Virus record (IMG/VR): IMGVR_UViG_2802429251_000007
Location: 1 to 30,664 of that record
Strand: one strand, 5' to 3'
Origin: a virus
Lineage: Duplodnaviria; Heunggongvirae; Uroviricota; Caudoviricetes
DNA length: 30,664 bases
Shown: positions 1 through 30,664 of the stretch, in pieces
Position numbering within the stretch: the stretch's first letter is position 1
How the letters are laid out: every line of letters starts with the position of its first letter
Position numbers and translations under genes: made by a program
Notes under the pieces: generated by a model
The model's input: the letters and a program-made list of their open reading frames with translations, nothing else
Databases searched by the model: none
Told to the model about the DNA's origin: nothing

Positions 1-792
1 ATGCAAGAAACCAAAGAAAATATCAGAAAACAGCTTTACGGGTTTTATATTGCTTATGATTTGTGGCTGAGTAATGGGGCGAAACCAGGTGGGGTGTTTT
101 CTCGAAATTATGGTTTATGCGCCAATCTTTTCGATTATCTCACATCAATCGGTACCTCCAGCGAAGCGGCACTGGAACAATTACACGCTGATTTCAGAAG
201 TGCCGGGCTGTATGAGGTGTTGCCATTTAACGAGAGTAAAGGGCATTACTATGAAGAAAAAGGGAACAACATGTGCCATATGAATCCGGCGCGGGTGGCG
301 TGGGTCAGGACGCAGATTGCACTGGTATCACTGGAAGCAGAGCCGATAGCAGTAAGCGACGACATGGCTTACGCATTCCATCACGCACTGTCAGATTCAT
401 CTCCAGGTGCTGATGAGGTAGAGGAAATTAAGGCCGGGTTGCGTGCAGCCTTTGCCAATGTCACCACCCAACCAGCACCAGTAGTGCCGGAATTTGAAAC
501 ATGGTTTAACAGCCAGGAGTCAGGGAGGAGTATATGCAGCACACAGATTCGTCGTTCCCTTCAGGAAATTTCATGGAACGCCTGCTGCGCCGCCATGCTT
601 CAGGGGAAAGACGATGGTATCCTCACCAATGAGGATACCAAAGGGGATGTTCAGGTACGGGAATTAACAATGTGGGTTAAACGACTGGTCAGTCAACTGA
701 AAAAAGCTAATCCAGACTGCAAATTACCGGAGATGGCGATGGACTACCTGAAGCGGAACGAACTGATAAGCGCGGAGGATGTTTTGCGATGA
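1..792 (+). CDS. Hypothetical phage protein of the early/nin-proximal region, 263 aa. Possibly truncated at the 5' end by the window edge.
   Basis: Long ORF beginning at base 1 with typical coding composition. No family recognised. Stop overlaps the next small ORF (ATGA). Confidence 0.45.
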   Translation: MQETKENIRKQLYGFYIAYDLWLSNGAKPGGVFSRNYGLCANLFDYLTSIGTSSEAALEQLHADFRSAGLYEVLPFNESKGHYYEEKGNNMCHMNPARVAWVRTQIALVSLEAEPIAVSDDMAYAFHHALSDSSPGADEVEEIKAGLRAAFANVTTQPAPVVPEFETWFNSQESGRSICSTQIRRSLQEISWNACCAAMLQGKDDGILTNEDTKGDVQVRELTMWVKRLVSQLKKANPDCKLPEMAMDYLKRNELISAEDVLR

Positions 793-872
793 CTTGGCCT
801 GAAGCATTCACAACGGTAGGAATTACAATGGCGGTGGCGCTGGTGGTGTATGCGATTTGCCGCTGGGGGTAA
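789..872 (+). CDS. Small hydrophobic peptide, 27 aa (MTWPEAFTTVGITMAVALVVYAICRWG). Possibly coupled translationally to the upstream gene.
   Basis: ATG overlaps the stop of the 263-aa ORF (ATGA). One predicted transmembrane helix. Below the ORF-track size cutoff. Confidence 0.25.
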   Translation: MTWPEAFTTVGITMAVALVVYAICRWG

Positions 873-1033
873 GGTATTAAAAAACGCCCCGCACACAGAC
901 GTTGAGCGCCTGAGATGTGGGGATAGGGAGTTAGTTAAATAGTTATACAACAATACCTGATTTTATATTGAAGCAGGAAATAGGTTGCTGCATATTGAAT
1001 CATGCGCGTGTACGTCAAATATGGGAGGTCATC

Positions 1034-1123
1034 GTGCTGGTTCTGAAATGTGCGCTGGCTATTGCGGCTGTAATGGCAATTTATTGTCTTGCTGTTGTTC
1101 TTATGGATCGCCTTTCTGATTGA
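1034..1123 (+). CDS. Small hydrophobic peptide, 29 aa (MLVLKCALAIAAVMAIYCLAVVLMDRLSD).
   Basis: GTG start 5 nt after a GGGAGG Shine-Dalgarno. Single TM-like segment. Ends just before the hok promoter. Confidence 0.3.
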   Translation: MLVLKCALAIAAVMAIYCLAVVLMDRLSD

Positions 1124-1130
1124 TTTCATA

Positions 1131-1159
1131 TTGGCGAAGTGACGGGAGTTAAATAGAAT
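1131..1159 (+). promoter_or_regulatory. Candidate sigma70 promoter for the hok-like mRNA: -35 TTGGCG, 17-nt spacer, -10 TAGAAT.
   Basis: Hexamers read directly from the sequence. Predicted start about 1164 matches the start of the tac-like element GCGGGTGCTTGAGG. Confidence 0.35.
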
Positions 1160-1277
1160 TGCTGCGGGTGCTTGAGGCTATCTACCTCGGGCATGAACAC
1201 CAACGGCAGATAGAGAAAAGCCCCAGTTAACATTACGCGTCCTGCAAGACGCTTAACATTAATCTGAGGCCAATTTC

Positions 1278-1490
1278 ATGCTAGACACATGTAGGTTAGC
1301 CTCTTACGTGCCGAAAGGCAAGGAGAAGCAGGCTATGAAGCAGCAAAAGGCGATGTTAATCGCCCTGATCGTCATCTGTTTAACCGTCATAGTGACGGCA
1401 CTGGCAACGAGGAAAGACCTCTGCGAGGTACGAATCCGTACCGGCCAGACGGAGGTCGCTGTCTTCGTAGACTACGAATCTAGAGAGTAA
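1278..1490 (+). CDS. mok: Mok-like reading frame, 70 aa. It is an in-frame N-terminal extension of the hok-like toxin, as MokC is for HokC.
   Basis: MLDTCRLASYVPKGKEKQA then MKQQKAM... mirrors the MokC layout MLNTCRVPLTDRKVKEKRAMKQHKAM... Confidence 0.5.
   Translation: MLDTCRLASYVPKGKEKQAMKQQKAMLIALIVICLTVIVTALATRKDLCEVRIRTGQTEVAVFVDYESRE
1335..1490 (+). CDS. hok: Hok/Gef-family type I toxin, 51 aa.
   Basis: MKQQKAMLIALIVICLTVIVTALATRKDLCEVRIRTGQTEVAVFVDYESRE is close to Gef/HokC (MKQHKAMIVALIVICITAVVAALVTRKDLCEVHIRTGQTEVAVFTAYESE). Confidence 0.85.
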   Translation: MKQQKAMLIALIVICLTVIVTALATRKDLCEVRIRTGQTEVAVFVDYESRE

Positions 1491-1499
1491 TAGTGACCA

Positions 1500-1521
1500 G
1501 GCGGGAGATTACTCTCCCGCC
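1500..1521 (+). promoter_or_regulatory. Perfect 9-bp hairpin (GGCGGGAGA-TTAC-TCTCCCGCC) in the hok 3' UTR.
   Basis: Inverted repeat read directly. Lies 10 nt after the hok stop codon. Confidence 0.5.
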
Positions 1522-1561
1522 ACCTCTGATGTGTCAGGCATCCTCAACGCACCCGCACTTA

Positions 1562-1595
1562 ACCCGCTTCGGCGGGTTTTTGTTTTTATTTTCAA
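1562..1595 (+). terminator. Rho-independent terminator of the hok-like mRNA.
   Basis: CCCGC-TTCG-GCGGG stem-loop followed by TTTTTGTTTTTATTTT. Confidence 0.7.
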
Positions 1596-1708
1596 CGCAT
1601 TTGAAGTTTTGGACGGTGCCGGAATAGAATCAAAAATACTTAAGTAGCGCGCAGGGATAAGAGGGATGGTCCCCTGAAGGGGAGTGCGAATTATCCGGAA
1701 GGACTCTG

Positions 1709-1885
1709 ATGATGAACATCGAAGAACTGCGTAAAATTTTTAGTGAAAATGGCCTCTATGCTGTGCGCGTTGAGAATGGGAAAGTTGTCTACACAACGTT
1801 AATCCCTGATGATCATGTAATTTTATCTATCGAGGCATTCATTGAATACCTTGAAAGGCTCGGTTTCAAGGTGGTTCGCGAATGA
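1709..1885 (+). CDS. Hypothetical small phage protein, 58 aa (MMNIEELRKIFSENGLYAVRVENGK...).
   Basis: ATG 6 nt after a GGAAGGA Shine-Dalgarno. Below the ORF-track cutoff. No family recognised. Confidence 0.4.
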   Translation: MMNIEELRKIFSENGLYAVRVENGKVVYTTLIPDDHVILSIEAFIEYLERLGFKVVRE

Positions 1886-1944
1886 GTTATAATTCGTAAG
1901 CCAGCCTGAACAACTGGCAACCTACAGCGCCATTGGAGACAGCA

Positions 1945-2544
1945 ATGGCGCATATACAACTGGTCAAACAAACCTCTTCCGGATTACTTCTCCCGGCGAC
2001 GCCGGAGAGTTGTGATTTTTTGCATCAAATAAAAATAGGCGAGTGGATACACGCAGACTTTAAGCGTGTGCGTAACTACGCATTTCACAAGCGTTTTTTC
2101 AAACTCCTGCAACTGGGATTCGATTACTGGACTCCGAGCGGTGGGGTGATCACGCCTCGAGAACGAGAACTGGTATCGGGCTTCGTTGATTACCTGTGCG
2201 AATCAGTAGGTCGGGAACACACTCCAGCCCTGAGTGATGCCGCAGAGCAATACCTTAATACCGTTGCGACATGCAGAACCCGGGATACGGCATTGCTAAA
2301 GTCGTTTGACGCTTTCCGCGAGTGGGTAACCATTCAGGCAGGATTTTACACCGAGCATATTTATCCTGATGGTAGTCGTGGGCGCAGGGCAAAATCTATC
2401 GCATTTGCGAACATGGACGAAACCGAGTTTCAGCAGGTTTATAAATCTGTACTGAATGTGCTGTGGAACTGGATCCTGTTCCGTAAATTTTCCTCTCCGG
2501 AGGAAGTCGAAAATGTGGCCGCACAGTTACTGGAGTTTGCGTAA
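1945..2544 (+). CDS. DUF1367-family lambdoid nin-region protein (YbcN-like).
   Basis: Sequence resembles DUF1367 proteins of lambdoid prophages. The track start at 1933 is TTG; an ATG at 1945 follows a GGAG Shine-Dalgarno. Confidence 0.65.
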   Translation: MAHIQLVKQTSSGLLLPATPESCDFLHQIKIGEWIHADFKRVRNYAFHKRFFKLLQLGFDYWTPSGGVITPRERELVSGFVDYLCESVGREHTPALSDAAEQYLNTVATCRTRDTALLKSFDAFREWVTIQAGFYTEHIYPDGSRGRRAKSIAFANMDETEFQQVYKSVLNVLWNWILFRKFSSPEEVENVAAQLLEFA

Positions 2545-2834
2545 TGGTGGATTTACGTAAAGCGGCGCGGGGGCAGATGTGCACCGTCAGAATTCCTGGC
2601 TACTGCAATCACAATCCCGAAACATCTGTGCTGGCGCATTACAGGCTGGCGGGGACGTGCGGAACAGCGACAAAACCACACGATATGCAGGCAGCGATTG
2701 CCTGCAGCTCATGCCACGATTTAATCGACGGGCGGGTAAAAACCAGCGATTACACCAAAGAAGAATTACGCCTGATGCATGCAGAAGGTGTTTTTCGTAC
2801 GCAAGAAATCTGGAGAAAGGAAGGTTATTTATGA
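2544..2834 (+). CDS. DUF1364-family protein (YbcO-like putative nuclease) with a Cys/His-rich motif.
   Basis: MVDLRKAARGQMCTVRIPGYCNHNPETSVLAH...ACSSCHD resembles DLP12 YbcO. Start overlaps the upstream stop (TAATG). Confidence 0.7.
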   Translation: MVDLRKAARGQMCTVRIPGYCNHNPETSVLAHYRLAGTCGTATKPHDMQAAIACSSCHDLIDGRVKTSDYTKEELRLMHAEGVFRTQEIWRKEGYL

Positions 2835-3385
2835 TTTACCCAACAAATACAGGCAAAAGCGGGGAACACCTTCGTCTCACCACGCTGGAAAGTGTCTGGA
2901 TTCAGGGAAAACTGCGCATGTGGGGGCGCTGGTCGTATATTGGCGGCGGTAAGACGGGAAATATGTTCAACCAGTTGCTGACCTCTAAAAAGCTGACAAA
3001 AACGGCAATTAACGAGGCGCTCCGGAGGATGAAAAAAGCAGGTCTGGACAAACCTGAACTTGAGGCTTTTTTGCGGGATATGATCAACGGCAAGCAAAAA
3101 AGCTGGCTGGTGCATTGTACTGATGCAGAGGCGTTATGCATTGATCGGGTGATTAGTGAAGTGCTGGTAGAACACCCAGGATTGATTTGTATCCTCCGGC
3201 AACGATATGAAGGGAGGGGGATGACTAAGCGAAAAATGGCTGAATTGCTGAATGACGCACACCCTGAGTGGTGTTTCCGGACGTGCTGCAGTCGGGTAGA
3301 TGTATGGCTAAATCTTGCTGAATATATGCTCTATCTACCGATGCGTGATGCATTCTCTTCCGGGGATCTAAAAACCGTTTGTTGA
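2831..3385 (+). CDS. Q: Late-gene antitermination protein Q, 184 aa.
   Basis: MIYPTNTGKSGEHLRLTTLESVWIQGKLRMWGRW... looks like lambdoid Q proteins. A GGAAGGAAGG Shine-Dalgarno precedes ATG 2831, which overlaps the upstream stop (ATGA). A PR'-like promoter and terminator follow directly. Confidence 0.7.
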   Translation: MIYPTNTGKSGEHLRLTTLESVWIQGKLRMWGRWSYIGGGKTGNMFNQLLTSKKLTKTAINEALRRMKKAGLDKPELEAFLRDMINGKQKSWLVHCTDAEALCIDRVISEVLVEHPGLICILRQRYEGRGMTKRKMAELLNDAHPEWCFRTCCSRVDVWLNLAEYMLYLPMRDAFSSGDLKTVC

Positions 3386-3411
3386 CTCAATCTGTTATCC
3401 GGGGCTATATT
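3382..3411 (+). promoter_or_regulatory. PR'-like late promoter: -35 TTGACT overlapping the Q stop, 18-nt spacer, -10 TATATT. Probable Q utilisation region.
   Basis: Hexamers read directly. Position after Q matches lambdoid PR'/qut. Confidence 0.45.
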
Positions 3412-3473
3412 CCTCACGCGCCAGCAAAATCTGGCGTCGGGATTGGCGTCCCGGATGTTTACGGAGCGATATG

Positions 3474-3495
3474 AGACGCGCCCGCGTCTTTTTTC
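3474..3495 (+). terminator. tR'-like rho-independent terminator. It would yield a short (about 75-nt) 6S-like late RNA unless Q acts.
   Basis: AGACGC-GCCC-GCGTCT stem-loop followed by TTTTTT. Confidence 0.6.
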
Positions 3496-3666
3496 ATATC
3501 GTTTGCACAGTCACATTCGCGATTTATGGCGGGCTGTGTGGGGGAGCCGAAAGGCTCGCCGGTTTCCGTACCCGGTTACGCCAACCCTGCACAGTTCGCC
3601 ACCAGTTCGATTGGCGTCGTCGGTGGCGATAATTTCCAAATGTACGGAGTTATCGTTATGACCACT

Positions 3667-3674
3667 CAAATCTC
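3667..3674. repeat. Left 8-bp target-site duplication (CAAATCTC) flanking IS1.
   Basis: Identical 8-mer directly abuts both IS1 ends. Confidence 0.8.
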
Positions 3675-3729
3675 GGTGATGCTGCCAACTTACTGATTTA
3701 GTGTATGATGGTGTTTTTGAGGTGCTCCA

Positions 3730-4005
3730 GTGGCTTCTGTTTCTATCAGCTGTCCCTCCTGTTCAGCTACTGACGGGGTGGTGCGTAACGGCAAAAGCAC
3801 CGCCGGACATCAGCGCTATCTCTGCTCTCACTGCCGTAAAACATGGCAACTGCAGTTCACTTACACCGCTTCTCAACCCGGTACGCACCAGAAAATCATT
3901 GATATGGCCATGAATGGCGTTGGATGCCGGGCAACTGCCCGCATTATGGGCGTTGGCCTCAACACGATTTTACGTCACTTAAAAAACTCAGGCCGCAGTC
4001 GGTAA
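3730..4005 (+). CDS. insA: IS1 InsA, 91 aa.
   Basis: [43 protein letters not shown]... is the canonical InsA sequence. Confidence 0.95.
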
Positions 4006-4427
4006 CCTCGCGCATACAGCCGGGCAGTGACGTCATCGTCTGCGCGGAAATGGACGAACAGTGGGGCTATGTCGGGGCTAAATCGCGCCAGCGCTGGCTG
4101 TTTTACGCGTATGACAGTCTCCGGAAGACGGTTGTTGCGCACGTATTCGGTGAACGCACTATGGCGACGCTGGGGCGTCTTATGAGCCTGCTGTCACCCT
4201 TTGACGTGGTGATATGGATGACGGATGGCTGGCCGCTGTATGAATCCCGCCTGAAGGGAAAGCTGCACGTAATCAGCAAACGATATACGCAGCGAATTGA
4301 GCGGCATAACCTGAATCTGAGGCAGCACCTGGCACGGCTGGGACGGAAGTCGCTGTCGTTCTCAAAATCGGTGGAGCTGCATGACAAAGTCATCGGGCAT
4401 TATCTGAACATAAAACACTATCAATAA
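3924..4427 (+). CDS. insB: IS1 InsB frame, expressed as an InsAB' fusion by -1 frameshifting at A-AAA-AAC (3981-3987).
   Basis: ...[45 protein letters not shown]... is the canonical InsB sequence. AAAAAAC present at 3981-3987. Confidence 0.9.
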
Positions 4428-4442
4428 GTTGGAGTCATTACC

Positions 4443-4450
4443 CAAATCTC
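4443..4450. repeat. Right 8-bp target-site duplication (CAAATCTC) flanking IS1.
   Basis: Identical 8-mer directly abuts both IS1 ends. Confidence 0.8.
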
Positions 4451-5086
4451 TGTTGAAACTCTCTCCCCGATCACCCATAACCAGATTCCTGTTATTACCA
4501 CCGAACTTTTGGCGCAGCTTTACGGCACTGAGTCGGTGCGTATTCGCCAGAATCATCATGAGAACAAAGTACGCTTCGTTGAAGGGAAACACTTTTTCAA
4601 AGTTGTTGGTAATGACCTTAAAGAATTGCGGGTCGCTTTAAACTACTCACAAAATCCAGTTTCACCCAAAGCCCGCTCCCTCATCCTCTGGACAGAACGA
4701 GGCGCAGCACGCCACGCCAAAATGCTCGAAACCGATCAGGCGTGGGATGTGTTCGAAAAACTGGAAGACTGCTATTTCAGTCAAAAGGATCCGTCAACGC
4801 CAGTTTCATGCCAGAAAAGTTACGACACGCGAGTTCTCTGTTATCAGAGAGGCGGTGTCACTGTTTCCACAATTCAGTTACGGGATGATGATATTGTTAT
4901 TTCCCTTGAGTCATGGCTGGAACTGGCGAGAGCCAATGGTTGGTTTGTTGTTCGCAGAGATAAACTGGTGGAAAGGTTGATGCAGCTTTAAAAAAGTTCT
5001 TGCATTTTTGCACATAAACTGCTTCAATTCCGGTACGCTTCGCAAAGCTGTATCGCGAGGCGAACCAAGCGCATGAACTTTACCAG

Positions 5087-5120
5087 AACCCGCCATTGTG
5101 CGGGTTTTGTTGTTTTTGTG
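5087..5120 (+). terminator. Rho-independent terminator after the ORF6N pseudogene.
   Basis: CCCGC-CATTGT-GCGGG followed by TTTTGTTGTTTTTG. Confidence 0.6.
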
Positions 5121-5239
5121 GTGTGGCATAAGAAACGACATTTAATAATCGCCTTCAAAATAAATTTGTTTATATATTGTCATTTATATTTTAAGTGGAA
5201 GTGAATTATTCACATAAAATAAAAACATATAAATAAATT

Positions 5240-5300
5240 TACATAACTTGACGCAAAGTATTGTTGCGATTGGAATATTAAATCGTATCATCGAAAGCGG
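5240..5300 (+). promoter_or_regulatory. AT-rich stable-RNA-type promoter region for the tRNA pair. Candidate -35 TTGCGA, -10 TATCAT, with an upstream A/T tract.
   Basis: Very AT-rich 230-bp block just before the tRNAs with promoter-like hexamers. Assignment is tentative. Confidence 0.3.
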
Positions 5301-5354
5301 TTCTGAGGGGGAACTCTTCTTTGATCGGTGATATCGCTCCCCCGAAGAACCATT

Positions 5355-5430
<76 letters not shown>

Positions 5431-5433
5431 TAT

Positions 5434-5508
<75 letters not shown>

Positions 5509-5778
5509 GAGGAACAAGCCTTATTGTATTGCAGCACTGGCGTATTTTTTATTACGTGGGAGCAGGTTGTTTTGAAAAAGCGTTCTGTTCTCTGGCTATG
5601 ATTTGAGGCCGGGTGTAGCCTCAGTGCTTATTTTTTACGGCAGCAGAATGGTGCATTATCGGTGGAGATTTTGTATTTCCTGGCAGGGTCGGTAATGCAT
5701 CATTCCGATGTTGTAAGCATCGCTCAGAATAACGTTGAGATTAATCGCGTACTAAGCAAAACCTGGAAATACATCCTT

Positions 5779-5806
5779 AACCGCCGCACCAGGCGGTTTT
5801 TTTATT
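5779..5806 (+). terminator. Rho-independent terminator between the tRNAs and the lysis genes.
   Basis: GCCGC-ACCA-GGCGG followed by TTTTTTTATT. Confidence 0.6.
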
Positions 5807-5926
5807 CATTTTTTTCATGGCTCGCTACGGCGGGCCTTTTTCATATCCTCGCCACACCCGGCGCATATCACATCAAATAACGCCGCGCAAAAGGCATCTG
5901 CGGGTGCCTTTGACGGGGTGTTTTTA

Positions 5927-5950
5927 CGGGCCGCTGGTGGCCCTTTTTTA
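5927..5950 (+). terminator. Rho-independent terminator immediately before the holin ribosome-binding site.
   Basis: GGGCC-GCTGGT-GGCCC followed by TTTTTTATTT. Confidence 0.6.
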
Positions 5951-5968
5951 TTTACAGGAGAAAAACGT

Positions 5969-6361
5969 ATGTCTGAACCCTTATCTGGTTCCGGCACGGC
6001 TGCGGCGCTCGGCGGGGCGACGGTATTCGGGCTGTTTACCGGAACGGATTTCGGGATTGTGTTTGGTGCGTTCGCCGGGGCGTTATTTGTGGCAACGATG
6101 CCGCAGGCGCTTTCAGTCTGGCGTGTGGTGGCGCATTTTTTGGTGTCGTTTATCGTCGGCGTGCTGGGGGCGCGCGTGCTGTCAGCCTGGATTGCATCAA
6201 AAACAGGGTATGACGGTACATCGGCAGATGCGCTGTGTGCGGTGCTGGTATCGGTGGTGTCGGTGAAGATTCTGTCGTTCATCCACCAGCAGGATATTGC
6301 ATCGCTGGTGTCCGGTGTGTTCTCCCGCCTGCGGGGCGGAGGTGGCGGCAATGTTAAGTAA
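5969..6361 (+). CDS. Putative holin, 130 aa, multi-transmembrane, Gly/Ala-rich.
   Basis: MSEPLSGSGTAAALGGATVFGLFTGTDFGIVFGAFAGALFVATM... ATG 5969 follows an AGGAG Shine-Dalgarno. First gene of the lysis block before an endolysin. Confidence 0.6.
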   Translation: MSEPLSGSGTAAALGGATVFGLFTGTDFGIVFGAFAGALFVATMPQALSVWRVVAHFLVSFIVGVLGARVLSAWIASKTGYDGTSADALCAVLVSVVSVKILSFIHQQDIASLVSGVFSRLRGGGGGNVK

Positions 6362-6626
6362 CCTTCCCGGATTGCTGAATGTGGCGTTATGCACGGTTAT
6401 CGTGCTGACGCTCTTTTTTTATCGTCGTCGCGATTCCAGACATAAGCCGCTGATGTCATGGCTGGCCTGGCTGCTGATGCTGCTGTATGCCTTTGCACCA
6501 CTCAGCTATCTGTGCGGTCGCCCGTTAGCGGCGAACTGGCTGGCGGTGGGGCTTAATCTGCTGTTCTGCGTGCTGGTGATACGTGCACGCGGGAACGTTT
6601 CAAAAATCCTTTCATTCCGGAGGTGA
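6351..6626 (+). CDS. Second small membrane protein of the lysis cassette, 91 aa, 3 predicted TM segments. Holin or antiholin partner.
   Basis: MLSNLPGLLNVALCTVIVLTLFFYRRR... GGAGG Shine-Dalgarno before ATG 6351. Overlaps the holin 3' end. Confidence 0.5.
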   Translation: MLSNLPGLLNVALCTVIVLTLFFYRRRDSRHKPLMSWLAWLLMLLYAFAPLSYLCGRPLAANWLAVGLNLLFCVLVIRARGNVSKILSFRR

Positions 6627-6628
6627 GC

Positions 6629-7006
6629 ATGTCGGGTAAATTCAGATTCAGTCGTCGCAGTGAAAAAAATCTGGAGGGCGTTAAACCACAGCTGGTTGCT
6701 GTCGTTCGCCGTGCGCTGGAGCTGACGGAGGTTGATTTCGGTATTACGGAAGGGCTGCGCACGAAAGAACGCCAGAAACAGCTGGTCGCGGAAGGGAAAA
6801 GCCAGACCATGAACAGCCGCCACCTGACCGGTGATGCGGTGGATGTTGTTGCCTACATTGGCAGCCAGGTGTCATGGGACTGGCCTCTGTACGAGAAAAT
6901 CGCGCAGGCATTTAAGCAGGCTGCCGCAGAGCTGGGAACTGCCATCGAATGGGGCGGGGACTGGAAAACACTGAAAGACGGACCTCACTTTCAGTTGAAA
7001 CGCTGA
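6629..7006 (+). CDS. Endolysin, peptidase M15 family (zinc D-Ala-D-Ala carboxypeptidase or L-Ala-D-Glu endopeptidase-like).
   Basis: The H..D and trailing H motifs (SRHLTGDAVDVV ... DGPHFQL) are typical of M15 endolysins. GGAGG Shine-Dalgarno 5 nt before ATG 6629; a GTG at 6623 is the alternative start. Confidence 0.7.
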   Translation: MSGKFRFSRRSEKNLEGVKPQLVAVVRRALELTEVDFGITEGLRTKERQKQLVAEGKSQTMNSRHLTGDAVDVVAYIGSQVSWDWPLYEKIAQAFKQAAAELGTAIEWGGDWKTLKDGPHFQLKR

Positions 7007-7020
7007 TAACCAGGTGTGTT

Positions 7021-7203
7021 ATGAGCCGAAAACACTGGACACACAGAATGCCGCGAACGGCGGCGAAATGGGCACTGGTAGCGATACTGGTGCCTTTTTT
7101 ATTGGTGGGGTGCGTCAGCCTGGATAAGGCGCGCCAACTTTTAGATACAGCTTCTCAGGTCTGCAAAATTGTCGACAGTGTTCGGCAGTGTATGCAGAAC
7201 TGA
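7021..7203 (+). CDS. Lysis-associated lipoprotein, 60 aa, in the Rz1/o-spanin position.
   Basis: MSRKHWTHRMPRTAAKWALVAILVPFLLVGC... has signal peptidase II lipobox LVGC. Directly follows the endolysin. Confidence 0.5.
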   Translation: MSRKHWTHRMPRTAAKWALVAILVPFLLVGCVSLDKARQLLDTASQVCKIVDSVRQCMQN

Positions 7204-7294
7204 TCGCCCGTAAGAGCAGAATATTTCGCTGAAAAATGAAAGGGCGCCATTGTCTAGGAGGCATGAAATTCTGTTATCTAATCTGGTTGATATA

Positions 7295-7319
7295 TGAATG
7301 TGGGGGATGCTCTTCTCCC
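7295..7319 (-). terminator. Hairpin GTGGGGGA-N8-TCCCCCAC downstream of the minus-strand KTSC gene. Putative terminator.
   Basis: Perfect 8-bp inverted repeat at the 3' end of the minus-strand unit. Confidence 0.4.
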
Positions 7320-7329
7320 CCACTGAAGG

Positions 7330-7542
7330 TTAGCCTACCTTACGGTATGGATACACATTTTTAATGAATTGGTGAAAATACTGGCCTTTTGAACTGGCAT
7401 TCATAAGACCCTGATAGATCCTGGATGGAACACCAGAGTATTGATAGATACCTCCATTGTGAAAGGCTATTTCCAGTGTGAGAGTTGCTGAATCATACCC
7501 AACTGACTGGAGATTTGATGATGAAACATAATTACGAATCAA
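7330..7542 (-). CDS. KTSC-domain protein, 70 aa, encoded antisense to the late operon in the position lambda uses for bor.
   Basis: VGYDSATLTLEIAFHNGGIYQYSGVPSRIYQGLMNASSKGQYFHQFIKNVY matches the KTSC domain consensus. TTG start with GAGGA Shine-Dalgarno 8 nt upstream. Confidence 0.6.
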   Translation of the reverse strand: MIRNYVSSSNLQSVGYDSATLTLEIAFHNGGIYQYSGVPSRIYQGLMNASSKGQYFHQFIKNVYPYRKVG

Positions 7543-7697
7543 AACAATATCCTCATATTGTGGGGAAAAGTCCCAATGAAATTATTGATATATTTCGGCG
7601 TTATAACTTTGTCGATGATCATGGTCATCGTCTTGAAATGTGCCAGGACTTCATTGACTTAGTTAATGCGAAATCACAACAACATCAGGATGGTTAG
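7518..7697 (+). CDS. Hypothetical 59-aa protein (MMKHNYESKQYPHIVGKSPNEIIDIFRRYNFVDDHGHRLEMCQDF...). Its 5' end overlaps the divergent KTSC gene start.
   Basis: GGAG Shine-Dalgarno 5 nt before ATG 7518. No family recognised. Confidence 0.4.
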   Translation: MMKHNYESKQYPHIVGKSPNEIIDIFRRYNFVDDHGHRLEMCQDFIDLVNAKSQQHQDG

Positions 7698-7754
7698 GCA
7701 TTACAGCAGCTCTTCTGTGAGGGGCTGCGATAATGTCACTAAGAGGAAAAATTC

Positions 7755-8504
7755 ATGGCAAAACCGGACTGGGAGGCCATCGAATCGGCATACCGGGCCG
7801 GAGTCCTTAGCCTCCGTGATATAGGCGAGAAATACGGCGTAACAGAAGGGGCTATCAGGAAGAGGGCTAAAAAGCTTGGTTGGGTACGCAGTGGCGGTAC
7901 GCAGGTTTGCAAAAATGGTACGCAAAAAAGAAAAGTGCGTACCAGCAGAAAGCCTGCCATTACTGACCTTACACAAAAAGGTACGCAACCAAAAACAGAA
8001 CCTACACCGGATACGAAACCGATACGCGGAATGCGTACCGATCCCCCGACTAACCCATTCCAACCCGGTAACCAGCAGGCATTAAAACACGGTGGTTATG
8101 CCCGTCGCCTTCTGCTCAAAGATGAGGTGATAGAGGATGCTAAAGCGTTGACGCTCGAGGACGAATTATTTCGCCTTCGTGCTAACAACCTTGTCGCTGC
8201 AGAGAATATTGGTCGGTGGTTGGTGTCGCTGGAAGATGCTAATGGGGACCAGGAAAGGAAGATGCTGATGGAAAATATCAGCGCCGCCGAGAAAGCAATG
8301 ATGCGCAATACAGTTCGTATTGAGTCCATCGTTGGCACGCTTGCGACGGTAGGAAAAATATTTGCTGATACAGCCTACCGCAAGGCCGCCACTGATAAGG
8401 TGTCTCTGGAGGCTGATCGTCTTCGCCGTGATGCAGGTATTGATGATGGCAATGGAGAGCGTGACCTCAATGACTTCTACTCTGACATCCAAACCGACGC
8501 TTAA
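7755..8504 (+). CDS. terS: Terminase small subunit with an N-terminal HTH.
   Basis: MAKPDWEAIESAYRAGVLSLRDIGEKYGVTEGAIRKRAKKLGW... Sits directly upstream of the large terminase. AGAGGA Shine-Dalgarno. Confidence 0.65.
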   Translation: MAKPDWEAIESAYRAGVLSLRDIGEKYGVTEGAIRKRAKKLGWVRSGGTQVCKNGTQKRKVRTSRKPAITDLTQKGTQPKTEPTPDTKPIRGMRTDPPTNPFQPGNQQALKHGGYARRLLLKDEVIEDAKALTLEDELFRLRANNLVAAENIGRWLVSLEDANGDQERKMLMENISAAEKAMMRNTVRIESIVGTLATVGKIFADTAYRKAATDKVSLEADRLRRDAGIDDGNGERDLNDFYSDIQTDA

Positions 8505-9873
8505 TCCGGCTTTACGTAGTTTCTGGACTACGCGGGCACGTAACAAAGTGCTTTATGGTGGCCGGTCATCGTCAAAATCATGGGATGCCGCTGGCATTGC
8601 CATATTTCTGTCGAATAAATACACCCTGCGTTTTTGTTGTGCCCGTCAGATCCAGAATAAAATCGAAGAGTCGGTGTATACCCTGCTCAAAATTCAGATA
8701 GACAGGTTTGGCCTGCGGCACCGTTTCCGGATTCTGAACAACAAAATCATTAACCGGGTTACTGGCTCGGAATTTGTTTTTTATGGATTATGGCGCAACA
8801 TCGAAGAAATTAAGTCACTGGAGGGGATCGACGTGTTGTGGCTGGAAGAAGCCCACGCACTGACTGAATACCAGTGGAAAATTCTGGAGCCAACGATCCG
8901 TAAAGAGGGTTCGGAATGCTGGTTCATATTCAACCCCGGACTTGTTACTGATTTCGTCTGGCGTAACTTCGTTGTTGATCCGCCTGAAGGCACTCTCATC
9001 CGCAAAATTAACTATGACGAAAATCCGTTTCTGTCTGACACCATGCTTAAGGTTATCGACGCGGCGCGACGCCGTGATCCGGATGGTTTTAAACATGTGT
9101 ATGAGGGCGTTCCGGAGTCTGATGATGATGCGGCAATCATCAAACTGTCCTGGATAGAAGCCGCAGTGGATGCGCACAAAACGTTAAATTTCGAACCCAG
9201 TGGAAGAAAGCGTATTGGCTTTGACGTGGCTGACAGTGGTACAGATAAGTGCGCTAACGTTTACCGTCACGGATCCGTTGTTTTCTGGGCCGACGAATGG
9301 AAGGCCAAAGAAGATGAATTACTGAAGAGCTGCCAGCGTACTTATCAGGCGGCGCTGGAGCGTGAAGCAGATATTGTTTACGACTCTATCGGTGTTGGTG
9401 CTTCTGCCGGTGCTAAATTCTCTGAAATTAACGCTGACCGGAAGAGCGAGAATGCATACGCGCGACGTGTGAATTACCAGAGGTTTAACGCCGGCGCTGG
9501 TGTGCATGAACCAGATGACGAATACAACGGCATCCCCAACAAAGACTTTTTCGCAAATCTTAAGGCTCAGGCATGGTGGCTGGTGGCTGACCGTTTCAGA
9601 AATACGTTTAACGCCATTAACAACGGAGAACAGTATCCTGTGGATGAGCTGATCAGCATAGATTCTCGTTGTCCGTTGCTTGAAAAGCTGAAACTGGAAC
9701 TGACAACACCTCATCGTGATTTCGACCGTAACGGACGTGTGATGGTCGAAAGTAAAAAAGACCTCGCAAAACGCGAGATACCGTCACCAAACGTTGCTGA
9801 CGCATTCATTATGGCCTTCGCGCCAATTGATACATCGCTGGATATCTGGGAACAGCTGGGGAGACAGGCCTGA
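8470..9873 (+). CDS. terL: Terminase large subunit (Terminase_3/PBSX-type). ATPase Walker A YGGRSSSKS. Start ambiguous between 8452 and 8470.
   Basis: Walker A motif and C-terminal nuclease-like region. Overlaps the terS end. Confidence 0.8.
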   Translation: MTSTLTSKPTLNPALRSFWTTRARNKVLYGGRSSSKSWDAAGIAIFLSNKYTLRFCCARQIQNKIEESVYTLLKIQIDRFGLRHRFRILNNKIINRVTGSEFVFYGLWRNIEEIKSLEGIDVLWLEEAHALTEYQWKILEPTIRKEGSECWFIFNPGLVTDFVWRNFVVDPPEGTLIRKINYDENPFLSDTMLKVIDAARRRDPDGFKHVYEGVPESDDDAAIIKLSWIEAAVDAHKTLNFEPSGRKRIGFDVADSGTDKCANVYRHGSVVFWADEWKAKEDELLKSCQRTYQAALEREADIVYDSIGVGASAGAKFSEINADRKSENAYARRVNYQRFNAGAGVHEPDDEYNGIPNKDFFANLKAQAWWLVADRFRNTFNAINNGEQYPVDELISIDSRCPLLEKLKLELTTPHRDFDRNGRVMVESKKDLAKREIPSPNVADAFIMAFAPIDTSLDIWEQLGRQA

Positions 9874-11342
9874 TGGCACGAAACAAACAAGCCCTGCGGC
9901 GAACTGCGCAGGCCACAGCTGATGGTTATGAGAATTTTATTGCCCGCGTAGGGATGCAGACACCTAACCAGCACTCAGCATCCACCTACCGGGCTAATTT
10001 TACCAGTCGTAACCGCATGCTGGTGGAATGGTCCTATCGTTCATCCTGGATCATCGGCGAAGCAGTCGATGCTATCCCGGATGATATGACCCGCAAAGGC
10101 ATTCGCATCACTTCGGAAATTGATGCAAAAGATCGCGGCATTCTCGAATCACAACTTGATGAGTTGCAAATCTGGGATGCGCTGAATGACGTGCTGAAAT
10201 GGTCTCGTCTCTATGGCGGTGCGGTTGGCTTCATCATGATCGAGGGGCAGGCACCAATGACCCCGCTGCGGCTCGAAACCATTGGAGAAGGCAAGTTTAA
10301 GGGCATTCTCCCGCTCGACCGCTGGATGATTAACCCGGTGCTGACCCGCCGCATTAAAGAGATGGGGCCGGATCTCGGCAAACCTGAGTTTTACGATGTG
10401 GTGACCACTGCAACGGGCATCCCGGCCTGGCGCATCCATCACAGCCGCCTGATTCGCTTCGATGGCGTCACGCTGCCATTCCAGCAGAAGATGACCGAGA
10501 ACGAATGGGGAATGTCGGTTGTAGAGCGAATCTGGGATCGGCTTACTGCGTTCGACAGCGCCACTGTCGGCGCGGCTCAGCTGGTCTACAAAGCGCATCT
10601 GCGCACCTACAGCGTGGAGAAGCTGCGCGAGATTATCGCGCTTGGTGGCCCAGCTTTCGAAGCGTTGCTGAAGAACATCGACCTGATCCGCCAGTTCCAG
10701 AGCAATGAAGGCATGACGCTCATGGACTCGCGGGATAAGTTTGAAACGCATCAGTACAGCTTCAGTGGTCTGGATGACATCCTATCGCAGTTTGCAGAAC
10801 AGATTAGTGGCGCTGTTGGTATTCCACTGGTGCGGTTGTTCGGACAGTCCCCGAAAGGATTTTCTACCGGTGATGCAGATCTTGCCAACTATTACGACCG
10901 GGTGAGCTCATTGCAGGAGCGCCGCTTACGGATGCCGATGCGCCGGATACTGGACATTATGCACCGCTCGGAACTCGGTAAGCCGCTGCCGGACGATTTC
11001 ACGTTTGAGTTTAACCCGCTCTGGCAAATGTCTGATGTCGATCGCTCAACGGTGGCGTTAAACACTACCAACGCAATCAGTACGGCGCTGGGTGATGGTC
11101 TGATGACACTGAAAGCCGCTATGACCGATTTGCGCGAAAATTCTGACGTAACCGGCATCGGGGCATCCATTACCGACGAGGACATAGAGAATGCCGAAGA
11201 CGAAGCGCCGCCAGGCATCGGCGAACTTGGCGACAAACCGCCAGAGTCGCCAGGCGGAGATCCGATATCGAACGAGCCTACGGCAGATAGCGCGGGCGGT
11301 CGGGGATATCGTAAATGGGCGCTACGATGGTTCAAACGATAG
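9873..11342 (+). CDS. Portal protein, DUF1073-type.
   Basis: Size and position after terL. Sequence resembles DUF1073 portal proteins. ATGA overlap with the terL stop. Confidence 0.7.
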   Translation: MARNKQALRRTAQATADGYENFIARVGMQTPNQHSASTYRANFTSRNRMLVEWSYRSSWIIGEAVDAIPDDMTRKGIRITSEIDAKDRGILESQLDELQIWDALNDVLKWSRLYGGAVGFIMIEGQAPMTPLRLETIGEGKFKGILPLDRWMINPVLTRRIKEMGPDLGKPEFYDVVTTATGIPAWRIHHSRLIRFDGVTLPFQQKMTENEWGMSVVERIWDRLTAFDSATVGAAQLVYKAHLRTYSVEKLREIIALGGPAFEALLKNIDLIRQFQSNEGMTLMDSRDKFETHQYSFSGLDDILSQFAEQISGAVGIPLVRLFGQSPKGFSTGDADLANYYDRVSSLQERRLRMPMRRILDIMHRSELGKPLPDDFTFEFNPLWQMSDVDRSTVALNTTNAISTALGDGLMTLKAAMTDLRENSDVTGIGASITDEDIENAEDEAPPGIGELGDKPPESPGGDPISNEPTADSAGGRGYRKWALRWFKR

Positions 11343-11964
11343 CGTAACCGAAATAATGGATGCGCTGGAGCGCTACAGCGAAATCATCACCCCCTGGGCG
11401 ACGAAGGTAGCTGAGAACTTTACCGCAGACATAGCGCGCCAGAATGAAAAGCAGTGGCGTCAACACAGCCGGAACATCAGCGCAGAGCTGCGCAACATGG
11501 TCGACCGCGCCCCGGTAGGCCAGGTGATGAAATCCATCGTCGCCGAGCAAATTAAGTACATCAAGTCACTGCCTCTTGAGGCCGCCGATCGGGTGTATGA
11601 CATTCAGAACAAGGCCATCGAGGCCGTTGTGTCTGGTGGCCGCGCTGAGCCATTCGCGAAAGAGATAGCTGCGTCCGGTGACGTGTCACGCTCACGAGCG
11701 AACCTTATCGCCCGTACTGAACTTGGACGTGCAACCGGCGCGCTGGATCAGGCGCGTGCGCTGTCAATCGGCTCGAATGGTTATATCTGGCGTACAGCCG
11801 AAGATGGCGACGTCCGGCATTCTCATCGGGAGATGGAAGGTAAGTTTGTCGAATGGGGCAAACCTCCAACGCTTGATGGCATGACCGGTCACGCTGGCGA
11901 GCTCCCGAATTGTCGCTGTTATAAAGAAATCGTTTTTCCCACCTCCCATTCTTATCCCGCCTGA
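11191..11964 (+). CDS. Head morphogenesis protein, Phage_Mu_F / SPP1 gp7 family.
   Basis: C-terminal GELPNCRCY motif and overall similarity to MuF-like proteins. Its annotated start overlaps the portal gene by about 150 nt in another frame. Confidence 0.65.
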   Translation: MPKTKRRQASANLATNRQSRQAEIRYRTSLRQIARAVGDIVNGRYDGSNDSVTEIMDALERYSEIITPWATKVAENFTADIARQNEKQWRQHSRNISAELRNMVDRAPVGQVMKSIVAEQIKYIKSLPLEAADRVYDIQNKAIEAVVSGGRAEPFAKEIAASGDVSRSRANLIARTELGRATGALDQARALSIGSNGYIWRTAEDGDVRHSHREMEGKFVEWGKPPTLDGMTGHAGELPNCRCYKEIVFPTSHSYPA

Positions 11965-11978
11965 ATCGCAGGTAACAC

Positions 11979-13199
11979 ATGAAATATTTTTTCAATACCC
12001 GGCTGGGGGAAACCCGCTATCAGCTGGCTGACGGCTCGTTGCTGTGCAAAGACGTGCCGATAGGACGAACAGGTAAGCAGCTCTATGGTGCTGATGACCT
12101 GCCAAAACTGAAACCCGATAAGTTCGGTGAAATAGTCGTCACGCGTTCTCCTGAGCAGGTATTCCATCCCGCCACGCTTGCCTCATTCGAAGGAATGAGT
12201 ATCACGGTGTTGCATCCCGAGGATGAAAACGGGGATGTGCGGCTGGTAAATCCCGAGAACTGGAAAGAGCTTGCTGTCGGGCATCTTCAGAATGTGCGGC
12301 GCGGGACCGGTGACCAGTCTGATTTGATGCTGGCTGACCTTATCGTCAAAGACGAAAGCGCCATTCAGCTTATCGAAGATGGCCTGCGCGAAGTGTCGTG
12401 TGGCTATGACGCGGAGTACGAGCAGACCGAGCCAGGTAAAGCCGAGCAGGTCGATATTACCGGAAACCATGTGGCTCTTGTCCCCAAAGGCAGAGCCGGA
12501 AATCGTTGTGCAATTGGAGACAGAGACACAATGGCAAATCAAAAGAAAAACTGGTGGAACCGCATGCGTGCAGCCATCAAGACAGGAGATGCCGACACCA
12601 TGAACGAACTGGTGGAGTCGGCTCCCGCATCGGTTACAGGAGATGAGGGGGATTTGCCGCAGGGCGTTAATCTCAACATCAACCTGTCCCCGCAGCAACC
12701 GCTACCGGACAAAGCACCAGAGATGGGCGGAGGTCCAACCGGCGACAGTGATGATGACCTCAAAACATTACTGAAAGCCCTGCTGGCTAAGCTGGAAGGA
12801 AATGCGACGGGCGATAACGACAATAAGCCTGACGATAATCCGACCGGTGACGGCGAGGACGATGAAGAGGAAACCACGATTACTGGTGACTCAGCCTGGC
12901 GTGCCGAAGTTATCGTTCCGGGTATCGATCTGAGCCGTAAGATGAAACCGACCGCGTTCAAACGTGAGGTTCTGGCTTCTGCTGACAAAACGCTGGTTCG
13001 CCAGATAGTCGGTGATGCGGATATCCGCAAATTACCGAAACAATCGGTCAACATGGCGTTTAATGCCGTGTCTGAGATTGCCAAAGGGCGAAACACCCGC
13101 GCCACCACCGGCGATGCACAGCGCCCAAACATGGGCATGACCAGTATCGCTTCCCTGAACAAACAAAACGCTGAATTCTGGGCAAACCGTAAAGGGTAA
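11979..13199 (+). CDS. Scaffold-like protein, DUF2213-type, with an acidic low-complexity linker.
   Basis: Position between the MuF-like and capsid genes. Has a Gly/Asp/Glu-rich linker (TGDSDDDLK...DGEDDEEETT). Confidence 0.55.
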   Translation: MKYFFNTRLGETRYQLADGSLLCKDVPIGRTGKQLYGADDLPKLKPDKFGEIVVTRSPEQVFHPATLASFEGMSITVLHPEDENGDVRLVNPENWKELAVGHLQNVRRGTGDQSDLMLADLIVKDESAIQLIEDGLREVSCGYDAEYEQTEPGKAEQVDITGNHVALVPKGRAGNRCAIGDRDTMANQKKNWWNRMRAAIKTGDADTMNELVESAPASVTGDEGDLPQGVNLNINLSPQQPLPDKAPEMGGGPTGDSDDDLKTLLKALLAKLEGNATGDNDNKPDDNPTGDGEDDEEETTITGDSAWRAEVIVPGIDLSRKMKPTAFKREVLASADKTLVRQIVGDADIRKLPKQSVNMAFNAVSEIAKGRNTRATTGDAQRPNMGMTSIASLNKQNAEFWANRKG

Positions 13200-13202
13200 A
13201 AA

Positions 13203-13709
13203 ATGAATAATGTATTTCTGTACCGGATGCCTGTTGGCATTGCCGGGGCCGTCTCTCGCCCGCAGGACTTAACCGTCGAACCGGTGGTCCTTAAATCCGA
13301 TAACGCCTTCGCTGCCTATGGCCTGGCTGGTAAATACGATGATGACGGTTTTTTCGTGCCGCTGGCAGATGGTGATACCGCAGACAAAGTGAAGGGGATC
13401 TACGTGCGCCCTTATCCGACCACTTCGCAGCCGGACATGGTTCGCCAGGTGGGGACTGGCAAGAACTTCCCGGGCGACGCCATGAAGCGTGGCTACGTGA
13501 CCGTTAATCTCGGTTCTGATTTTGATGCCAGCACCATCAAAAAAGGCGACCCGGTATACGTTGTCGTCTCCACTGATGAATCCATCAAAGTGCCGCTGGG
13601 TGGATTCATGGCCACGTCAGTCAGTGGCAAAAACGTGGTGCTGACCAACGCTGAATTCACAGGTGCCGGTGATGCTGACGGCAATGCAGAAATTTCCTGG
13701 AAGATTTAA
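13203..13709 (+). CDS. Capsid-associated structural protein, possibly a decoration/cement protein. 168 aa.
   Basis: Immediately precedes the major capsid gene. Beta-rich sequence typical of head-decoration proteins. Family not firmly recognised. Confidence 0.45.
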   Translation: MNNVFLYRMPVGIAGAVSRPQDLTVEPVVLKSDNAFAAYGLAGKYDDDGFFVPLADGDTADKVKGIYVRPYPTTSQPDMVRQVGTGKNFPGDAMKRGYVTVNLGSDFDASTIKKGDPVYVVVSTDESIKVPLGGFMATSVSGKNVVLTNAEFTGAGDADGNAEISWKI

Positions 13710-13720
13710 GGAACAGACGA

Positions 13721-14662
13721 ATGATTACTTTTGATCAGGCAACCGTTGACAGCTCTGGTGCCTTTCTCATCGGGGAGCTGGAGCGACTCGACCAGACGCT
13801 GAACCTGCCACTGGTGGGGTACACCTGGACCCGCGATATTCAGTTGCGTGAAGATGTCTCCATTGCAGATGACAGTTCCAGCTGGACGAATACCAGCTTC
13901 GCCGCTGCGGGTACTGGTGCAAATCCGAATGGCAAAAACTGGGTAGGCAAAGACTCAACCGCTATTGCTGGCGTGAACGTGGATATCGGCAAATCCGGTA
14001 ACCCGCTGAACCTGTGGGGGATGGAACTTGGCTGGACGGTCATAGAATTGCAGGCTGCTCAGCAGGTCGGCCGCCCGATTGATACGCAGAAGTATGACGG
14101 TATGCAACTGAAATGGCAGATGGATAACGATGAACAGGTATATGTTGGCGATTCCGCATTAAACCTGAAAGGCCTTGTTACCCTGAACGGTGTTCCTGTC
14201 AACAACGCTGCCAAAACGTGGGCAACCTCAACACCGGACGAAATCCGCGCAAGCATTAACCAGGTGCTGTCTGATGCGTGGGCCGCTTCTGGTTACTCTG
14301 TGGTTCCGCGTGATTTGCTGATCCCACCTGAGCAGTTTGCTCTGTTGTCCAGCATCATCGTTTCATCTGCGGGTAACCAGTCCCTGTTGACGTACCTTCA
14401 GACCAACACCATCAGCTATCACCAGAACGGTGTTCCGCTGAATATCCGCGCGGTTAAATGGCTGAAAGGCCGTGGTGTGGGGAATAAGGATCGCATGGTT
14501 GCGTACACCAACGATAAAAAATACGTCCGCTACCCGCTGGTTCCGCTTCAGAGCGTGCCGGTGCAGTATCGCGGTCTGTATCAGATCGTCACTTACTACG
14601 GCAAGCTGGGTGCAGTCGAGCCAGTGTACAAAGAAACCATTTCGTACGTTGATGGCATTTAA
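13721..14662 (+). CDS. Major capsid protein, DUF2184-like.
   Basis: 313 aa, positioned after the scaffold and decoration genes. AAGGAA Shine-Dalgarno. Followed by a strong mRNA hairpin. Confidence 0.7.
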   Translation: MITFDQATVDSSGAFLIGELERLDQTLNLPLVGYTWTRDIQLREDVSIADDSSSWTNTSFAAAGTGANPNGKNWVGKDSTAIAGVNVDIGKSGNPLNLWGMELGWTVIELQAAQQVGRPIDTQKYDGMQLKWQMDNDEQVYVGDSALNLKGLVTLNGVPVNNAAKTWATSTPDEIRASINQVLSDAWAASGYSVVPRDLLIPPEQFALLSSIIVSSAGNQSLLTYLQTNTISYHQNGVPLNIRAVKWLKGRGVGNKDRMVAYTNDKKYVRYPLVPLQSVPVQYRGLYQIVTYYGKLGAVEPVYKETISYVDGI

Positions 14663-14669
14663 CAGCCAC

Positions 14670-14690
14670 ATGGCCCCCTGGCGGGGCCAT
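14670..14690 (+). other. Stable hairpin ATGGCCCC-CTGGC-GGGGCCAT right after the capsid stop, with no U-tract.
   Basis: Perfect 8-bp inverted repeat read directly. Plausible mRNA 3' stabiliser or partial terminator. Confidence 0.4.
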
Positions 14691-14703
14691 TAAGGATGAC
14701 CAG

Positions 14704-14925
14704 ATGGCAAAAAATAATGCAGTAATACACGTACATACCCCGTTTGTGCTCACGCTTCCCGACGGTTCACGGCGCGAGTTTGTTAAAGGCCGTCATGCAG
14801 TGGAGGAAGACGTTGCCACGCACTGGTTCACTCGTGCGCACGCGGAAGTATCCGTTGGCAAAGACACTGACGCGCGTAACGAGGTAAAAAATGCCAAAGA
14901 ATCAAAGTCTGCCAGCGGTAAGTGA
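14704..14925 (+). CDS. Small phage head-tail protein, 73 aa.
   Basis: ORF with Shine-Dalgarno inside the structural operon. No family recognised. Confidence 0.4.
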
Positions 14926-15298
14926 TTTTCGCCGCGACTTCCCGCAGTTTGCTGACCCTGCCAAATATCCCGAAGCGCAAATCCAGTTTCGTCTGAATCT
15001 GGCCGATGAACTGCTGAGCGAAAACGTCACCGGAAAAAAGTTGTTTCCGTACTTTGCCGAGTTGTTCGTGGCTCACTACATGACGCTATGGGCGGCAGAT
15101 AGTCGGGCAATGCTGGTTGGCGGCCCGGGCGGTTCAACCAATGGTGTTCAATCCTCAAAGTCTGTTGACAAGGTAAGCGTCAGTTATGACACCAGCGCGA
15201 CGCTGAATCCTGATGCAGGTTTCTGGAATAACACCCGACATGGCGCTGAATTTTATCAGTTGATCACGATGTTCGGTGCAGGTGGTCGCCAGCTATGA
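14891..15298 (+). CDS. Head-tail connector protein, DUF4054-like.
   Basis: GAGGT Shine-Dalgarno. Sequence resembles DUF4054 proteins. Position after the capsid gene. Confidence 0.5.
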
Positions 15299-15849
15299 GC
15301 TTCAAAAGCGGTGTAACAACGAGGGTGGATAACGCTCAGGCCATTCTGGATGCGCTCAGGTCGCTAACCAAAAAGGATGTGCTGGTCGGCATCCCTTCGG
15401 AAGACAGCGGGCGGGATGATGTTCCGTTTGGTAATGCGGGCATCGGTTACCTCAACGAATACGGCTCACCAGAGCAGAATATCCCGCCACGACCTCACCT
15501 GGTCCCCGGCGTTAAATCGGCAGAAGAGCAGACGGTGCCGCAGCTCAAAGCCGCGGCGCAGGCTGCACTTGATGGTAATGCTGCGGGAGCAGAAAGTGCA
15601 CTCAACCGTGCCGGAACGCTGGCCGCTAATGGCGTCAGGCGTTACATGACCATTACCGGCTTTACGCCGCTTGCTGACAGTACTGTTGAAGCCCGGGCTC
15701 GTCGGGGGCGCAAGGGGGCAACACTGGAACTTGCCCGGCGTGCTGCTGGCGAATCTCCGGGAACCGATCTGGCGAAACCATTAATTGACACCGGGCAATA
15801 TCGCAGAGCCATTACCCATGTTGTGAGGGATAAAGATGCCGACTCTTGA
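15295..15849 (+). CDS. Phage structural/morphogenesis protein, 184 aa.
   Basis: ATGA-coupled ORF in the head-tail joining region. Confidence 0.4.
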
Positions 15850-16225
15850 TGTAACAGATGTGCTTTTTGACCCCGATTTTTGCGACTTCAATTTGTGGGT
15901 AACACGCCGAGTGCAAACGGTGGATGAGGACGGGATCGGCAGCGACAGTGAAGTTAAAAAGCAGTTTGCCGGAGTCGTAACTGTTGATCGCTCTCTGGAA
16001 AACCGCCGTATGCAGGCAGGGCAGGTAATCAGTGGTGCAATTCTGATTGTGACGACTGAGCGACTGACGCAGGGACAGACTGGCCGTGATTCCGATATCG
16101 TGACGTATCAGGGCCGTGATTACCGTGTGACCTTCGTCGACCCGTATACAGCTTATGGTGCCGGATTCGTTCAGGCGCATTGTGAGTTGCTGCCGTTTGA
16201 TGGGGGAATTCCGGTTGAGCAATAA
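15836..16225 (+). CDS. Phage structural protein, 129 aa. Possible tail completion or adaptor.
   Basis: GAGGGA Shine-Dalgarno. Overlaps its neighbours. Confidence 0.4.
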   Translation: MPTLDVTDVLFDPDFCDFNLWVTRRVQTVDEDGIGSDSEVKKQFAGVVTVDRSLENRRMQAGQVISGAILIVTTERLTQGQTGRDSDIVTYQGRDYRVTFVDPYTAYGAGFVQAHCELLPFDGGIPVEQ

Positions 16226-16763
16226 CACCAGCACAGAGCGCGGATGGCTGATACCAACCAGTGGCGATCCGGATTATGACGAAGCGCTCGACAGGCTGTT
16301 AAGCCAGTGGATGCGTAACGTTTCCGGTCTGTCTGCCGGGATGGTTCGTCCGCGCTGGCAGAAAGAGCAACCGCCACTGCTACCAGCTGAAACGAACTGG
16401 TGTGCGTTTGGGGTTATCGGATGGTCAGGTGATGACAGCCCGGCATTCACCAGACAGACCGATGATGGCTCTCAGCTCTGGCGGCATGAAACGATTGAGT
16501 GTATGGCTTCGTTTTATGGTCCGGCGGGGATGGTGTATGCGTCCCGGTTTCGTGACGGTATATCTGTACCGCAGAACAACGCAGCACTGAATGCGCTGGG
16601 GCTGTCTCTTGGCGATTACACAGGTCTGACTCCCTTCCCTGAACTTATTAATCAGCAATGGGTCCGCCGCTACGATATGACGGTGCGTCTGCGCCGGAAG
16701 GTTGTGCGCGAGTACGGTATTAAATCGCTGGTGGAAGCACCAGTCATCTTTTTCGGAGATTAA
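16200..16763 (+). CDS. Phage structural protein, about 187 aa. Start uncertain: ATG 16200 or TTG 16215.
   Basis: ORF immediately upstream of the sheath gene. Confidence 0.4.
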   Translation: MGEFRLSNNTSTERGWLIPTSGDPDYDEALDRLLSQWMRNVSGLSAGMVRPRWQKEQPPLLPAETNWCAFGVIGWSGDDSPAFTRQTDDGSQLWRHETIECMASFYGPAGMVYASRFRDGISVPQNNAALNALGLSLGDYTGLTPFPELINQQWVRRYDMTVRLRRKVVREYGIKSLVEAPVIFFGD

Positions 16764-16766
16764 GCT

Positions 16767-17912
16767 ATGGCACAGGGCTTGCCTGTATCAAACGTTGTTA
16801 ATGTTGATGTGATCATGTCGCCGCGTGCAGCATCAGGGCGAAATTTTGGTGCATTACTCATTCTCGGCCCGTCCACAATCATTCCGGTAAGTGAGCGCAT
16901 TCGCCGTTATTCTGCCGCGGAAGATATTGGAAAAGATTTTGGCGTGGAATCACCAGAATATAAGGCTGCGCAGGTGTTTTTCTCACAATCACCGAAACCT
17001 CAGGAGGTTTTTGTTGGTCGTTGGGTGAAAACGAAGGGAGACAGCGAACAGGCCACGCCTGAGACGCTGGAGCAGGCTGTGAATGCCATGCTCGATTATA
17101 CTTCATGGTATGGGCTGGGGATTGCAGACGATGAAGATATTCCGGATGCAGACTGGCTGAAAGTGGCTGCGGCGATCGAATCCTCTTCTGTAAGCCGTAT
17201 TCTGGCGATTACGACAAGCGATGAGAAATGCCTGCAGACTGCATCCAGCGATGATTTGGCATCAAAACTGAAAACCGCCGGATATTCACGCAGTTTTATT
17301 CAGTATTCATCGGGTAATAAATACGTTGCGTTATCTGCATTTGGCCGGGCATTCACGGTTAATTTCAATGGCAGTAATACCGCGATTACGCTCAAGTTTA
17401 AGCAGGAGCCGGGTGTCGGGTATGAAACACTGACAGTCAGCCAGGCATCGGCACTTGATGCAAAAAACTGCAATGTGTTCGTGTACTACCAGAATGATAC
17501 GGCTATCCTCCAGCAGGGAGTGATGGCTAACGGCGATTTCTTTGATGAACGCCACGGCCTGGACTGGTTACAGAATTATGTGCAGACCAACCTCTATAAC
17601 CTGCTTTATACCAGTACCACGAAAGTTCCCCAGACTGAAGCCGGTATTACCCGACTGTTATCAAATGTTGAAAAATCACTGGATCAGGCCGTTCAGAATG
17701 GACTGATTGCTCCGGGCGTATGGAACGGGGGCGACCTTGGTCAGTTGTCATCAGGTGACACACTGCCCAAAGGTTATTACGTATACGCTCAGCCGCTGGA
17801 TGAACAGGCTCAATCAGAACGTGAAGCCCGTAAGGCTCCGGTGATTCAGGCTGCAATAAAACTTGCAGGCGCGGTTCATTACGCTGACGTACAGATTAAC
17901 GTTGTTCGCTAA
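16767..17912 (+). CDS. Tail sheath protein, DUF3383 family.
   Basis: 381 aa. Resembles DUF3383 sheath proteins. Followed by the tube and chaperone genes. Confidence 0.65.
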
Positions 17913-17922
17913 GGGGAAGTGA

Positions 17923-18363
17923 ATGTCTACCTATTCTTTTATGGATGTCACTGCGACGCTGACCGGGCCGACCGGTTCGATTGACCTCGGGTACGGTTCG
18001 GCAAGTTCTGAAGAGGGGATTGTGGTTGCGATGGGCGGTCCTAAAAACACCATGACCATCGGTGCTGATGGCGAAGTGATGCACAGTCTCCATGCAGATA
18101 AAAGCGGGACGATTACCGTTAACCTTCTGAAGACATCACCGACAAATAAAAAATTGTCGCTGGCGTATAACGCACAGAGCCAGTCTTCTGCCACATGGGG
18201 GAATAACGTTATCGTGATCCGCAACAAGGTCAGCGGCGACATCATCACGGCACGCAGTGTTGCGTTCCAGAAACAACCGGATAACGCCAACGCTAAAACC
18301 GGTAATACGATGCCGTGGGTATTTGACTGCGGCAAGATTGACCAGGTTCTCGGGGAGTTTTAA
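17923..18363 (+). CDS. Tail tube protein, DUF3277 family.
   Basis: 146 aa. Lies between the sheath and chaperone genes. Confidence 0.65.
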   Translation: MSTYSFMDVTATLTGPTGSIDLGYGSASSEEGIVVAMGGPKNTMTIGADGEVMHSLHADKSGTITVNLLKTSPTNKKLSLAYNAQSQSSATWGNNVIVIRNKVSGDIITARSVAFQKQPDNANAKTGNTMPWVFDCGKIDQVLGEF

Positions 18364-18366
18364 TAC

Positions 18367-18819
18367 ATGGAATTCGAAATCAAAGGCGTGAAATATCGCG
18401 TGGCAAAACTCAGCGTTTTTGACCAGCTGAAAGTGACCCGCAAACTTCTGCCGGTGCTGGCAGGAATGATGTCAGATTTCGGGAGCATTCGCTCCCGTTT
18501 GCCTGCTGATGGCAAAATCGACACCGTGAAATTCGAGCAGTTAAAACCGGTGTTTGAAACCATGCTCCCGCGTATCGCTGAGGAACTGTCTTCCCTGACC
18601 GAAGATGACACCGATGCGATTATTCATCCCTGTCTTGCGGTGGTGTCGCGGCGTCATATGGACGGATGGGTGCCGGTATTTACCCGGGGCGAACTGATGT
18701 TTGATGATATTGACCTGCTGGTCATGCTTCATCTGGTGGCGCGGGTGGTCGCCGATTCGCTGGGAAATTTTTTGCCTACACCCCTTACCAGCACGACGCA
18801 GAGCCTGCAACAGGGCTGA
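18367..18819 (+). CDS. Tail assembly chaperone, the short G-like product.
   Basis: 150-aa ORF directly before the tape measure gene. Contains a slippery heptamer near its 3' end. Confidence 0.6.
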   Translation: MEFEIKGVKYRVAKLSVFDQLKVTRKLLPVLAGMMSDFGSIRSRLPADGKIDTVKFEQLKPVFETMLPRIAEELSSLTEDDTDAIIHPCLAVVSRRHMDGWVPVFTRGELMFDDIDLLVMLHLVARVVADSLGNFLPTPLTSTTQSLQQG

Positions 18820-19007
18820 CGTTTAACAGCCTGCCGGACGGGCTGTCCTACCTTCTCAATCCGGTTGACGCCGGGTTAATTCCTTATACAGCACTTAAAG
18901 ATGGCTCTGTCGATTTGTACGACATTGCTCTCTTGAATGACCATCTGGCGGTAAAAGCGGATAACCAGCGGCGCATTGAGAAATGGAGAGAGGATAATGA
19001 ACGCTGA
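18367..19007 (+). CDS. Tail assembly chaperone frameshift product (GT-like), made by a -1 shift at 18765-18771 and extended by about 79 codons.
   Basis: The -1 frame stays open from the slippery site A-AAT-TTT to TGA 19005-19007, overlapping the tape measure start. Arrangement matches lambda G/GT. Confidence 0.55.
18765..18771 (+). other. Candidate -1 programmed frameshift heptamer A-AAT-TTT (XXXYYYZ type), within an A3T6 run.
   Basis: Zero-frame codons GGA-AAT-TTT-TTG. The shifted frame is open for 79 further codons. Confidence 0.5.
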
Positions 19008-20985
19008 AACTATTAAAGATTTCCTCGTCTCGCTTGGCTTCAGTGTGGATGATGCAGGAGCGAAAAAGTTCGGTTCTGTCCTCGCCGGTACAACGGCAAA
19101 TGTCATCAAAATGGGGCTGGCCGTTGAAGGAGCCGCGCTGTCCGTGGTGGCCTTCACGGCTAAGATCGCCTCCGGTCTGGATAATCTTTACTGGGCGTCA
19201 CAGCGCACCGGCGCGACAGTCCAGGGAATTCAGTCTATTGGCTATGCGGTTTCGCAGGTTGGCGGCAGCGTGGACGCTGCGCGATCTTCTCTGGAAAACC
19301 TCTCCCGGTTTATTCGTAATAATCCCGGGGCGGAGGGATTTCTGAATCGCCTGGGCGTACAGACCCGTGATGCCAGCGGTAACATGCGTGACATGGCCGC
19401 TATCTTTACGGGCGTTGGACAGAAACTCAGCAGCATGCCGTATTACCGGGCTAACCAGTATGCGCAGATGCTGGGCATTGACGAAAATACCCTTATGGCG
19501 ATGCGCCGGGGTGTGGGTGGCTTCTCCGGGCAGTACAGCGCAATGGCGAAAGCTATCGGCTTCAATGCTGACGAGGCGGCCAGAAGCTCCAACAAATTTA
19601 TGACCTCCTTGCGTGAGTTTAGCGCGATGGCAGGCATGGCCCGTGACAAAATCGGCTCTAATCTTGCGGGTGGGCTTGCAGGTTCGCTGGACACCCTGCG
19701 CCGCCATATCCTGGACAACTTCCCTCGTATCGAGCAGACCCTGACGAAAGCCATAAAAGGCATTCTGGCGCTCGGGGATATTATCGGGCGGCTGTTCTTC
19801 AGACTGATTGAGGGGACATCAGGCCTTATCACCTGGTGGCAATCGCTGGATAAGCAAACGCGGGAGTTGATCTCGCTGTTTGGCGCACTGACGATTGCGC
19901 TGCGCATTCTGAACAGTACGTTCTGGATGTCGCCGGTTGGCCTCATTACCGCGCTGGCGGCGGGGATTGCCCTCCTGTGGGAGGACTATCAGACCTGGAA
20001 GGAAGGCGGCGACAGCCTGATTGACTGGGGCAAGTGGAAACCGGAGGTCGATGCCGCGCTGAAGATGGTTCGTGACCTTAAAACGACCGTTAACGATCTG
20101 GCGAAAGCGCTGGCGAAACTACTCAATATTGACCCCAAATCATGGTCCCTGAAGTGGGATTTCAGCAACTTCATCGACCAGATGGGCGAATTCAGCAAAA
20201 TGCTGAACATGATCGCCGACCTGCTCAACGCTATCAAAGATGGACGCTGGGCTGATGCCGTCAGCATCGGCAAACAGATACTTAATCAGGGCAGCGAAAA
20301 TCCGTCAGCGATGCCGATGGTTACAGACAGCGCTAACAGTACTGCCGACTGGATTAAAGAGCACTGGGGATTCGATCCCCGCAGTGTGGGCCGGACGGTA
20401 CGCGGCTGGTTTGGTGATGATGAGCCGGAACAACATGCACAGGCTACGAAACGAGGAGAACGGAATAACAATCCGGGAAACCTTAATTTTGCTGGTCAGG
20501 CGGGGGCTTCTCTTGAACACCCGGGCGGGCGATTTGCCAGATTTGAAACTGCCTTTGATGGATTACGGGCTCTTGCTCGTCAGTTAATGTTGTACGCCGG
20601 GCGAGGAATAAACAGTGTGGAAAAAATTATCTCTACCTGGGCACCTGCCTCTGATAATAACAACACAACTGCGTATATCAGGGCTGTATCGCAACGACTG
20701 GGAGTGGATCCCCGGGCTGCCCTGAATATGAGCGATCCGAAAACCATGTCAGCATTGATGAGCAGCATTATCCAGCATGAAAATGGAAGAAATATCTATT
20801 CTCGAGAGCTGATTAATAAGGCTGCCGTGGCGGGAATTAGTGGCAAAATGACAGAGGTTAACCAGCAAAATACCTACCACATTTACGGTGGCGGAGATCC
20901 GCACGCTGTCGGTAATGAGGTTGCACGTCGGCAACAGTCTGCAAATGCTCAGGTTATGCGAAGTAATCAGGTGAGGGTGGGTTAG
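18997..20985 (+). CDS. Tail tape measure protein, 662 aa.
   Basis: Largest tail ORF, helical and repetitive. GAGAGAGGA Shine-Dalgarno before ATG 18997 (the track start at 18976 is less likely). Confidence 0.75.
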   Translation: MNAETIKDFLVSLGFSVDDAGAKKFGSVLAGTTANVIKMGLAVEGAALSVVAFTAKIASGLDNLYWASQRTGATVQGIQSIGYAVSQVGGSVDAARSSLENLSRFIRNNPGAEGFLNRLGVQTRDASGNMRDMAAIFTGVGQKLSSMPYYRANQYAQMLGIDENTLMAMRRGVGGFSGQYSAMAKAIGFNADEAARSSNKFMTSLREFSAMAGMARDKIGSNLAGGLAGSLDTLRRHILDNFPRIEQTLTKAIKGILALGDIIGRLFFRLIEGTSGLITWWQSLDKQTRELISLFGALTIALRILNSTFWMSPVGLITALAAGIALLWEDYQTWKEGGDSLIDWGKWKPEVDAALKMVRDLKTTVNDLAKALAKLLNIDPKSWSLKWDFSNFIDQMGEFSKMLNMIADLLNAIKDGRWADAVSIGKQILNQGSENPSAMPMVTDSANSTADWIKEHWGFDPRSVGRTVRGWFGDDEPEQHAQATKRGERNNNPGNLNFAGQAGASLEHPGGRFARFETAFDGLRALARQLMLYAGRGINSVEKIISTWAPASDNNNTTAYIRAVSQRLGVDPRAALNMSDPKTMSALMSSIIQHENGRNIYSRELINKAAVAGISGKMTEVNQQNTYHIYGGGDPHAVGNEVARRQQSANAQVMRSNQVRVG

Positions 20986-21572
20986 TGGATATTCTCTCTA
21001 CACTTTTTCATCAGCAGAGCAGAAAAATAGGAATGATTGTTCCCAGTGTTGTTATTTCAGAGAAGCATACAGATATGCTTGAAATAACCGAGCATCCGGT
21101 AGAGGTTGGGGCTGCTGTCGCTGATCATGCCTATAAAAAACCGTCAGAAGTGGTGATGGAGGTTGGTTTCGCCGGTGGCGGCACATTGCTGGATTTTGCC
21201 AGTAACCTGACGGCTACCAGCCTGCTCGGCCTGAGTCCTCAGCAGACGTATCAGGAGCTACTGGATTTGCAGGAAAGCCGTATCCCCTTCGATGTGGTAA
21301 CCGGTAAACGGCTGTACAGCAACATGTTGATCCGGGCGCTGGAAGTGACGACGGACAAGACAACCGAAAATGTCCTGTCCGCCGTCCTTACCCTGAGGGA
21401 GGTCCTTATCTCCCGGACACAGCAGATTACCGTCGCGGATAAAACCAACATGAAGGAAGGGGCCAGCACGTCGGCGGTACAGAATAGCGGCAACAAAACC
21501 ACAAAGCCTCCAGATACTTCACTGCTGAAAAGCATTACGGGTAACGTGGCGTCATTACTGGGGGGCGGCTAA
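20985..21572 (+). CDS. Tail protein, 195 aa, in the post-tape-measure position (gpU/DNA-circulation-like slot).
   Basis: GTG start overlapping the tape measure TAG stop, with a GGTGAGGGTGGG Shine-Dalgarno. Confidence 0.4.
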   Translation: MDILSTLFHQQSRKIGMIVPSVVISEKHTDMLEITEHPVEVGAAVADHAYKKPSEVVMEVGFAGGGTLLDFASNLTATSLLGLSPQQTYQELLDLQESRIPFDVVTGKRLYSNMLIRALEVTTDKTTENVLSAVLTLREVLISRTQQITVADKTNMKEGASTSAVQNSGNKTTKPPDTSLLKSITGNVASLLGGG

Positions 21573-21874
21573 TGACAATTCAGGAAATTCCGCTGACAGC
21601 GGACAATCAGCAGTTCAGCATCGTCCTGGGTGGTGTCACCTGGCGGATTAGCATCATATGGCGCGATCTGTACTGGATTATGGACCTGCAGAACGACAGA
21701 GGGGAGCCGGTAATCTCCGGTATTCCTCTCGTCACTGGTGCTGACCTGCTGGCGCAGTACGCCTGTATGGGGCTTGGTTTTAAGCTGGTGGTGGTCTGTG
21801 ATGACAACACACAGGATTACCCCACAAAAACTGACCTGGGCGGTCGCAGCCATTTACTGGTATCAACGGAGTAA
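21572..21874 (+). CDS. Small tail/baseplate protein, 100 aa.
   Basis: TAATG-coupled ORF with a G-rich Shine-Dalgarno. Confidence 0.4.
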   Translation: MTIQEIPLTADNQQFSIVLGGVTWRISIIWRDLYWIMDLQNDRGEPVISGIPLVTGADLLAQYACMGLGFKLVVVCDDNTQDYPTKTDLGGRSHLLVSTE

Positions 21875-21876
21875 GC

Positions 21877-22941
21877 ATGTCACAGAACTGGATGAGACAT
21901 TTCGAGCTGCAGCTTGTGGACGGGAACGGTCAGGGAATTGAGCTAAGTGATTTCAAAGTCACCTTTACGATCGACTGGTTCAACATCAGCAGCGCGTCCC
22001 GGGTAGGGACTATCAAAATTTATAACCTCTCGGCAGATACTGTGAACCGAATCACTGGGAAGGAATTTTCGAAAGTGCGGCTGATTGCCGGTTACGACGG
22101 TATCGCGCCGGAGGTGGCGGCAAGCGACGTCGGGACCGTGCGCGAAGTCGACGCGGCGGACGTGGGCCAGACAGATGGCCGCAACTACGGACTGATTTTC
22201 AGCGGTGAAATTCGCTACTCGGTCACAGGAAAAGACAGTCCGGTTGATACCTACGTCCTGATTCAGGCAGCAGATACTGATCTGGCATTTGCCACCAGTA
22301 TAACCTCACAGACGCTGGCTGCCGGTTACACGGTCGCAGATGTGAACCGTGCGCTGATGAAAGACTTTGAGGCCAAAGGCGCGACCGAAGGACTGACGCC
22401 TGAAATGCCTGCTACCGTATACCCTCGAGGGCGGGTGCTGTTCGGCATGACACGGCATCTTATGGATAACGTGGCCGGACAATGTGGCGCAACATGGCAA
22501 TTTGTGGACGGTCAGCGCCAGATGGTGGCGAATAACGAGTATGTTCACGACGCGATTGTGCTCAACAGCGCCACCGGGCTTATCGGCATGCCGCAGCAGA
22601 CTATCGGCAACGGTGTAAACGTCCGCGCTCTTATTAATCCGAACATCCGGGTTAACGGGCTTATTCAGCTGGATCAGGCTTCCGTGTACCGCACCGCGCT
22701 GTCGAACAATGATATTGCGATGGCTGGTGGGCAGATCACCGACCAGAACACGGACGGAAATATCACGCTAAGCGGCACCACATCGCAGCCTGCCAGCATC
22801 GCAACGGATGGCGTTTATATTGTGCGCGGGATTATGTACACTGGCGACACAAGGGGCCAGGCGTGGTACATGGATATGATGTGCTTTGCTCGAGGTGCTA
22901 GTGATATTCCTAGCCAGTCAGCGATGAATCGAGGTGCATAA
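21877..22941 (+). CDS. Baseplate hub-like protein, 354 aa, gpD/gp44-like by position.
   Basis: Size and position before the spike/W/J/I block. GGAG Shine-Dalgarno. Confidence 0.45.
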   Translation: MSQNWMRHFELQLVDGNGQGIELSDFKVTFTIDWFNISSASRVGTIKIYNLSADTVNRITGKEFSKVRLIAGYDGIAPEVAASDVGTVREVDAADVGQTDGRNYGLIFSGEIRYSVTGKDSPVDTYVLIQAADTDLAFATSITSQTLAAGYTVADVNRALMKDFEAKGATEGLTPEMPATVYPRGRVLFGMTRHLMDNVAGQCGATWQFVDGQRQMVANNEYVHDAIVLNSATGLIGMPQQTIGNGVNVRALINPNIRVNGLIQLDQASVYRTALSNNDIAMAGGQITDQNTDGNITLSGTTSQPASIATDGVYIVRGIMYTGDTRGQAWYMDMMCFARGASDIPSQSAMNRGA

Positions 22942-22943
22942 TA

Positions 22944-23669
22944 GTGAGCAGGCTTGCGATAACCACAATCGTATTTTCTCTTTTTTTAACTTCATGTAGT
23001 TGGGATCCTAATGGTGCTAAAGCGCAGGGAAAATGGCTATCCCAAAAAAATGAAGAAAAACAAGCGTACGATAAGCAAGTTGAGGAGAGCCAGAAAAGCA
23101 GGCTTCAAATACAGCGCGAAGAAAAGTCTCAATTTGAAGTTTCACATCCAGAGGTTATCGTTGCTGGTGTTGGGAACGAGCTTAAAAGTAAGGGTGCAGA
23201 ATCTTTGCGAGATGCGTACAACAGCATTCCATTCGTAACTCGTTATCCGGGAACCACGGACCCTAACAAAGTTTATACCTATGTCGGTGACTACAAATTA
23301 AATTTGCAACTGGTTAACACATCTGTGCTTTCTCAGATCTCAGATTGCAAACGCATTTCAGCGTATGCCGATGTTGATATTAATCGTACTTGCTTCAATC
23401 AAATTGGAAATGATTTGAGTTTGTTTGCATCTGTAATTAAAGACAAAAATATTACTGGAATTGCAAAAAAAGCAGCTCTACGAGATTCAACTTACGGAAC
23501 TAAAATTGATTTTGGTCATGCTGCGCGTTTAGCAAAAATGCATGCCACTTTATGCCAAAAGCAGGGCGGTAAAGGATTTGTCAAAATGTCGACTGTAGCT
23601 GTGCCTTGCGGCTCTTCAGGCGATGTAATTAACTATCGAAGCGCCGGTAAGATGGGGCTTATAAACTGA
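22944..23669 (+). CDS. Lipoprotein moron, 241 aa. Lipobox LTSC. AT-rich cargo inside the baseplate operon.
   Basis: MSRLAITTIVFSLFLTSCSW... GTG start 7 nt after a GAGGTG Shine-Dalgarno. Composition is visibly more AT-rich than the flanking tail genes. Its own terminator follows. Confidence 0.6.
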   Translation: MSRLAITTIVFSLFLTSCSWDPNGAKAQGKWLSQKNEEKQAYDKQVEESQKSRLQIQREEKSQFEVSHPEVIVAGVGNELKSKGAESLRDAYNSIPFVTRYPGTTDPNKVYTYVGDYKLNLQLVNTSVLSQISDCKRISAYADVDINRTCFNQIGNDLSLFASVIKDKNITGIAKKAALRDSTYGTKIDFGHAARLAKMHATLCQKQGGKGFVKMSTVAVPCGSSGDVINYRSAGKMGLIN

Positions 23670-23690
23670 AAAGATCAAATTAGTCACATA

Positions 23691-23716
23691 AAACCCGCCG
23701 GATGGCGGGTTTTTTG
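23691..23716 (+). terminator. Rho-independent terminator after the lipoprotein moron.
   Basis: CCCGCC-GGAT-GGCGGG followed by TTTTTT. Confidence 0.8.
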
Positions 23717-23734
23717 CTTTCTGGAGCCTACTAA

Positions 23735-24487
23735 ATGGCAGTATCTGACCAGACCCGCAGCGGCGACCTTGCCGAAACATTTAAATCTGAACGGGAAACA
23801 ACAAAGAACCAGATCCGTGTCGCCTTGCCAGGCATTGTTCAGTCATTCGCTCCTGATGCGGTGACGGCGGTTGTACAGCCTGCTATCCGTTACGTTGAAA
23901 TTGATAACGACGGCAACCGCATTACCAAAAATTACCCATTGCTGGTGGATGTGCCAGTGGTATTCCCGCGTGGCGGAGGCTGTACGCTAACGTTTCCAGT
24001 TAAAGCCGGTGATGAATGCCTGGTGATTTTTGCCGATCGTTGTATTGATTTCTGGTGGCAGAGTGGCGGGATACAGGAGCCGGTCGATGACCGGGTGCAT
24101 GATTTATCGGATGCTTTCTGTATCGTCGGGCCGCAGTCTCAGGCGCAGAAAATAAGCGGAATAAGCACCAGTGGCGCGCAGCTGCGTAGTGACGACGGCA
24201 GCACCTATTTTGAGCTTAATCCTGATACCAGGAAAATTAAAATTGTCGCTCCGGGTGGTCTTGATGTGGTTGCCCCTCTGGCTGATTTTTCTGAGAAAGT
24301 AACCATTCATGGCCTGTTAACCTGGATGGGGGGCATGGTGGGGTCTGTTGTTTCTGGTGTGGCTTCAAAAATCACTGGTGCTGTTGAGTTTTTGGGTAGC
24401 GTGAAGGCTAACGGCAAGCTAATCGATGATACGCACACTCATGGTGGTGTTCAGCGCGGTGGAAGCAATACCGACGGAGTAAACTGA
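23735..24487 (+). CDS. Baseplate central spike protein, gpV/Gp138-like, with C-terminal HxH (THTHGG) motif.
   Basis: Resembles GPV_N-type baseplate assembly protein V. His-x-His near the C-terminus. Confidence 0.6.
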   Translation: MAVSDQTRSGDLAETFKSERETTKNQIRVALPGIVQSFAPDAVTAVVQPAIRYVEIDNDGNRITKNYPLLVDVPVVFPRGGGCTLTFPVKAGDECLVIFADRCIDFWWQSGGIQEPVDDRVHDLSDAFCIVGPQSQAQKISGISTSGAQLRSDDGSTYFELNPDTRKIKIVAPGGLDVVAPLADFSEKVTIHGLLTWMGGMVGSVVSGVASKITGAVEFLGSVKANGKLIDDTHTHGGVQRGGSNTDGVN

Positions 24488-24840
24488 TGCGATACAGACG
24501 TGAAGACGCCGATGGCGATTACACCTTTGGCAGCGGTGATGATACCTGGCTGATTAACTCACCGGAGGCCGTGGCGCAGGCGGTAAAAACGCAATTCGAA
24601 TTGTGGTATGGGCAATGGTTTCTAGACACCACCGAAGGGACTCCGTGGATCCAGTCCGTACTCGGTAAGCAGAAGCCGGAAACCTACAATCTGGCGATCC
24701 GTAAGCGCATCCTCGAAACGCGGGGCGTTAAATCAATCCTCTCTTTCAATACTACAGTGGATACCACGACCCGACGTGTCATGTTTTCCGCTGAAATCGA
24801 CACTCTTTATGGAATAACGACTGTTACATCGGAGGCGTAA
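24487..24840 (+). CDS. Baseplate wedge protein, gpW/gp25-like, 117 aa.
   Basis: Size and position between the V-like and J-like genes. TGATG coupling. Confidence 0.5.
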   Translation: MRYRREDADGDYTFGSGDDTWLINSPEAVAQAVKTQFELWYGQWFLDTTEGTPWIQSVLGKQKPETYNLAIRKRILETRGVKSILSFNTTVDTTTRRVMFSAEIDTLYGITTVTSEA

Positions 24841-26039
24841 TGGCTCTGAACCTTGATTCTCTCGGTTTATCTGCAAAGGTAACCGCGGAGGGGATCAGTG
24901 CGCCTGATTATCAGACGATACTCAGCACCCTGATTGGCTATTTTCAGCAGATTTATGGCAGTGATGCCTACCTCGAACCGGACAGCAAAGACGGCCAGAT
25001 GGTGGCTCTGATGGCGCTGGCGATTCATGATGCCAATAATATGGCGATAACTGTCTACAACTGTTTTTCACCGGCAACCGGCTATGGGGCTGCACTGACC
25101 AGTAACGTGAAAATAAATGGTATTTCACGTAAAGGCGCAACGAATTCTACGGTTGATTTGCTTCTTACAGGAACTGCCGGAACAACCATCATTAATGGCA
25201 GCGTGAAAGACAGTAATAATGTGATATGGCGTTTGCCTGCTTCAGTGGTGGTCGGCGTGGATGGTACAGTGATGGCGACCGCAACATGTTCCGTCAGTGG
25301 TGCAGTGGCGGCGCTGGCTGGAACTATCACTGAAATTAATACGCCAACCCGTGGCTGGGTTTCGGTAACTAATCCTGCTGCGGCTACTGTGGGCACTCCG
25401 GCAGAAACTGACGCTGAGTTACGTATCCGCCAGTCGCAAAGTGTTGCGTTGCCATCAATAACCCCATTTGAAGCACTGGATGGTGCTGTTTCTAATGTTA
25501 CCGGTGTAACCCGCCACAAACTCTATGAAAACGATACTGGTTCGGAGGACGGTAACGGGTTACCGCCACACTCTGTTGCTGTAATTGTGGATGGCGGTGA
25601 TGTGACGGATATTGCTCAGGCTATCAGAGGGAATAAAGGCCAGGGGACAGCCACTCACGGTACAACATCCGTTACGGTTCCGGATAAATACGGCAATCCC
25701 CATGTAATCAAATTCTCGCGTTCCAGTGATGTACCTGTTTATGCCCGGATTAAATTAAAAGTTTTTACGGGTTATACCTCACAGATAGGGCAGCAGATCC
25801 AGCAGGCTATTTCCGGCTATATCAATAGTCTGATGATTGGTGATTCGGTCCTTTTAAGTCGCATTTACTCACCGGCGAATCTTGGCGTGGTGAGTGGCGG
25901 GAATGCACGCTATTACGATATTCAGGAACTGACGATTGGGAAATCCCCGGGGGCTTTGTCGTCATCAAACATTGATATCAGATACAACGAATCTGCGTCC
26001 TGTACCCCGGAAAATATCGTTATAACGGTGGAGTCATGA
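24840..26039 (+). CDS. Baseplate J-like protein (gpJ/gp6 family).
   Basis: 399 aa. Position and similarity to Baseplate_J proteins. Confidence 0.65.
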   Translation: MALNLDSLGLSAKVTAEGISAPDYQTILSTLIGYFQQIYGSDAYLEPDSKDGQMVALMALAIHDANNMAITVYNCFSPATGYGAALTSNVKINGISRKGATNSTVDLLLTGTAGTTIINGSVKDSNNVIWRLPASVVVGVDGTVMATATCSVSGAVAALAGTITEINTPTRGWVSVTNPAAATVGTPAETDAELRIRQSQSVALPSITPFEALDGAVSNVTGVTRHKLYENDTGSEDGNGLPPHSVAVIVDGGDVTDIAQAIRGNKGQGTATHGTTSVTVPDKYGNPHVIKFSRSSDVPVYARIKLKVFTGYTSQIGQQIQQAISGYINSLMIGDSVLLSRIYSPANLGVVSGGNARYYDIQELTIGKSPGALSSSNIDIRYNESASCTPENIVITVES

Positions 26040-26716
26040 GCAAATACACCGAACTAATCACGAACTACCACGCCACCAAACCTAAATTTCTTGCGCATGT
26101 TGATCTGATGACCCGGCCACTTATTGATGTTGCGGCTGCCACCAGAGGGCTGATTACTGCATTTGATATTGACTCTGCGGTTGGTGTGCAACTTGACATT
26201 CTTGGATTGTGGATCGGACGTAGCCGTGTTGTCAGCCAGCCTATCTCAGGTGTCTATTTCAGCTGGGATACCGACGGGCTTGGATATGATCAGGGGGTAT
26301 GGCGGGGACCATACGATCCTGATTCAGGATACATGTATCTCAGCGATGAAACTTATCGTGTCATTCTTAAAGCGAAGATTGCGATTAATAACTGGGACGG
26401 ACGGAATGATTCGCTTCCGGCAATTCTTGACGCTGCAACAGCAGGATCCGGGCTGCGAATGCAGATAGTCGATAACCAGGACATGACGATATCGGTCTGG
26501 GTCTTTCCTGATACTGATATTTCAGATGTATCGCGTGAGTTAATTGCGGCAATTAAACAGGGGTATCTCACAGTTAAAGCCGCCGGGGTTTGGGCGGGTG
26601 ACATTGAAACACCTTCGGTGAAAACCCCATCGGAAGGCTCAAAATTTTTTGGTTTTGATATGGATAACGAATTTATCAGTGGTTTTGATGTAGGGGCATG
26701 GGGAGTATTACTCTGA
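26036..26716 (+). CDS. Tail protein I-like (gpI / YmfQ-like, DUF2313).
   Basis: 226 aa. Follows the J-like gene and precedes the tail fibre, as in P2/Mu/e14. Confidence 0.6.
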
Positions 26717-27792
26717 TGGCAAAAAATGACTTTAAAGCATTCGCAACGGGTAAAAATGCCAATGTTATGCCGCAGGAGGAATGGGAAGCGTTGCCTGCGC
26801 TTTTATCCGGATTTACAGCAGGGAAAGCATCCAGTGCGCAAGTCAATAAGGTTATTCGGCAGGCCAGCTTTATTGCATCTGCAATAGCACAATATACAGC
26901 AAATGAAAGTGGACTGGATGTACAGGACGATGGCGATCAGGCCGGCTTTATCGCAAAAATGTCGTCTGCATTAGATAAGAACTATCAGAGAATTAATGCC
27001 ATACTTACCGCACTTGCTAATCTTTCAGCATCCGAAAACAAATTACCGTATTTTACCAATCAAGATACCGCTAATTTGGCTGACCTGACACAGGTTGGGC
27101 GAGATATTTTGGCAAAAAGCTCTGTTGCTGATGTCCTTAAATATCTTGGTCTGGAAGATAATTCGACCTTTCCTGTAGGTGCCCCGATCCCGTGGCCATC
27201 AGATACAGTTCCATCTGGTTATGCTCTGATGCAGGGACAGACTTTTGACAAGTCTGCATACCCGAAACTTGCAGCCGCTTATCCGTCAGGCGTGATCCCT
27301 GATATGCGTGGCTGGACGATTAAGGGCAAGCCCGCCAGTGGTCGTGCCGTATTGTCTCAGGAACAGGACGGCATTAAATCGCACACCCACAGCGCCAGCG
27401 TATCCAGTACGGATTTGGGTACGAAAACCACATCGTCGTTTGATTACGGGACGAAAACAACCTCACTATTTGACTATGGGACCAAAACTACCAGTAACGC
27501 CGGGAGTCACACGCATTCAATACCAACATCAGATGGTGCAAACCAGGGGGGGAAAATTCCACTGACATCTGGGCGTCTGGCAACTCAATATACATCAGCA
27601 ACAACAGGTTCCTCTGGCTCACATTCTCATACTGTAGGTATTGGTTCTCATCAGCACACTGTCGGTATTGGTGCACACACGCACTCCGTTGCGATTGGTT
27701 CACATGGACACACCATCACCGTTAACGCTGCTGGTAACGCGGAAAACACCGTCAAAAACATCGCATTTAACTATATTGTGAGGCTCGCATAA
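26716..27792 (+). CDS. Tail fibre protein with C-terminal HxH-repeat receptor-binding region.
   Basis: [36 protein letters not shown] repeats. TGATG-coupled start MAKNDFKAF. Confidence 0.8.
27413..27493 (+). repeat. Three imperfect tandem 27-nt repeats inside the tail fibre gene, encoding (L/F)DYGTKTTS.
   Basis: Peptide repeat [29 protein letters not shown] read from the translation. Confidence 0.6.
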
Positions 27793-28370
27793 TGGAATTC
27801 AGAATGAGTGAACAACCACAGACCATAAAAATTTATAATCTGCTGGCCGGAACTAATGAATTTATTGGTGAAGGTGATGCATACATTCCACCTCATACAG
27901 GTCTGCCAGCAAACAGTACCGATATTGCACCGCCAGATATTCCGGCTGGCTTCGTGGCTGTTTTCAACACTGATGAGGCATCGTGGCATCTCGTTGAAGA
28001 CCATCGGGGTAAAACCGTCTATGACGTGGCTTCCGGCGACGCGTTATTTATTTCTGAACTTGGCCCATTACCGGAAAATGTCACCTGGTTATCCCCGGAA
28101 GGGGAGTTTCAGAAGTGGAACGGTACATCTTGGGTGAAAGATGCAGAAGCAGAAAAACTGTTTCGGAGCCAGGAGGCGGAAGAAACAAAAAACAGCCTGA
28201 TGCAGGTAGCTAGCGAGCATATTGCGCCACTTCAGGATGCTGTAGATTTGGATATTGCGACGGAAGAAGAGGCATCGTTACTGGCTGCATGGAAGACATA
28301 TCGGGTATTGTTGAATCGTGTTGATACAACAGTAGCAGCGGATATTGAGTGGCCAGTCGCCCCACAATAA
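27792..28370 (+). CDS. tfa: Tail fibre assembly chaperone, lambda Tfa-like.
   Basis: [59 protein letters not shown]... is nearly collinear with lambda Tfa. Confidence 0.9.
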
Positions 28371-28379
28371 AAAGAAAAA

Positions 28380-28410
28380 GCCATCGATAGAAATATCGAT
28401 GGCTTTATGT
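28380..28410. terminator. Bidirectional terminator between convergent tfa and the acetyltransferase gene. Stronger for the minus strand.
   Basis: GCCATCGAT-AGAAAT-ATCGATGGC hairpin. T5CT5 run on the minus-strand side, TTT on the plus side. Confidence 0.7.
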
Positions 28411-28413
28411 GCT

Positions 28414-28986
28414 CTATTTATACAATACAACACCGCTCTTTTTAGTTATATATGTGCAGTTCGATGGTATATCTTTATTTATAAAAGACATTGCGCCTAT
28501 TTTTACATTATCCCCAATTTTACGTGATAATCCAATGATGCAACAATTAGCTCCGATATCAACGTTACTACCAATTTTTACTCTTGAACCAGGTATGTCA
28601 CCATCTATCTGTCCAATCGTAGTATTCTGTCGTAACACCAGATTTTCACCAGCATCAACAGCAAAATGAACAACAATTCCAGCGTGATGGGGAATTGTTA
28701 GCCCTTTTCCAATTTTTGCTCCCAGTCCAATCTCGCAACCAAATTTGTTAATTATTTTATTGTTTAACTTTTTAGCAGCTTTCTTATGTAATTTATTACC
28801 ATTAATATACATTTCGTTAGCCAGCCGCCACCAGAAAAGGAAATTCCTGTTACGTTGTTTTTTTTCTCTGAAAAGCCTCCAGATATCCATATACTCCCGC
28901 CGTATTACTTCAGATTTCCAAAAGCTTTTTAAATCAGAAGAATTCCCAAGTAAAACAAAATGAATTGCTATTAAGTAAGATAACAC
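28414..28986 (-). CDS. Hexapeptide-repeat (left-handed beta-helix) acetyltransferase, CysE/serine O-acetyltransferase-like, 190 aa. AT-rich cargo.
   Basis: IGLGAKIGKGLTIPHHAGIVV...IGSNVDIGANCCIIG...IGDNVKIGAMS are hexapeptide repeats with a CysE-like core. GTG start 6 nt after an AAGGAG Shine-Dalgarno. Very low GC. Confidence 0.7.
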   Translation of the reverse strand: MLSYLIAIHFVLLGNSSDLKSFWKSEVIRREYMDIWRLFREKKQRNRNFLFWWRLANEMYINGNKLHKKAAKKLNNKIINKFGCEIGLGAKIGKGLTIPHHAGIVVHFAVDAGENLVLRQNTTIGQIDGDIPGSRVKIGSNVDIGANCCIIGLSRKIGDNVKIGAMSFINKDIPSNCTYITKKSGVVLYK

Positions 28987-29015
28987 GATAATCTCCTTAA
29001 TTATTACTTTCGACC

Positions 29016-29045
29016 ATATTAGCCCTAAATTTAATGAAGTGTAAA
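29016..29045 (-). promoter_or_regulatory. Candidate sigma70 promoter for the acetyltransferase: minus-strand -35 TTTACA, 18-nt spacer, -10 TAATAT.
   Basis: Hexamers read on the reverse complement. Confidence 0.4.
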
Positions 29046-29138
29046 ATCTGGTTGTTTGTTATTTAAAAGCTAAGTTCGTGATACTTTACGGATGCTGAGG
29101 AGAGCATTATACGATATTTTTCTGCACACTCATAGTAA

Positions 29139-29267
29139 CAAACACCAGAACAATGGGCGCAGGCCGGGCGATTAATTGCATCAGGCGTTCCTCGCCAGAA
29201 GGTGGCTATTATCTATGATGTTGGTGTGTCAACTTTGTATAAGAGGTTTCCGGTCGGAGATAAATGA
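29139..29267 (+). pseudogene. pin: 3' remnant (about 42 codons) of a Pin/Gin/Hin-family DNA invertase: the C-terminal HTH only.
   Basis: Translation TPEQWAQAGRLIASGVPRQKVAIIYDVGVSTLYKRFPVGDK* closely matches the C-terminus of E. coli e14 Pin. Stop codons lie immediately upstream. Confidence 0.75.
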
Positions 29268-29564
29268 AACCGTAGCACGTCGTATGCAAGAACGTGCCAC
29301 GGCTGGCTGATGGACGTTCGATAGCGCGAGTTTGAATGAAAATCAGCCGGCGATGATTTTACATAATTGCTACGGAATTATTCAATACAGGAATTGCTTG
29401 TGTATGCATGGATTGACCTGAAATATTCCCGAAAATTTCTCTAAAAAACTCGAAAAAAATGGTAACTAATTGAATGCATTGGTATGCAATGCTATGTGTT
29501 CAGGATTGAAAAATGCGCGCTTTTTTATTTAATATATTGATTTTAAATGATTTTATTTCTCGTT

Positions 29565-29597
29565 GACGAATACAGGAATCGTGTTCGGTCTCTTTTT
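29565..29597 (+). ncRNA. sdsR: 3' terminator fragment of the sRNA SdsR (RyeB). Probable prophage attachment-site core and host junction.
   Basis: GACGAATACAGGAATCGTGTTCGGTCTCTTTTT matches the 3' end of E. coli SdsR (…GACCGAATACAGGAATCGTATTCGGTCTCTTTTT) with two differences. The upstream SdsR body is absent. pphA follows, as in E. coli K-12. Confidence 0.65.
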
Positions 29598-29731
29598 ATC
29601 TGTTAAAAGCCAGAAGCATTCCCTTCGCTGACTTTATAGTCAACCATAACACACACTCTACTGTCTGAGTCCAGCGTTTTTTAACATTCTTGTTAAGATT
29701 ATGTGATCTTTAGCGCGGGAGGAAAATATTG

Positions 29732-30388
29732 ATGAAACAGCCTGCGCCCGTTTATCAGAGAGTTGCGGGTCATCAATGGCGACATATCTGGCTTTCAGGC
29801 GATATACACGGTTGTCTTGAGCAGTTGCGCCGCAAATTATGGCATTGTCGTTTTGATCCGTGGCGAGATTTACTTATCTCAGTGGGAGACGTTATCGATC
29901 GTGGGCCGCAAAGTTTACGTTGCCTGCAGTTACTGGAACAACATTGGGTTCGTGCGGTAAGAGGCAATCATGAACAGATGGCGATGGATGCGCTGGCATC
30001 CCAGCAGATGTCATTGTGGTTGATGAATGGCGGCGACTGGTTTATTGCGCTGGCAGATAATCAACAGAAACAAGCGAAAACGGCGCTGGAAAAATGTCAG
30101 TATTTGCCCTTTATTCTTGAAGTACACAGTCGCACCGGCAAACATGTTATTGCCCATGCCGATTATCCGGATGATGTTTATGAATGGCAAAAGGACGTCG
30201 ATTTGCATCAGGTCTTGTGGAGCCGCTCACGATTACGTGAAGGCCAAAAAGGGCAGGGAATTACAGGTGCTGATCATTTCTGGTTTGGTCATACACCGTT
30301 GCGCCATCGCGTGGATATTGGCAACCTGCATTATATTGATACCGGTGCTGTCTTTGGGGGAGAACTGACTCTTGTGCAATTGCAATAA
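29732..30388 (+). CDS. pphA: Serine/threonine protein phosphatase 1 (host gene).
   Basis: MKQPAPVYQRVAGHQWRHIWLSGDIHGCLEQLRRKLWHCRFDPW... is near-identical to E. coli PphA/PrpA. GGGAGG Shine-Dalgarno. Confidence 0.95.
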   Translation: MKQPAPVYQRVAGHQWRHIWLSGDIHGCLEQLRRKLWHCRFDPWRDLLISVGDVIDRGPQSLRCLQLLEQHWVRAVRGNHEQMAMDALASQQMSLWLMNGGDWFIALADNQQKQAKTALEKCQYLPFILEVHSRTGKHVIAHADYPDDVYEWQKDVDLHQVLWSRSRLREGQKGQGITGADHFWFGHTPLRHRVDIGNLHYIDTGAVFGGELTLVQLQ

Positions 30389-30580
30389 TTAAAAATCACC
30401 GTACTCCTGTGCAGGTCGCCAGAAACCATCTATAAAATCCTCAATCGGAAAACAACCGCCATGGCGGATCCGTTGATCGCTCATAGAATAAAGACACTGT
30501 TGTTCCGTGTTGTAGACATCCACAACAATATCTTCACAACCGCCATCCAGGTAGCAAACAAAAAGTACCAGCGCGAACAT
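30389..30580 (-). CDS. yebW: Host small protein YebW, 63 aa.
   Basis: MFALVLFVCYLDGGCEDIVVDVYNTEQQCLYSMSDQRIRHGGCFPIEDFIDGFWRPAQEYGDF matches E. coli YebW. Convergent with pphA. Confidence 0.85.
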   Translation of the reverse strand: MFALVLFVCYLDGGCEDIVVDVYNTEQQCLYSMSDQRIRHGGCFPIEDFIDGFWRPAQEYGDF

Positions 30581-30664
30581 TTCATCCCCGAAGTGTGGTG
30601 CCGTACCGTTAAGTTTAGGAGAGATTTTACAACGGGGGAATAACCAGGACAAATAACCCGCCAT

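What the first reader, a model, noticed from the sequence alone, without database searches (positions are those of the whole stretch)
1131..1595. Apparently intact hok/gef-type type I toxin locus with long-range tac-fbi complementarity
The 51-aa ORF is a clear Hok/Gef homolog, with an in-frame Mok-like upstream extension. Beyond the protein, the transcript architecture is conserved in three ways:
- A promoter (TTGGCG-17-TAGAAT) predicts a 5' end at about 1164.
- The sequence GCGGGTGCTTGAGG at 1164-1177 is almost exactly complementary to CCTCAACGCACCCGC at 1542-1556 near the 3' end. This is the fold-back inhibition (tac/fbi) pairing that keeps full-length hok mRNA inert.
- A perfect 9-bp hairpin (1500-1521) and an intrinsic terminator (1562-1595) follow.

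Chromosomal hok loci in K-12 are mostly wrecked by IS elements. An intact copy in a prophage nin-like region could act as an addiction or abortive-infection module. The cognate Sok-like antisense RNA should be encoded on the minus strand around 1230-1310, overlapping the mok start. I could not pin down its promoter by eye.
Basis: seen in the sequence. Interest (0 to 1): 0.55.

Follow-up and report, generated by a model that had tools for sequence, protein, structure and literature searches.

The report
Intact prophage hok/sok toxin-antitoxin locus

Summary
Window 1131-1595 holds a full hok/mok/sok type I toxin-antitoxin locus.

- **Toxin:** Hok is 51 aa (Pfam HOK_GEF, E = 4e-22). It is 94% identical to HokW, the experimentally toxic protein of Stx2 prophage Sp5.
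- **mok:** a 70-codon in-frame mok ORF is present.
- **tac/fbi pairing:** the 5' tac (1164-1177) pairs with the 3' fbi (1542-1556) in the minimum-energy fold. 31 homologues from six genera keep this pairing through compensatory changes.
- **Alternative folds:** the canonical alternative folds are also present.
  - the nascent metastable hairpin;
  - the tac/ucb stem;
  - the mok-SD/dcb stem with the Sok-target hairpin;
  - the 3' protective hairpin.
- **Sok:** I placed the missing Sok by homology to the annotated 71-nt sokW.
  - It lies on the minus strand, 1286 to 1216.
  - Its -10 is TAACCT (1298-1293), the element mutated in the published sokW promoter-less construct.
  - Its -35 is TTGCCT (1321-1316).

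Related sequences occur in 4726 of 5426 complete E. coli genomes, where the listed full-length matches are annotated hokD. An identical sequence is already in a public assembly. The only deviations are minor lineage polymorphisms: A1184, and one mismatch in a long-range helix. Expression and toxicity remain untested here.

Verdict: already known, low interest.

The parts
1131..1159 (+). hok/mok mRNA promoter: -35 TTGGCG (1131-1136), 17-nt spacer, -10 TAGAAT (1154-1159)
   Evidence: Found by the consensus scan. The -10 is conserved in five of six close relatives (alignment A1). The transcription start was not mapped.
1164..1590 (+). Full-length hok/mok mRNA, about 425 nt (5' end at 1164-1166, 3' end in the T run after the terminator)
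   Evidence: MFE -178.9 kcal/mol, z = -8.3, with the 5' and 3' ends paired. It aligns end to end with hokW of Sp5.
1164..1177 (+). tac (translational activator element), GCGGGUGCUUGAGG
   Evidence: Pairs with fbi in the full-length fold, with 1185-1194 in the nascent 32-nt fold, and with ucb in the 63-nt fold. Nearly invariant in 31 homologues.
1168..1194 (+). Nascent-transcript metastable hairpin (tac paired with the stretch just downstream)
   Evidence: Fold of 1164-1195: -14.1 kcal/mol, 86% of the ensemble. RNAalifold pairs columns 11-15 with 21-25, with G-C/G-U/A-U variation. A1184 (G in the 30 other aligned loci) removes the loop-closing pair.
1216..1226 (+). ucb (upstream complementary box; anti-SD of mok), AAAAGCCCCAG
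   Evidence: Pairs with the mok SD in the full-length fold and with tac in the 63-nt and 142-nt folds. The tac/ucb pairs hold in nearly every cell of the 31 loci (one cell unpaired).
1216..1286 (-). Sok-like antisense RNA, 71 nt (5' G at 1286; 3' UUUU at 1219-1216)
   Evidence: Positional homologue of the annotated sokW misc_RNA of AP000422. It folds into a 15-nt single-stranded 5' tail, a long hairpin and a U tail: -28.7 kcal/mol, z = -5.1. Its ends are inferred, not mapped.
1293..1321 (-). Sok promoter: -35 TTGCCT (1321-1316), 17-nt spacer, -10 TAACCT (1298-1293)
   Evidence: Sequence read directly. The same -10 (TAGGTTA on the + strand) is replaced by CCGGCTC in primer YO-421 of the sokW promoter-less construct, which unleashed HokW toxicity (PMC8621323). 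AGGCAA is invariant in 31 loci. The consensus scan does not detect this promoter.
1265..1268 (+). mok Shine-Dalgarno sequence, GAGG
   Evidence: Lies 9 nt upstream of ATG 1278 and is invariant in 31 loci. Paired with ucb in the closed form and with dcb in the open form.
1278..1490 (+). mok reading frame (70 codons), in frame with hok and sharing its stop
   Evidence: ORF list. Same length and layout as the annotated mokW.
1266..1303 (+). Sok-target (sokT) stem-loop of the open form: mok SD (1265-1269) paired with dcb GCCUC (1299-1303), with the mok AUG in the upper stem
   Evidence: Fold of 1260-1305: -13.6 kcal/mol. The same hairpin appears in the 142-nt fold and in the Rfam RF01794 consensus (108.6 bits). 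The SD/dcb pairs are invariant in 31 loci.
1320..1325 (+). hok Shine-Dalgarno sequence, AAGGAG
   Evidence: Lies 9 nt upstream of ATG 1335. Conserved in the alignment.
1335..1490 (+). hok toxin gene, 51 aa
   Evidence: Pfam HOK_GEF, E = 4e-22. 94% identical to HokW and 90% to K-12-type HokD.
1500..1521 (+). GC-rich 9-bp hairpin; probable 3' end protector of the processed (truncated) mRNA
   Evidence: 100% complementary arms. -18.8 kcal/mol, z = -6.7. Compensatory changes in homologues at columns 348:366, 350:364 and 351:363. The role is assigned by analogy with R1 hok (PMC9841398).
1529..1541 (+). 3' partner of the mok start / Sok-target region (1278-1290) in the closed full-length fold
   Evidence: 13-nt arms, 85% complementary, and paired in the MFE. 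Cognate 5'/3' segments pair better than cross-clade ones: Photorhabdus -14.6 against -9.2 kcal/mol; hokD type -12.2 against -10.6.
1542..1556 (+). fbi (fold-back inhibitory element), CCUCAACGCACCCGC
   Evidence: Pairs with tac. Compensatory U-A to C-G in 11 sequences and G-C to A-U at two further positions.
1561..1590 (+). Intrinsic terminator of the hok mRNA (7-bp stem, UUCG loop, T run)
   Evidence: Terminator scan. Fold -11.8 kcal/mol, z = -3.9.

Best explanation
The region is a complete hok/mok/sok type I toxin-antitoxin module of the hokD/hokW subgroup. It sits in the nin region (between the replication genes and the Q-like antiterminator) of a lambdoid Escherichia-type prophage.

Mechanism, shown for the family and inferred for this copy:
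1. A moderately strong promoter makes a stable hok mRNA of about 425 nt.
2. While the transcript is nascent, tac is locked in a local hairpin.
3. Once the transcript is complete, tac pairs with fbi at the 3' end. In this closed form ucb covers the mok Shine-Dalgarno sequence, and 1529-1541 covers the mok start and Sok target. The full-length RNA is then neither translated nor bound by Sok.
4. Slow 3' exonucleolytic trimming, back to the 1500-1521 hairpin, removes fbi.
5. tac then switches to ucb. The mok SD pairs with dcb and the Sok-target hairpin forms. The RNA can now be translated (mok first, then hok by coupling), unless the unstable 71-nt Sok RNA (minus strand, 1286 to 1216) binds it and the duplex is cut by RNase III.
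6. When Sok synthesis stops, Hok (51 aa) inserts into the inner membrane and collapses it. Sok synthesis could stop through loss of the element, a transcription shut-off, or prophage induction.

The most likely physiological role is the one shown for the near-identical hokW-sokW locus: helping host lysis and phage release after induction. Prophage stabilisation or exclusion of other phages are alternatives.
For: - **Toxin:** Pfam HOK_GEF, E = 4e-22. 48 of 51 residues are identical to HokW. HokW stops growth when induced and is neutralised by sokW expressed from its own promoter (PMC8621323).
- **Whole locus:** it aligns over its full length with hokW-sokW and with E. coli loci annotated hokD.
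- **Leader:** Rfam RF01794 matches 1166-1340 at 108.6 bits against a gathering score of 59.
- **Full-length fold:** closes tac on fbi and ucb on the mok SD.
- **Shorter folds:** partial transcripts of 32, 63 and 142 nt give, in order, the metastable hairpin, the tac/ucb stem and the open form with the SD/dcb-sokT hairpin. These are the states described for R1 hok (PMC9841398).
- **Covariation:** tac/fbi is kept in 31 loci from Escherichia, Shigella, Kluyvera, Citrobacter, Pantoea and Photorhabdus, with compensatory changes at three pairs.
- **Sok:** its -10 and -35 are conserved and the RNA folds like a Sok RNA.
- **Strand context:** the neighbouring genes are on the same strand (Rem-like ORF, DUF1367, YbcO, DUF1133/Q-like).
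Against: - There are no expression or toxicity data for this copy.
- The Sok promoter matches the sigma-70 consensus at only 7 of 12 positions, and the scan did not pick it up.
- A1184, where the 30 other aligned loci have G, removes one pair from both the metastable hairpin and the extended tac stem. The change also occurs in four other assemblies, so it is a lineage polymorphism and not a sequencing error.
- One U·U mismatch lies in the invariant long-range helix between 1301-1307 and the hok stop region (columns 144:337).
- The MFE fold of the whole truncated RNA (1164-1527) did not reproduce the open form.
- NCBIfam Hok models score below their curated cut-offs (52 bits against 73).
- The physiological role is taken from one study of a locus at a different place in its prophage.
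Confidence: 0.87

Rival explanations
1. The locus is a decayed, non-functional remnant, like most chromosomal hok loci of E. coli K-12. The ORF survives, but regulation or expression is broken.
For: - Decayed copies do exist in related genomes. L010 has relBE in place of the whole leader, and L009 has a mutated tac, hok SD and Sok -35.
- This copy has A1184 and one U·U mismatch in conserved helices.
Against: - All named elements are present and in register with the functional hokW-sokW: promoter, tac, ucb, mok SD and ORF, dcb, Sok promoter, hok SD and ORF, 3' hairpin, fbi and terminator.
- No IS element, frameshift or stop interrupts the locus.
- The two deviations each cost a single pair, and the stepwise folds still form.
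- The same allele is kept in several independent assemblies.
Confidence: 0.08
2. The module is functional but serves mainly as a prophage addiction or abortive-infection device. On this view it kills cells that lose the prophage, or cells whose transcription is shut off by a superinfecting lytic phage, and does not aid the prophage's own lysis.
For: - R1 hok/sok stabilises plasmids by post-segregational killing.
- On a high-copy plasmid it reduces T4 plating by 42% and plaque size by about 85% (Takada et al. 2021 citing their reference 27).
- The RNA architecture found here (stable toxin mRNA, antisense RNA described as unstable for the family) is the one that gives killing after transcription stops.
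Against: - The only experiment on a prophage copy of this subgroup found RecA-dependent loss of sokW, HokW production on induction, and twofold more released phage with the locus than without.
- Single-copy chromosomal hok loci have not been shown to exclude phages.
- The roles are not mutually exclusive.
Confidence: 0.3
3. The 5'-3' complementarity is a chance match, and the transcript is controlled only by the antisense RNA.
For: One of 1000 shuffled sequences gave an equally stable duplex with the 14-mer.
Against: - The pairing is kept in all 31 homologues.
- Compensatory double changes occur: U-A to C-G in 11 sequences, and G-C to A-U at tac positions 13 and 14, with G·U intermediates.
- The pairing is part of the MFE structure.
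- It is an experimentally established feature of the family (PMC9841398).
Confidence: 0.01

Closest known systems
hokW-mokW-sokW of Stx2 prophage Sp5 / VT2-Sakai / 933W (Takada et al. 2021, PMC8621323; annotated in AP000422)
   Same: - Hok is 94% identical (48 of 51 residues).
- The mok frame has the same 70 codons.
- In the first 50 nt of the leader (tac and the metastable hairpin), the window differs from the published hokW sequence only at position 1184.
- The Sok -10 and -35, Sok hairpin, fbi and 3' hairpin architecture are the same.
- Both lie in lambdoid prophages.
   Different: - Differences cluster in the 16-nt Sok 5' tail target (1271-1286), so the two Sok RNAs may not cross-react.
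- Here fbi is followed by a canonical terminator hairpin that hokW lacks at that position.
- hokW lies among genes unlike those flanking this copy, next to a very long opposite-strand ORF. This copy lies in the nin region, upstream of the Q-like gene.
hokD (relF) as annotated by PGAP in E. coli prophages (Qin-type and related); also phages HannyBb and mEp460
   Same: - DNA identity is 94-95% over all of 1100-1650.
- The neighbourhood is the same in one complete genome: hokD, then DUF1367, DUF1364/YbcO and DUF1133.
- Related sequences occur in 4726 of 5426 complete E. coli genomes.
   Different: - The K-12-type allele (for example L010) has relB-relE fused upstream. It lacks the promoter, tac, ucb, mok and Sok.
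- The window copy keeps them all.
- The Hok C-terminus differs (VDYESRE here, TAYEPEE in HokD).
hok/mok/sok (parB) of plasmid R1, the reference system for the mechanism (reviewed in Le Rhun et al. 2022, PMC9841398)
   Same: The set of regulatory elements and conformations is the same: tac/fbi closure, ucb on the mok SD, tac/ucb and SD/dcb in the processed form, the metastable 5' hairpin, the 3' protective hairpin, and a cis-antisense Sok with its promoter next to dcb.
   Different: - The proteins are only distantly similar: HokW and R1 Hok are 44% identical according to PMC8621323.
- In the hokD/W lineage the hairpin that underlies Sok carries an insertion of about 18-20 nt relative to the hokC-type and Photorhabdus loci.
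- The context is a prophage, not a plasmid.
hokC/gef-type and Photorhabdus, Pantoea and Citrobacter chromosomal hok loci (L013-L041)
   Same: The architecture is shared. These loci supply the covariation that supports tac/fbi and the other helices.
   Different: - Hok identity is 65-78%.
- The leader is shorter.
- fbi lacks the bulged C in Photorhabdus.

Membership tests
hok/sok (Hok/Gef) type I toxin-antitoxin family | Small (about 50 aa) hydrophobic toxin with the Hok/Gef domain | tested here: met
   - Pfam PF01848: 77.9 bits against a cut-off of 22.
- The TRKDLCEV motif and both Cys residues align with five other Hok proteins.
- NCBIfam Hok subfamily model: 52 bits, below its cut-off of 73.
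hok/sok (Hok/Gef) type I toxin-antitoxin family | Overlapping upstream reading frame (mok) with its own SD, through which hok is translated | tested here: met
   - ATG 1278, with GAGG 9 nt upstream.
- 70 codons, in frame, sharing the hok stop.
- Same layout as the annotated mokW.
- Translational coupling itself was not tested.
hok/sok (Hok/Gef) type I toxin-antitoxin family | Cis-encoded antisense RNA (Sok) of about 65-70 nt, complementary to the mok translation initiation region and made from its own promoter inside the leader | tested here: met
   - Positional homologue of the annotated 71-nt sokW.
- The -10 TAACCT is identical to the element mutated in the sokW promoter-less construct.
- The fold is a single-stranded 5' tail, a hairpin and a U tail; z = -5.1.
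- This is sequence-level evidence only; see the row on expression.
hok/sok (Hok/Gef) type I toxin-antitoxin family | Long-range tac/fbi pairing of the mRNA 5' and 3' ends | tested here: met
   - Present in the MFE.
- -26.9 kcal/mol; 1 of 1000 shuffles reaches it.
- Compensatory changes in 31 loci.
hok/sok (Hok/Gef) type I toxin-antitoxin family | Alternative pairings of tac (metastable 5' hairpin; tac/ucb stem) and of the mok SD (with ucb when closed, with dcb when open) | tested here: met
   - Stepwise folds of 32, 63 and 142 nt.
- Closed form in the full-length fold.
- Rfam RF01794 structure match at 108.6 bits.
- The tac/ucb and SD/dcb pairs hold in nearly every cell of 31 loci, so they neither support nor contradict by covariation.
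- The MFE of the whole truncated RNA did not give the open form.
hok/sok (Hok/Gef) type I toxin-antitoxin family | Stable stem-loop upstream of fbi that becomes the 3' end of the processed mRNA | tested here: met
   - Hairpin 1500-1521: -18.8 kcal/mol, z = -6.7.
- It covaries in homologues.
- Processing itself was not tested.
hok/sok (Hok/Gef) type I toxin-antitoxin family | Toxicity of Hok and its neutralisation by Sok; Sok RNA actually expressed | not testable with these tools
   Shown for hokW-sokW, whose Hok is 94% identical (PMC8621323). Not shown for this copy.
hokD/hokW subgroup (prophage-borne) | At least about 90% nucleotide identity across the whole transcript, and residence in a lambdoid prophage | tested here: met
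   - 94.7% to E. coli hokD loci and 94.4% to phage HannyBb over 551 nt.
- Full-length alignment with Sp5 hokW.
- Flanked by a Rem-like ORF, DUF1367, YbcO and DUF1133/Q-like genes.

The most novel reading that the evidence does not exclude
Among hokD/hokW-type copies that are otherwise about 90-95% identical, substitutions pile up in the 16 nt that form the single-stranded 5' tail of Sok and its target (1271-1286). This includes copies living together in one genome. In that stretch 11 of 18 alignment columns vary, against 3 of 37 in the Sok hairpin.

The most novel reading the evidence allows has two parts. Both are speculation resting on sequence patterns only.
1. This stretch is under diversifying selection, which keeps the Sok RNAs of co-resident prophages orthogonal, so each prophage polices only its own toxin.
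2. In the nin-region copies, early rightward phage transcription on the same strand could run into the Sok promoter at induction and time Hok release.
Probability: 0.25. Interest if true: 0.35.

Novelty: already known. Interest (0 to 1): 0.1.

Why it matters
It matters little beyond correct annotation.

- **Annotation.** The window carries a complete type I toxin-antitoxin module. Gene callers reduce it to a 51-aa or 70-aa ORF, and Rfam labels it 'sok' on the wrong strand. The report gives coordinates for all RNA elements, including the real Sok gene and its promoter.
- **Biology.** The copy adds one more allele to a family present in most E. coli genomes. If it is functional, it could affect lysis timing or the stability of this prophage, as shown for hokW-sokW.
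- **Possible follow-up.** The clustering of variation in the Sok recognition tail is a small lead on antisense specificity among co-resident prophages.

Tried and rejected
1. **Promoter and terminator scan on the minus strand**. It found neither the Sok promoter nor a Sok terminator. The promoter matches only 7 of 12 consensus positions, and the terminator stem is long and interrupted. Both were placed by homology instead.
2. **MFE fold of the whole truncated mRNA, 1164-1527**. It did not give the textbook open form. Shorter 5' segments did, so I treat the whole-molecule result as the usual unreliability of single-sequence folds of about 360 nt, not as evidence against the model.
3. **Register of the second half of tac/fbi.** The MAFFT alignment A2 puts it out of register for loci without the bulged C. 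Column-based counts therefore cover only columns 3-8 with 403-408. The rest was checked per sequence with duplex folding.
4. **Second long-range helix** (mok start with 1529-1541). The same misalignment applies. A cognate against cross-clade duplex comparison gave moderate support only.
5. **NCBIfam.** The Hok models score below their cut-offs, so membership rests on Pfam and on DNA homology.
6. **Source organism.** The window is identical over 1131-1600 to contig PTRX01000003.1 of GCA_002966045.1.
7. **Hok relatives in Acinetobacter and Xanthomonas** (L016, L017). I rejected this as real spread. The contigs are 275 and 431 bp long and are near-identical to E. coli, so contamination is the likelier explanation.
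Full report
**What is in the sequence**

- **ORFs.** Window 1131-1595 contains a 51-codon ORF (1335-1490). Its product matches Pfam HOK_GEF at 77.9 bits, E = 4e-22. A 70-codon ORF from ATG 1278 is in frame with it and ends at the same stop.
- **Promoter and terminator.** It also finds the terminator: stem 1561-1578 followed by a T run.
- **Complementary elements.**
  - The arms 1500-1508 and 1513-1521 are perfectly complementary.
  - The ungapped repeat finder returns the exact 9-nt core of the long-range match, 1163-1171 with 1549-1557.
  - With one bulged C, the match extends to all of 1164-1177 against 1542-1556.
- **Strength of the pairing.** The duplex energy is -26.9 kcal/mol. Only 1 of 1000 dinucleotide shuffles of the rest of the transcript reaches that.
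- **Full-length fold.** Folding 1164-1590 as RNA gives -178.9 kcal/mol, z = -8.3. In the minimum-energy structure the two ends are paired.

**What it is**

- **RNA family.** Rfam RF01794 matches 1166-1340 at 108.6 bits, against a gathering score of 59.
- **E. coli genomes.** The 551 bases around the locus match 4726 of 5426 complete E. coli genomes, with a median of two places per genome. The best full-length matches are 94.7% identical, and all 20 listed are annotated as type I toxin HokD.
- **Phage records.** The best matches are annotated MokW, HokD or 'gef phage maintenance protein'.
- **Closest studied relative.** This is hokW-sokW of Stx2 prophage Sp5.
  - Hok here is 48 of 51 residues identical to HokW.
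  - The two loci align over their whole length.
  - The 50-nt hokW-derived part of a published primer, which starts at the tac element, differs from the window at one base, position 1184.
- **Experiments on hokW-sokW.** Takada et al. 2021 (PMC8621323) showed the following.
  - HokW arrests growth.
  - sokW expressed from its own promoter neutralises it.
  - The effect partly needs RNase III and Hfq.
  - On mitomycin C induction, sokW disappears in a RecA-dependent way and HokW is made.
  - The locus doubles the number of released phages.
- **Source.** The window is identical across 1131-1600 to a contig of public assembly GCA_002966045.1. The same Hok protein is encoded in at least seven further contigs, and four of the five read are 98% identical over the locus.
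- **Neighbours.** All are on the same strand: a Rem-like 58-aa ORF, then DUF1367, YbcO and DUF1133/Q-like genes. One complete E. coli genome has the same arrangement.

**The antisense RNA**

- **Placement.** The VT2-Sakai record annotates sokW as a 71-nt minus-strand RNA. Carried through the alignment, this gives window 1286 (5' end) to 1216 (3' end).
- **Promoter.** Seven bases upstream of position 1286 lies TAACCT (1298-1293). After a 17-nt spacer comes TTGCCT (1321-1316).
- **Experimental link.** The same -10 (TAGGTTA on the + strand) is what primer YO-421 replaces in the sokW promoter-less construct. AGGCAA is invariant in all 31 aligned loci.
- **Why it was missed.** The promoter matches the consensus at only 7 of 12 positions, so the scan did not report it.
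- **Fold.** The predicted RNA has a 15-nt single-stranded 5' tail, a long interrupted hairpin and a U tail: -28.7 kcal/mol, z = -5.1. I recall the same layout for R1 Sok; that comparison was not checked here.
- **Strand of the Rfam hit.** The 'sok' hit lies on the + strand and ends at the hok AUG. The model therefore describes the hok mRNA leader, not the antisense RNA.

**How it works**

The canonical model for the family, summarised in Le Rhun et al. 2022 (PMC9841398), has four states.

1. A nascent metastable hairpin that sequesters tac.
2. A closed full-length form, held by tac/fbi, in which ucb covers the mok SD.
3. Slow 3' trimming, back to a protective hairpin.
4. [quoted passage not shown] This form is translatable and is also the form that Sok binds, after which RNase III cuts the duplex.

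All four can be read in this copy.

- The first 32 nt fold into the metastable hairpin (-14.1 kcal/mol).
- The first 63 nt fold into the tac/ucb stem (-21.6 kcal/mol).
- The first 142 nt fold into the three-hairpin open form, which is also the Rfam consensus (-44.6 kcal/mol).
- The full-length RNA closes tac on fbi and ucb on the mok SD.
- In the full-length fold, the mok start and Sok-target stretch (1278-1290) also pairs with 1529-1541, immediately upstream of fbi. This would explain why Sok cannot bind the full-length RNA.

**Comparative support**

I collected 44 related loci from species-representative genomes and aligned 31 full transcripts from six genera.

- **tac/fbi.** RNAalifold recovers the tac/fbi helix.
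  - At the one variable pair in the aligned half, 11 sequences have C-G where 18 have U-A.
  - Per-sequence duplex folding shows the whole helix is kept everywhere.
  - Further compensatory changes are G-C to A-U at tac position 14 in Photorhabdus and at position 13 in Citrobacter, with G·U intermediates.
- **3' hairpin.** It also covaries.
- **tac/ucb and SD/dcb.** The pairs hold in nearly every cell of the 31 loci. That is expected for sequences with several partners. It neither supports nor contradicts the structure.
- **Second long-range helix.** Support is moderate. Cognate segments pair better than cross-clade ones: Photorhabdus -14.6 against -9.2 kcal/mol; hokD type -12.2 against -10.6.

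**Is it intact?**

Compared with the functional hokW-sokW, no element is missing, interrupted or out of register. Decayed relatives exist for contrast.

- A K-12-type hokD (L010) has relB-relE in place of everything upstream of the hok SD.
- Another copy (L009) has a mutated tac and a mutated Sok -35.

Two small deviations are worth recording.

- **A1184.** The 30 other aligned loci have G here. The change removes the loop-closing pair of the metastable hairpin and one pair of the extended tac stem. Four other assemblies share it, so it is a real allele.
- **One U·U mismatch.** The helix between 1301-1307 and the hok stop region carries it.

Neither prevents the predicted folds. Intactness, expression and toxicity remain inferences from sequence.

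**Role**

Three roles are on record for the family.

- Post-segregational killing.
- Partial exclusion of T4 when the R1 locus is on a high-copy plasmid.
- For the prophage copy hokW-sokW, help with lysis and phage release on induction.

I rank the last as most likely for this copy because of the near identity. However, hokW lies among different genes in its prophage, and the roles are not exclusive.

**Novelty**

None of substance. The family, its RNA mechanism, the prophage subgroup and even this exact sequence are already public. What this analysis adds is a full coordinate map, including Sok and its promoter.

One minor lead came up. Within the hokD/W subgroup, variation is concentrated in the Sok 5' tail target (1271-1286). 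There 11 of 18 columns vary, against 3 of 37 in the Sok hairpin. Co-resident copies in one genome differ there too. This would fit selection for non-cross-reacting antisense RNAs.

Noticed in passing
window 1166-1340 (+): The Rfam RF01794 'sok antitoxin' match lies on the hok mRNA sense strand and ends at the hok AUG. The model describes the hok mRNA leader in its open form. Annotation taken from it would put 'sok' on the wrong strand, because the real Sok is on the minus strand, 1286 to 1216.
   Followed up: partly
window 1034-1123 (+): An unannotated small hydrophobic ORF lies just upstream of the hok promoter. It has a GTG start 5 nt after GGGAGG and encodes 29 aa, MLVLKCALAIAAVMAIYCLAVVLMDRLSD. 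It has no Pfam or NCBIfam hit. The surrounding 356 bp are conserved in about 2085 E. coli genomes; among the eight best matches listed, the stretch is annotated as 'none' or 'hypothetical protein'.
   Followed up: partly
window 1271-1286: The target of the Sok 5' tail is the most variable segment of the leader among hokD/hokW-type loci that are otherwise about 90-95% identical. Copies co-resident in one genome differ there too (L002 and L004 of strain ECMA0423). This may be diversification of antisense specificity.
   Followed up: partly
window 1184: A where the 30 other aligned hok loci have G. The change removes one base pair from both the metastable 5' hairpin and the extended tac stem. Four other assemblies that encode the same Hok protein share it.
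   Followed up: yes
window 1488-1496: hok ends in three consecutive in-frame stop codons, TAA TAG TGA. This stretch also carries a 2-nt insertion and one substitution relative to most relatives, within the conserved helix that pairs with 1301-1307.
   Followed up: partly
window 1601-1630 and 1709-1885 (+): A second promoter-like site, TTGAAG-18-TAGAAT, lies directly after the hok terminator. It precedes a 58-aa ORF recorded as Pfam Rem (PF27490) in the public contig.
   Followed up: no
window 3405-3606, then about 3730-4427: Rfam finds c4-a1b1, isrK and C4 antisense RNA in a row downstream of the Q-like gene. An IS1 copy follows, and after it an ORF6N (antirepressor-like) gene. The IS1 appears to separate the C4-type regulatory RNAs from the gene they would normally control.
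   Followed up: no
window 5355-5508 and 28135-28333: tRNA-Thr(tgt) and tRNA-Gly(tcc) lie in tandem downstream of the Q region. An IS009 RNA family match (189 bits) lies in the late region of the prophage.
   Followed up: no
L016 and L017; H41; H36: Three database oddities.
- hok fragments 91-98% identical to this one sit on contigs of 275 and 431 bp labelled Acinetobacter idrijaensis and Xanthomonas pisi. This is probably contamination.
- A 4.9-Mb E. coli chromosome is filed in the plasmid collection.
- An Actinobacillus phage record carries a 92.8% identical hok locus.
   Followed up: no
L009 and L010: Decayed relatives that can serve as controls. L010 is the K-12-type hokD, with relB-relE replacing the whole leader. 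L009 keeps the leader but has a mutated tac, hok SD and Sok -35.
   Followed up: yes

Follow-up and report, generated by a model that had tools for sequence, protein, structure and literature searches.

The region from position 7755 to position 28370 of the window, by which we mean the whole 30,664-nt stretch of viral DNA analyzed here, very probably represents the late operon for virion assembly in a temperate prophage inserted at the ryeA/sdsR-pphA locus of E. coli/Shigella, in which lambdoid late control is joined to a mosaic contractile-tail module of the SEN34 type. A first-pass annotation had proposed this union of lambdoid late control (nin genes, a Q-like gene, and lysis genes) with a contractile tail in a single prophage, and our analysis supports it. 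The hybrid is genuine, yet it had been described before and is nothing unusual; the prophage is of a type common in E. coli and is a relative of Salmonella phage SEN34. The annotation had itself remarked that such hybrids exist, and SEN34 (Brunovirus; Mikalova et al., PLoS One 2017, PMC5261728) was described in 2017 as having a lambda-like genome and control region with myovirus morphology, its contractile tail being documented by electron microscopy. The window contains the right half of the prophage only, with the repressor, replication, and integrase genes on the left half outside of it. Therefore, the lambdoid nature of the control rests upon the nin/Q/lysis segment together with the collinear prophage of E. 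coli strain CE0021a, which carries an HTH repressor pair as well as YdaT, YdaU, and DnaC-like genes.

The 29 genes between the ATG of the small terminase gene (7755) and the last stop-codon base of the Tfa gene (28370) all lie on the same strand and each has full-length homologues in relatives. Pfam and PHROG assignments cover nearly every gene and, together with PDB sequence matches, they bear out the gene content originally claimed for this region. The order runs from the terminase through portal, capsid, neck, sheath, tube, chaperone, tape measure, baseplate, and fibre to Tfa:

7755-8504, + strand, terminase small subunit, TerS (PHROG 370, E 3e-95)
8470-9873, + strand, terminase large subunit, TerL, of PBSX/Terminase_3 type with its ATG at 8470 (PF04466, E 4.5e-38)
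9873-14662, + strand, head genes (PF06381, PF04233, PF09979, PF23982/PF22758, PF09950; 80-94% amino acid identity to SEN34): portal (9873-11342), MuF-like (11230-11964), DUF2213 (11979-13199), cement/minor capsid (13203-13709), major capsid (13721-14662)
14704-16763, + strand, neck/connector genes (PF13262, PF23961, PHROG 222, RefSeq names in relatives): STY1053 family, DUF4054, Neck1/tail completion, adaptor, neck terminator (16215-16763)
16767-17912, + strand, tail sheath, DUF3383 (PF11863, E 9e-101)
17923-18363, + strand, tail tube (PF11681, formerly DUF3277, E 9e-61)
18367-19007, + strand, tail assembly chaperone (18367-18819, PF21822) and its extension
18997-20985, + strand, tape measure protein (weak PF10145 match; RefSeq name in relatives, lytic transglycosylase)
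20985-22941, + strand, inner baseplate: Dit-like protein, plug (Pam3 gp18 family), hub (E217 gp41-like) (PF21821, PF22479, PF22759)
22944-23669, + strand, orf241, an orphan predicted lipoprotein (lipobox LTSC, Cys18) between hub and spike
23735-26716, + strand, outer baseplate (PF18352 with PF18946, PF04865, PF11041): spike with GpV Apex motif (23735-24487), sheath initiator or "W" (24487-24840), Baseplate_J (24840-26039, PF04865), DUF2612 wedge, "I" by position (26036-26716)
26716-27792, + strand, chimeric tail fibre with a SEN34-like N-terminus and a lambda Stf-like C-terminus
27792-28370, + strand, tail fibre assembly protein, Tfa (PF02413, E 1.4e-41)

Since no gene of the module looks inactivated, the prophage probably still produces particles. 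The sheath, tube, and sheath-initiator genes, considered together with the electron microscopy of SEN34, point to a probable contractile-tail morphology. The head would be that of a SEN34-type particle, of HK97-fold type with a portal, a MuF-like protein, and a cement protein.

By tblastn, all of the genes from the portal to the DUF2612 wedge except orf241 match SEN34 in the same order at 65-96% amino acid identity and over their full length, save for the 73-aa STY1053-family gene (51 of 73 residues), and collinear nucleotide blocks (75-84% identity) run from 9783 to 27014. As in SEN34, nin genes, a Q-like gene, and lysis genes stand ahead of the terminase and an opposite-strand acetyltransferase-type gene follows the fibre genes, although that of SEN34 is a different, larger gene. 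The two differ in TerS/TerL type (36% amino acid identity), Q family, lysis genes, cargo between hub and spike, fibre C-terminus, fibre chaperone, host, and integration site; TerS/TerL, Q, the lysis genes, and the fibre tip have no nucleotide-level match to SEN34. Given these mismatches, and with the ICTV convention of about 70% nucleotide identity over the full length as the genus criterion, membership in the genus Brunovirus appears unlikely as judged from the right half of the prophage. The isolated coliphages vB_EcoM-611R5, -683R1, -606R2, and -689R2 (ON470588 etc.) and the prophages of E. coli strains CE0021a and 13E0780 are 94-97% identical in nucleotide sequence over 9784-26876, with a value of about 96% for the coliphages, and the portal-to-DUF2612 genes except orf241 match 611R5, CE0021a, and 13E0780 at 70-100% amino acid identity (tblastn). 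The CE0021a prophage resides at the same chromosomal site (pphA), and its collinearity extends from the nin region as far as the flanking host DNA (97% nucleotide identity over 7699-24199 and 24427-26876). It shares the nin/Q genes, TerS/TerL, and orf241, but pairs a lambda-family holin with a GH24 endolysin, has a different fibre tip, and retains a pseudogenised invertase of full length. The 13E0780 prophage is collinear over 9784-22884 and 23688-29311 at 96-97%, and the latter block (96.7%) includes the lambda-like fibre tip, Tfa, acetyltransferase, and invertase remnant. Both 611R5 and 13E0780 differ in having a DNA-polymerase/VapE early region, another terminase, and integration at yfhH-tadA, while 611R5 retains a pix-flanked invertible segment. 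At least 80% of the module is present in 52 of 5426 complete E. coli genomes and in at least 12 it runs into the same pphA flank; the exact combination is matched by no genome in the E. coli set, with the lysis cassette and the fibre tip being found in different relatives. Because SEN34 and the E. coli relatives at 96-97% nucleotide identity essentially amount to a close, collinear relative that is already described, the junctions add little new on module exchange, for which they had initially been considered informative.

The DUF3383 sheath and DUF3277 tube named in the first-pass annotation are both present. An identical tube protein is called DUF3277 family in RefSeq, and the sheath matches the PDB sequences of XM1 sheath gp6 (7kh1, E 6e-41) and the Pam3 sheath (8hdr, E 9e-24). 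The chaperone gene contains a slippery heptamer, T_TTT_TTG, at 18768-18774, with the -1 frame open to 19007 (DUF6889 extension), and relatives have a DUF6889 ORF annotated at the same place. The outer baseplate has PDB matches to Pam3 gp21 and gp23 and to XM1 gp15 and gp17, of which Pam3 gp21 and XM1 gp15 are the only matches of the sheath initiator, a protein without a Pfam match. The tail belongs to the XM1/Pam3/E217/KPP10 simple-baseplate lineage. By sequence, Vibrio phage XM1 (7kh1), cyanophage Pam3 (8hdr, 7yfz), and Pseudomonas phage E217 have homologous sheath, sheath initiator, wedge, plug, hub, cement, and neck proteins, with solved-structure homologues of the first three in XM1 and Pam3, but all are distant from the module (E-values 1e-5 to 1e-41, E217 being compared via Pfam family names only). 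To our knowledge, these phages are lytic or non-enterobacterial and have neither lambdoid control nor lambda-type fibres. Their homologues indicate the likely architecture here, which would be a SEN34-type contractile tail whose sheath is a DUF3383 protein, whose tube belongs to PF11681, and whose chaperone is frameshifted. Its simple baseplate would be of the XM1/Pam3/E217 kind, with a Dit-like ring, plug, hub, spike, sheath initiator, J, and DUF2612 wedge.

Descent of the tail module from a contractile tail of the P2/Mu/e14 family (V-W-J-I-H-G type), recombined into a lambdoid phage, would fit the order of spike, small wedge protein, Baseplate_J, wedge, fibre, tfa, and (invertase), which mirrors P2 V-W-J-I-H-G and Mu gp45-48-S-U-gin, as well as the 25% identity of J to Mu gp47, the GpV Apex motif of the spike, and the 70% identity of the invertase remnant to e14 PinE. 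We nevertheless regard such a descent as highly improbable, since tblastn (E <= 1e-3) against P2, Mu, and e14 found nothing for the sheath, tube, chaperone, tape measure, hub, spike, W-like, and DUF2612 proteins, and the structural matches are limited to J and patches in the fibre and Tfa. Moreover, the Pfam families are DUF3383, PF11681, Pam3_gp18, E217_GP41, and DUF2612 rather than the P2 sheath, tube, or gpI families, the sheath and tube genes precede the baseplate genes in one block, whereas P2 has a separate F operon after V-W-J-I-H-G, and the closest solved structures to the tail proteins are XM1 and Pam3. Assignment of the sheath and tube to the P2 FI/FII or Mu L/M types was likewise rejected, as the former is a PF11863 and the latter a PF11681 protein and neither has a P2 or Mu tblastn match; the DUF2612 protein at the "I" position does not match a P2 gpI-type family. 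The claimed V/W/J/I baseplate holds for a spike, a sheath initiator at the W position, and a PF04865 J, but "I" is a DUF2612 protein placed by position and the Apex motif is all that the spike offers; in function these parts are analogues of gpV/gpW/gpJ/gpI, yet their lineage is a different one. Similarly, the proposed P2/Mu-like J-I-fibre-tfa-pin arrangement survives as gene order only, with J and the fibre/Tfa patches as the sole structural homologues and a vestigial pin. The SfV/SfI/e14 group, which comprises lambdoid genomes with Mu-like contractile tails (PMC3636060), resembles this prophage in its lambdoid organisation with a contractile tail, in tRNA genes downstream of Q, and in the distal Pin-type invertase of e14, but tblastn relates neither its tail nor its head proteins to those found here, and the invertase here is a 44-codon remnant.

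The segment ahead of this SEN34-type module, in which we place the lambdoid late control, comprises the following features:

1933-2544, nin-type gene DUF1367, ahead of the Q-like gene
2544-2834, nin-type gene YbcO, ahead of the Q-like gene
2831-3385, + strand, Q-like late antiterminator gene, DUF1133 (PF06576, E 5e-106; PHROG 753 "anti-termination protein Q-like", E 8.5e-80)
3405-3606, + strand, isrK / c4-a1b1 / C4 antisense RNA cassette, directly 3' of the Q-like gene
3676-4443, + strand, IS1 (PF03400, E 6e-78)
5355-5508, tRNA-Thr and tRNA-Gly upstream of the lysis cassette (ARAGORN)
5918-7203, + strand, lysis cassette in the lambda position (PF16931, PF05449, PF13539; PHROG 7528): two holin-family genes (5918-6361, 6297-6626), M15 endolysin (6623-7006), 60-aa spanin-like lipoprotein (7021-7203)
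7330-7542, - strand, small gene at the position of lambda bor (PHROG 3292/8113, function unknown there)

The nin genes, Q, and lysis position claimed for this segment are all present, with DUF1367, YbcO, and DUF1133 genes followed by the holins, endolysin, and TerS. The Q-like protein also scores 25.5 bits against PF06530 (Phage_antitermQ), a weak match that misses the cut-off of 26 by 0.5 bit. The RNA cassette has Rfam gathering-level matches to RF01394 (75.6 bits), RF03163 (52.2 bits), and RF01695 (77.6 bits). What had previously been annotated as PR'/tR', namely a promoter-like site (3382-3411) and a terminator-like hairpin (3473-3490), consists of consensus matches only, the region having no more promoter-like sites than shuffles; the transcript matches Rfam isrK. 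From gene order and homology, late transcription would follow the lambdoid layout from the Q-like gene through a promoter/terminator region into the lysis cassette and on to the structural genes. The antisense gene earlier termed bor-like merits the name by position only; its translation resembles a small KTSC-type protein rather than Bor. Two unrelated neighbours, i.e. a decayed lambdoid prophage (nin-Q-lysis) beside a myovirus prophage or tailocin rather than a single hybrid, are slightly less probable even than P2/Mu/e14 descent. Some decay is suggested by the IS1 insertion, the vestigial invertase, and the patchiness of homology in 1-7700, and the same virion module also occurs behind a very different early region with DNA polymerase and VapE. 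Against this, the 550-bp gap from the lysis genes to TerS contains two small phage ORFs and no integrase, att site, or host gene, host sequence starts only at about 29567, and the full head and packaging gene set speaks against a tailocin. SEN34, an isolated and plaque-forming phage, likewise combines Q, lysis genes, terminase, and myovirus tail in this order within a single genome of 40.7 kb, and in 611R5, too, Q, holin, endolysin, and Rz immediately precede the terminase.

The SEN34-type module itself is a mosaic, and its exchange points fall where genes or domains meet. TerS is 99% identical in amino acid sequence to that of CE0021a and only 49% identical over 78 aa to SEN34 (tblastn), TerL is ~84% identical at the nucleotide level to Klebsiella phage terminases, and the packaging module differs from both SEN34 and 611R5 (36% amino acid identity). 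With a mosaic junction at about 9783, near the end of TerL, a PBSX-type terminase pair stands in place of the SEN34-type pair. A further exchange point is the hypervariable cargo slot between hub and spike, where orf241 lies in a segment of low GC (44%). No match to orf241 was found in Pfam, PHROG, PADLOC, or PDB, and its AF2 model (pLDDT 85) has no fold match. Its homologues fall into 14 clusters, and the few of them with a named taxon are all enterobacterial; two distant ones, P0014 and P0010 (40% and 46% identical), occupy the same slot, in taxa reaching as far as Budviciaceae. Five cysteines are invariant, i.e. that of the lipobox and four others. By analogy to the logic of T5 Llp and lambdoid Cor, we offer as a long shot that the slot is a dedicated hypervariable late-operon cargo site and that orf241 may act in the envelope as a new factor for superinfection exclusion or receptor masking.

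The fibre swap suggested initially is confirmed. Fibre residues 1-80 are SEN34-like (64 of 80 identical), residues ~95-150 are common to the SEN34 fibre and lambda Stf, and residues 161-260 (89 of 100 identical) and 301-358 are lambda Stf-like, the last 58 being 86% identical to the Stf C-terminus; at the nucleotide level, SEN34 homology ends at 27014 and lambda homology begins at 27035. The PF02413 gene directly follows, with its start overlapping the fibre stop, and the encoded Tfa is 89% identical to lambda Tfa (170 of 191 residues), a high identity that falls short of the near-identity claimed. These alignments support exchange of the fibre/Tfa tip with a lambda Stf/Tfa-type cassette, whereby the fibre has kept the baseplate-attachment N-terminus of its lineage and gained a Stf-like receptor-binding C-terminus with its cognate chaperone Tfa. 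Compared to full Stf (774 aa), the fibre is half as long (358 aa), its N-terminus attaches to a myovirus baseplate, and ~50 residues of Gly/His-rich repeats are deleted. OmpC is, as Hendrix and Duda are said to have reported in 1992, the receptor of lambda Stf, and an OmpC-class receptor is therefore likely for the chimeric fibre. Beyond Tfa, the window contains:

28414-28986, - strand, hexapeptide-repeat acetyltransferase, a moron (weak PF00132/PF14602; PHROG 2154, E 2e-84; RefSeq "serine acetyltransferase")
29137-29268, + strand, Pin/Gin-type DNA invertase remnant (C-terminal 44 codons)
29502-29601, right prophage/host junction in the ryeA/sdsR small-RNA locus (sub-threshold RF00101/RF00111 matches)
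29729-30388, pphA, host gene beyond the junction

The e14-like pin end described by the first-pass annotation is reduced to this remnant, which is 80% identical to the CE0021a recombinase pseudogene and 45% identical to Mu Gin; no intact serine-recombinase gene was found at the distal end. A scan for inverted crossover sites (AAACCnnGGTTT core, pix/gix-type, <=1 mismatch), which picks up the pix sites of e14 and 611R5 as well as gix of Mu, found none in 26000-29700, and the only inverted pair at comparable positions (27025-27038 and 29085-29098) is 14 nt long, a length expected by chance, and unlike pix/gix. There is no second, oppositely oriented set of fibre tip and tfa; the minus strand after tfa holds the acetyltransferase gene (GC about 40%), which occupies the place of the invertible fibre segment in relatives and separates tfa from the remnant. 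An ancestral Pin-type invertible fibre segment was very probably replaced by the acetyltransferase gene, with only the invertase tail remaining.

Prophage-free E. coli and Shigella loci align from 29567 onward (blastn), and PMC3333887 cites Balbontin et al. 2008 for the ryeA/sdsR locus as a hot spot of phage attachment. At the other end of the window, IS1 is inserted at codon 6 of an ORF6N antirepressor-like gene (3659-4991), the 3' part of which carries PF10543; this insertion in the late region counts against our main reading. The element is absent from the otherwise collinear CE0021a prophage (genome comparison) and is flanked by an 8-bp duplication, CAAATCTC, read directly from the sequence. 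The split antirepressor stands behind the isrK/C4 RNA cassette.

The prophage is a hybrid in which a lambdoid control region drives a SEN34/XM1-type contractile-tail module (after Salmonella phage SEN34 and Vibrio phage XM1) that carries a lambda-type fibre tip. The first-pass annotation had described such a hybrid and was largely correct, except that it read the tail as P2/Mu/e14-related and its distal end as a pin region, which is vestigial here. Lambdoid/contractile-tail hybrids of this common kind are already described, and the present prophage is one new mosaic combination. The 30.7-kb window holds the right part of the prophage and ~1.1 kb of host DNA, with all major genes on the + strand. 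The proposed limits of the virion block, 7755-28370, coincide with exact gene boundaries, as the small terminase subunit gene (TerS) opens with its ATG at 7755 and the Tfa stop codon ends at 28370.

Genes of the virion block
7755-8504, TerS (PHROG 370, E 3e-95)
8470-9873, TerL of PBSX/Terminase_3 type (ATG checked)
9873-11342, portal
11230-11964, MuF-like protein
11979-13199, DUF2213 protein
13203-13709, cement/minor capsid protein
13721-14662, major capsid protein
14704-16763, five neck/connector genes
16767-17912, DUF3383 sheath (E 9e-101)
17923-18363, tube (PF11681; RefSeq 'DUF3277 family')
18367-18819, tail chaperone
18997-20985, tape measure
20985-21572, Dit-like protein
21572-21874, plug of Pam3-gp18 type
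21877-22941, hub resembling gp41 of Pseudomonas phage E217
22944-23669, orf241, an orphan ORF
23735-24487, spike with GpV Apex motif
24487-24840, sheath initiator (117 aa)
24840-26039, Baseplate_J
26036-26716, DUF2612 wedge
26716-27792, fibre
27792-28370, Tfa

The labels of sheath, tube and V/W/J/I baseplate proved right as functions, based upon domain assignments and upon PDB sequence searches in which the sheath, the 117-aa protein and the DUF2612 protein matched the solved virions of XM1 (7kh1) and cyanophage Pam3 (8hdr, 7yfz). Within the tail chaperone gene, a canonical slippery heptamer (T_TTT_TTG, 18768-18774) stands in the right phase, and the -1 frame remains open for 77 further codons to 19007, where the tape measure gene starts; relatives have a DUF6889 ORF annotated where this frame runs. 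The arrangement is the usual frameshift of G/GT type. As for the lineage of the tail, all proteins of the window were compared by tblastn with the complete P2, Mu and e14 genomes, and matches were confined to J (25% to Mu gp47), short stretches of fibre and Tfa, and an invertase remnant. With no structural matches beyond J and the fibre/Tfa patches, we rejected these phages as tail relatives: their likeness is limited to gene order, and at the level of sequence the P2/Mu/e14 interpretation is wrong.

Upstream of the virion block, the gene content is lambdoid in character and is listed below.

Features upstream of the virion block
1166-1490, hok/sok type I toxin-antitoxin pair in the nin region (Rfam sok 108.6 bits; PF01848)
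1933-2544, DUF1367, nin-type
2544-2834, YbcO, nin-type
2831-3385, Q-like gene (PF06576; PHROG 753 'anti-termination protein Q-like')
3405-3606, isrK / c4-a1b1 / C4 antisense RNA cassette (each above the Rfam gathering score)
3659-4991, ORF6N antirepressor-like gene, split by IS1
3676-4443, IS1, inserted at codon 6 of the ORF6N gene with an 8-bp duplication (CAAATCTC)
5355-5508, tRNA-Thr and tRNA-Gly
5918-7203, lysis genes: two holin-family genes, M15 endolysin, 60-aa lipoprotein
7330-7542, - strand, small gene

The Q-like protein scores slightly under the Pfam cut-off for Phage_antitermQ. Its gene is directly followed by the isrK/C4 cassette and then by the ORF6N gene, which is uninterrupted in the related prophage of E. 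coli CE0021a. We take the cassette and the IS1-disrupted antirepressor gene to be akin to the P1 immI and Gifsy-1 IsrK arrangements, and the insertion may have disabled the anti-repression route of the prophage. The small antisense gene had been called bor-like, but it is Bor-like by position and orientation only; lambda Bor was rejected as its identity by inspection, the PHROG matches being solely to families of unknown function.

The first-pass annotation had named a close, fully collinear described relative as grounds against its reading, and essentially such relatives were found in SEN34, the vB_EcoM phages and the CE0021a prophage. In megablast searches against phage genomes, Escherichia phages vB_EcoM-611R5, -683R1, -606R2 and -689R2 matched at 96% over 75% of the block and SEN34 at 82% over 72%. 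The SEN34 annotation runs from cI/cro/cII-like genes through O/P, NinB/NinG, Q-like, holin, endolysin and Rz into the same virion module. SEN34 has a long contractile tail by electron microscopy and is the prototype of the lambda-supercluster group 'temperate 26' (PMC5261728), the vB_EcoM phages were linked to Brunovirus SEN34 in a 2026 survey (PMC12945033), and SfV/SfI/e14 constitute a second, independent lambdoid-myovirus lineage that has long been known (PMC3636060). Collinearity with the CE0021a prophage extends from the nin genes across TerS/TerL and the whole tail, orf241 included, to the fibre N-terminus; it then resumes at the invertase remnant and runs into pphA. At least 80% of the virion block is held by 52 of the 5426 complete E. 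coli genomes, and the block is contiguous with the same pphA-yebW flank in at least 12. Lambdoid myoviruses of the SEN34 type are common in E. coli and are not confined to Salmonella. The present prophage is expected to have less than 70% intergenomic similarity to SEN34, which would place it in a related new genus or species and not in Brunovirus. Relative to the nearest relatives, the mosaic junctions were placed as follows.

Mosaic junctions
~5119-7698, tRNA and lysis cassette, common to other prophages (e.g. JNEC-KY178) but not CE0021a
~9783, TerL/portal boundary, with another terminase type in SEN34, 611R5 and E. coli 13E0780 (36% aa)
20044-20418, variable patch of the tape measure
22884-23688, cargo slot between hub and spike
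24199-24427, spike C-terminus
26876-27035, fibre N/C boundary
28371-29141, acetyltransferase block
~29567, host

Every junction lies at a gene or domain border, as is usual in phage mosaicism. The TerS/TerL pair (7755-9873) forms an exchange unit of its own, with 99-100% amino acid identity to CE0021a and ~84% nucleotide identity to many Klebsiella temperate phages (Wanchaivirus and others), while TerL shares just 36% of its residues with the terminase that accompanies the same head/tail genes in SEN34, 611R5 and 13E0780. The window is another case of reassortment among lambdoid control regions, packaging modules, tail modules and fibre tips, with breaks at the limits of genes and domains, and its significance beyond bookkeeping is small. 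The practical benefit lies in better annotation of this prophage type, as many 'hypothetical' genes can be named via the XM1 and Pam3 structures.

The suspected fibre swap is real, joining a SEN34-like N-terminus to a C-terminus like that of lambda Stf. Residues 1-80 share 80% identity with the SEN34 fibre and ~24% with Stf; for residues 161-260 the figures are 89% with Stf and ~16% with SEN34, and the final 58 residues agree with Stf at 86%. The crossover falls within a segment common to all three proteins (~95-150, ...TLTAL..KLPYF...LT.VGRDI...); at the nucleotide level, homology to SEN34 ends at 27014 and homology to lambda begins at 27035. Tfa had been considered nearly identical to lambda Tfa, but its identity is 89% (170/191). 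Unrelated tailed phages are well known to exchange fibre tips along with the chaperone (Haggard-Ljungquist et al. 1992; Sandmeier 1994). In E. coli 13E0780, the chimeric fibre recurs together with Tfa, the acetyltransferase and the invertase remnant (96.7% nucleotide identity), so the swap is older than the present strain. A further use of the lambda-like tip is receptor prediction, the receptor likely being of OmpC type. An Rfam 'IS009' match (28135-28333, 189 bits) was rejected as a separate RNA gene, as it is a coding-sequence match lying wholly inside the 3' part of tfa; what the family captures seems to be conserved coding DNA of tfa and not an RNA in its own right.

Beyond tfa, the supposed pin gene is just a 44-codon C-terminal fragment (29137-29268, 70% to PinE) located 770 bp downstream, with the following gene in between.

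Gene between tfa and the invertase remnant
28414-28986, - strand, hexapeptide-repeat acetyltransferase, low GC (RefSeq 'serine acetyltransferase'; PHROG 2154)

This gene stands where the invertible fibre segment would be, shares a hairpin (28371-28410) with tfa and may serve surface-polysaccharide acetylation (lysogenic conversion). No pix/gix crossover core was found near the fibre genes, although the search strategy does detect the pix sites of e14 and 611R5 as well as the gix sites of Mu. As both this core and an invertase catalytic domain are missing, a live invertible segment was rejected, and the inversion system is extinct. A 14-nt inverted pair unlike pix/gix (27025-27038 / 29085-29098; TCAGCATCCGAAAA / TTTACGGATGCTGA) brackets the lambda-like block of fibre tip, tfa and acetyltransferase and falls at its homology break points. 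By our estimate, 3.7 kb of sequence would contain ~1 pair of this kind at random, and it was treated as chance.

The orphan orf241 begins with a lipoprotein signal (…FLTSC, lipobox LTSC, Cys18) and has four more invariant cysteines. Searches of Pfam, PHROG, PADLOC and PDB sequences returned no match, and its fold matched none, though the AF2 model is confident. Its homologues form only 14 clusters, of which the few with taxon names are enterobacterial. Two of them, P0014 and P0010 (40% and 46% identical), hold the same slot between hub and spike in divergent tail modules, one from a Budviciaceae genome and one from a metagenome contig; the distant homologue loci are L015 8001-8675 and L016 8001-8723. 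In SEN34, 611R5, 13E0780 and RM8082, the slot contains unrelated small genes, so that the tail operon has a hypervariable cargo slot at this point; among its other occupants in relatives, Pfam yields only DUF4282 and weak TPR matches. Being exported, a lipoprotein cannot belong to the virion parts that are assembled in the cytoplasm, and our tentative best guess is that orf241 might be expressed by the lysogen and act in the envelope, for example in exclusion or receptor masking. The slot could be mined for exclusion or defence genes.

At the right end, alignment of the window to E. coli and Shigella genomes that lack the prophage starts only at 29567 (98%). A scan with a pphA 51-mer, which matched only such prophage-free genomes, was used to place attR. 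Sub-threshold Rfam matches to SraC/RyeA and SdsR/RyeB occur at 29502-29601, and the prophage end lies inside the ryeA/sdsR small-RNA locus adjoining pphA. Because both matches are sub-threshold, integration may have altered both sRNAs. The locus has been described as a phage attachment site and a hot spot of insertion (Balbontin et al. 2008, as cited in PMC3333887). In Shigella flexneri SFBU1023, a 216-bp piece of the prophage end (29261-29476) is kept beside an IS1.

Follow-up and report, generated by a model that had tools for sequence, protein, structure and literature searches.

What is a gene for a predicted lipoprotein doing inside the baseplate operon of a temperate phage, between the genes for the hub and the membrane-puncturing spike of the tail, and at which step of an infection could its product act? 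We addressed this question for a stretch of viral DNA of 30,664 nucleotides (IMG/VR record IMGVR_UViG_2802429251_000007), which is called the window below. An earlier note, made from the letters of the window, had described the gene as an AT-rich, seemingly horizontally acquired moron with its own terminator, and had proposed superinfection exclusion or receptor masking as the usual role of such a protein. All comparisons were used to define the gene and its borders, to analyze what relatives carry at the same place, to describe the protein family, and to weigh possible functions, among which we tentatively favor a block of phage entry after adsorption.

The gene, its neighbors and its host element

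The window is an E. coli prophage, a SEN34-like (Brunovirus-type) temperate myophage with lambdoid regulation. The contractile tail is of the SEN34 (Brunovirus)/E217/Pam3 type, the early and regulatory genes are lambdoid and include NinB and the Q antiterminator, and a holin/endolysin cassette is located at 5918-7006, about 16 kb away from the lipoprotein gene. Upstream of the hub gene lie the genes for the tape-measure protein (TMP), a Dit-like protein and a Pam3 gp18-like plug, while the spike gene is followed by the W, J and I baseplate genes and then by the fibers. Profile matches of both neighbors confirmed that the lipoprotein gene is positioned between a baseplate hub gene and a V-spike gene, as the earlier note had assumed. 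The features of this region are as follows:

20449-20844, + strand: C-terminal muralytic domain of the TMP, residues ~492-623 (PDB 7q47_A 'Endolysin', E 2.2e-13; 9vvp_L, E 2.3e-20; PHROG 'tail injection transglycosylase')
21877-22941, + strand: baseplate hub gene, 354 aa (phrog_196, E 3.7e-88; Pfam E217_GP41, 24.4 bits, just short of the cut-off of 27)
22931-22936, + strand: Shine-Dalgarno-like GAGGTG within the 3′ end of the hub gene, 7 nt 5′ of the GTG (read from the sequence)
22944-23669, + strand: lipoprotein gene, GTG start, TGA stop, 241 aa (ORF list, dN/dS, homologs)
22944-22997, + strand: signal peptide and lipobox LTSC (codons 15-18 at 22986-22997)
23735-24487, + strand: gpV-type membrane-puncturing spike gene, 250 aa (PF18352, E 1.3e-42; PF18946 Apex)

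The N-terminus of the 241-aa lipoprotein, MSRLAITTIVFSLFLTSC, opens with a few residues of basic character, continues with a hydrophobic core and ends in the lipobox. Written as MSR-LAITTIVFSLF-LTSC, it meets the signal peptidase II rule [LVI][ASTVI][GAS]C with L15-T16-S17-C18 as lipobox. The predicted lipidated Cys18 is followed by Ser at position +2, and four further Cys are found at positions 135, 150, 204 and 222. ORF and N-terminus thereby bear out the description of the product as a 241-aa lipoprotein with the lipobox LTSC and four additional Cys. The hub stop codon TAA is located at 22939-22941, so that the lipoprotein gene starts 2 nt past the hub gene; this spacing and the GAGGTG inside the hub 3′ end, both claimed before, can be read directly in the sequence.

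The gene was also said to be more AT-rich than the tail genes on either side, which is correct: it has a GC content of 0.408 and a GC3 of 0.335, compared with 0.547 and 0.623 for the hub gene, 0.514 and 0.494 for the spike gene, and a GC content of 0.501 for the whole window. Pairs of lipoprotein orthologs with 72-86% identity showed dN/dS values of 0.09-0.13; the ORF is a genuine gene under purifying selection.

A copy of the lipoprotein gene with 99.7% identity is present in a prophage of E. coli NRZ14408 located next to ybhB-bio, where RefSeq labels the product 'hypothetical protein'. This prophage also carries a Q antiterminator, and its lysis cassette encodes a holin, a lysozyme and an Rz-like 'lysis protein'. 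Among 5426 complete E. coli genomes, the hub gene, and with it the tail module, was found in 306 (~5.6%) and the lipoprotein gene in 12, and the latter was seen in clinical as well as animal isolates.

A slot with exchanged cargo between hub and spike

The borders of the exchanged DNA were determined by junction alignments. Homology with relatives lacking the lipoprotein ends on the left at 22884 (the hub megablast stops at query base 1008), and the swapped tract, beginning at 22885, includes the last ~19 codons of the hub gene. On the right, homology resumes at ~23686, exactly at a terminator hairpin; no meaningful repeats were found at the cassette borders. Two features describe this slot:

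22885-23685, + strand: exchangeable cassette (junction alignments with 689R2, SEN34 and YP3; differs from phages with at least 96% identical flanks)
23690-23719, + strand: intrinsic terminator (hairpin 23690-23713 plus T-run), right border of the slot

The phages vB_EcoM-689R2, 606R2 and 611R5, with 96% nucleotide identity in the flanks, have other genes between hub and spike, and likewise SEN34 and YP3 with less similar flanks have different genes there. To get a broader view, we surveyed the best 80 of 515 IMG/VR hub matches, which gave 78 usable loci including the window, all with a hub at least 95% identical. Within these best 80 matches, hub and spike were directly adjacent at none of the 78 loci and the slot was never empty, its cargo ranging from 390 to 2610 bp. 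The first slot gene started within a few nt of the hub stop and encoded an exported protein at all 78 usable loci from these best 80 of 515 matches. At 63 of the 78 loci this was a 113-aa secreted protein (phrog_3443, which carries no function annotation), at 8 the lipoprotein of the window type, and at 7 a 158-aa signal-peptide protein. For a relationship between the 158-aa alternative and the lipoprotein, hhalign gave a probability of 44%. In the more distantly related Klebsiella phage Mulock, this position of the slot is likewise taken by the 113-aa protein. The earlier suggestion to look for relatives that lack the gene at the hub/spike junction was thus answered in that many relatives carry other genes instead.

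The first gene is followed by 0-3 more genes in the slot. Among these were genes for a YafO-family toxin with its partner, pairs of TPR and HEPN-like proteins, a PycTM-like membrane protein, and proteins with DUF4282 and DUF2335. Unrelated proteins occupy the slot in phages with at least 95% identical TMP, Dit, plug, hub, spike, W and J, and the type of the first slot gene varies independently of the TMP and spike alleles. The slot is a swap-prone accessory position between hub and spike, with the lipoprotein gene as its first gene. We found no published description of a hotspot between hub and spike in the literature, and the SEN34 paper as well as a prophage transcriptomics paper are silent on the slot. 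The P2/P4-type defense hotspots likewise have a fixed position, conserved borders and exchanged cassettes including toxin- or defense-like ones; unlike these, the slot described here is part of a baseplate operon and invariably begins with a gene for an exported protein.

The hairpin of the terminator (stem of 10 bp, 6 of them G-C; loop of 4 nt) is followed by a T-run, and its folding energy of -18.9 kcal/mol corresponds to z = -3.7 relative to shuffled sequences. The same hairpin is located 5′ of the spike gene in 689R2 and SEN34 despite the different cargo there, and analogous hairpins were found in two further loci (L004 and L005). Because it is common to unrelated cargo in 689R2 and SEN34, the terminator appears to be a fixed border of the slot and not specific to one gene. 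Hence, of the claim that the lipoprotein gene ends with a strong terminator of its own, the strong terminator stands, whereas the ownership is not supported.

The lipoprotein gene is also stable in its position. All 36 loci having both flanks, of which 34 came from IMG/VR by a search with the family profile and two were further contigs, showed the homolog immediately 3′ of the hub gene and 5′ of the spike gene, also at identities of 28-48%. Where a contig end cuts the locus, as happened twice, the spike is still encoded downstream of the lipoprotein homolog. The GC content of all 26 distinct family genes is 7.5-18 points below that of their own hub gene. Since homologs with 28% identity at the same position are all AT-rich, AT-richness is a lasting trait of the family. 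The view that the gene looks horizontally acquired is therefore not upheld, as diverged AT-rich homologs hold the same position; the gene has rather resided in the slot for a long time and is exchanged between related phages, and it did not arrive there recently.

Its alleles differ strongly. With a mean pairwise identity of 0.46, compared to 0.56-0.74 for the tail genes, the lipoprotein is the most divergent gene of the module, and in one locus (L017) the hub is 91% identical to that of the window, the lipoprotein only 48%. Judging from such pairs, deep lipoprotein alleles are swapped on similar backbones. In mirror-tree comparisons of the lipoprotein with eight tail proteins from 25 loci, the Spearman coefficients were 0.16-0.38, and no partner stood out. 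Also, lipoproteins with 98-99% identity are paired with tail fibers that are only 44-75% identical. Outside any phage, a distant homolog is present as a lone chromosomal lipoprotein gene.

For transcription of the gene, a consensus scan of the + strand from 20900 to 25000 detected no sigma-70 match, and a relaxed promoter scan gave just weak 8-9/12 matches at places where the hub protein sequence is conserved, which leaves room for a promoter of non-consensus type. No Rfam family was found in the lipoprotein region. The gap between the hub stop and the slot lipoprotein gene ranges from -8 to +11 nt in all loci. Given the lack of a detected promoter and the position right behind the hub stop, the lipoprotein gene most likely shares the transcript of the late tail genes, with its translation coupled to that of the hub gene. 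Transcripts not modified by Q would then be halted ahead of the spike gene by the conserved terminator at the end of the slot, while Q-modified late transcription would read through it.

With respect to the term moron in its strict sense, the composition of the gene is deviant, but hub and spike are adjacent at none of the 78 close loci; the terminator behind the gene is strong, but it also follows unrelated cargo in 689R2 and SEN34; and the lack of a detected promoter and the tight coupling to the hub do not fit. Like the classical morons of the HK97/lambda definition, such as lambda bor and lom or JBD26 tab, the lipoprotein gene looks like an extra gene, with deviant composition and a downstream terminator. 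It differs from them in lacking a detected promoter, in having a terminator that goes with the slot, in the absence of close relatives with an empty slot, and in its exact position, which is kept over deep divergence.

An undescribed family with a predicted binding domain

The family is small: a set of 5.8 billion proteins contained 14 clusters of it at 90% identity, and one of 1.84 billion proteins contained 26 representatives at 50% identity. A search with a profile of 29 sequences added few distant members and no named family, and the only find in a scan of species-representative genomes (alignment A1) was Limnobaculum allomyrinae. Deposited phage genomes and plasmids contained no homolog detectable by DNA comparison or tblastn, also with a divergent query. 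Neither the lipoprotein nor its divergent members matched any Pfam or NCBIfam family, and no PADLOC-DB 2.0 family matched the lipoprotein even at E <= 10. No match was obtained in the PDB by sequence, nor in a fold search of the lipoprotein model against the PDB. The HMM and structure searches proposed in the earlier note were thus carried out, and the hits they yielded were a single faint match to phrog_3727 (unknown function; E 0.008) among the PHROGs and, in the BFVD fold search, one weak match to the 324-aa viral protein H9C1A6 (E 3e-3, TMq 0.44). Aeromonas phage vB_AsaM-56, considered as the origin of H9C1A6, was rejected because it encodes no protein of 324 aa. The expectation of an undescribed family was correct in this respect. 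Membership in the Bor family was rejected, with no sequence or fold similarity. The spanin family was excluded as well, given the distance of ~16 kb to the lysis cassette and the lack of both a C-terminal hydrophobic segment and a partner.

An AlphaFold2 model of the lipoprotein (pLDDT 85.6, pTM 0.72) has two parts:

23007-23144, + strand: residues 22-67, single long K/E/Q-rich alpha-helix (AlphaFold2, pLDDT 87-94; ~7 nm if straight)
23145-23666, + strand: residues 68-241, globular alpha/beta domain (Cys 135/150/204/222; motifs HPEV, FVTR, CKRISAY and FGHAARLAKMH)

Nearly all of the ~35 family members have a lipobox, one being equipped with a conventional signal peptide, and Asp at +2 does not occur in any of them. 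Some members are larger (354-378 aa) and have an additional N-terminal domain. All or nearly all members retain each of the four C-terminal Cys; beyond these, conservation throughout the family is confined to hydrophobic residues, K175, R195 and Y141. H68, E70, H192 and H200 are not universal, and His residues conserved among close relatives are absent in others. With Cys, hydrophobic residues, K175, R195 and Y141 as the conserved set and no universal His, the domain looks like a binder and not like an enzyme.

Possible roles in the cell envelope

We consider it possible, with a probability of roughly 40%, that the protein is a late-co-expressed periplasmic binding protein anchored in the outer membrane that blocks phage entry after adsorption. 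Asp at +2 keeps a lipoprotein in the inner membrane. The product would be exported by Sec, lipidated at Cys18 and, with Ser rather than Asp at +2, is predicted to be sorted to the outer membrane. From there, the ~7 nm helix could reach into the periplasm and would place the disulfide-stabilized binding domain near the peptidoglycan. The lipoprotein may then disturb a step of a contractile-tailed phage that follows adsorption, i.e. puncture of the outer membrane, action of the wall-degrading domain of the TMP, or channel formation, with the C-terminal muralytic domain of the TMP as a candidate periplasmic target. The outcome would be superinfection exclusion, shielding the infected or lysogenic cell. 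A target after adsorption is favored because the same, 98-99% identical lipoprotein occurs with fibers that are only 44-75% identical.

Further observations are in line with exclusion after adsorption. The lipobox is conserved and the four Cys are (nearly) invariant in the family; unrelated proteins at the slot on tails that are at least 95% identical point to an accessory protein that is not part of the virion; and the evolution of the gene is of the conflict type, as illustrated by its rank as most divergent gene of the module and by the 48% allele of L017. Other cargo of the slot is toxin- or defense-like (YafO toxin, HEPN-like and PycTM-like proteins), and the TMP has a muralytic domain that acts in the periplasm. 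A precedent is tab of phage JBD26, a defense gene inside the late operon that is expressed from the prophage (PMC10884400). Several points speak against this assignment. No homology connects the lipoprotein with an exclusion protein; should its expression be confined to the late phase, a resting lysogen would not be protected; no tail protein, including the TMP, clearly co-varies with the lipoprotein; an exported first-slot protein at 78 of 78 loci (from the best 80 of 515 matches) could equally serve the phage's own cycle; and the gene of the distant homolog stands alone in a chromosome, with no phage around it.

Ltp of Streptococcus phage TP-J34 targets the tape-measure protein. It is a lipid-anchored prophage exclusion protein causing a block after adsorption (PMC3952083). 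Ltp is the closest mechanistic analogy to the favored exclusion model, although it differs in that the host is Gram-positive, the protein is surface-exposed, the gene belongs to the lysogeny module with its own expression, and there is no sequence relation.

A related, though unlikely, idea is that the first slot gene is obligatory in kind and interchangeable in sequence. By analogy, the lipoprotein, the phrog_3443 protein and the 158-aa protein could be three unrelated solutions to self-immunity, i.e. exported factors that would each neutralize the puncturing or wall-degrading tip of the phage's own type of tail in the periplasm, e.g. via the TMP muralytic domain. T4 Spackle is a periplasmic inhibitor of the tail lysozyme gp5. 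As with Spackle and with the periplasmic T6SS immunity proteins encoded next to vgrG, an exported protein is encoded here beside a puncturing device; the likeness is one of analogy, with no homology and no co-variation with the TMP.

Receptor masking of the Llp/Cor type, in which the lipoprotein would bind an outer-membrane receptor, block homologous phages and spare the progeny from inactivation by debris, is in our view unlikely. The T5 llp gene and the cor genes of phi80, N15 and T1 also adjoin tail genes. Like T5 Llp and Cor, which are phage-encoded outer-membrane lipoproteins for superinfection exclusion, the lipoprotein is predicted to reside in the outer membrane, is encoded within the tail cluster and is probably made late together with the tails. 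However, with 223 mature residues it is ~3-4 times larger than Llp or Cor, shares no sequence, profile or fold similarity with them, and gave no sequence or profile family match and no PDB fold match. Its gene neighbors hub and spike and not a receptor-binding protein, and it does not co-vary with the fiber; the association of one lipoprotein with the divergent fibers mentioned above argues against receptor-specific masking. The analogy to Llp and Cor drawn in the earlier note therefore failed on sequence, fold and co-variation.

A factor for lysogenic conversion or host fitness with no relation to phages, similar to Bor in its role (serum resistance, adhesion, or tolerance of envelope stress), is improbable as well. 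The AT-richness of this accessory gene, a terminator behind it by which the downstream late genes would be insulated, the occurrence in clinical and animal E. coli, and the distant free-standing chromosomal homolog are consistent with such a function. It is opposed by the lack of a detected promoter and the tight coupling to the hub, by the strict linkage to hub and spike over deep divergence, which is hard to explain for a host-directed trait, and by the rarity of the gene (12 of 5426 complete E. coli genomes).

Distinctly improbable is a late helper for lysis or egress, spanin-like in its role, that would act in the periplasm or outer membrane. Late expression is probable, the long helix of this predicted outer-membrane lipoprotein bears a superficial likeness to the periplasmic domains of spanins, and some exported protein is present at the slot in every close relative surveyed. 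Against this, the gene is located outside the lysis cassette and has neither a C-terminal transmembrane segment nor a partner gene, the NRZ14408 prophage already has holin, lysozyme and Rz-like 'lysis protein', and three unrelated proteins alternate at the slot on the same backbone.

Finally, a baseplate structural protein or a cytoplasmic tail-assembly chaperone is hardly credible: the gene does lie inside the baseplate operon with translational coupling to the hub, and in pbunaviruses, too, hub and tip are separated by a non-atlas ORF (E217 gp42), but the conserved lipobox signal and two likely disulfides imply export from the cytoplasmic site of assembly, unrelated proteins replace the lipoprotein on tails that are at least 95% identical, and E217 gp42 is unrelated to it. 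E217 gp42 was rejected as an analogue, having no signal peptide despite its hub-tip position. The conserved export signal makes a role as part of the virion very unlikely, and the statement in the earlier note that the protein is not a structural component of the baseplate agrees with this signal and with the unrelated replacements.

The family is undescribed, while envelope lipoproteins that phages encode as accessory genes of an exchange hotspot are a known class. Prophage envelope proteins that exclude phages shape host range and affect phage therapy. To our knowledge, few such exclusion families are known in Gram-negative bacteria. The lipoprotein is a compact candidate for exclusion without known relatives or a recognizable fold, and it is encoded in a slot inside the baseplate operon that starts with an exported protein and often continues with toxin- or defense-like cassettes. 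If the first-slot proteins do not act on their own tail tip, the gene would be one more uncharacterized accessory gene. If they do, this would represent a conserved step in the biology of myophages, and the self-immunity reading, if true, would mark an unrecognized conserved functional position in the baseplate operons of widespread enterobacterial temperate myophages.

Cargo of the hub-spike slot and the C-terminus of the hub

Two alternatives to the 241-aa lipoprotein were observed as first gene of the slot between the baseplate hub and spike genes (loci L001-L003, L040-L119 and L125). The majority of these relatives encode a 113-aa secreted protein (phrog_3443) immediately 3′ of the hub gene, while seven carry a 158-aa signal-peptide protein, whose possible homology to the lipoprotein has an hhalign probability of 44%. 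Also, exchangeable cassettes were seen downstream of the 113-aa and 158-aa genes, namely YafO toxin with its partner, TPR with HEPN-like, PycTM-like, DUF4282, and DUF2335.

For all loci, hub C-termini were compared at the residue following a conserved MMC motif (window 22885-22887). This residue is Glu in all carriers of the 113-aa protein (65/65) and of the 158-aa protein (7/7), while 41 of the 42 lipoprotein carriers have Phe, Leu, Ile, or Ala. In close relatives, the association between residue and cargo reflects linkage, because the residue falls within the swapped tract there.

As in the window, Pbunaviruses have an ORF between the hub (gp41) and the tail tip (gp43), which in Pseudomonas phage E217 is gp42 (locus L121, 9595-10128). 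It overlaps the stop codon of the hub gene and is not present in the published virion atlas. Unlike the lipoprotein of the window, gp42 has no signal peptide, and the two proteins are unrelated.

Homologs of the lipoprotein and their annotation

Of the twelve E. coli RefSeq genomes with the lipoprotein gene, three (H2, H5, and H6) have copies, 99.6-99.7% identical to it at the DNA level, that the annotation pipeline calls 'HMG-box domain-containing protein'. This name most likely arose as an artefact, from the K/E/Q-rich helix of the lipoprotein. A distant homolog of 213 aa with a lipobox (P0041; 23% identity) was found at 7001-7642 of a 107-kb Logan contig (L124, SRR27257775). Its gene is solitary on this contig, surrounded by genes for metabolism and transport with none of phage origin close by, and the C-terminal domain of the lipoprotein therefore occurs as a chromosomal lipoprotein, too.

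Further features of the prophage

Features of the window outside the hub-spike slot
1166-1340, sok antitoxin RNA (Rfam, 108.6 bits)
3405-3606, C4 and isrK antisense-RNA matches
3730-4427, InsA/InsB ORFs of an IS1 element, 3′ of these matches
4509-4991, antirepressor gene lacking its first ~25 codons, 3′ of IS1
5355-5508, tRNA-Thr (tgt) and tRNA-Gly (tcc) genes, between the IS1/antirepressor region and the lysis cassette
7021-7203, 60-aa ORF (phrog_7528) with lipobox LVGC, directly 3′ of the endolysin gene
20449-20844, C-terminal part of the tape-measure protein (gene 18976-20985)
28135-29800, second AT-rich stretch (GC 0.35-0.42), 3′ of the tail-fibre assembly gene
28135-28333, IS009 RNA (Rfam match)
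28414-28986, minus strand, hexapeptide-repeat acyltransferase, inside this stretch

Matches to PDB entries 7q47_A 'Endolysin' (E 2e-13) and 9vvp_L Gp29 (E 2e-20) and to the PHROG 'tail injection transglycosylase' identify the C-terminal part of the tape-measure protein as a wall-degrading domain. The acyltransferase is likely a surface-modifying conversion gene. The 60-aa ORF, for which an Rz-type partner was not obvious, may encode a small lipoprotein associated with lysis. The sok match indicates that the early region contains a module of the hok/sok type. Within 3405-4991, downstream of the late-gene antiterminator Q, a P1-like ant immunity region appears to be disrupted by IS1, and the prophage may therefore be regulatory-defective.

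Follow-up and report, generated by a model that had tools for sequence, protein, structure and literature searches.

A convergent acetyltransferase of predicted CysE fold and a 42-codon pin remnant at the place of a Pin-invertible segment in an E. coli prophage

The window analysed here, a stretch of DNA of 30,664 nucleotides, includes the accessory region that closes off, on the right, a myovirus-type prophage of E. coli whose integration site lies beside pphA. The genes of this region follow the order of the Din-family systems (e14 P segment/Pin, Mu G/Gin and P1 C/Cin), that is, fibre, tfa, segment and invertase; however, the place of the segment is occupied by an acetyltransferase gene on the opposite strand, and only 42 codons of pin are left. 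How was the switch lost, and what does the enzyme that stands in its place do? We find that the Pin-driven segment has been replaced by a module composed of a fibre tip, tfa, the gene of a CysE-fold acetyltransferase in convergent orientation, and the pin stub; we read the stub as a dead scar and propose that the acetyltransferase O-acetylates LPS, most likely in its core. Taken as a whole, we give this account slightly better than an even chance of being right.

Layout of the locus

The right-hand end of the prophage comprises the following features:

26716..27792, plus strand: tail fibre gene (Collar domain, 2e-12), with an alternative upstream ATG at 26698
27792..28370, plus strand: tfa, the tail fibre assembly (chaperone) gene (Caudo_TAP, 1.4e-41)
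28377..28406, no strand: hairpin (13 bp, GC/AT) between the convergent tfa and acetyltransferase genes
28414..28986, minus strand: acetyltransferase gene, intact, 190 codons, GTG start
28993..28998, minus strand: Shine-Dalgarno AAGGAG, 6 nt 5' of the acetyltransferase GTG, read from the sequence
29016..29045, minus strand: promoter-like TTTACA-18-TAATAT, a consensus match only
29139..29267, plus strand: pin pseudogene stub, codons 143-184, with an HTH_7 domain; pin homology begins at 29142
29268..29362, no strand: tail of the shared module; homology to the lambdoid yecD prophages stops at 29362
29275..29555, no strand: att-proximal right arm of the prophage, also present in a lambdoid prophage that is unrelated but likewise sits at this pphA site
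26877..29141, no strand: replacement block, standing where the sister prophage L094 has its Pin-invertible segment and codons 1-142 of pin (counterpart in L094, 6443-8910)

Over 28350-29250 the GC content is 0.33-0.37, while the tail genes have about 0.45-0.53; core-genome DNA starts again at about 29555-29567. A preliminary description of this DNA had recognized the position of a Pin/Gin/Cin segment, a low-GC gene on the opposite strand for a 190-aa CysE-like acetyltransferase, and a pin gene cut to its C-terminal HTH; all three readings stand.

When the window was scanned with Rfam, no RNA family turned up in 28371-29700, nor did SdsR/RyeA, the sRNA pair of the pphA neighbourhood. Within the 3' end of tfa, at 28135-28333, there is a match to the Rfam entry 'IS009'. 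A 14-nt inverted repeat at 27025/29085 was judged to be due to chance.

A sister prophage with an intact switch

Prophage L094 is a sister of the one described here, with the same baseplate genes and the same pphA site. Exactly at the corresponding place it carries a fibre gene, tfa, inverted tfa' and Sv' arms, two pix sites and an intact pinE, that is, a canonical 1.8-kb segment (pix sites CTCTCGAAAACCTTGGTTTGGGAGAA and TTCTCCCAAACCAACGTTTATGAAAA), and no acetyltransferase gene. The window is 97.9% identical to L094 up to 26876 and 96.3% identical from 29142, with nothing alignable in between. The block that differs, of 2.27 kb (26877-29141), takes in the fibre gene from about codon 54 and tfa as well; the acetyltransferase gene did not, as had been supposed, simply displace the alternative arm. 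The fibre gene itself is chimeric: L094-like to 26876, it continues from 27171 (about residue 158, the start of the Collar domain) with a widespread tip common to P2-like, P1-like and lambdoid phages.

Unlike the Din-family segments, the window is devoid of crossover sites, of a second fibre arm, of the invertase catalytic domain and of the 5' part of pin, in which the recombination enhancer is located. A search of the whole window for AAACC-NN-GGTTT cores with at most one mismatch returned only positions 10380 and 18544, which is the level of chance; the same kind of search recovered the real sites in L094, L011, L012 and L007. The residual pix/gix crossover sites envisaged in the preliminary description are found neither in the fibre gene nor upstream of the pin stub. 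There is no second tfa or fibre arm at the locus, whose sole reverse-strand gene is the acetyltransferase, and all module copies examined have the same orientation. Judged from its sequence, the locus is no longer able to invert and has lost host-range switching, in agreement with the initial reading; since the Pin segment was replaced by the module of fibre tip, tfa, acetyltransferase and pin stub, one fibre type would be fixed.

The acetyltransferase and its predicted fold

Hexapep and Hexapep_2 are the only Pfam domains of the acetyltransferase. It is named 'serine acetyltransferase' by PGAP and falls into phrog_2154 (function unknown). Its AlphaFold model (pLDDT 96.3) consists of five N-terminal helices followed by a left-handed β-helix. 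The top 50 Foldseek matches of the model in the PDB are all serine acetyltransferases, with a query TM-score of 0.62-0.75, and the solved structures nearest in sequence are all CysE (best 1e-13). As modelled, the protein has a CysE fold, made up of a helical domain and a left-handed β-helix. The comparison first suggested, of its N-terminal 70 or so residues with the CysE helical domain, shows the same kind of fold in a shorter domain: the five helices take about 82 aa, compared with about 140 aa in CysE. The 'FWWRLA' helix and the catalytic motif G-x-[DE]-I ... H-x-x-G are likewise shared with CysE and with WcaB/EpsC, from all of which the enzyme differs in its phage context and in scoring below every curated family cut-off.

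Compared with other alleles, the gene shows a dN/dS of 0.05-0.21, a sign that it is under purifying selection as selectively maintained cargo. We found no experimental work on the protein family in the literature.

The gene probably has its own promoter. On the minus strand, TTTACA-18-TAATAT (29045->29016) matches 9 of the 12 consensus positions; as promoter-like sites are about twice as frequent in this AT-rich stretch as in shuffled sequences (11 found, 5.5 ± 2.8 expected), the match stands at chance level and is weak evidence for the promoter first described. The hairpin at 28377-28406 (-19.5 kcal/mol, z = -6.35), described at the outset as a strong bidirectional terminator, is strong for the acetyltransferase strand, where it is followed by a clean T-run; the tfa strand has just a short U-rich tail, UUUAU. 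A deviant GC content, a terminator and the absence of the gene from L094 are features of the moron type, to which the promoter adds a consensus match only.

Gene neighbourhoods pointing to LPS

Our best guess is that the acetyltransferase would O-acetylate LPS in the lysogen, because its relatives lie in a waa cluster or travel with LPS glycosyltransferases. In Leminorella, a homologue with 48% identity is part of the waa cluster, where WaaB, WaaI, RfaY and WaaZ come before it and RfaL after it; 5 of its 5 neighbours score above an NCBIfam cut-off. This is the only non-phage homologue clearly within an LPS-core cluster, the Pseudomonas cases resting on weak family hits; the window gene, in contrast to that of Leminorella, is not part of a polysaccharide biosynthesis cluster. 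In Xenorhabdus and Morganella prophages of the same baseplate type, the homologue lies in a cargo region past the tail-fibre gene, together with a GT25 LPS glycosyltransferase (1.6e-35) or a GT9 heptosyltransferase-family protein (6.5e-8); the region is bordered by an integrase in Xenorhabdus and by flanking HicA/HicB genes in Morganella. Another homologue is carried by phage PhiNP, whose receptor is the LPS core (PMC6456863).

A family-alignment scan of genome contigs yielded mostly distant, unrelated hexapeptide proteins and about 12 usable loci, mostly orphan islands. Many homologues are found in uninformative places, among them orphan islands of the chromosome: P0034, P0039, P0050, P0059 and P0108, whose contexts tell nothing about function, lie at a prophage end near copA, beside bfp genes on an EPEC plasmid, or at orphan sites.

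Oac (Sf6), OafA and NeuO (CUS-3) are also carried at the fibre or att end of temperate phages, and surface-glycan acetylation is what we predict here too. In E. coli IAI39 the same slot, identical in its order of tfa, reverse-strand cargo and pin stub, holds a non-homologous Acyl_transf_3 acyltransferase (2.6e-26), a member of the family to which Oac and other O-antigen acetylases belong. Unlike Oac and OafA, the window enzyme is no Acyl_transf_3 protein of the integral membrane type. NeuO offers the precedent of a soluble hexapeptide enzyme on a prophage; the CysE-type helical domain sets the window enzyme apart from the NeuO/MAT type, and there are no polysialic-acid O-acetyltransferase chains among its 37 PDB sequence matches. 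We know of no description of O-acetylation of the E. coli LPS core.

In the mechanism that we propose, the enzyme would be expressed in the lysogen and would use acetyl-CoA to O-acetylate an LPS sugar, most likely one of the core oligosaccharide, on the cytoplasmic side of the inner membrane. The acetylation would alter the surface receptor of P1/P2/Mu-type fibres, resulting in superinfection exclusion or antigenic conversion.

The acceptor could instead be another polysaccharide precursor: an O-antigen unit, colanic acid (as for WcaB), ECA or capsule. This is where the best NCBIfam matches would lead, EpsC (5e-21) and WcaB (1.5e-14) being both exopolysaccharide acetyltransferases, and the IAI39 analogue is of an O-antigen acetylase family. 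However, the scores are far below the cut-offs (75.1 vs 150 for EpsC; 53.8 vs 196 and 53.1 vs 194.65 for WcaB). The gene resides in hosts of many O serotypes, including O157, O111, O103 and O45, which argues for a conserved acceptor, and the companions of its relatives, both as co-cargo and as cluster neighbours, are of the core type (GT9, GT25 and waa genes). We regard an acceptor outside the LPS core as unlikely.

A module shared by unrelated phages

The acetyltransferase allele is present in 530 of 5426 complete E. coli genomes (~10%), and all copies whose surroundings were examined lie in a prophage, phage or plasmid; the gene is accessory, and not a core gene of the locus. The preliminary description called a soluble hexapeptide acetyltransferase at this position unusual, which is too strong: the tfa/acetyltransferase pair is common, mostly in P2-like prophages, and an earlier paper had pointed to the gene as one that lacks an explanation (PMC9603915). 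Among IMG/VR records, the pair occurs at 44 P2-like and 11 P1-like loci, and its spacer of ~50 bp is constant in all 59 of the 59 copies with sequence on that side. The P1-like and P2-like modules resemble that of the window in the convergent tfa, the ~50-bp spacer, the hairpin and the gene family: the acetyltransferases of JL22 ('sacF'), vB_EcoM-Ro157c2YLVW and the P2-like Sakai Sp13 (ECs_2638) are 88-94% identical in protein. The fibre tip joined to the pair varies widely (63-100% identity); thus no tight match exists between the enzyme and a single receptor-binding tip.

What follows the acetyltransferase differs between lineages. In the P1-like JL22, the gene is a passenger of a working invertible segment: U' and tfa flank it within a C segment that has cix sites at its ends and goes with an intact cin; in P1-like phages, C segments with the gene are found in both orientations. 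Possession of the gene is hence separable from loss of the segment, to which it had at first been tied. In P2-like prophages, the gene is found behind the fibre genes, at the Z/fun hot spot, and is followed by tail genes instead of pin. A pin stub beside the acetyltransferase occurs only in the window's lineage and in some lambdoid prophages.

Among the latter, the yecD prophages L190 and L191 share the acetyltransferase/pin-stub junction base for base, and the same module of fibre tip, tfa, acetyltransferase and pin stub is found in the yfhH prophage L002. Because the junction is identical in lambdoid prophages elsewhere, the pin truncation is older than the pphA prophage and spread by recombination. 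The stub came in with a ready-made module; the probable route is a double homologous recombination that crossed over in the 5' end of the fibre gene and in the 3' end of pin.

A single insertion/deletion within the pphA prophage would be simpler, bringing the acetyltransferase gene alone, displacing the alternative arm and removing three-quarters of pin from its 5' side. That an intact segment once stood at this place is shown by L094, whose whole difference from the window is one contiguous block, so that a single recombination event in the lineage is possible. But the block holds a different fibre body and tfa too, the junction recurs identically at yecD and the module at yfhH, and P2-like and P1-like phages already have the tfa/acetyltransferase pair; therefore the truncation predates the arrival, and the cargo came as a multi-gene module. 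The one local event that had been invoked for the truncation of pin is consequently rather improbable, and we retain the arrival of a ready-made module.

The company that the gene keeps in P2-like prophages raises another question of function, as the Z/fun hot spot is also home to defence genes (bioRxiv 10.1101/2024.10.15.618418). Low GC and mobility would suit a gene for defence or counter-defence, whose enzyme might place the acetyl group on a small molecule, on a nucleotide or on a protein. Against this, a scan with PADLOC-DB 2.0 matched no family at E <= 1, the gene stands single, with no partner, and its relatives are accompanied by LPS genes. We consider a role in defence improbable, and O-acetylation of LPS the better reading.

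Comparison with serine acetyltransferases

Taken at face value, the database name would make the enzyme a genuine serine O-acetyltransferase, boosting cysteine synthesis for the phage or the lysogen. The CysE fold and the nearest solved structures agree with it, as does the catalytic machinery: the His of the CysE 'DH' motif has its counterpart in His100, which is conserved in at least 90% of the family, Glu85 aligns with the Asp of 'VDIHP', and the pair of catalytic His and acidic partner is conserved. In CysE, the Asp of 'DH' and the 'RH' pair bind serine. In an alignment with N. gonorrhoeae CysE, their columns are occupied by Pro99 and by Ser134-Arg135, respectively. The helical domain is shorter, and in the predicted model the chain ends ~10 residues past the last β-helix strand, without the C-terminal CysK-binding tail. 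Moreover, the protein fails the CysE cut-offs by a wide margin (62.3 vs 210.65 bits for TIGR01172; 40.2 vs 397 for NF008349). The residues and scores suggest that the enzyme is not a serine acetyltransferase of the cysteine pathway; such an activity strikes us as very improbable, and the name 'serine acetyltransferase' is very probably wrong.

The pin stub

The remnant of pin aligns well with the Pin C-terminus, as a real alignment had been expected to decide: it consists of exactly 42 codons, in frame, with 95% protein identity to PinE residues 143-184 (93.7% identity to pinE in DNA) and an HTH_7 domain (1.9e-10). Its frame has no ATG, GTG or TTG at the start and is preceded by a stop at 29136-29138; the first in-frame GTG leaves ~21 aa. 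The copies in 13E0780, L190, L191 and IAI39 contain in-frame stops, and an alignment (A2) presents the stub as a recombination mosaic. By these signs, the stub is a dead scar. It probably arose once, elsewhere, and was then moved between prophage backbones; its remaining role is likely that of a homology arm for exchange of the module. That it is kept as a working small HTH protein, for instance a pix-binding blocker of other invertases, might be read from its start at the HTH domain boundary and from two acetyltransferase alleles abutting pin within ~3 nt of each other, but a frame with no start codon ahead of those ~21 aa and the stops in four copies leave this idea next to no credit.

The two different alleles join pin at a CCCAAAC-TT motif, which weakly resembles a pix half-site. 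One could speculate that Pin itself made the truncations, at a quasi-site inside its own gene. A position weight matrix derived from six genuine pix/cix half-sites gives the motif inside pin ~5 bits, compared with 12-15 bits for real sites; the motif ranks second in the K-12 pin allele only and is outside the top 8 in L094 and L012. The matrix gives no support to the quasi-site idea and leaves the motif unexplained.

Implications

The acetyltransferase gene is carried by roughly a tenth of the complete E. coli genomes, many of them STEC (O157:H7, O111, O103 and O45). If the enzyme acetylates LPS, susceptibility to phages would be affected, including that to P1-based transduction tools and to core-receptor therapeutic phages, as would serology and innate immune recognition. 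Host-range modules would then comprise a receptor-binding tip, its chaperone and a receptor modifier that move jointly.

More broadly, the tfa-linked CysE-fold enzymes may represent an unrecognised class of phage conversion, in which soluble enzymes O-acetylate the LPS core, the receptor of P1/P2/Mu-type fibres, from the cytoplasmic side and are physically linked to a receptor-binding tip and its chaperone. We put this forward tentatively, as a possibility that we ourselves doubt on balance; if true, a phage would gain a new fibre and a matching receptor-masking function in one recombination step. The locus also illustrates how an invertible switch may decay: a fixed fibre module overwrites it, and the leftover 3' end of the invertase gene serves as a recombination arm.

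Right end of the prophage

Near its end, the window passes from the tail genes of a myovirus-type prophage into the chromosomal genes pphA and yebW. Since core-genome DNA restarts at about 29555-29567, the acetyltransferase gene and the pin stub lie in the final 1.2 kb of the prophage. Gene positions are as follows:

24840-26039, baseplate J/gp47 gene
26036-26716, DUF2612 wedge gene
26716-27792, tail fibre gene (Collar domain, 2e-12)
27792-28370, tfa (Caudo_TAP, 1.4e-41)
28414-28986, strand opposite to the tail genes, acetyltransferase ORF of 190 codons
29139-29267, pin-like stretch

The acetyltransferase ORF starts with GTG, and an AAGGAG motif ends 6 nt upstream. The features first described from the sequence are all borne out. 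Its very low GC content amounts to 0.33-0.37 across 28350-29250, whereas the tail genes have about 0.45-0.53. The promoter assigned to it (TTTACA-18-TAATAT) is present at 29045 to 29016, but only 9 of 12 positions match, and the AT-rich stretch contains 11 promoter-like matches where 5.5 ± 2.8 are expected. The strong bidirectional terminator corresponds to a 13-bp hairpin at 28377-28406 (-19.5 kcal/mol, z = -6.35), whose T-run is clean on the acetyltransferase strand but weaker on the tfa strand.

The Rfam model 'IS009' (RF02111, 189 bits) matches at full length at 28135-28333, a location wholly inside tfa, towards the 3' end of its coding region; what the model picks up here is apparently conserved protein-coding DNA of tfa, not an intergenic sRNA. 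No SdsR/RyeA RNA was detected within the window, although its locus is a neighbour of pphA. Elsewhere the prophage carries a sok antitoxin RNA (1166-1340), presumably accompanied by hok, a C4-type antisense RNA with a1/b1 targets and isrK (3405-3606), which are P1/P7-style immunity elements, and a tRNA-Thr(TGT)/tRNA-Gly(TCC) pair (5355-5508). The stretch 29275-29555 recurs, at about 96%, in an unrelated, nleG7-bearing lambdoid prophage that also occupies the pphA site, and is probably a common att-proximal arm.

Replacement of the Pin switch

The sister prophage L094, in strain FDAARGOS_1287, sits at the same pphA site, has the baseplate genes of the window and carries a textbook Pin system; the acetyltransferase gene is absent from it. 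Its switch consists of:

invertible locus: fibre gene, tfa, inverted tfa', inverted fibre C-terminus
pix sites CTCTCGAAAACCTTGGTTTGGGAGAA and TTCTCCCAAACCAACGTTTATGAAAA, 1.8 kb apart
pinE, intact, 184 codons

The two prophages are 97.9% identical up to 26876 and 96.3% identical from 29142, with nothing alignable in between; the replaced block is therefore 26877-29141. Its left edge lies about 170 bp before the position of L094 pixL, and it spans most of the fibre gene, tfa, the acetyltransferase gene and pin codons 1-142. The preliminary description had seen here a former invertible segment with a dead pin gene, and the equivalent place in L094, with its full switch, bears this out. Of the residual gix/pix crossover sites that it proposed to look for in the tail fibre gene, a core search of the fibre region of the window found none.

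The fibre ORF is uninterrupted in the window (364 or 358 aa), yet chimeric, with three segments of different origins: to 26876, 26877-27170 and from 27171. In strains 13E0780 and RM8082, PGAP annotates the orthologous gene as a partial pseudogene, calling its C-terminal part alone.

The pin gene is indeed cut down to its C-terminal HTH: 42 codons are left, whose product is 95% identical to PinE residues 143-184 (HTH_7, 1.9e-10), with 93.7% DNA identity to pinE. The stub has no start codon in the window, its copies in 13E0780, two lambdoid yecD prophages (L190 and L191) and strain IAI39 contain in-frame stops, and it is decaying. An alignment of the stubs depicts 29142-29267 as a recombination mosaic of pin alleles: in their 3' halves, the window copy resembles K-12 pinE and the 13E0780 copy that of RM8082.

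Origin of the block

Where the acetyltransferase upstream region meets pin codon 143, the lambdoid yecD prophages, ordered gpJ, lom, stf, tfa, acetyltransferase, pin stub and dinI, do not differ from the window by a single base, and a prophage at yfhH has this module with 98.3% identity. Hence pin was truncated a single time, before the module (about 27171-29362) passed from backbone to backbone, which goes against the initial view of a single local event inserting the cargo gene. The simplest route of entry would be a double homologous crossover, on the left in the conserved 5' end of the fibre gene and on the right between the donor stub and a resident intact pin; the mosaic and decaying state of the stub supports it.

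A fixed pair of tfa and acetyltransferase

In IMG/VR, we collected 62 loci with a close acetyltransferase homologue. A convergent tfa lies about 50 bp away in all 59 that have sequence on that side: the two genes are a fixed pair. The other side carries P2-type tail genes (44 loci, a placement known as the Z/fun hot spot, e.g. in Sakai Sp13), the U' gene of P1-like phage-plasmids (11) or a pin stub (1). The cargo first called unusual is common: of 5426 complete E. coli genomes, 530 have the window allele, which occupies 533 places on chromosomes and 66 on plasmids.

In the P1-like phage JL22, the gene sits between U' and tfa within a C segment with 602-nt inverted repeats, cix sites and intact cin. 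From cix to cix, these 5.46 kb (L007:2402-7865) are inverted relative to their flanks in comparison with a 98.7%-identical IMG/VR contig (L166:4402-9865), which shows directly that the segment flips while carrying the acetyltransferase. The gene is therefore a passenger of a flipping segment, compatible with switching.

In Intestinirhabdus alba (L193/L194), a solitary homologue has yebW on one side and the ugd/arn lipid A modification genes on the other. The prophage of E. coli inserts in this same part of the chromosome, so the homologue could be left over from the end of an ancient prophage.

Parallel losses of switching

In four P1-like plasmids or phages (L005, L008, L125, L127), a deletion that joins JL22 position 1431 to 4309 has removed cin and S' and shortened U' at its 5' end. 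The truncated U' remains together with the acetyltransferase, tfa and S: an independent loss of host-range switching with the acetyltransferase-linked arm retained. In the ssrA prophage of E. coli IAI39 (L013:3756-4781), fibre and tfa are followed by a reverse-strand cargo gene and a longer pin stub (at least 47 codons) with an internal stop. The cargo, a 341-aa Acyl_transf_3 membrane acyltransferase (2.6e-26), is non-homologous to that of the window. A GIY-YIG gene and then a type II restriction-modification pair come after this locus.

At the pphA site of RM8082 (L001:7795-8340) stands a second acetyltransferase allele, 37% identical, in a unit found in 59 complete genomes. This allele shows Tyr-Leu where the family has its His-His catalytic motif, lacks the catalytic His, and may be inactive or use different chemistry. 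Its pin homology starts just 3 nt from the start point in the window. The junction sequence CCCAAAC-TT-ACACC is weakly similar to a pix half-site, scoring about 5 bits on a position weight matrix against 12-15 bits for real sites; Pin-mediated recombination at such a quasi-site, as the cause of the near-coincident junctions, is only speculation. From IAI39, RM8082 and the cin-less P1-like plasmids, we conclude that switching was lost repeatedly, with the acyltransferase-linked arm retained.

Family and fold of the acetyltransferase

In Pfam, the protein contains hexapeptide repeats only. Its best NCBIfam matches are all far under their cut-offs (EpsC 75 vs 150, cysE 62 vs 211, WcaB 54 vs 196), PHROGs assigns it to phrog_2154 (1.7e-84), annotated 'function unknown', and a PADLOC scan of it gave no match. 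The nearest solved structures are serine acetyltransferases (best 1e-13). A confident AlphaFold model built with 67 homologues (pLDDT 96.3) has five helices (residues 2-82), then a left-handed beta-helix; the top 50 Foldseek matches in the PDB are all CysE, with TM-scores on the query of 0.62-0.75. The protein was thus correctly described as CysE-like, N-terminal domain included.

Aligned to N. gonorrhoeae CysE, it retains the catalytic His100 and its acidic partner Glu85. In CysE, an Asp before the catalytic His and an Arg-His pair bind serine; here, these are replaced by Pro99 and Ser134-Arg135. With a helical domain about 60 residues shorter as well, and no CysE-type C-terminal tail, the protein is unlikely to be a true serine acetyltransferase. 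The dN/dS ratio is 0.05-0.21 over seven alleles; by this sequence measure, the gene is under purifying selection. It is a common phage cargo gene, annotated before now.

Likely function

We favour an acetyl-CoA-dependent O-acetyltransferase predicted to act on LPS, probably on its core, because of the neighbours of its homologues, the IAI39 analogue and phage PhiNP. In Leminorella grimontii, a homologue (48% identity) lies within an LPS-core cluster (WaaB, WaaI, RfaY, WaaZ, acetyltransferase, RfaL), its five neighbours all exceeding an NCBIfam cut-off. Prophages of Xenorhabdus bovienii and Morganella that share the wedge/J baseplate of the window carry a homologue in the cargo region past the tail-fibre gene, where its companion is either a GT25 LPS glycosyltransferase (1.6e-35) or a GT9 protein of the heptosyltransferase family (6.5e-8); an integrase limits the region in Xenorhabdus, and HicA/HicB genes flank it in Morganella. 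Two Pseudomonas-group homologues adjoin genes resembling, by weak matches, a Kdo kinase, a carbamoyltransferase and a GT2 glycosyltransferase, an arrangement reminiscent of a core-oligosaccharide cluster. The analogue in IAI39 is a member of the O-antigen acetylase family. PhiNP, whose receptor is the LPS core (PMC6456863), carries a homologue.

The case is circumstantial, since many other homologues have uninformative surroundings, the fibre tips linked to the acetyltransferase vary, and the literature that we found records the gene only as unexplained (PMC9603915) or among 'fitness' genes (PMC6456863). Expressed from the prophage, the enzyme would acetylate LPS and so alter phage receptors or antigenicity. 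The window locus is a decayed example of a well-known switch; LPS-core acetylation, if demonstrated, would make it more significant.

What the first reader, a model, noticed from the sequence alone, without database searches (positions are those of the whole stretch)
29268..29728. Prophage boundary inside the sdsR (ryeB) 3' terminator, upstream of host pphA
Just upstream of pphA the sequence carries only the last 33 nt of SdsR (the terminator hairpin plus U-tract) with two differences from the K-12 sequence. It is directly preceded by AT-rich non-host DNA and the pin remnant. This pattern fits site-specific integration into the 3' end of sdsR, a documented insertion hotspot in Salmonella and E. 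coli. The phage would supply a replacement 3' end at the other junction.

The antisense RyeA/SraC promoter region lies host-side. A RyeA transcript would therefore run into prophage DNA, so its sequence and its ability to act on SdsR would change in lysogens.
Basis: partly seen in the sequence, partly recalled or inferred. Interest (0 to 1): 0.55.

Follow-up and report, generated by a model that had tools for sequence, protein, structure and literature searches.

The report
Prophage right end inside sdsR terminator
This is the right-hand junction (attR) of a prophage that inserted into the last ~30 bases of the small-RNA gene sdsR (ryeB), just upstream of pphA; the reading is correct, but this insertion hot spot is already documented.

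Summary
Window 29565-29597 matches the last 33 nt of K-12 sdsR with two differences, at 29565 and 29566. Bases 29567-29597 are identical, and host synteny (ryeA 5' end and promoter, pphA, yebW) continues from 29567 to the window end. Upstream lies phage DNA: a 42-codon pin HTH remnant, a hairpin and a 255-bp AT-rich arm.

That arm is the P arm of a lambda-type attP. Two attP-bearing records carry arm, core, P' arm and a 358-aa integrase in that order. In two complete E. coli genomes with a related ~42-kb prophage between pphA and yebY, the other junction has integrase, excisionase and a complete sdsR with a phage-supplied 3' end. The crossover interval in the window is 29567-29582.

Of 5426 complete E. 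coli genomes, 237 have the site split. 228 carry this P arm at attR, and 228 carry the matching attL.

The native ryeA start maps to 29635 on the minus strand. Its transcript therefore keeps only 69 host nt before entering phage DNA. pphA is also cut off from the sdsR promoter.

The window's own attL is out of reach because its contig ends 78 nt before the window start. The site and its effect on RyeA were described for Salmonella in 2008, so interest is low.

The parts
29139..29267 (+). Remnant of a pin/gin-type DNA invertase gene: the last 42 codons plus the stop (TGA 29265-29267). Only the C-terminal helix-turn-helix is left.
   Evidence: Pfam HTH_7, E 1.9e-10. Related prophages carry a full pinE at this position. 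RefSeq annotates the equivalent stretch in RM8082 and 13E0780 as an incomplete HTH protein missing its N-terminus.
29270..29302 (.). Strong hairpin directly after the pin stop codon. It is probably the pin terminator. On the minus strand it is the first strong hairpin with a partly U-rich tail in the path of a transcript entering from the ryeA promoter.
   Evidence: Present in both the MFE and centroid folds of the minus-strand RNA. It accounts for the partial, subthreshold CssrB hit (29.6 bits against 76). It is conserved at the start of the P arm in L012.
29312..29566 (.). Phage P arm of attP (the POB' side of attR). It is AT-rich and non-coding, and it travels with the integrase module rather than with the tail module.
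   Evidence: 81.8% identical to PP818812.1, where it lies immediately before core, P' arm and int; the same layout is seen in IMG/VR L012. 228 of 5426 E. coli genomes carry it next to pphA, and 228 carry the matching attL. Prophages with the same tail, acetyltransferase and pin-remnant module at the yfhH site lose homology at 29311.
29384..29394 (+). Second exact copy of AATACAGGAAT, the left half of the core, lying 185 bp upstream in the P arm. It may be an accessory recombinase-binding site; this is inference.
   Evidence: the repeat finder family D3 in the window. The same arrangement is conserved in L012 (2159-2169 and 2344-2354).
29565..29597 (+). 3' fragment of sdsR (33 nt): terminator hairpin plus U tract. 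The hairpin is weakened because the phage-derived left side lacks one C.
   Evidence: Alignment to K-12. Predicted hairpin energy is -7.8 kcal/mol against -15.4 for intact sdsR. The terminator scan lists 29567-29587.
29567..29582 (.). Interval in which strand exchange must have happened (CGAATACAGGAATCGT). The sequence here is identical in host attB and in this phage's arm.
   Evidence: To the left, 29565-29566 are phage-type. To the right, 29583 (G) and 29592 (C) are host-type, where attP and attL have A and T. In AH19B041 and RM8082 an extra A/T difference narrows the interval to ACAGGAATCGT.
29598..29635 (-). Host-encoded 5' end of RyeA/SraC. The transcription start maps to 29635. The transcript runs leftward through 29597-29567 (antisense to the SdsR terminator) and then into the phage P arm.
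   Evidence: K-12 ryeA is annotated at 1923066-1923337, starting 38 nt beyond the sdsR 3' end. The coordinate was transferred from the gap-free alignment. The sigma70 ryeA promoter and its start sites were mapped experimentally in PMC6610125.
29636..29680 (-). ryeA promoter region, host-side and intact.
   Evidence: Identical to K-12 across this stretch (columns 451-500).
29732..30388 (+). pphA (phosphoprotein phosphatase 1), the first host gene after the junction.
   Evidence: ORF list. Pfam Metallophos, E 7.7e-15. Annotated as pphA in K-12 and in all matching genomes.

Best explanation
The segment is attR (POB') of a temperate, SEN34-like myovirus with a lambdoid early region. The phage integrated by Campbell-type recombination, catalysed by a lambda/HK022-family tyrosine integrase, into the Rho-independent terminator of the host small-RNA gene sdsR (ryeB).

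Strand exchange occurred within CGAATACAGGAATCGT (29567-29582). Everything to the left is phage DNA: the P arm, a hairpin and a pin remnant. Everything to the right is host DNA: the rest of the sdsR terminator, the ryeA 5' end and promoter on the minus strand, and pphA.

At the other junction (attL, not in the window) the phage P' arm restores a complete sdsR. Its terminator differs from K-12 at two positions, G to A in the stem and C to U in the tail, with unchanged predicted stability.

Three consequences follow by inference from published K-12 data.
(a) The convergent sdsR and ryeA promoters are now about 42 kb apart, which should abolish transcriptional interference between them.
(b) The native ryeA promoter makes a chimeric RNA with 69 host nt. 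Only 31 of those can pair with SdsR, and the rest of the RNA is phage P-arm sequence.
(c) pphA loses read-through transcription from the sigmaS-dependent sdsR promoter.
For: - Junction position: host identity begins at exactly 29567 in alignments and in all 5198 genomes that lack this arm.
- Phage origin of the left side: the window holds terminase, portal, tail and baseplate genes similar to induced E. coli phages and Salmonella phage SEN34. The P arm is homologous to attP of PP818812.1 and an IMG/VR contig, each followed by core, P' arm and a 358-aa int.
- Campbell topology in relatives: in AH19B041 and RM8082, attL joins the host sdsR body to the phage P' arm, and attR joins the phage P arm to the host. 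Integrase and excisionase genes lie next to yebY.
- Integrase family: Arm-DNA-bind_1, Phage_int_M and Phage_integrase domains, with about 41% identity to HK022 Int.
- Population data: attB is intact in 5189 of 5426 genomes and split in 237. 228 have this attL and 228 have this P arm at attR.
- Terminator energies: attB -15.4, attL -15.4 and window attR remnant -7.8 kcal/mol.
- ryeA start and promoter.
- pphA dependence on the sdsR promoter, and interference from the ryeA promoter: PMC6610125.
- Prior description of the hot spot and of altered ryeA and ryeB expression in lysogens: PMC7380047, PMC3333887 and PMC3603311, all citing Balbontin et al. 2008.
Against: - The window's own attL and integrase were not seen. 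The source contig (GCA_002966045.1, PTRX01000003.1) ends 78 nt before the window start, so completeness and excision competence of this particular prophage are unknown.
- The prophage carries an IS1 insertion (from 3675) and a truncated pin, so it may be defective.
- The window's P arm is a divergent variant, with a best match of 91.8% among complete E. coli genomes.
- All transcriptional consequences are inferred from K-12 and Salmonella literature, not measured.
- No minus-strand terminator was called by the consensus scan in the P arm. The chimeric RyeA fold is no more stable than shuffled sequence (z -0.92), so its 3' end is uncertain.
Confidence: 0.93

Rival explanations
1. The junction is a fossil. 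The element is a defective, immobile prophage remnant inherited vertically, so the segment no longer works as an att site. The junction would still have arisen by the same integration.
For: There is an IS1 insertion in the late-regulatory region, with the left inverted repeat at 3675-3697 and InsA/InsB ORFs. pin is reduced to 42 codons and the invertible tail-fibre segment is replaced by an acetyltransferase gene. The assembly breaks inside the prophage.
Against: The 29.5 kb seen carries an apparently complete lysis, head, tail and baseplate gene set. The same acetyltransferase and pin-remnant module occurs in otherwise full-length ~42-kb prophages that have int and xis, for example RM8082. 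Losing pin only locks the tail-fibre orientation and does not affect excision.
Confidence: 0.3
2. The junction arose by illegitimate recombination or an IS-mediated deletion that removed the sdsR body, not by integrase-mediated insertion at a defined core.
For: IS1 is present elsewhere in the prophage, and the window's own attL was not seen.
Against: The break lies in the same core as in 228 other genomes. The phage side is collinear with attP P arms right up to the core. No IS end or target duplication is present at 29567.
Confidence: 0.03
3. The junction is an assembly chimera that joins phage and host reads through a short shared repeat.
For: The source is a draft assembly whose contig ends within the prophage.
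Against: The same architecture (P arm, core, pphA) is present in 228 closed genomes, including one with the same acetyltransferase and pin-remnant module (RM8082).
Confidence: 0.01

Closest known systems
The ryeA/ryeB (SraC/SdsR) insertion hot spot of Salmonella enterica, including phage PhiW104 of DT104 (Balbontin et al. 2008, J Bacteriol 190:4075). The paper itself is not held; it is known here through PMC7380047, PMC3333887 and PMC3603311.
   Same: The target is the same: the last ~23 bp of ryeB/sdsR, meaning the terminator, which is internal to ryeA. The logic is also the same. The phage regenerates the sRNA 3' end, ryeA sequence and expression change in lysogens, and the site is used repeatedly.
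   Different: The host here is E. coli (or Shigella) and the downstream neighbour is pphA. The E. coli attB differs from the phage-type core at two positions, so SdsR in lysogens changes by two bases. The phage is a SEN34-like myovirus with a Rac-like early region in relatives. Whether its integrase is orthologous to that of PhiW104 was not tested; the nearest Salmonella hit is 74% identical.
Lambda/HK022 Int-Xis integration (Campbell model with arm-type sites)
   Same: The integrase of related prophages has the lambda arm-binding, central and catalytic domains and about 41% identity to HK022 Int. An excisionase gene lies beside it. The layout is P arm (~255-300 bp), core, short P' arm, then int reading toward the core.
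   Different: The core lies in an sRNA terminator rather than between gal and bio. Arm-type, IHF and Xis sites were not mapped; only repeated motifs were seen.
Phages and islands that integrate into the 3' ends of tRNA, tmRNA or sRNA genes and duplicate the 3' end
   Same: The target is a conserved, hairpin-forming RNA gene end, and the gene is restored by phage sequence at attL.
   Different: This locus is bidirectional. Restoring sdsR does not restore the antisense partner ryeA or the sdsR-pphA read-through transcript.

Membership tests
Prophage attR at the sdsR/ryeB terminator hot spot | Host sequence resumes inside the sdsR terminator and continues in synteny with the normal downstream gene. 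| tested here: met
   29567 onward matches K-12 through ryeA 5' end, pphA and yebW. All genomes without the arm match only from 29567.
Prophage attR at the sdsR/ryeB terminator hot spot | The DNA on the other side of the core is the phage attP arm, contiguous with core, P' arm and int in the unintegrated phage. | tested here: met
   PP818812.1 and IMG/VR UViG_2690316286_000019.
Prophage attR at the sdsR/ryeB terminator hot spot | A matching attL exists with a complete sdsR, a repeated core and an adjacent tyrosine integrase in the same genome. | not testable with these tools
   The source contig ends 78 nt upstream of the window. The feature is met in relatives AH19B041 and RM8082, and 228 genomes carry this attL type.
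Prophage attR at the sdsR/ryeB terminator hot spot | The element can excise and regenerate attB and attP. | not testable with these tools
   This needs induction followed by PCR or sequencing.
SdsR_RyeB RNA (Rfam RF00111) | Full-length sRNA scoring at or above the gathering score (38 bits). | tested here: not met
   30.3 bits, with only the terminator hairpin aligned and no hit at gathering threshold. The window holds a 33-nt fragment, not an sdsR gene.
SraC/RyeA RNA (Rfam RF00101) | Full-length antisense RNA scoring at or above the gathering score (37 bits). | tested here: not met
   32.2 bits, with large deletions in the alignment. Only the first 69 nt (29635-29567) are host RyeA sequence.
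Lambda-family tyrosine integrase (integrase of related prophages) | Arm-binding N-terminal domain, central domain and catalytic domain. | tested here: met
   PF09003, PF22022 and PF00589 in the AH19B041 and pPE4 integrases. This was tested on relatives, not on the window.
Pin/Gin/Hin DNA invertase | N-terminal serine-recombinase catalytic domain plus C-terminal HTH. | tested here: not met
   Only the 42-aa HTH_7 part remains. An acetyltransferase gene on the opposite strand lies upstream.

The most novel reading that the evidence does not exclude
Integration at this bidirectional locus may do more than leave sdsR intact: it may rewire a three-part host circuit and tie the phage to it.

(i) The native sigma70 ryeA promoter would produce a new chimeric RNA of 69 host nt plus phage P-arm sequence. 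That RNA runs toward the acetyltransferase gene, which lies on the same strand.

(iii) At attL, int is transcribed toward the core. Int transcripts, or transcripts from a promoter-like site in the P' arm, would then carry an anti-SdsR 3' region. SdsR pairing and RNase III cleavage could make integrase expression depend on growth phase. This would resemble lambda sib retroregulation, with a host sRNA in the sib role.

Point (iii) lies outside the window and is pure inference.
Probability: 0.15. Interest if true: 0.55.

Novelty: already known. Interest (0 to 1): 0.15.

Why it matters
About 4% of complete E. coli genomes (237 of 5426) carry an insertion at this site. In those strains the SdsR/RyeA toxin-antitoxin-like pair and pphA are wired differently from K-12. 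SdsR has a two-base variant 3' end, the convergent promoters are separated by about 42 kb, and pphA is detached from the sdsR promoter. This matters when sRNA regulation worked out in K-12 is applied to wild isolates, and for annotation, because the 33-nt remnant should not be called sdsR. It adds no new principle: the hot spot and its effect on RyeA and RyeB were described in Salmonella in 2008.

Tried and rejected
- Rfam at gathering threshold found no SdsR or RyeA. The permissive search gave only subthreshold, hairpin-only matches. The other weak hits there (snoR27, a CRISPR repeat and others, E above 5) were dismissed as chance.
- Balbontin et al. 2008 (PMC2395037) is not held, so its content is cited only through later papers.
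- I tried to reach the window's own attL through the exact-protein look-up. The source contig starts 78 nt before the window, and the other contigs are short.
- A scan of one genome per species (GTDB representatives) for a 42-nt attL string found nothing, so the range across species was not established.
- I looked for a minus-strand terminator for the chimeric RyeA and for a back-up terminator in the P' arm. The consensus scans called none, and the chimeric RNA folds no better than shuffles.
- A promoter-like site on the plus strand at 29506-29535 that could feed pphA, and one on the minus strand in the P' arm of pPE4, are single 9-of-12 consensus matches at roughly chance frequency. Neither is claimed as a promoter.
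- Possible arm-type sites (CCCGAAA-like repeats and the AATACAGGAAT copy) were noted but not tested statistically beyond the repeat finder.
- Two script calls failed or only listed files, one region request exceeded the size limit, and one Pfam call had a frame error.

Full report
**1. What is in the sequence**

The segment 29268-29728 lies between the end of a prophage tail module and the host gene pphA (29732-30388; Metallophos). I aligned it with the K-12 yebY-sdsR-pphA region (NC_000913.3). From window 29567 onward the two sequences are collinear and almost identical. Upstream of 29567 there is no similarity to the sdsR body.

The last 33 nt of K-12 sdsR align without gaps to 29565-29597. 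Rfam confirms that only a fragment is present. SdsR_RyeB scores 30.3 bits against a threshold of 38, and SraC_RyeA scores 32.2 against 37. In both cases only the terminator hairpin aligns well (nothing at gathering score).

The upstream DNA is AT-rich, with GC 0.31-0.38. It contains three features:
- a 42-codon remnant of a pin-type invertase gene at 29139-29264 (HTH_7, E 1.9e-10, no catalytic domain);
- a strong hairpin at 29270-29302;
- a 255-bp non-coding stretch at 29312-29566.

**2. What the non-coding stretch is**

It is the P arm of a phage attP. Three results support this.
- In the deposited phage genome PP818812.1, a stretch 81.8% identical to window 29275-29598 is followed directly by a short second arm and a 358-aa integrase gene reading toward it.
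- An IMG/VR viral contig has the same layout, including the hairpin.
- Prophages with the same tail-fibre, acetyltransferase and pin-remnant module at a different chromosomal site (next to yfhH) lose homology to the window at 29311. The arm therefore belongs with the integration module, not the tail module.

**3. The other junction, seen in relatives**

Strains AH19B041 and RM8082 each carry a ~42-kb prophage between pphA and yebY. RM8082 has the same acetyltransferase and pin-remnant arrangement as the window. Integrase and excisionase genes lie next to yebY.

Their attL is the complete sdsR body followed by CAGGAATCGT-ATTCGGTCTTTTTTTAATTG..., which is the phage P' arm. Their attR is the phage P arm followed by CAGGAATCGT-GTTCGGTCTCTTTTTATCTG..., which is host sequence. 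This is the Campbell arrangement, attP x attB giving attL + attR.

Diagnostic differences between attP and attB confine strand exchange to ACAGGAATCGT in those strains. In the window they confine it to CGAATACAGGAATCGT (29567-29582).

The integrase has the lambda arm-binding, central and catalytic domains. It is about 41% identical to HK022 Int, 97.5% to the PP818812.1 integrase and 74% to one in a Salmonella prophage record.

**4. How common it is**

The counts below are out of 5426 complete E. coli genomes.

| Feature | Genomes |
|---|---|
| sdsR-pphA attB region uninterrupted | 5189 |
| attB region split | 237 |
| sdsR + P' arm + int junction (attL) | 228 |
| P arm + core next to pphA (attR) | 228 |
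| attR arm also preceded by pin, as in the window | 50 |

All genomes without the arm match the window only from 29567 onward. The window's arm is a divergent variant, with a best match of 91.8%.

**5. Consequences for the RNAs**

Shown:
- The terminator hairpin of SdsR is predicted at -15.4 kcal/mol both in K-12 and in the attL version. The attL version differs by G to A in the stem and C to U in the tail.
- The remnant in the window folds at only -7.8 kcal/mol because the phage-derived left side lacks one C. In AH19B041 and RM8082 the remnant hairpin is essentially lost, at -4.5 kcal/mol.
- K-12 ryeA begins 38 nt beyond the sdsR 3' end. That position maps to window 29635 on the minus strand, and the promoter region is identical to K-12.

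Inferred:
- A transcript from this sigma70 promoter keeps 69 host nt (29635-29567). Only the last 31 are complementary to SdsR, and the transcript then continues into the P arm.
- The first strong hairpin in its path is 29302-29270. No consensus terminator was called there.
- The RyeA sequence complementary to the SdsR body stays at attL without its native promoter. This agrees with a review of the 2008 Salmonella study, which reports a modified 5' portion of ryeA, lower ryeA expression and higher ryeB expression in lysogens (PMC7380047).
- In K-12, pphA is transcribed mainly by read-through from the sigmaS-dependent sdsR promoter, and ryeA transcription interferes with sdsR transcription (PMC6610125). 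Both links should be broken when about 42 kb of prophage separates the two promoters.

**6. Limits**

The window's own attL and integrase were not seen. The exact-protein look-up places the window on contig PTRX01000003.1 of GCA_002966045.1, starting 78 nt from the contig end. The prophage carries an IS1 (left end at 3675-3697) and a truncated pin, so it may be defective. A scan of species-representative genomes for the attL string found nothing.

**7. Comparison with what is known, and verdict**

Three papers cite Balbontin et al. 2008 for integration of phages into the last 23 bp of ryeB: PMC7380047, PMC3333887 and PMC3603311. The first also reports altered ryeA and ryeB expression in lysogens. 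The second reports repeated use of the site during Salmonella evolution. "RyeB" is also used as an integration-site label for a prophage in PMC10111431.

The feature is an ordinary, already documented kind of prophage junction. The additions here are:
- the exact crossover interval;
- attP evidence from a deposited phage genome and a viral contig;
- the frequency in E. coli;
- the weakened remnant hairpin;
- the likely uncoupling of pphA from the sdsR promoter.

Noticed in passing
window 3675-4442 (left inverted repeat 3675-3697; InsA ORF 3730-4005; InsB-like ORF 3924-4427): An IS1 copy is inserted in the prophage just downstream of the C4/isrK-like RNA region and upstream of an ORF6N gene. 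It may disable late-gene expression. The right end (4442) is inferred from the usual 768-bp IS1 length; the right inverted repeat was not matched.
   Followed up: partly
window 3405-3606: Rfam hits above threshold for isrK (3418-3494), C4 antisense RNA (3522-3606) and its a1/b1 targets (3405-3457). This is a P1/P7-type immI-like antirepressor control region, like the Gifsy-1 isrK locus, inside a lambdoid-type prophage.
   Followed up: no
window 1166-1490: A hok/sok type I toxin-antitoxin pair: sok RNA at 1166-1340 (108.6 bits) overlapping a Hok ORF at 1278-1490.
   Followed up: no
window 5355-5508: Two phage-borne tRNA genes, tRNA-Thr(TGT) and tRNA-Gly(TCC), side by side.
   Followed up: no
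window 28135-28333: A full-length, high-scoring match to Rfam 'IS009' (189 bits) lies entirely inside the tail-fibre assembly gene (27792-28370). This Rfam family may therefore describe a coding region of phage tail-fibre assembly genes rather than a free-standing RNA gene.
   Followed up: no
window 28414-28986 (minus strand): A low-GC (0.33-0.37) hexapeptide-repeat acetyltransferase gene, annotated 'serine acetyltransferase' in RefSeq, occupies the place of the invertible alternative tail-fibre segment and most of pin. The same module is 98% identical in prophages at a different att site (yfhH), so it moves with the tail module. It lies on the same strand as transcription entering from the host ryeA promoter.
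   Followed up: partly
window 29241-29301: A subthreshold match to the Shigella sRNA family CssrB (29.6 bits against 76) covers only the hairpin after the pin stop codon. This suggests the CssrB 3' end is a pin-type terminator.
   Followed up: no
window 29384-29394 and 29569-29579; L012 2159-2169 and 2344-2354; L012 2433-2444 (inverted): The left half of the core (AATACAGGAAT) is repeated exactly 185 bp upstream in the P arm, and in inverted form in the P' arm of attP. The right-half motif CGGTCTTTTTT recurs 85 bp into the P' arm. These may be recombinase or accessory sites.
   Followed up: partly
L007 4325-4352 (minus strand), P' arm of attP in PP818812.1: A promoter-like site (TTTGCA-16-TACAAT) points across the core. 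At attL it would start an RNA antisense to SdsR with a phage-derived 5' end. It is a single consensus match at roughly chance frequency.
   Followed up: no
PP818812.1 (L007): A record named 'Actinobacillus phage vB_Apl-pPE4' carries an integrase 97.5% identical to those of E. coli sdsR-site prophages, an attP matching the E. coli/Salmonella sdsR terminator, and 94% nucleotide identity to the window's early region. The stated host looks doubtful.
   Followed up: no
window 1 and 30664; L008 1-78: Both window ends coincide with ORF starts (1-792 on the plus strand, 30389-30664 on the minus strand). The source contig begins only 78 nt before the window, so the draft assembly breaks inside the prophage early region.
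   Followed up: partly
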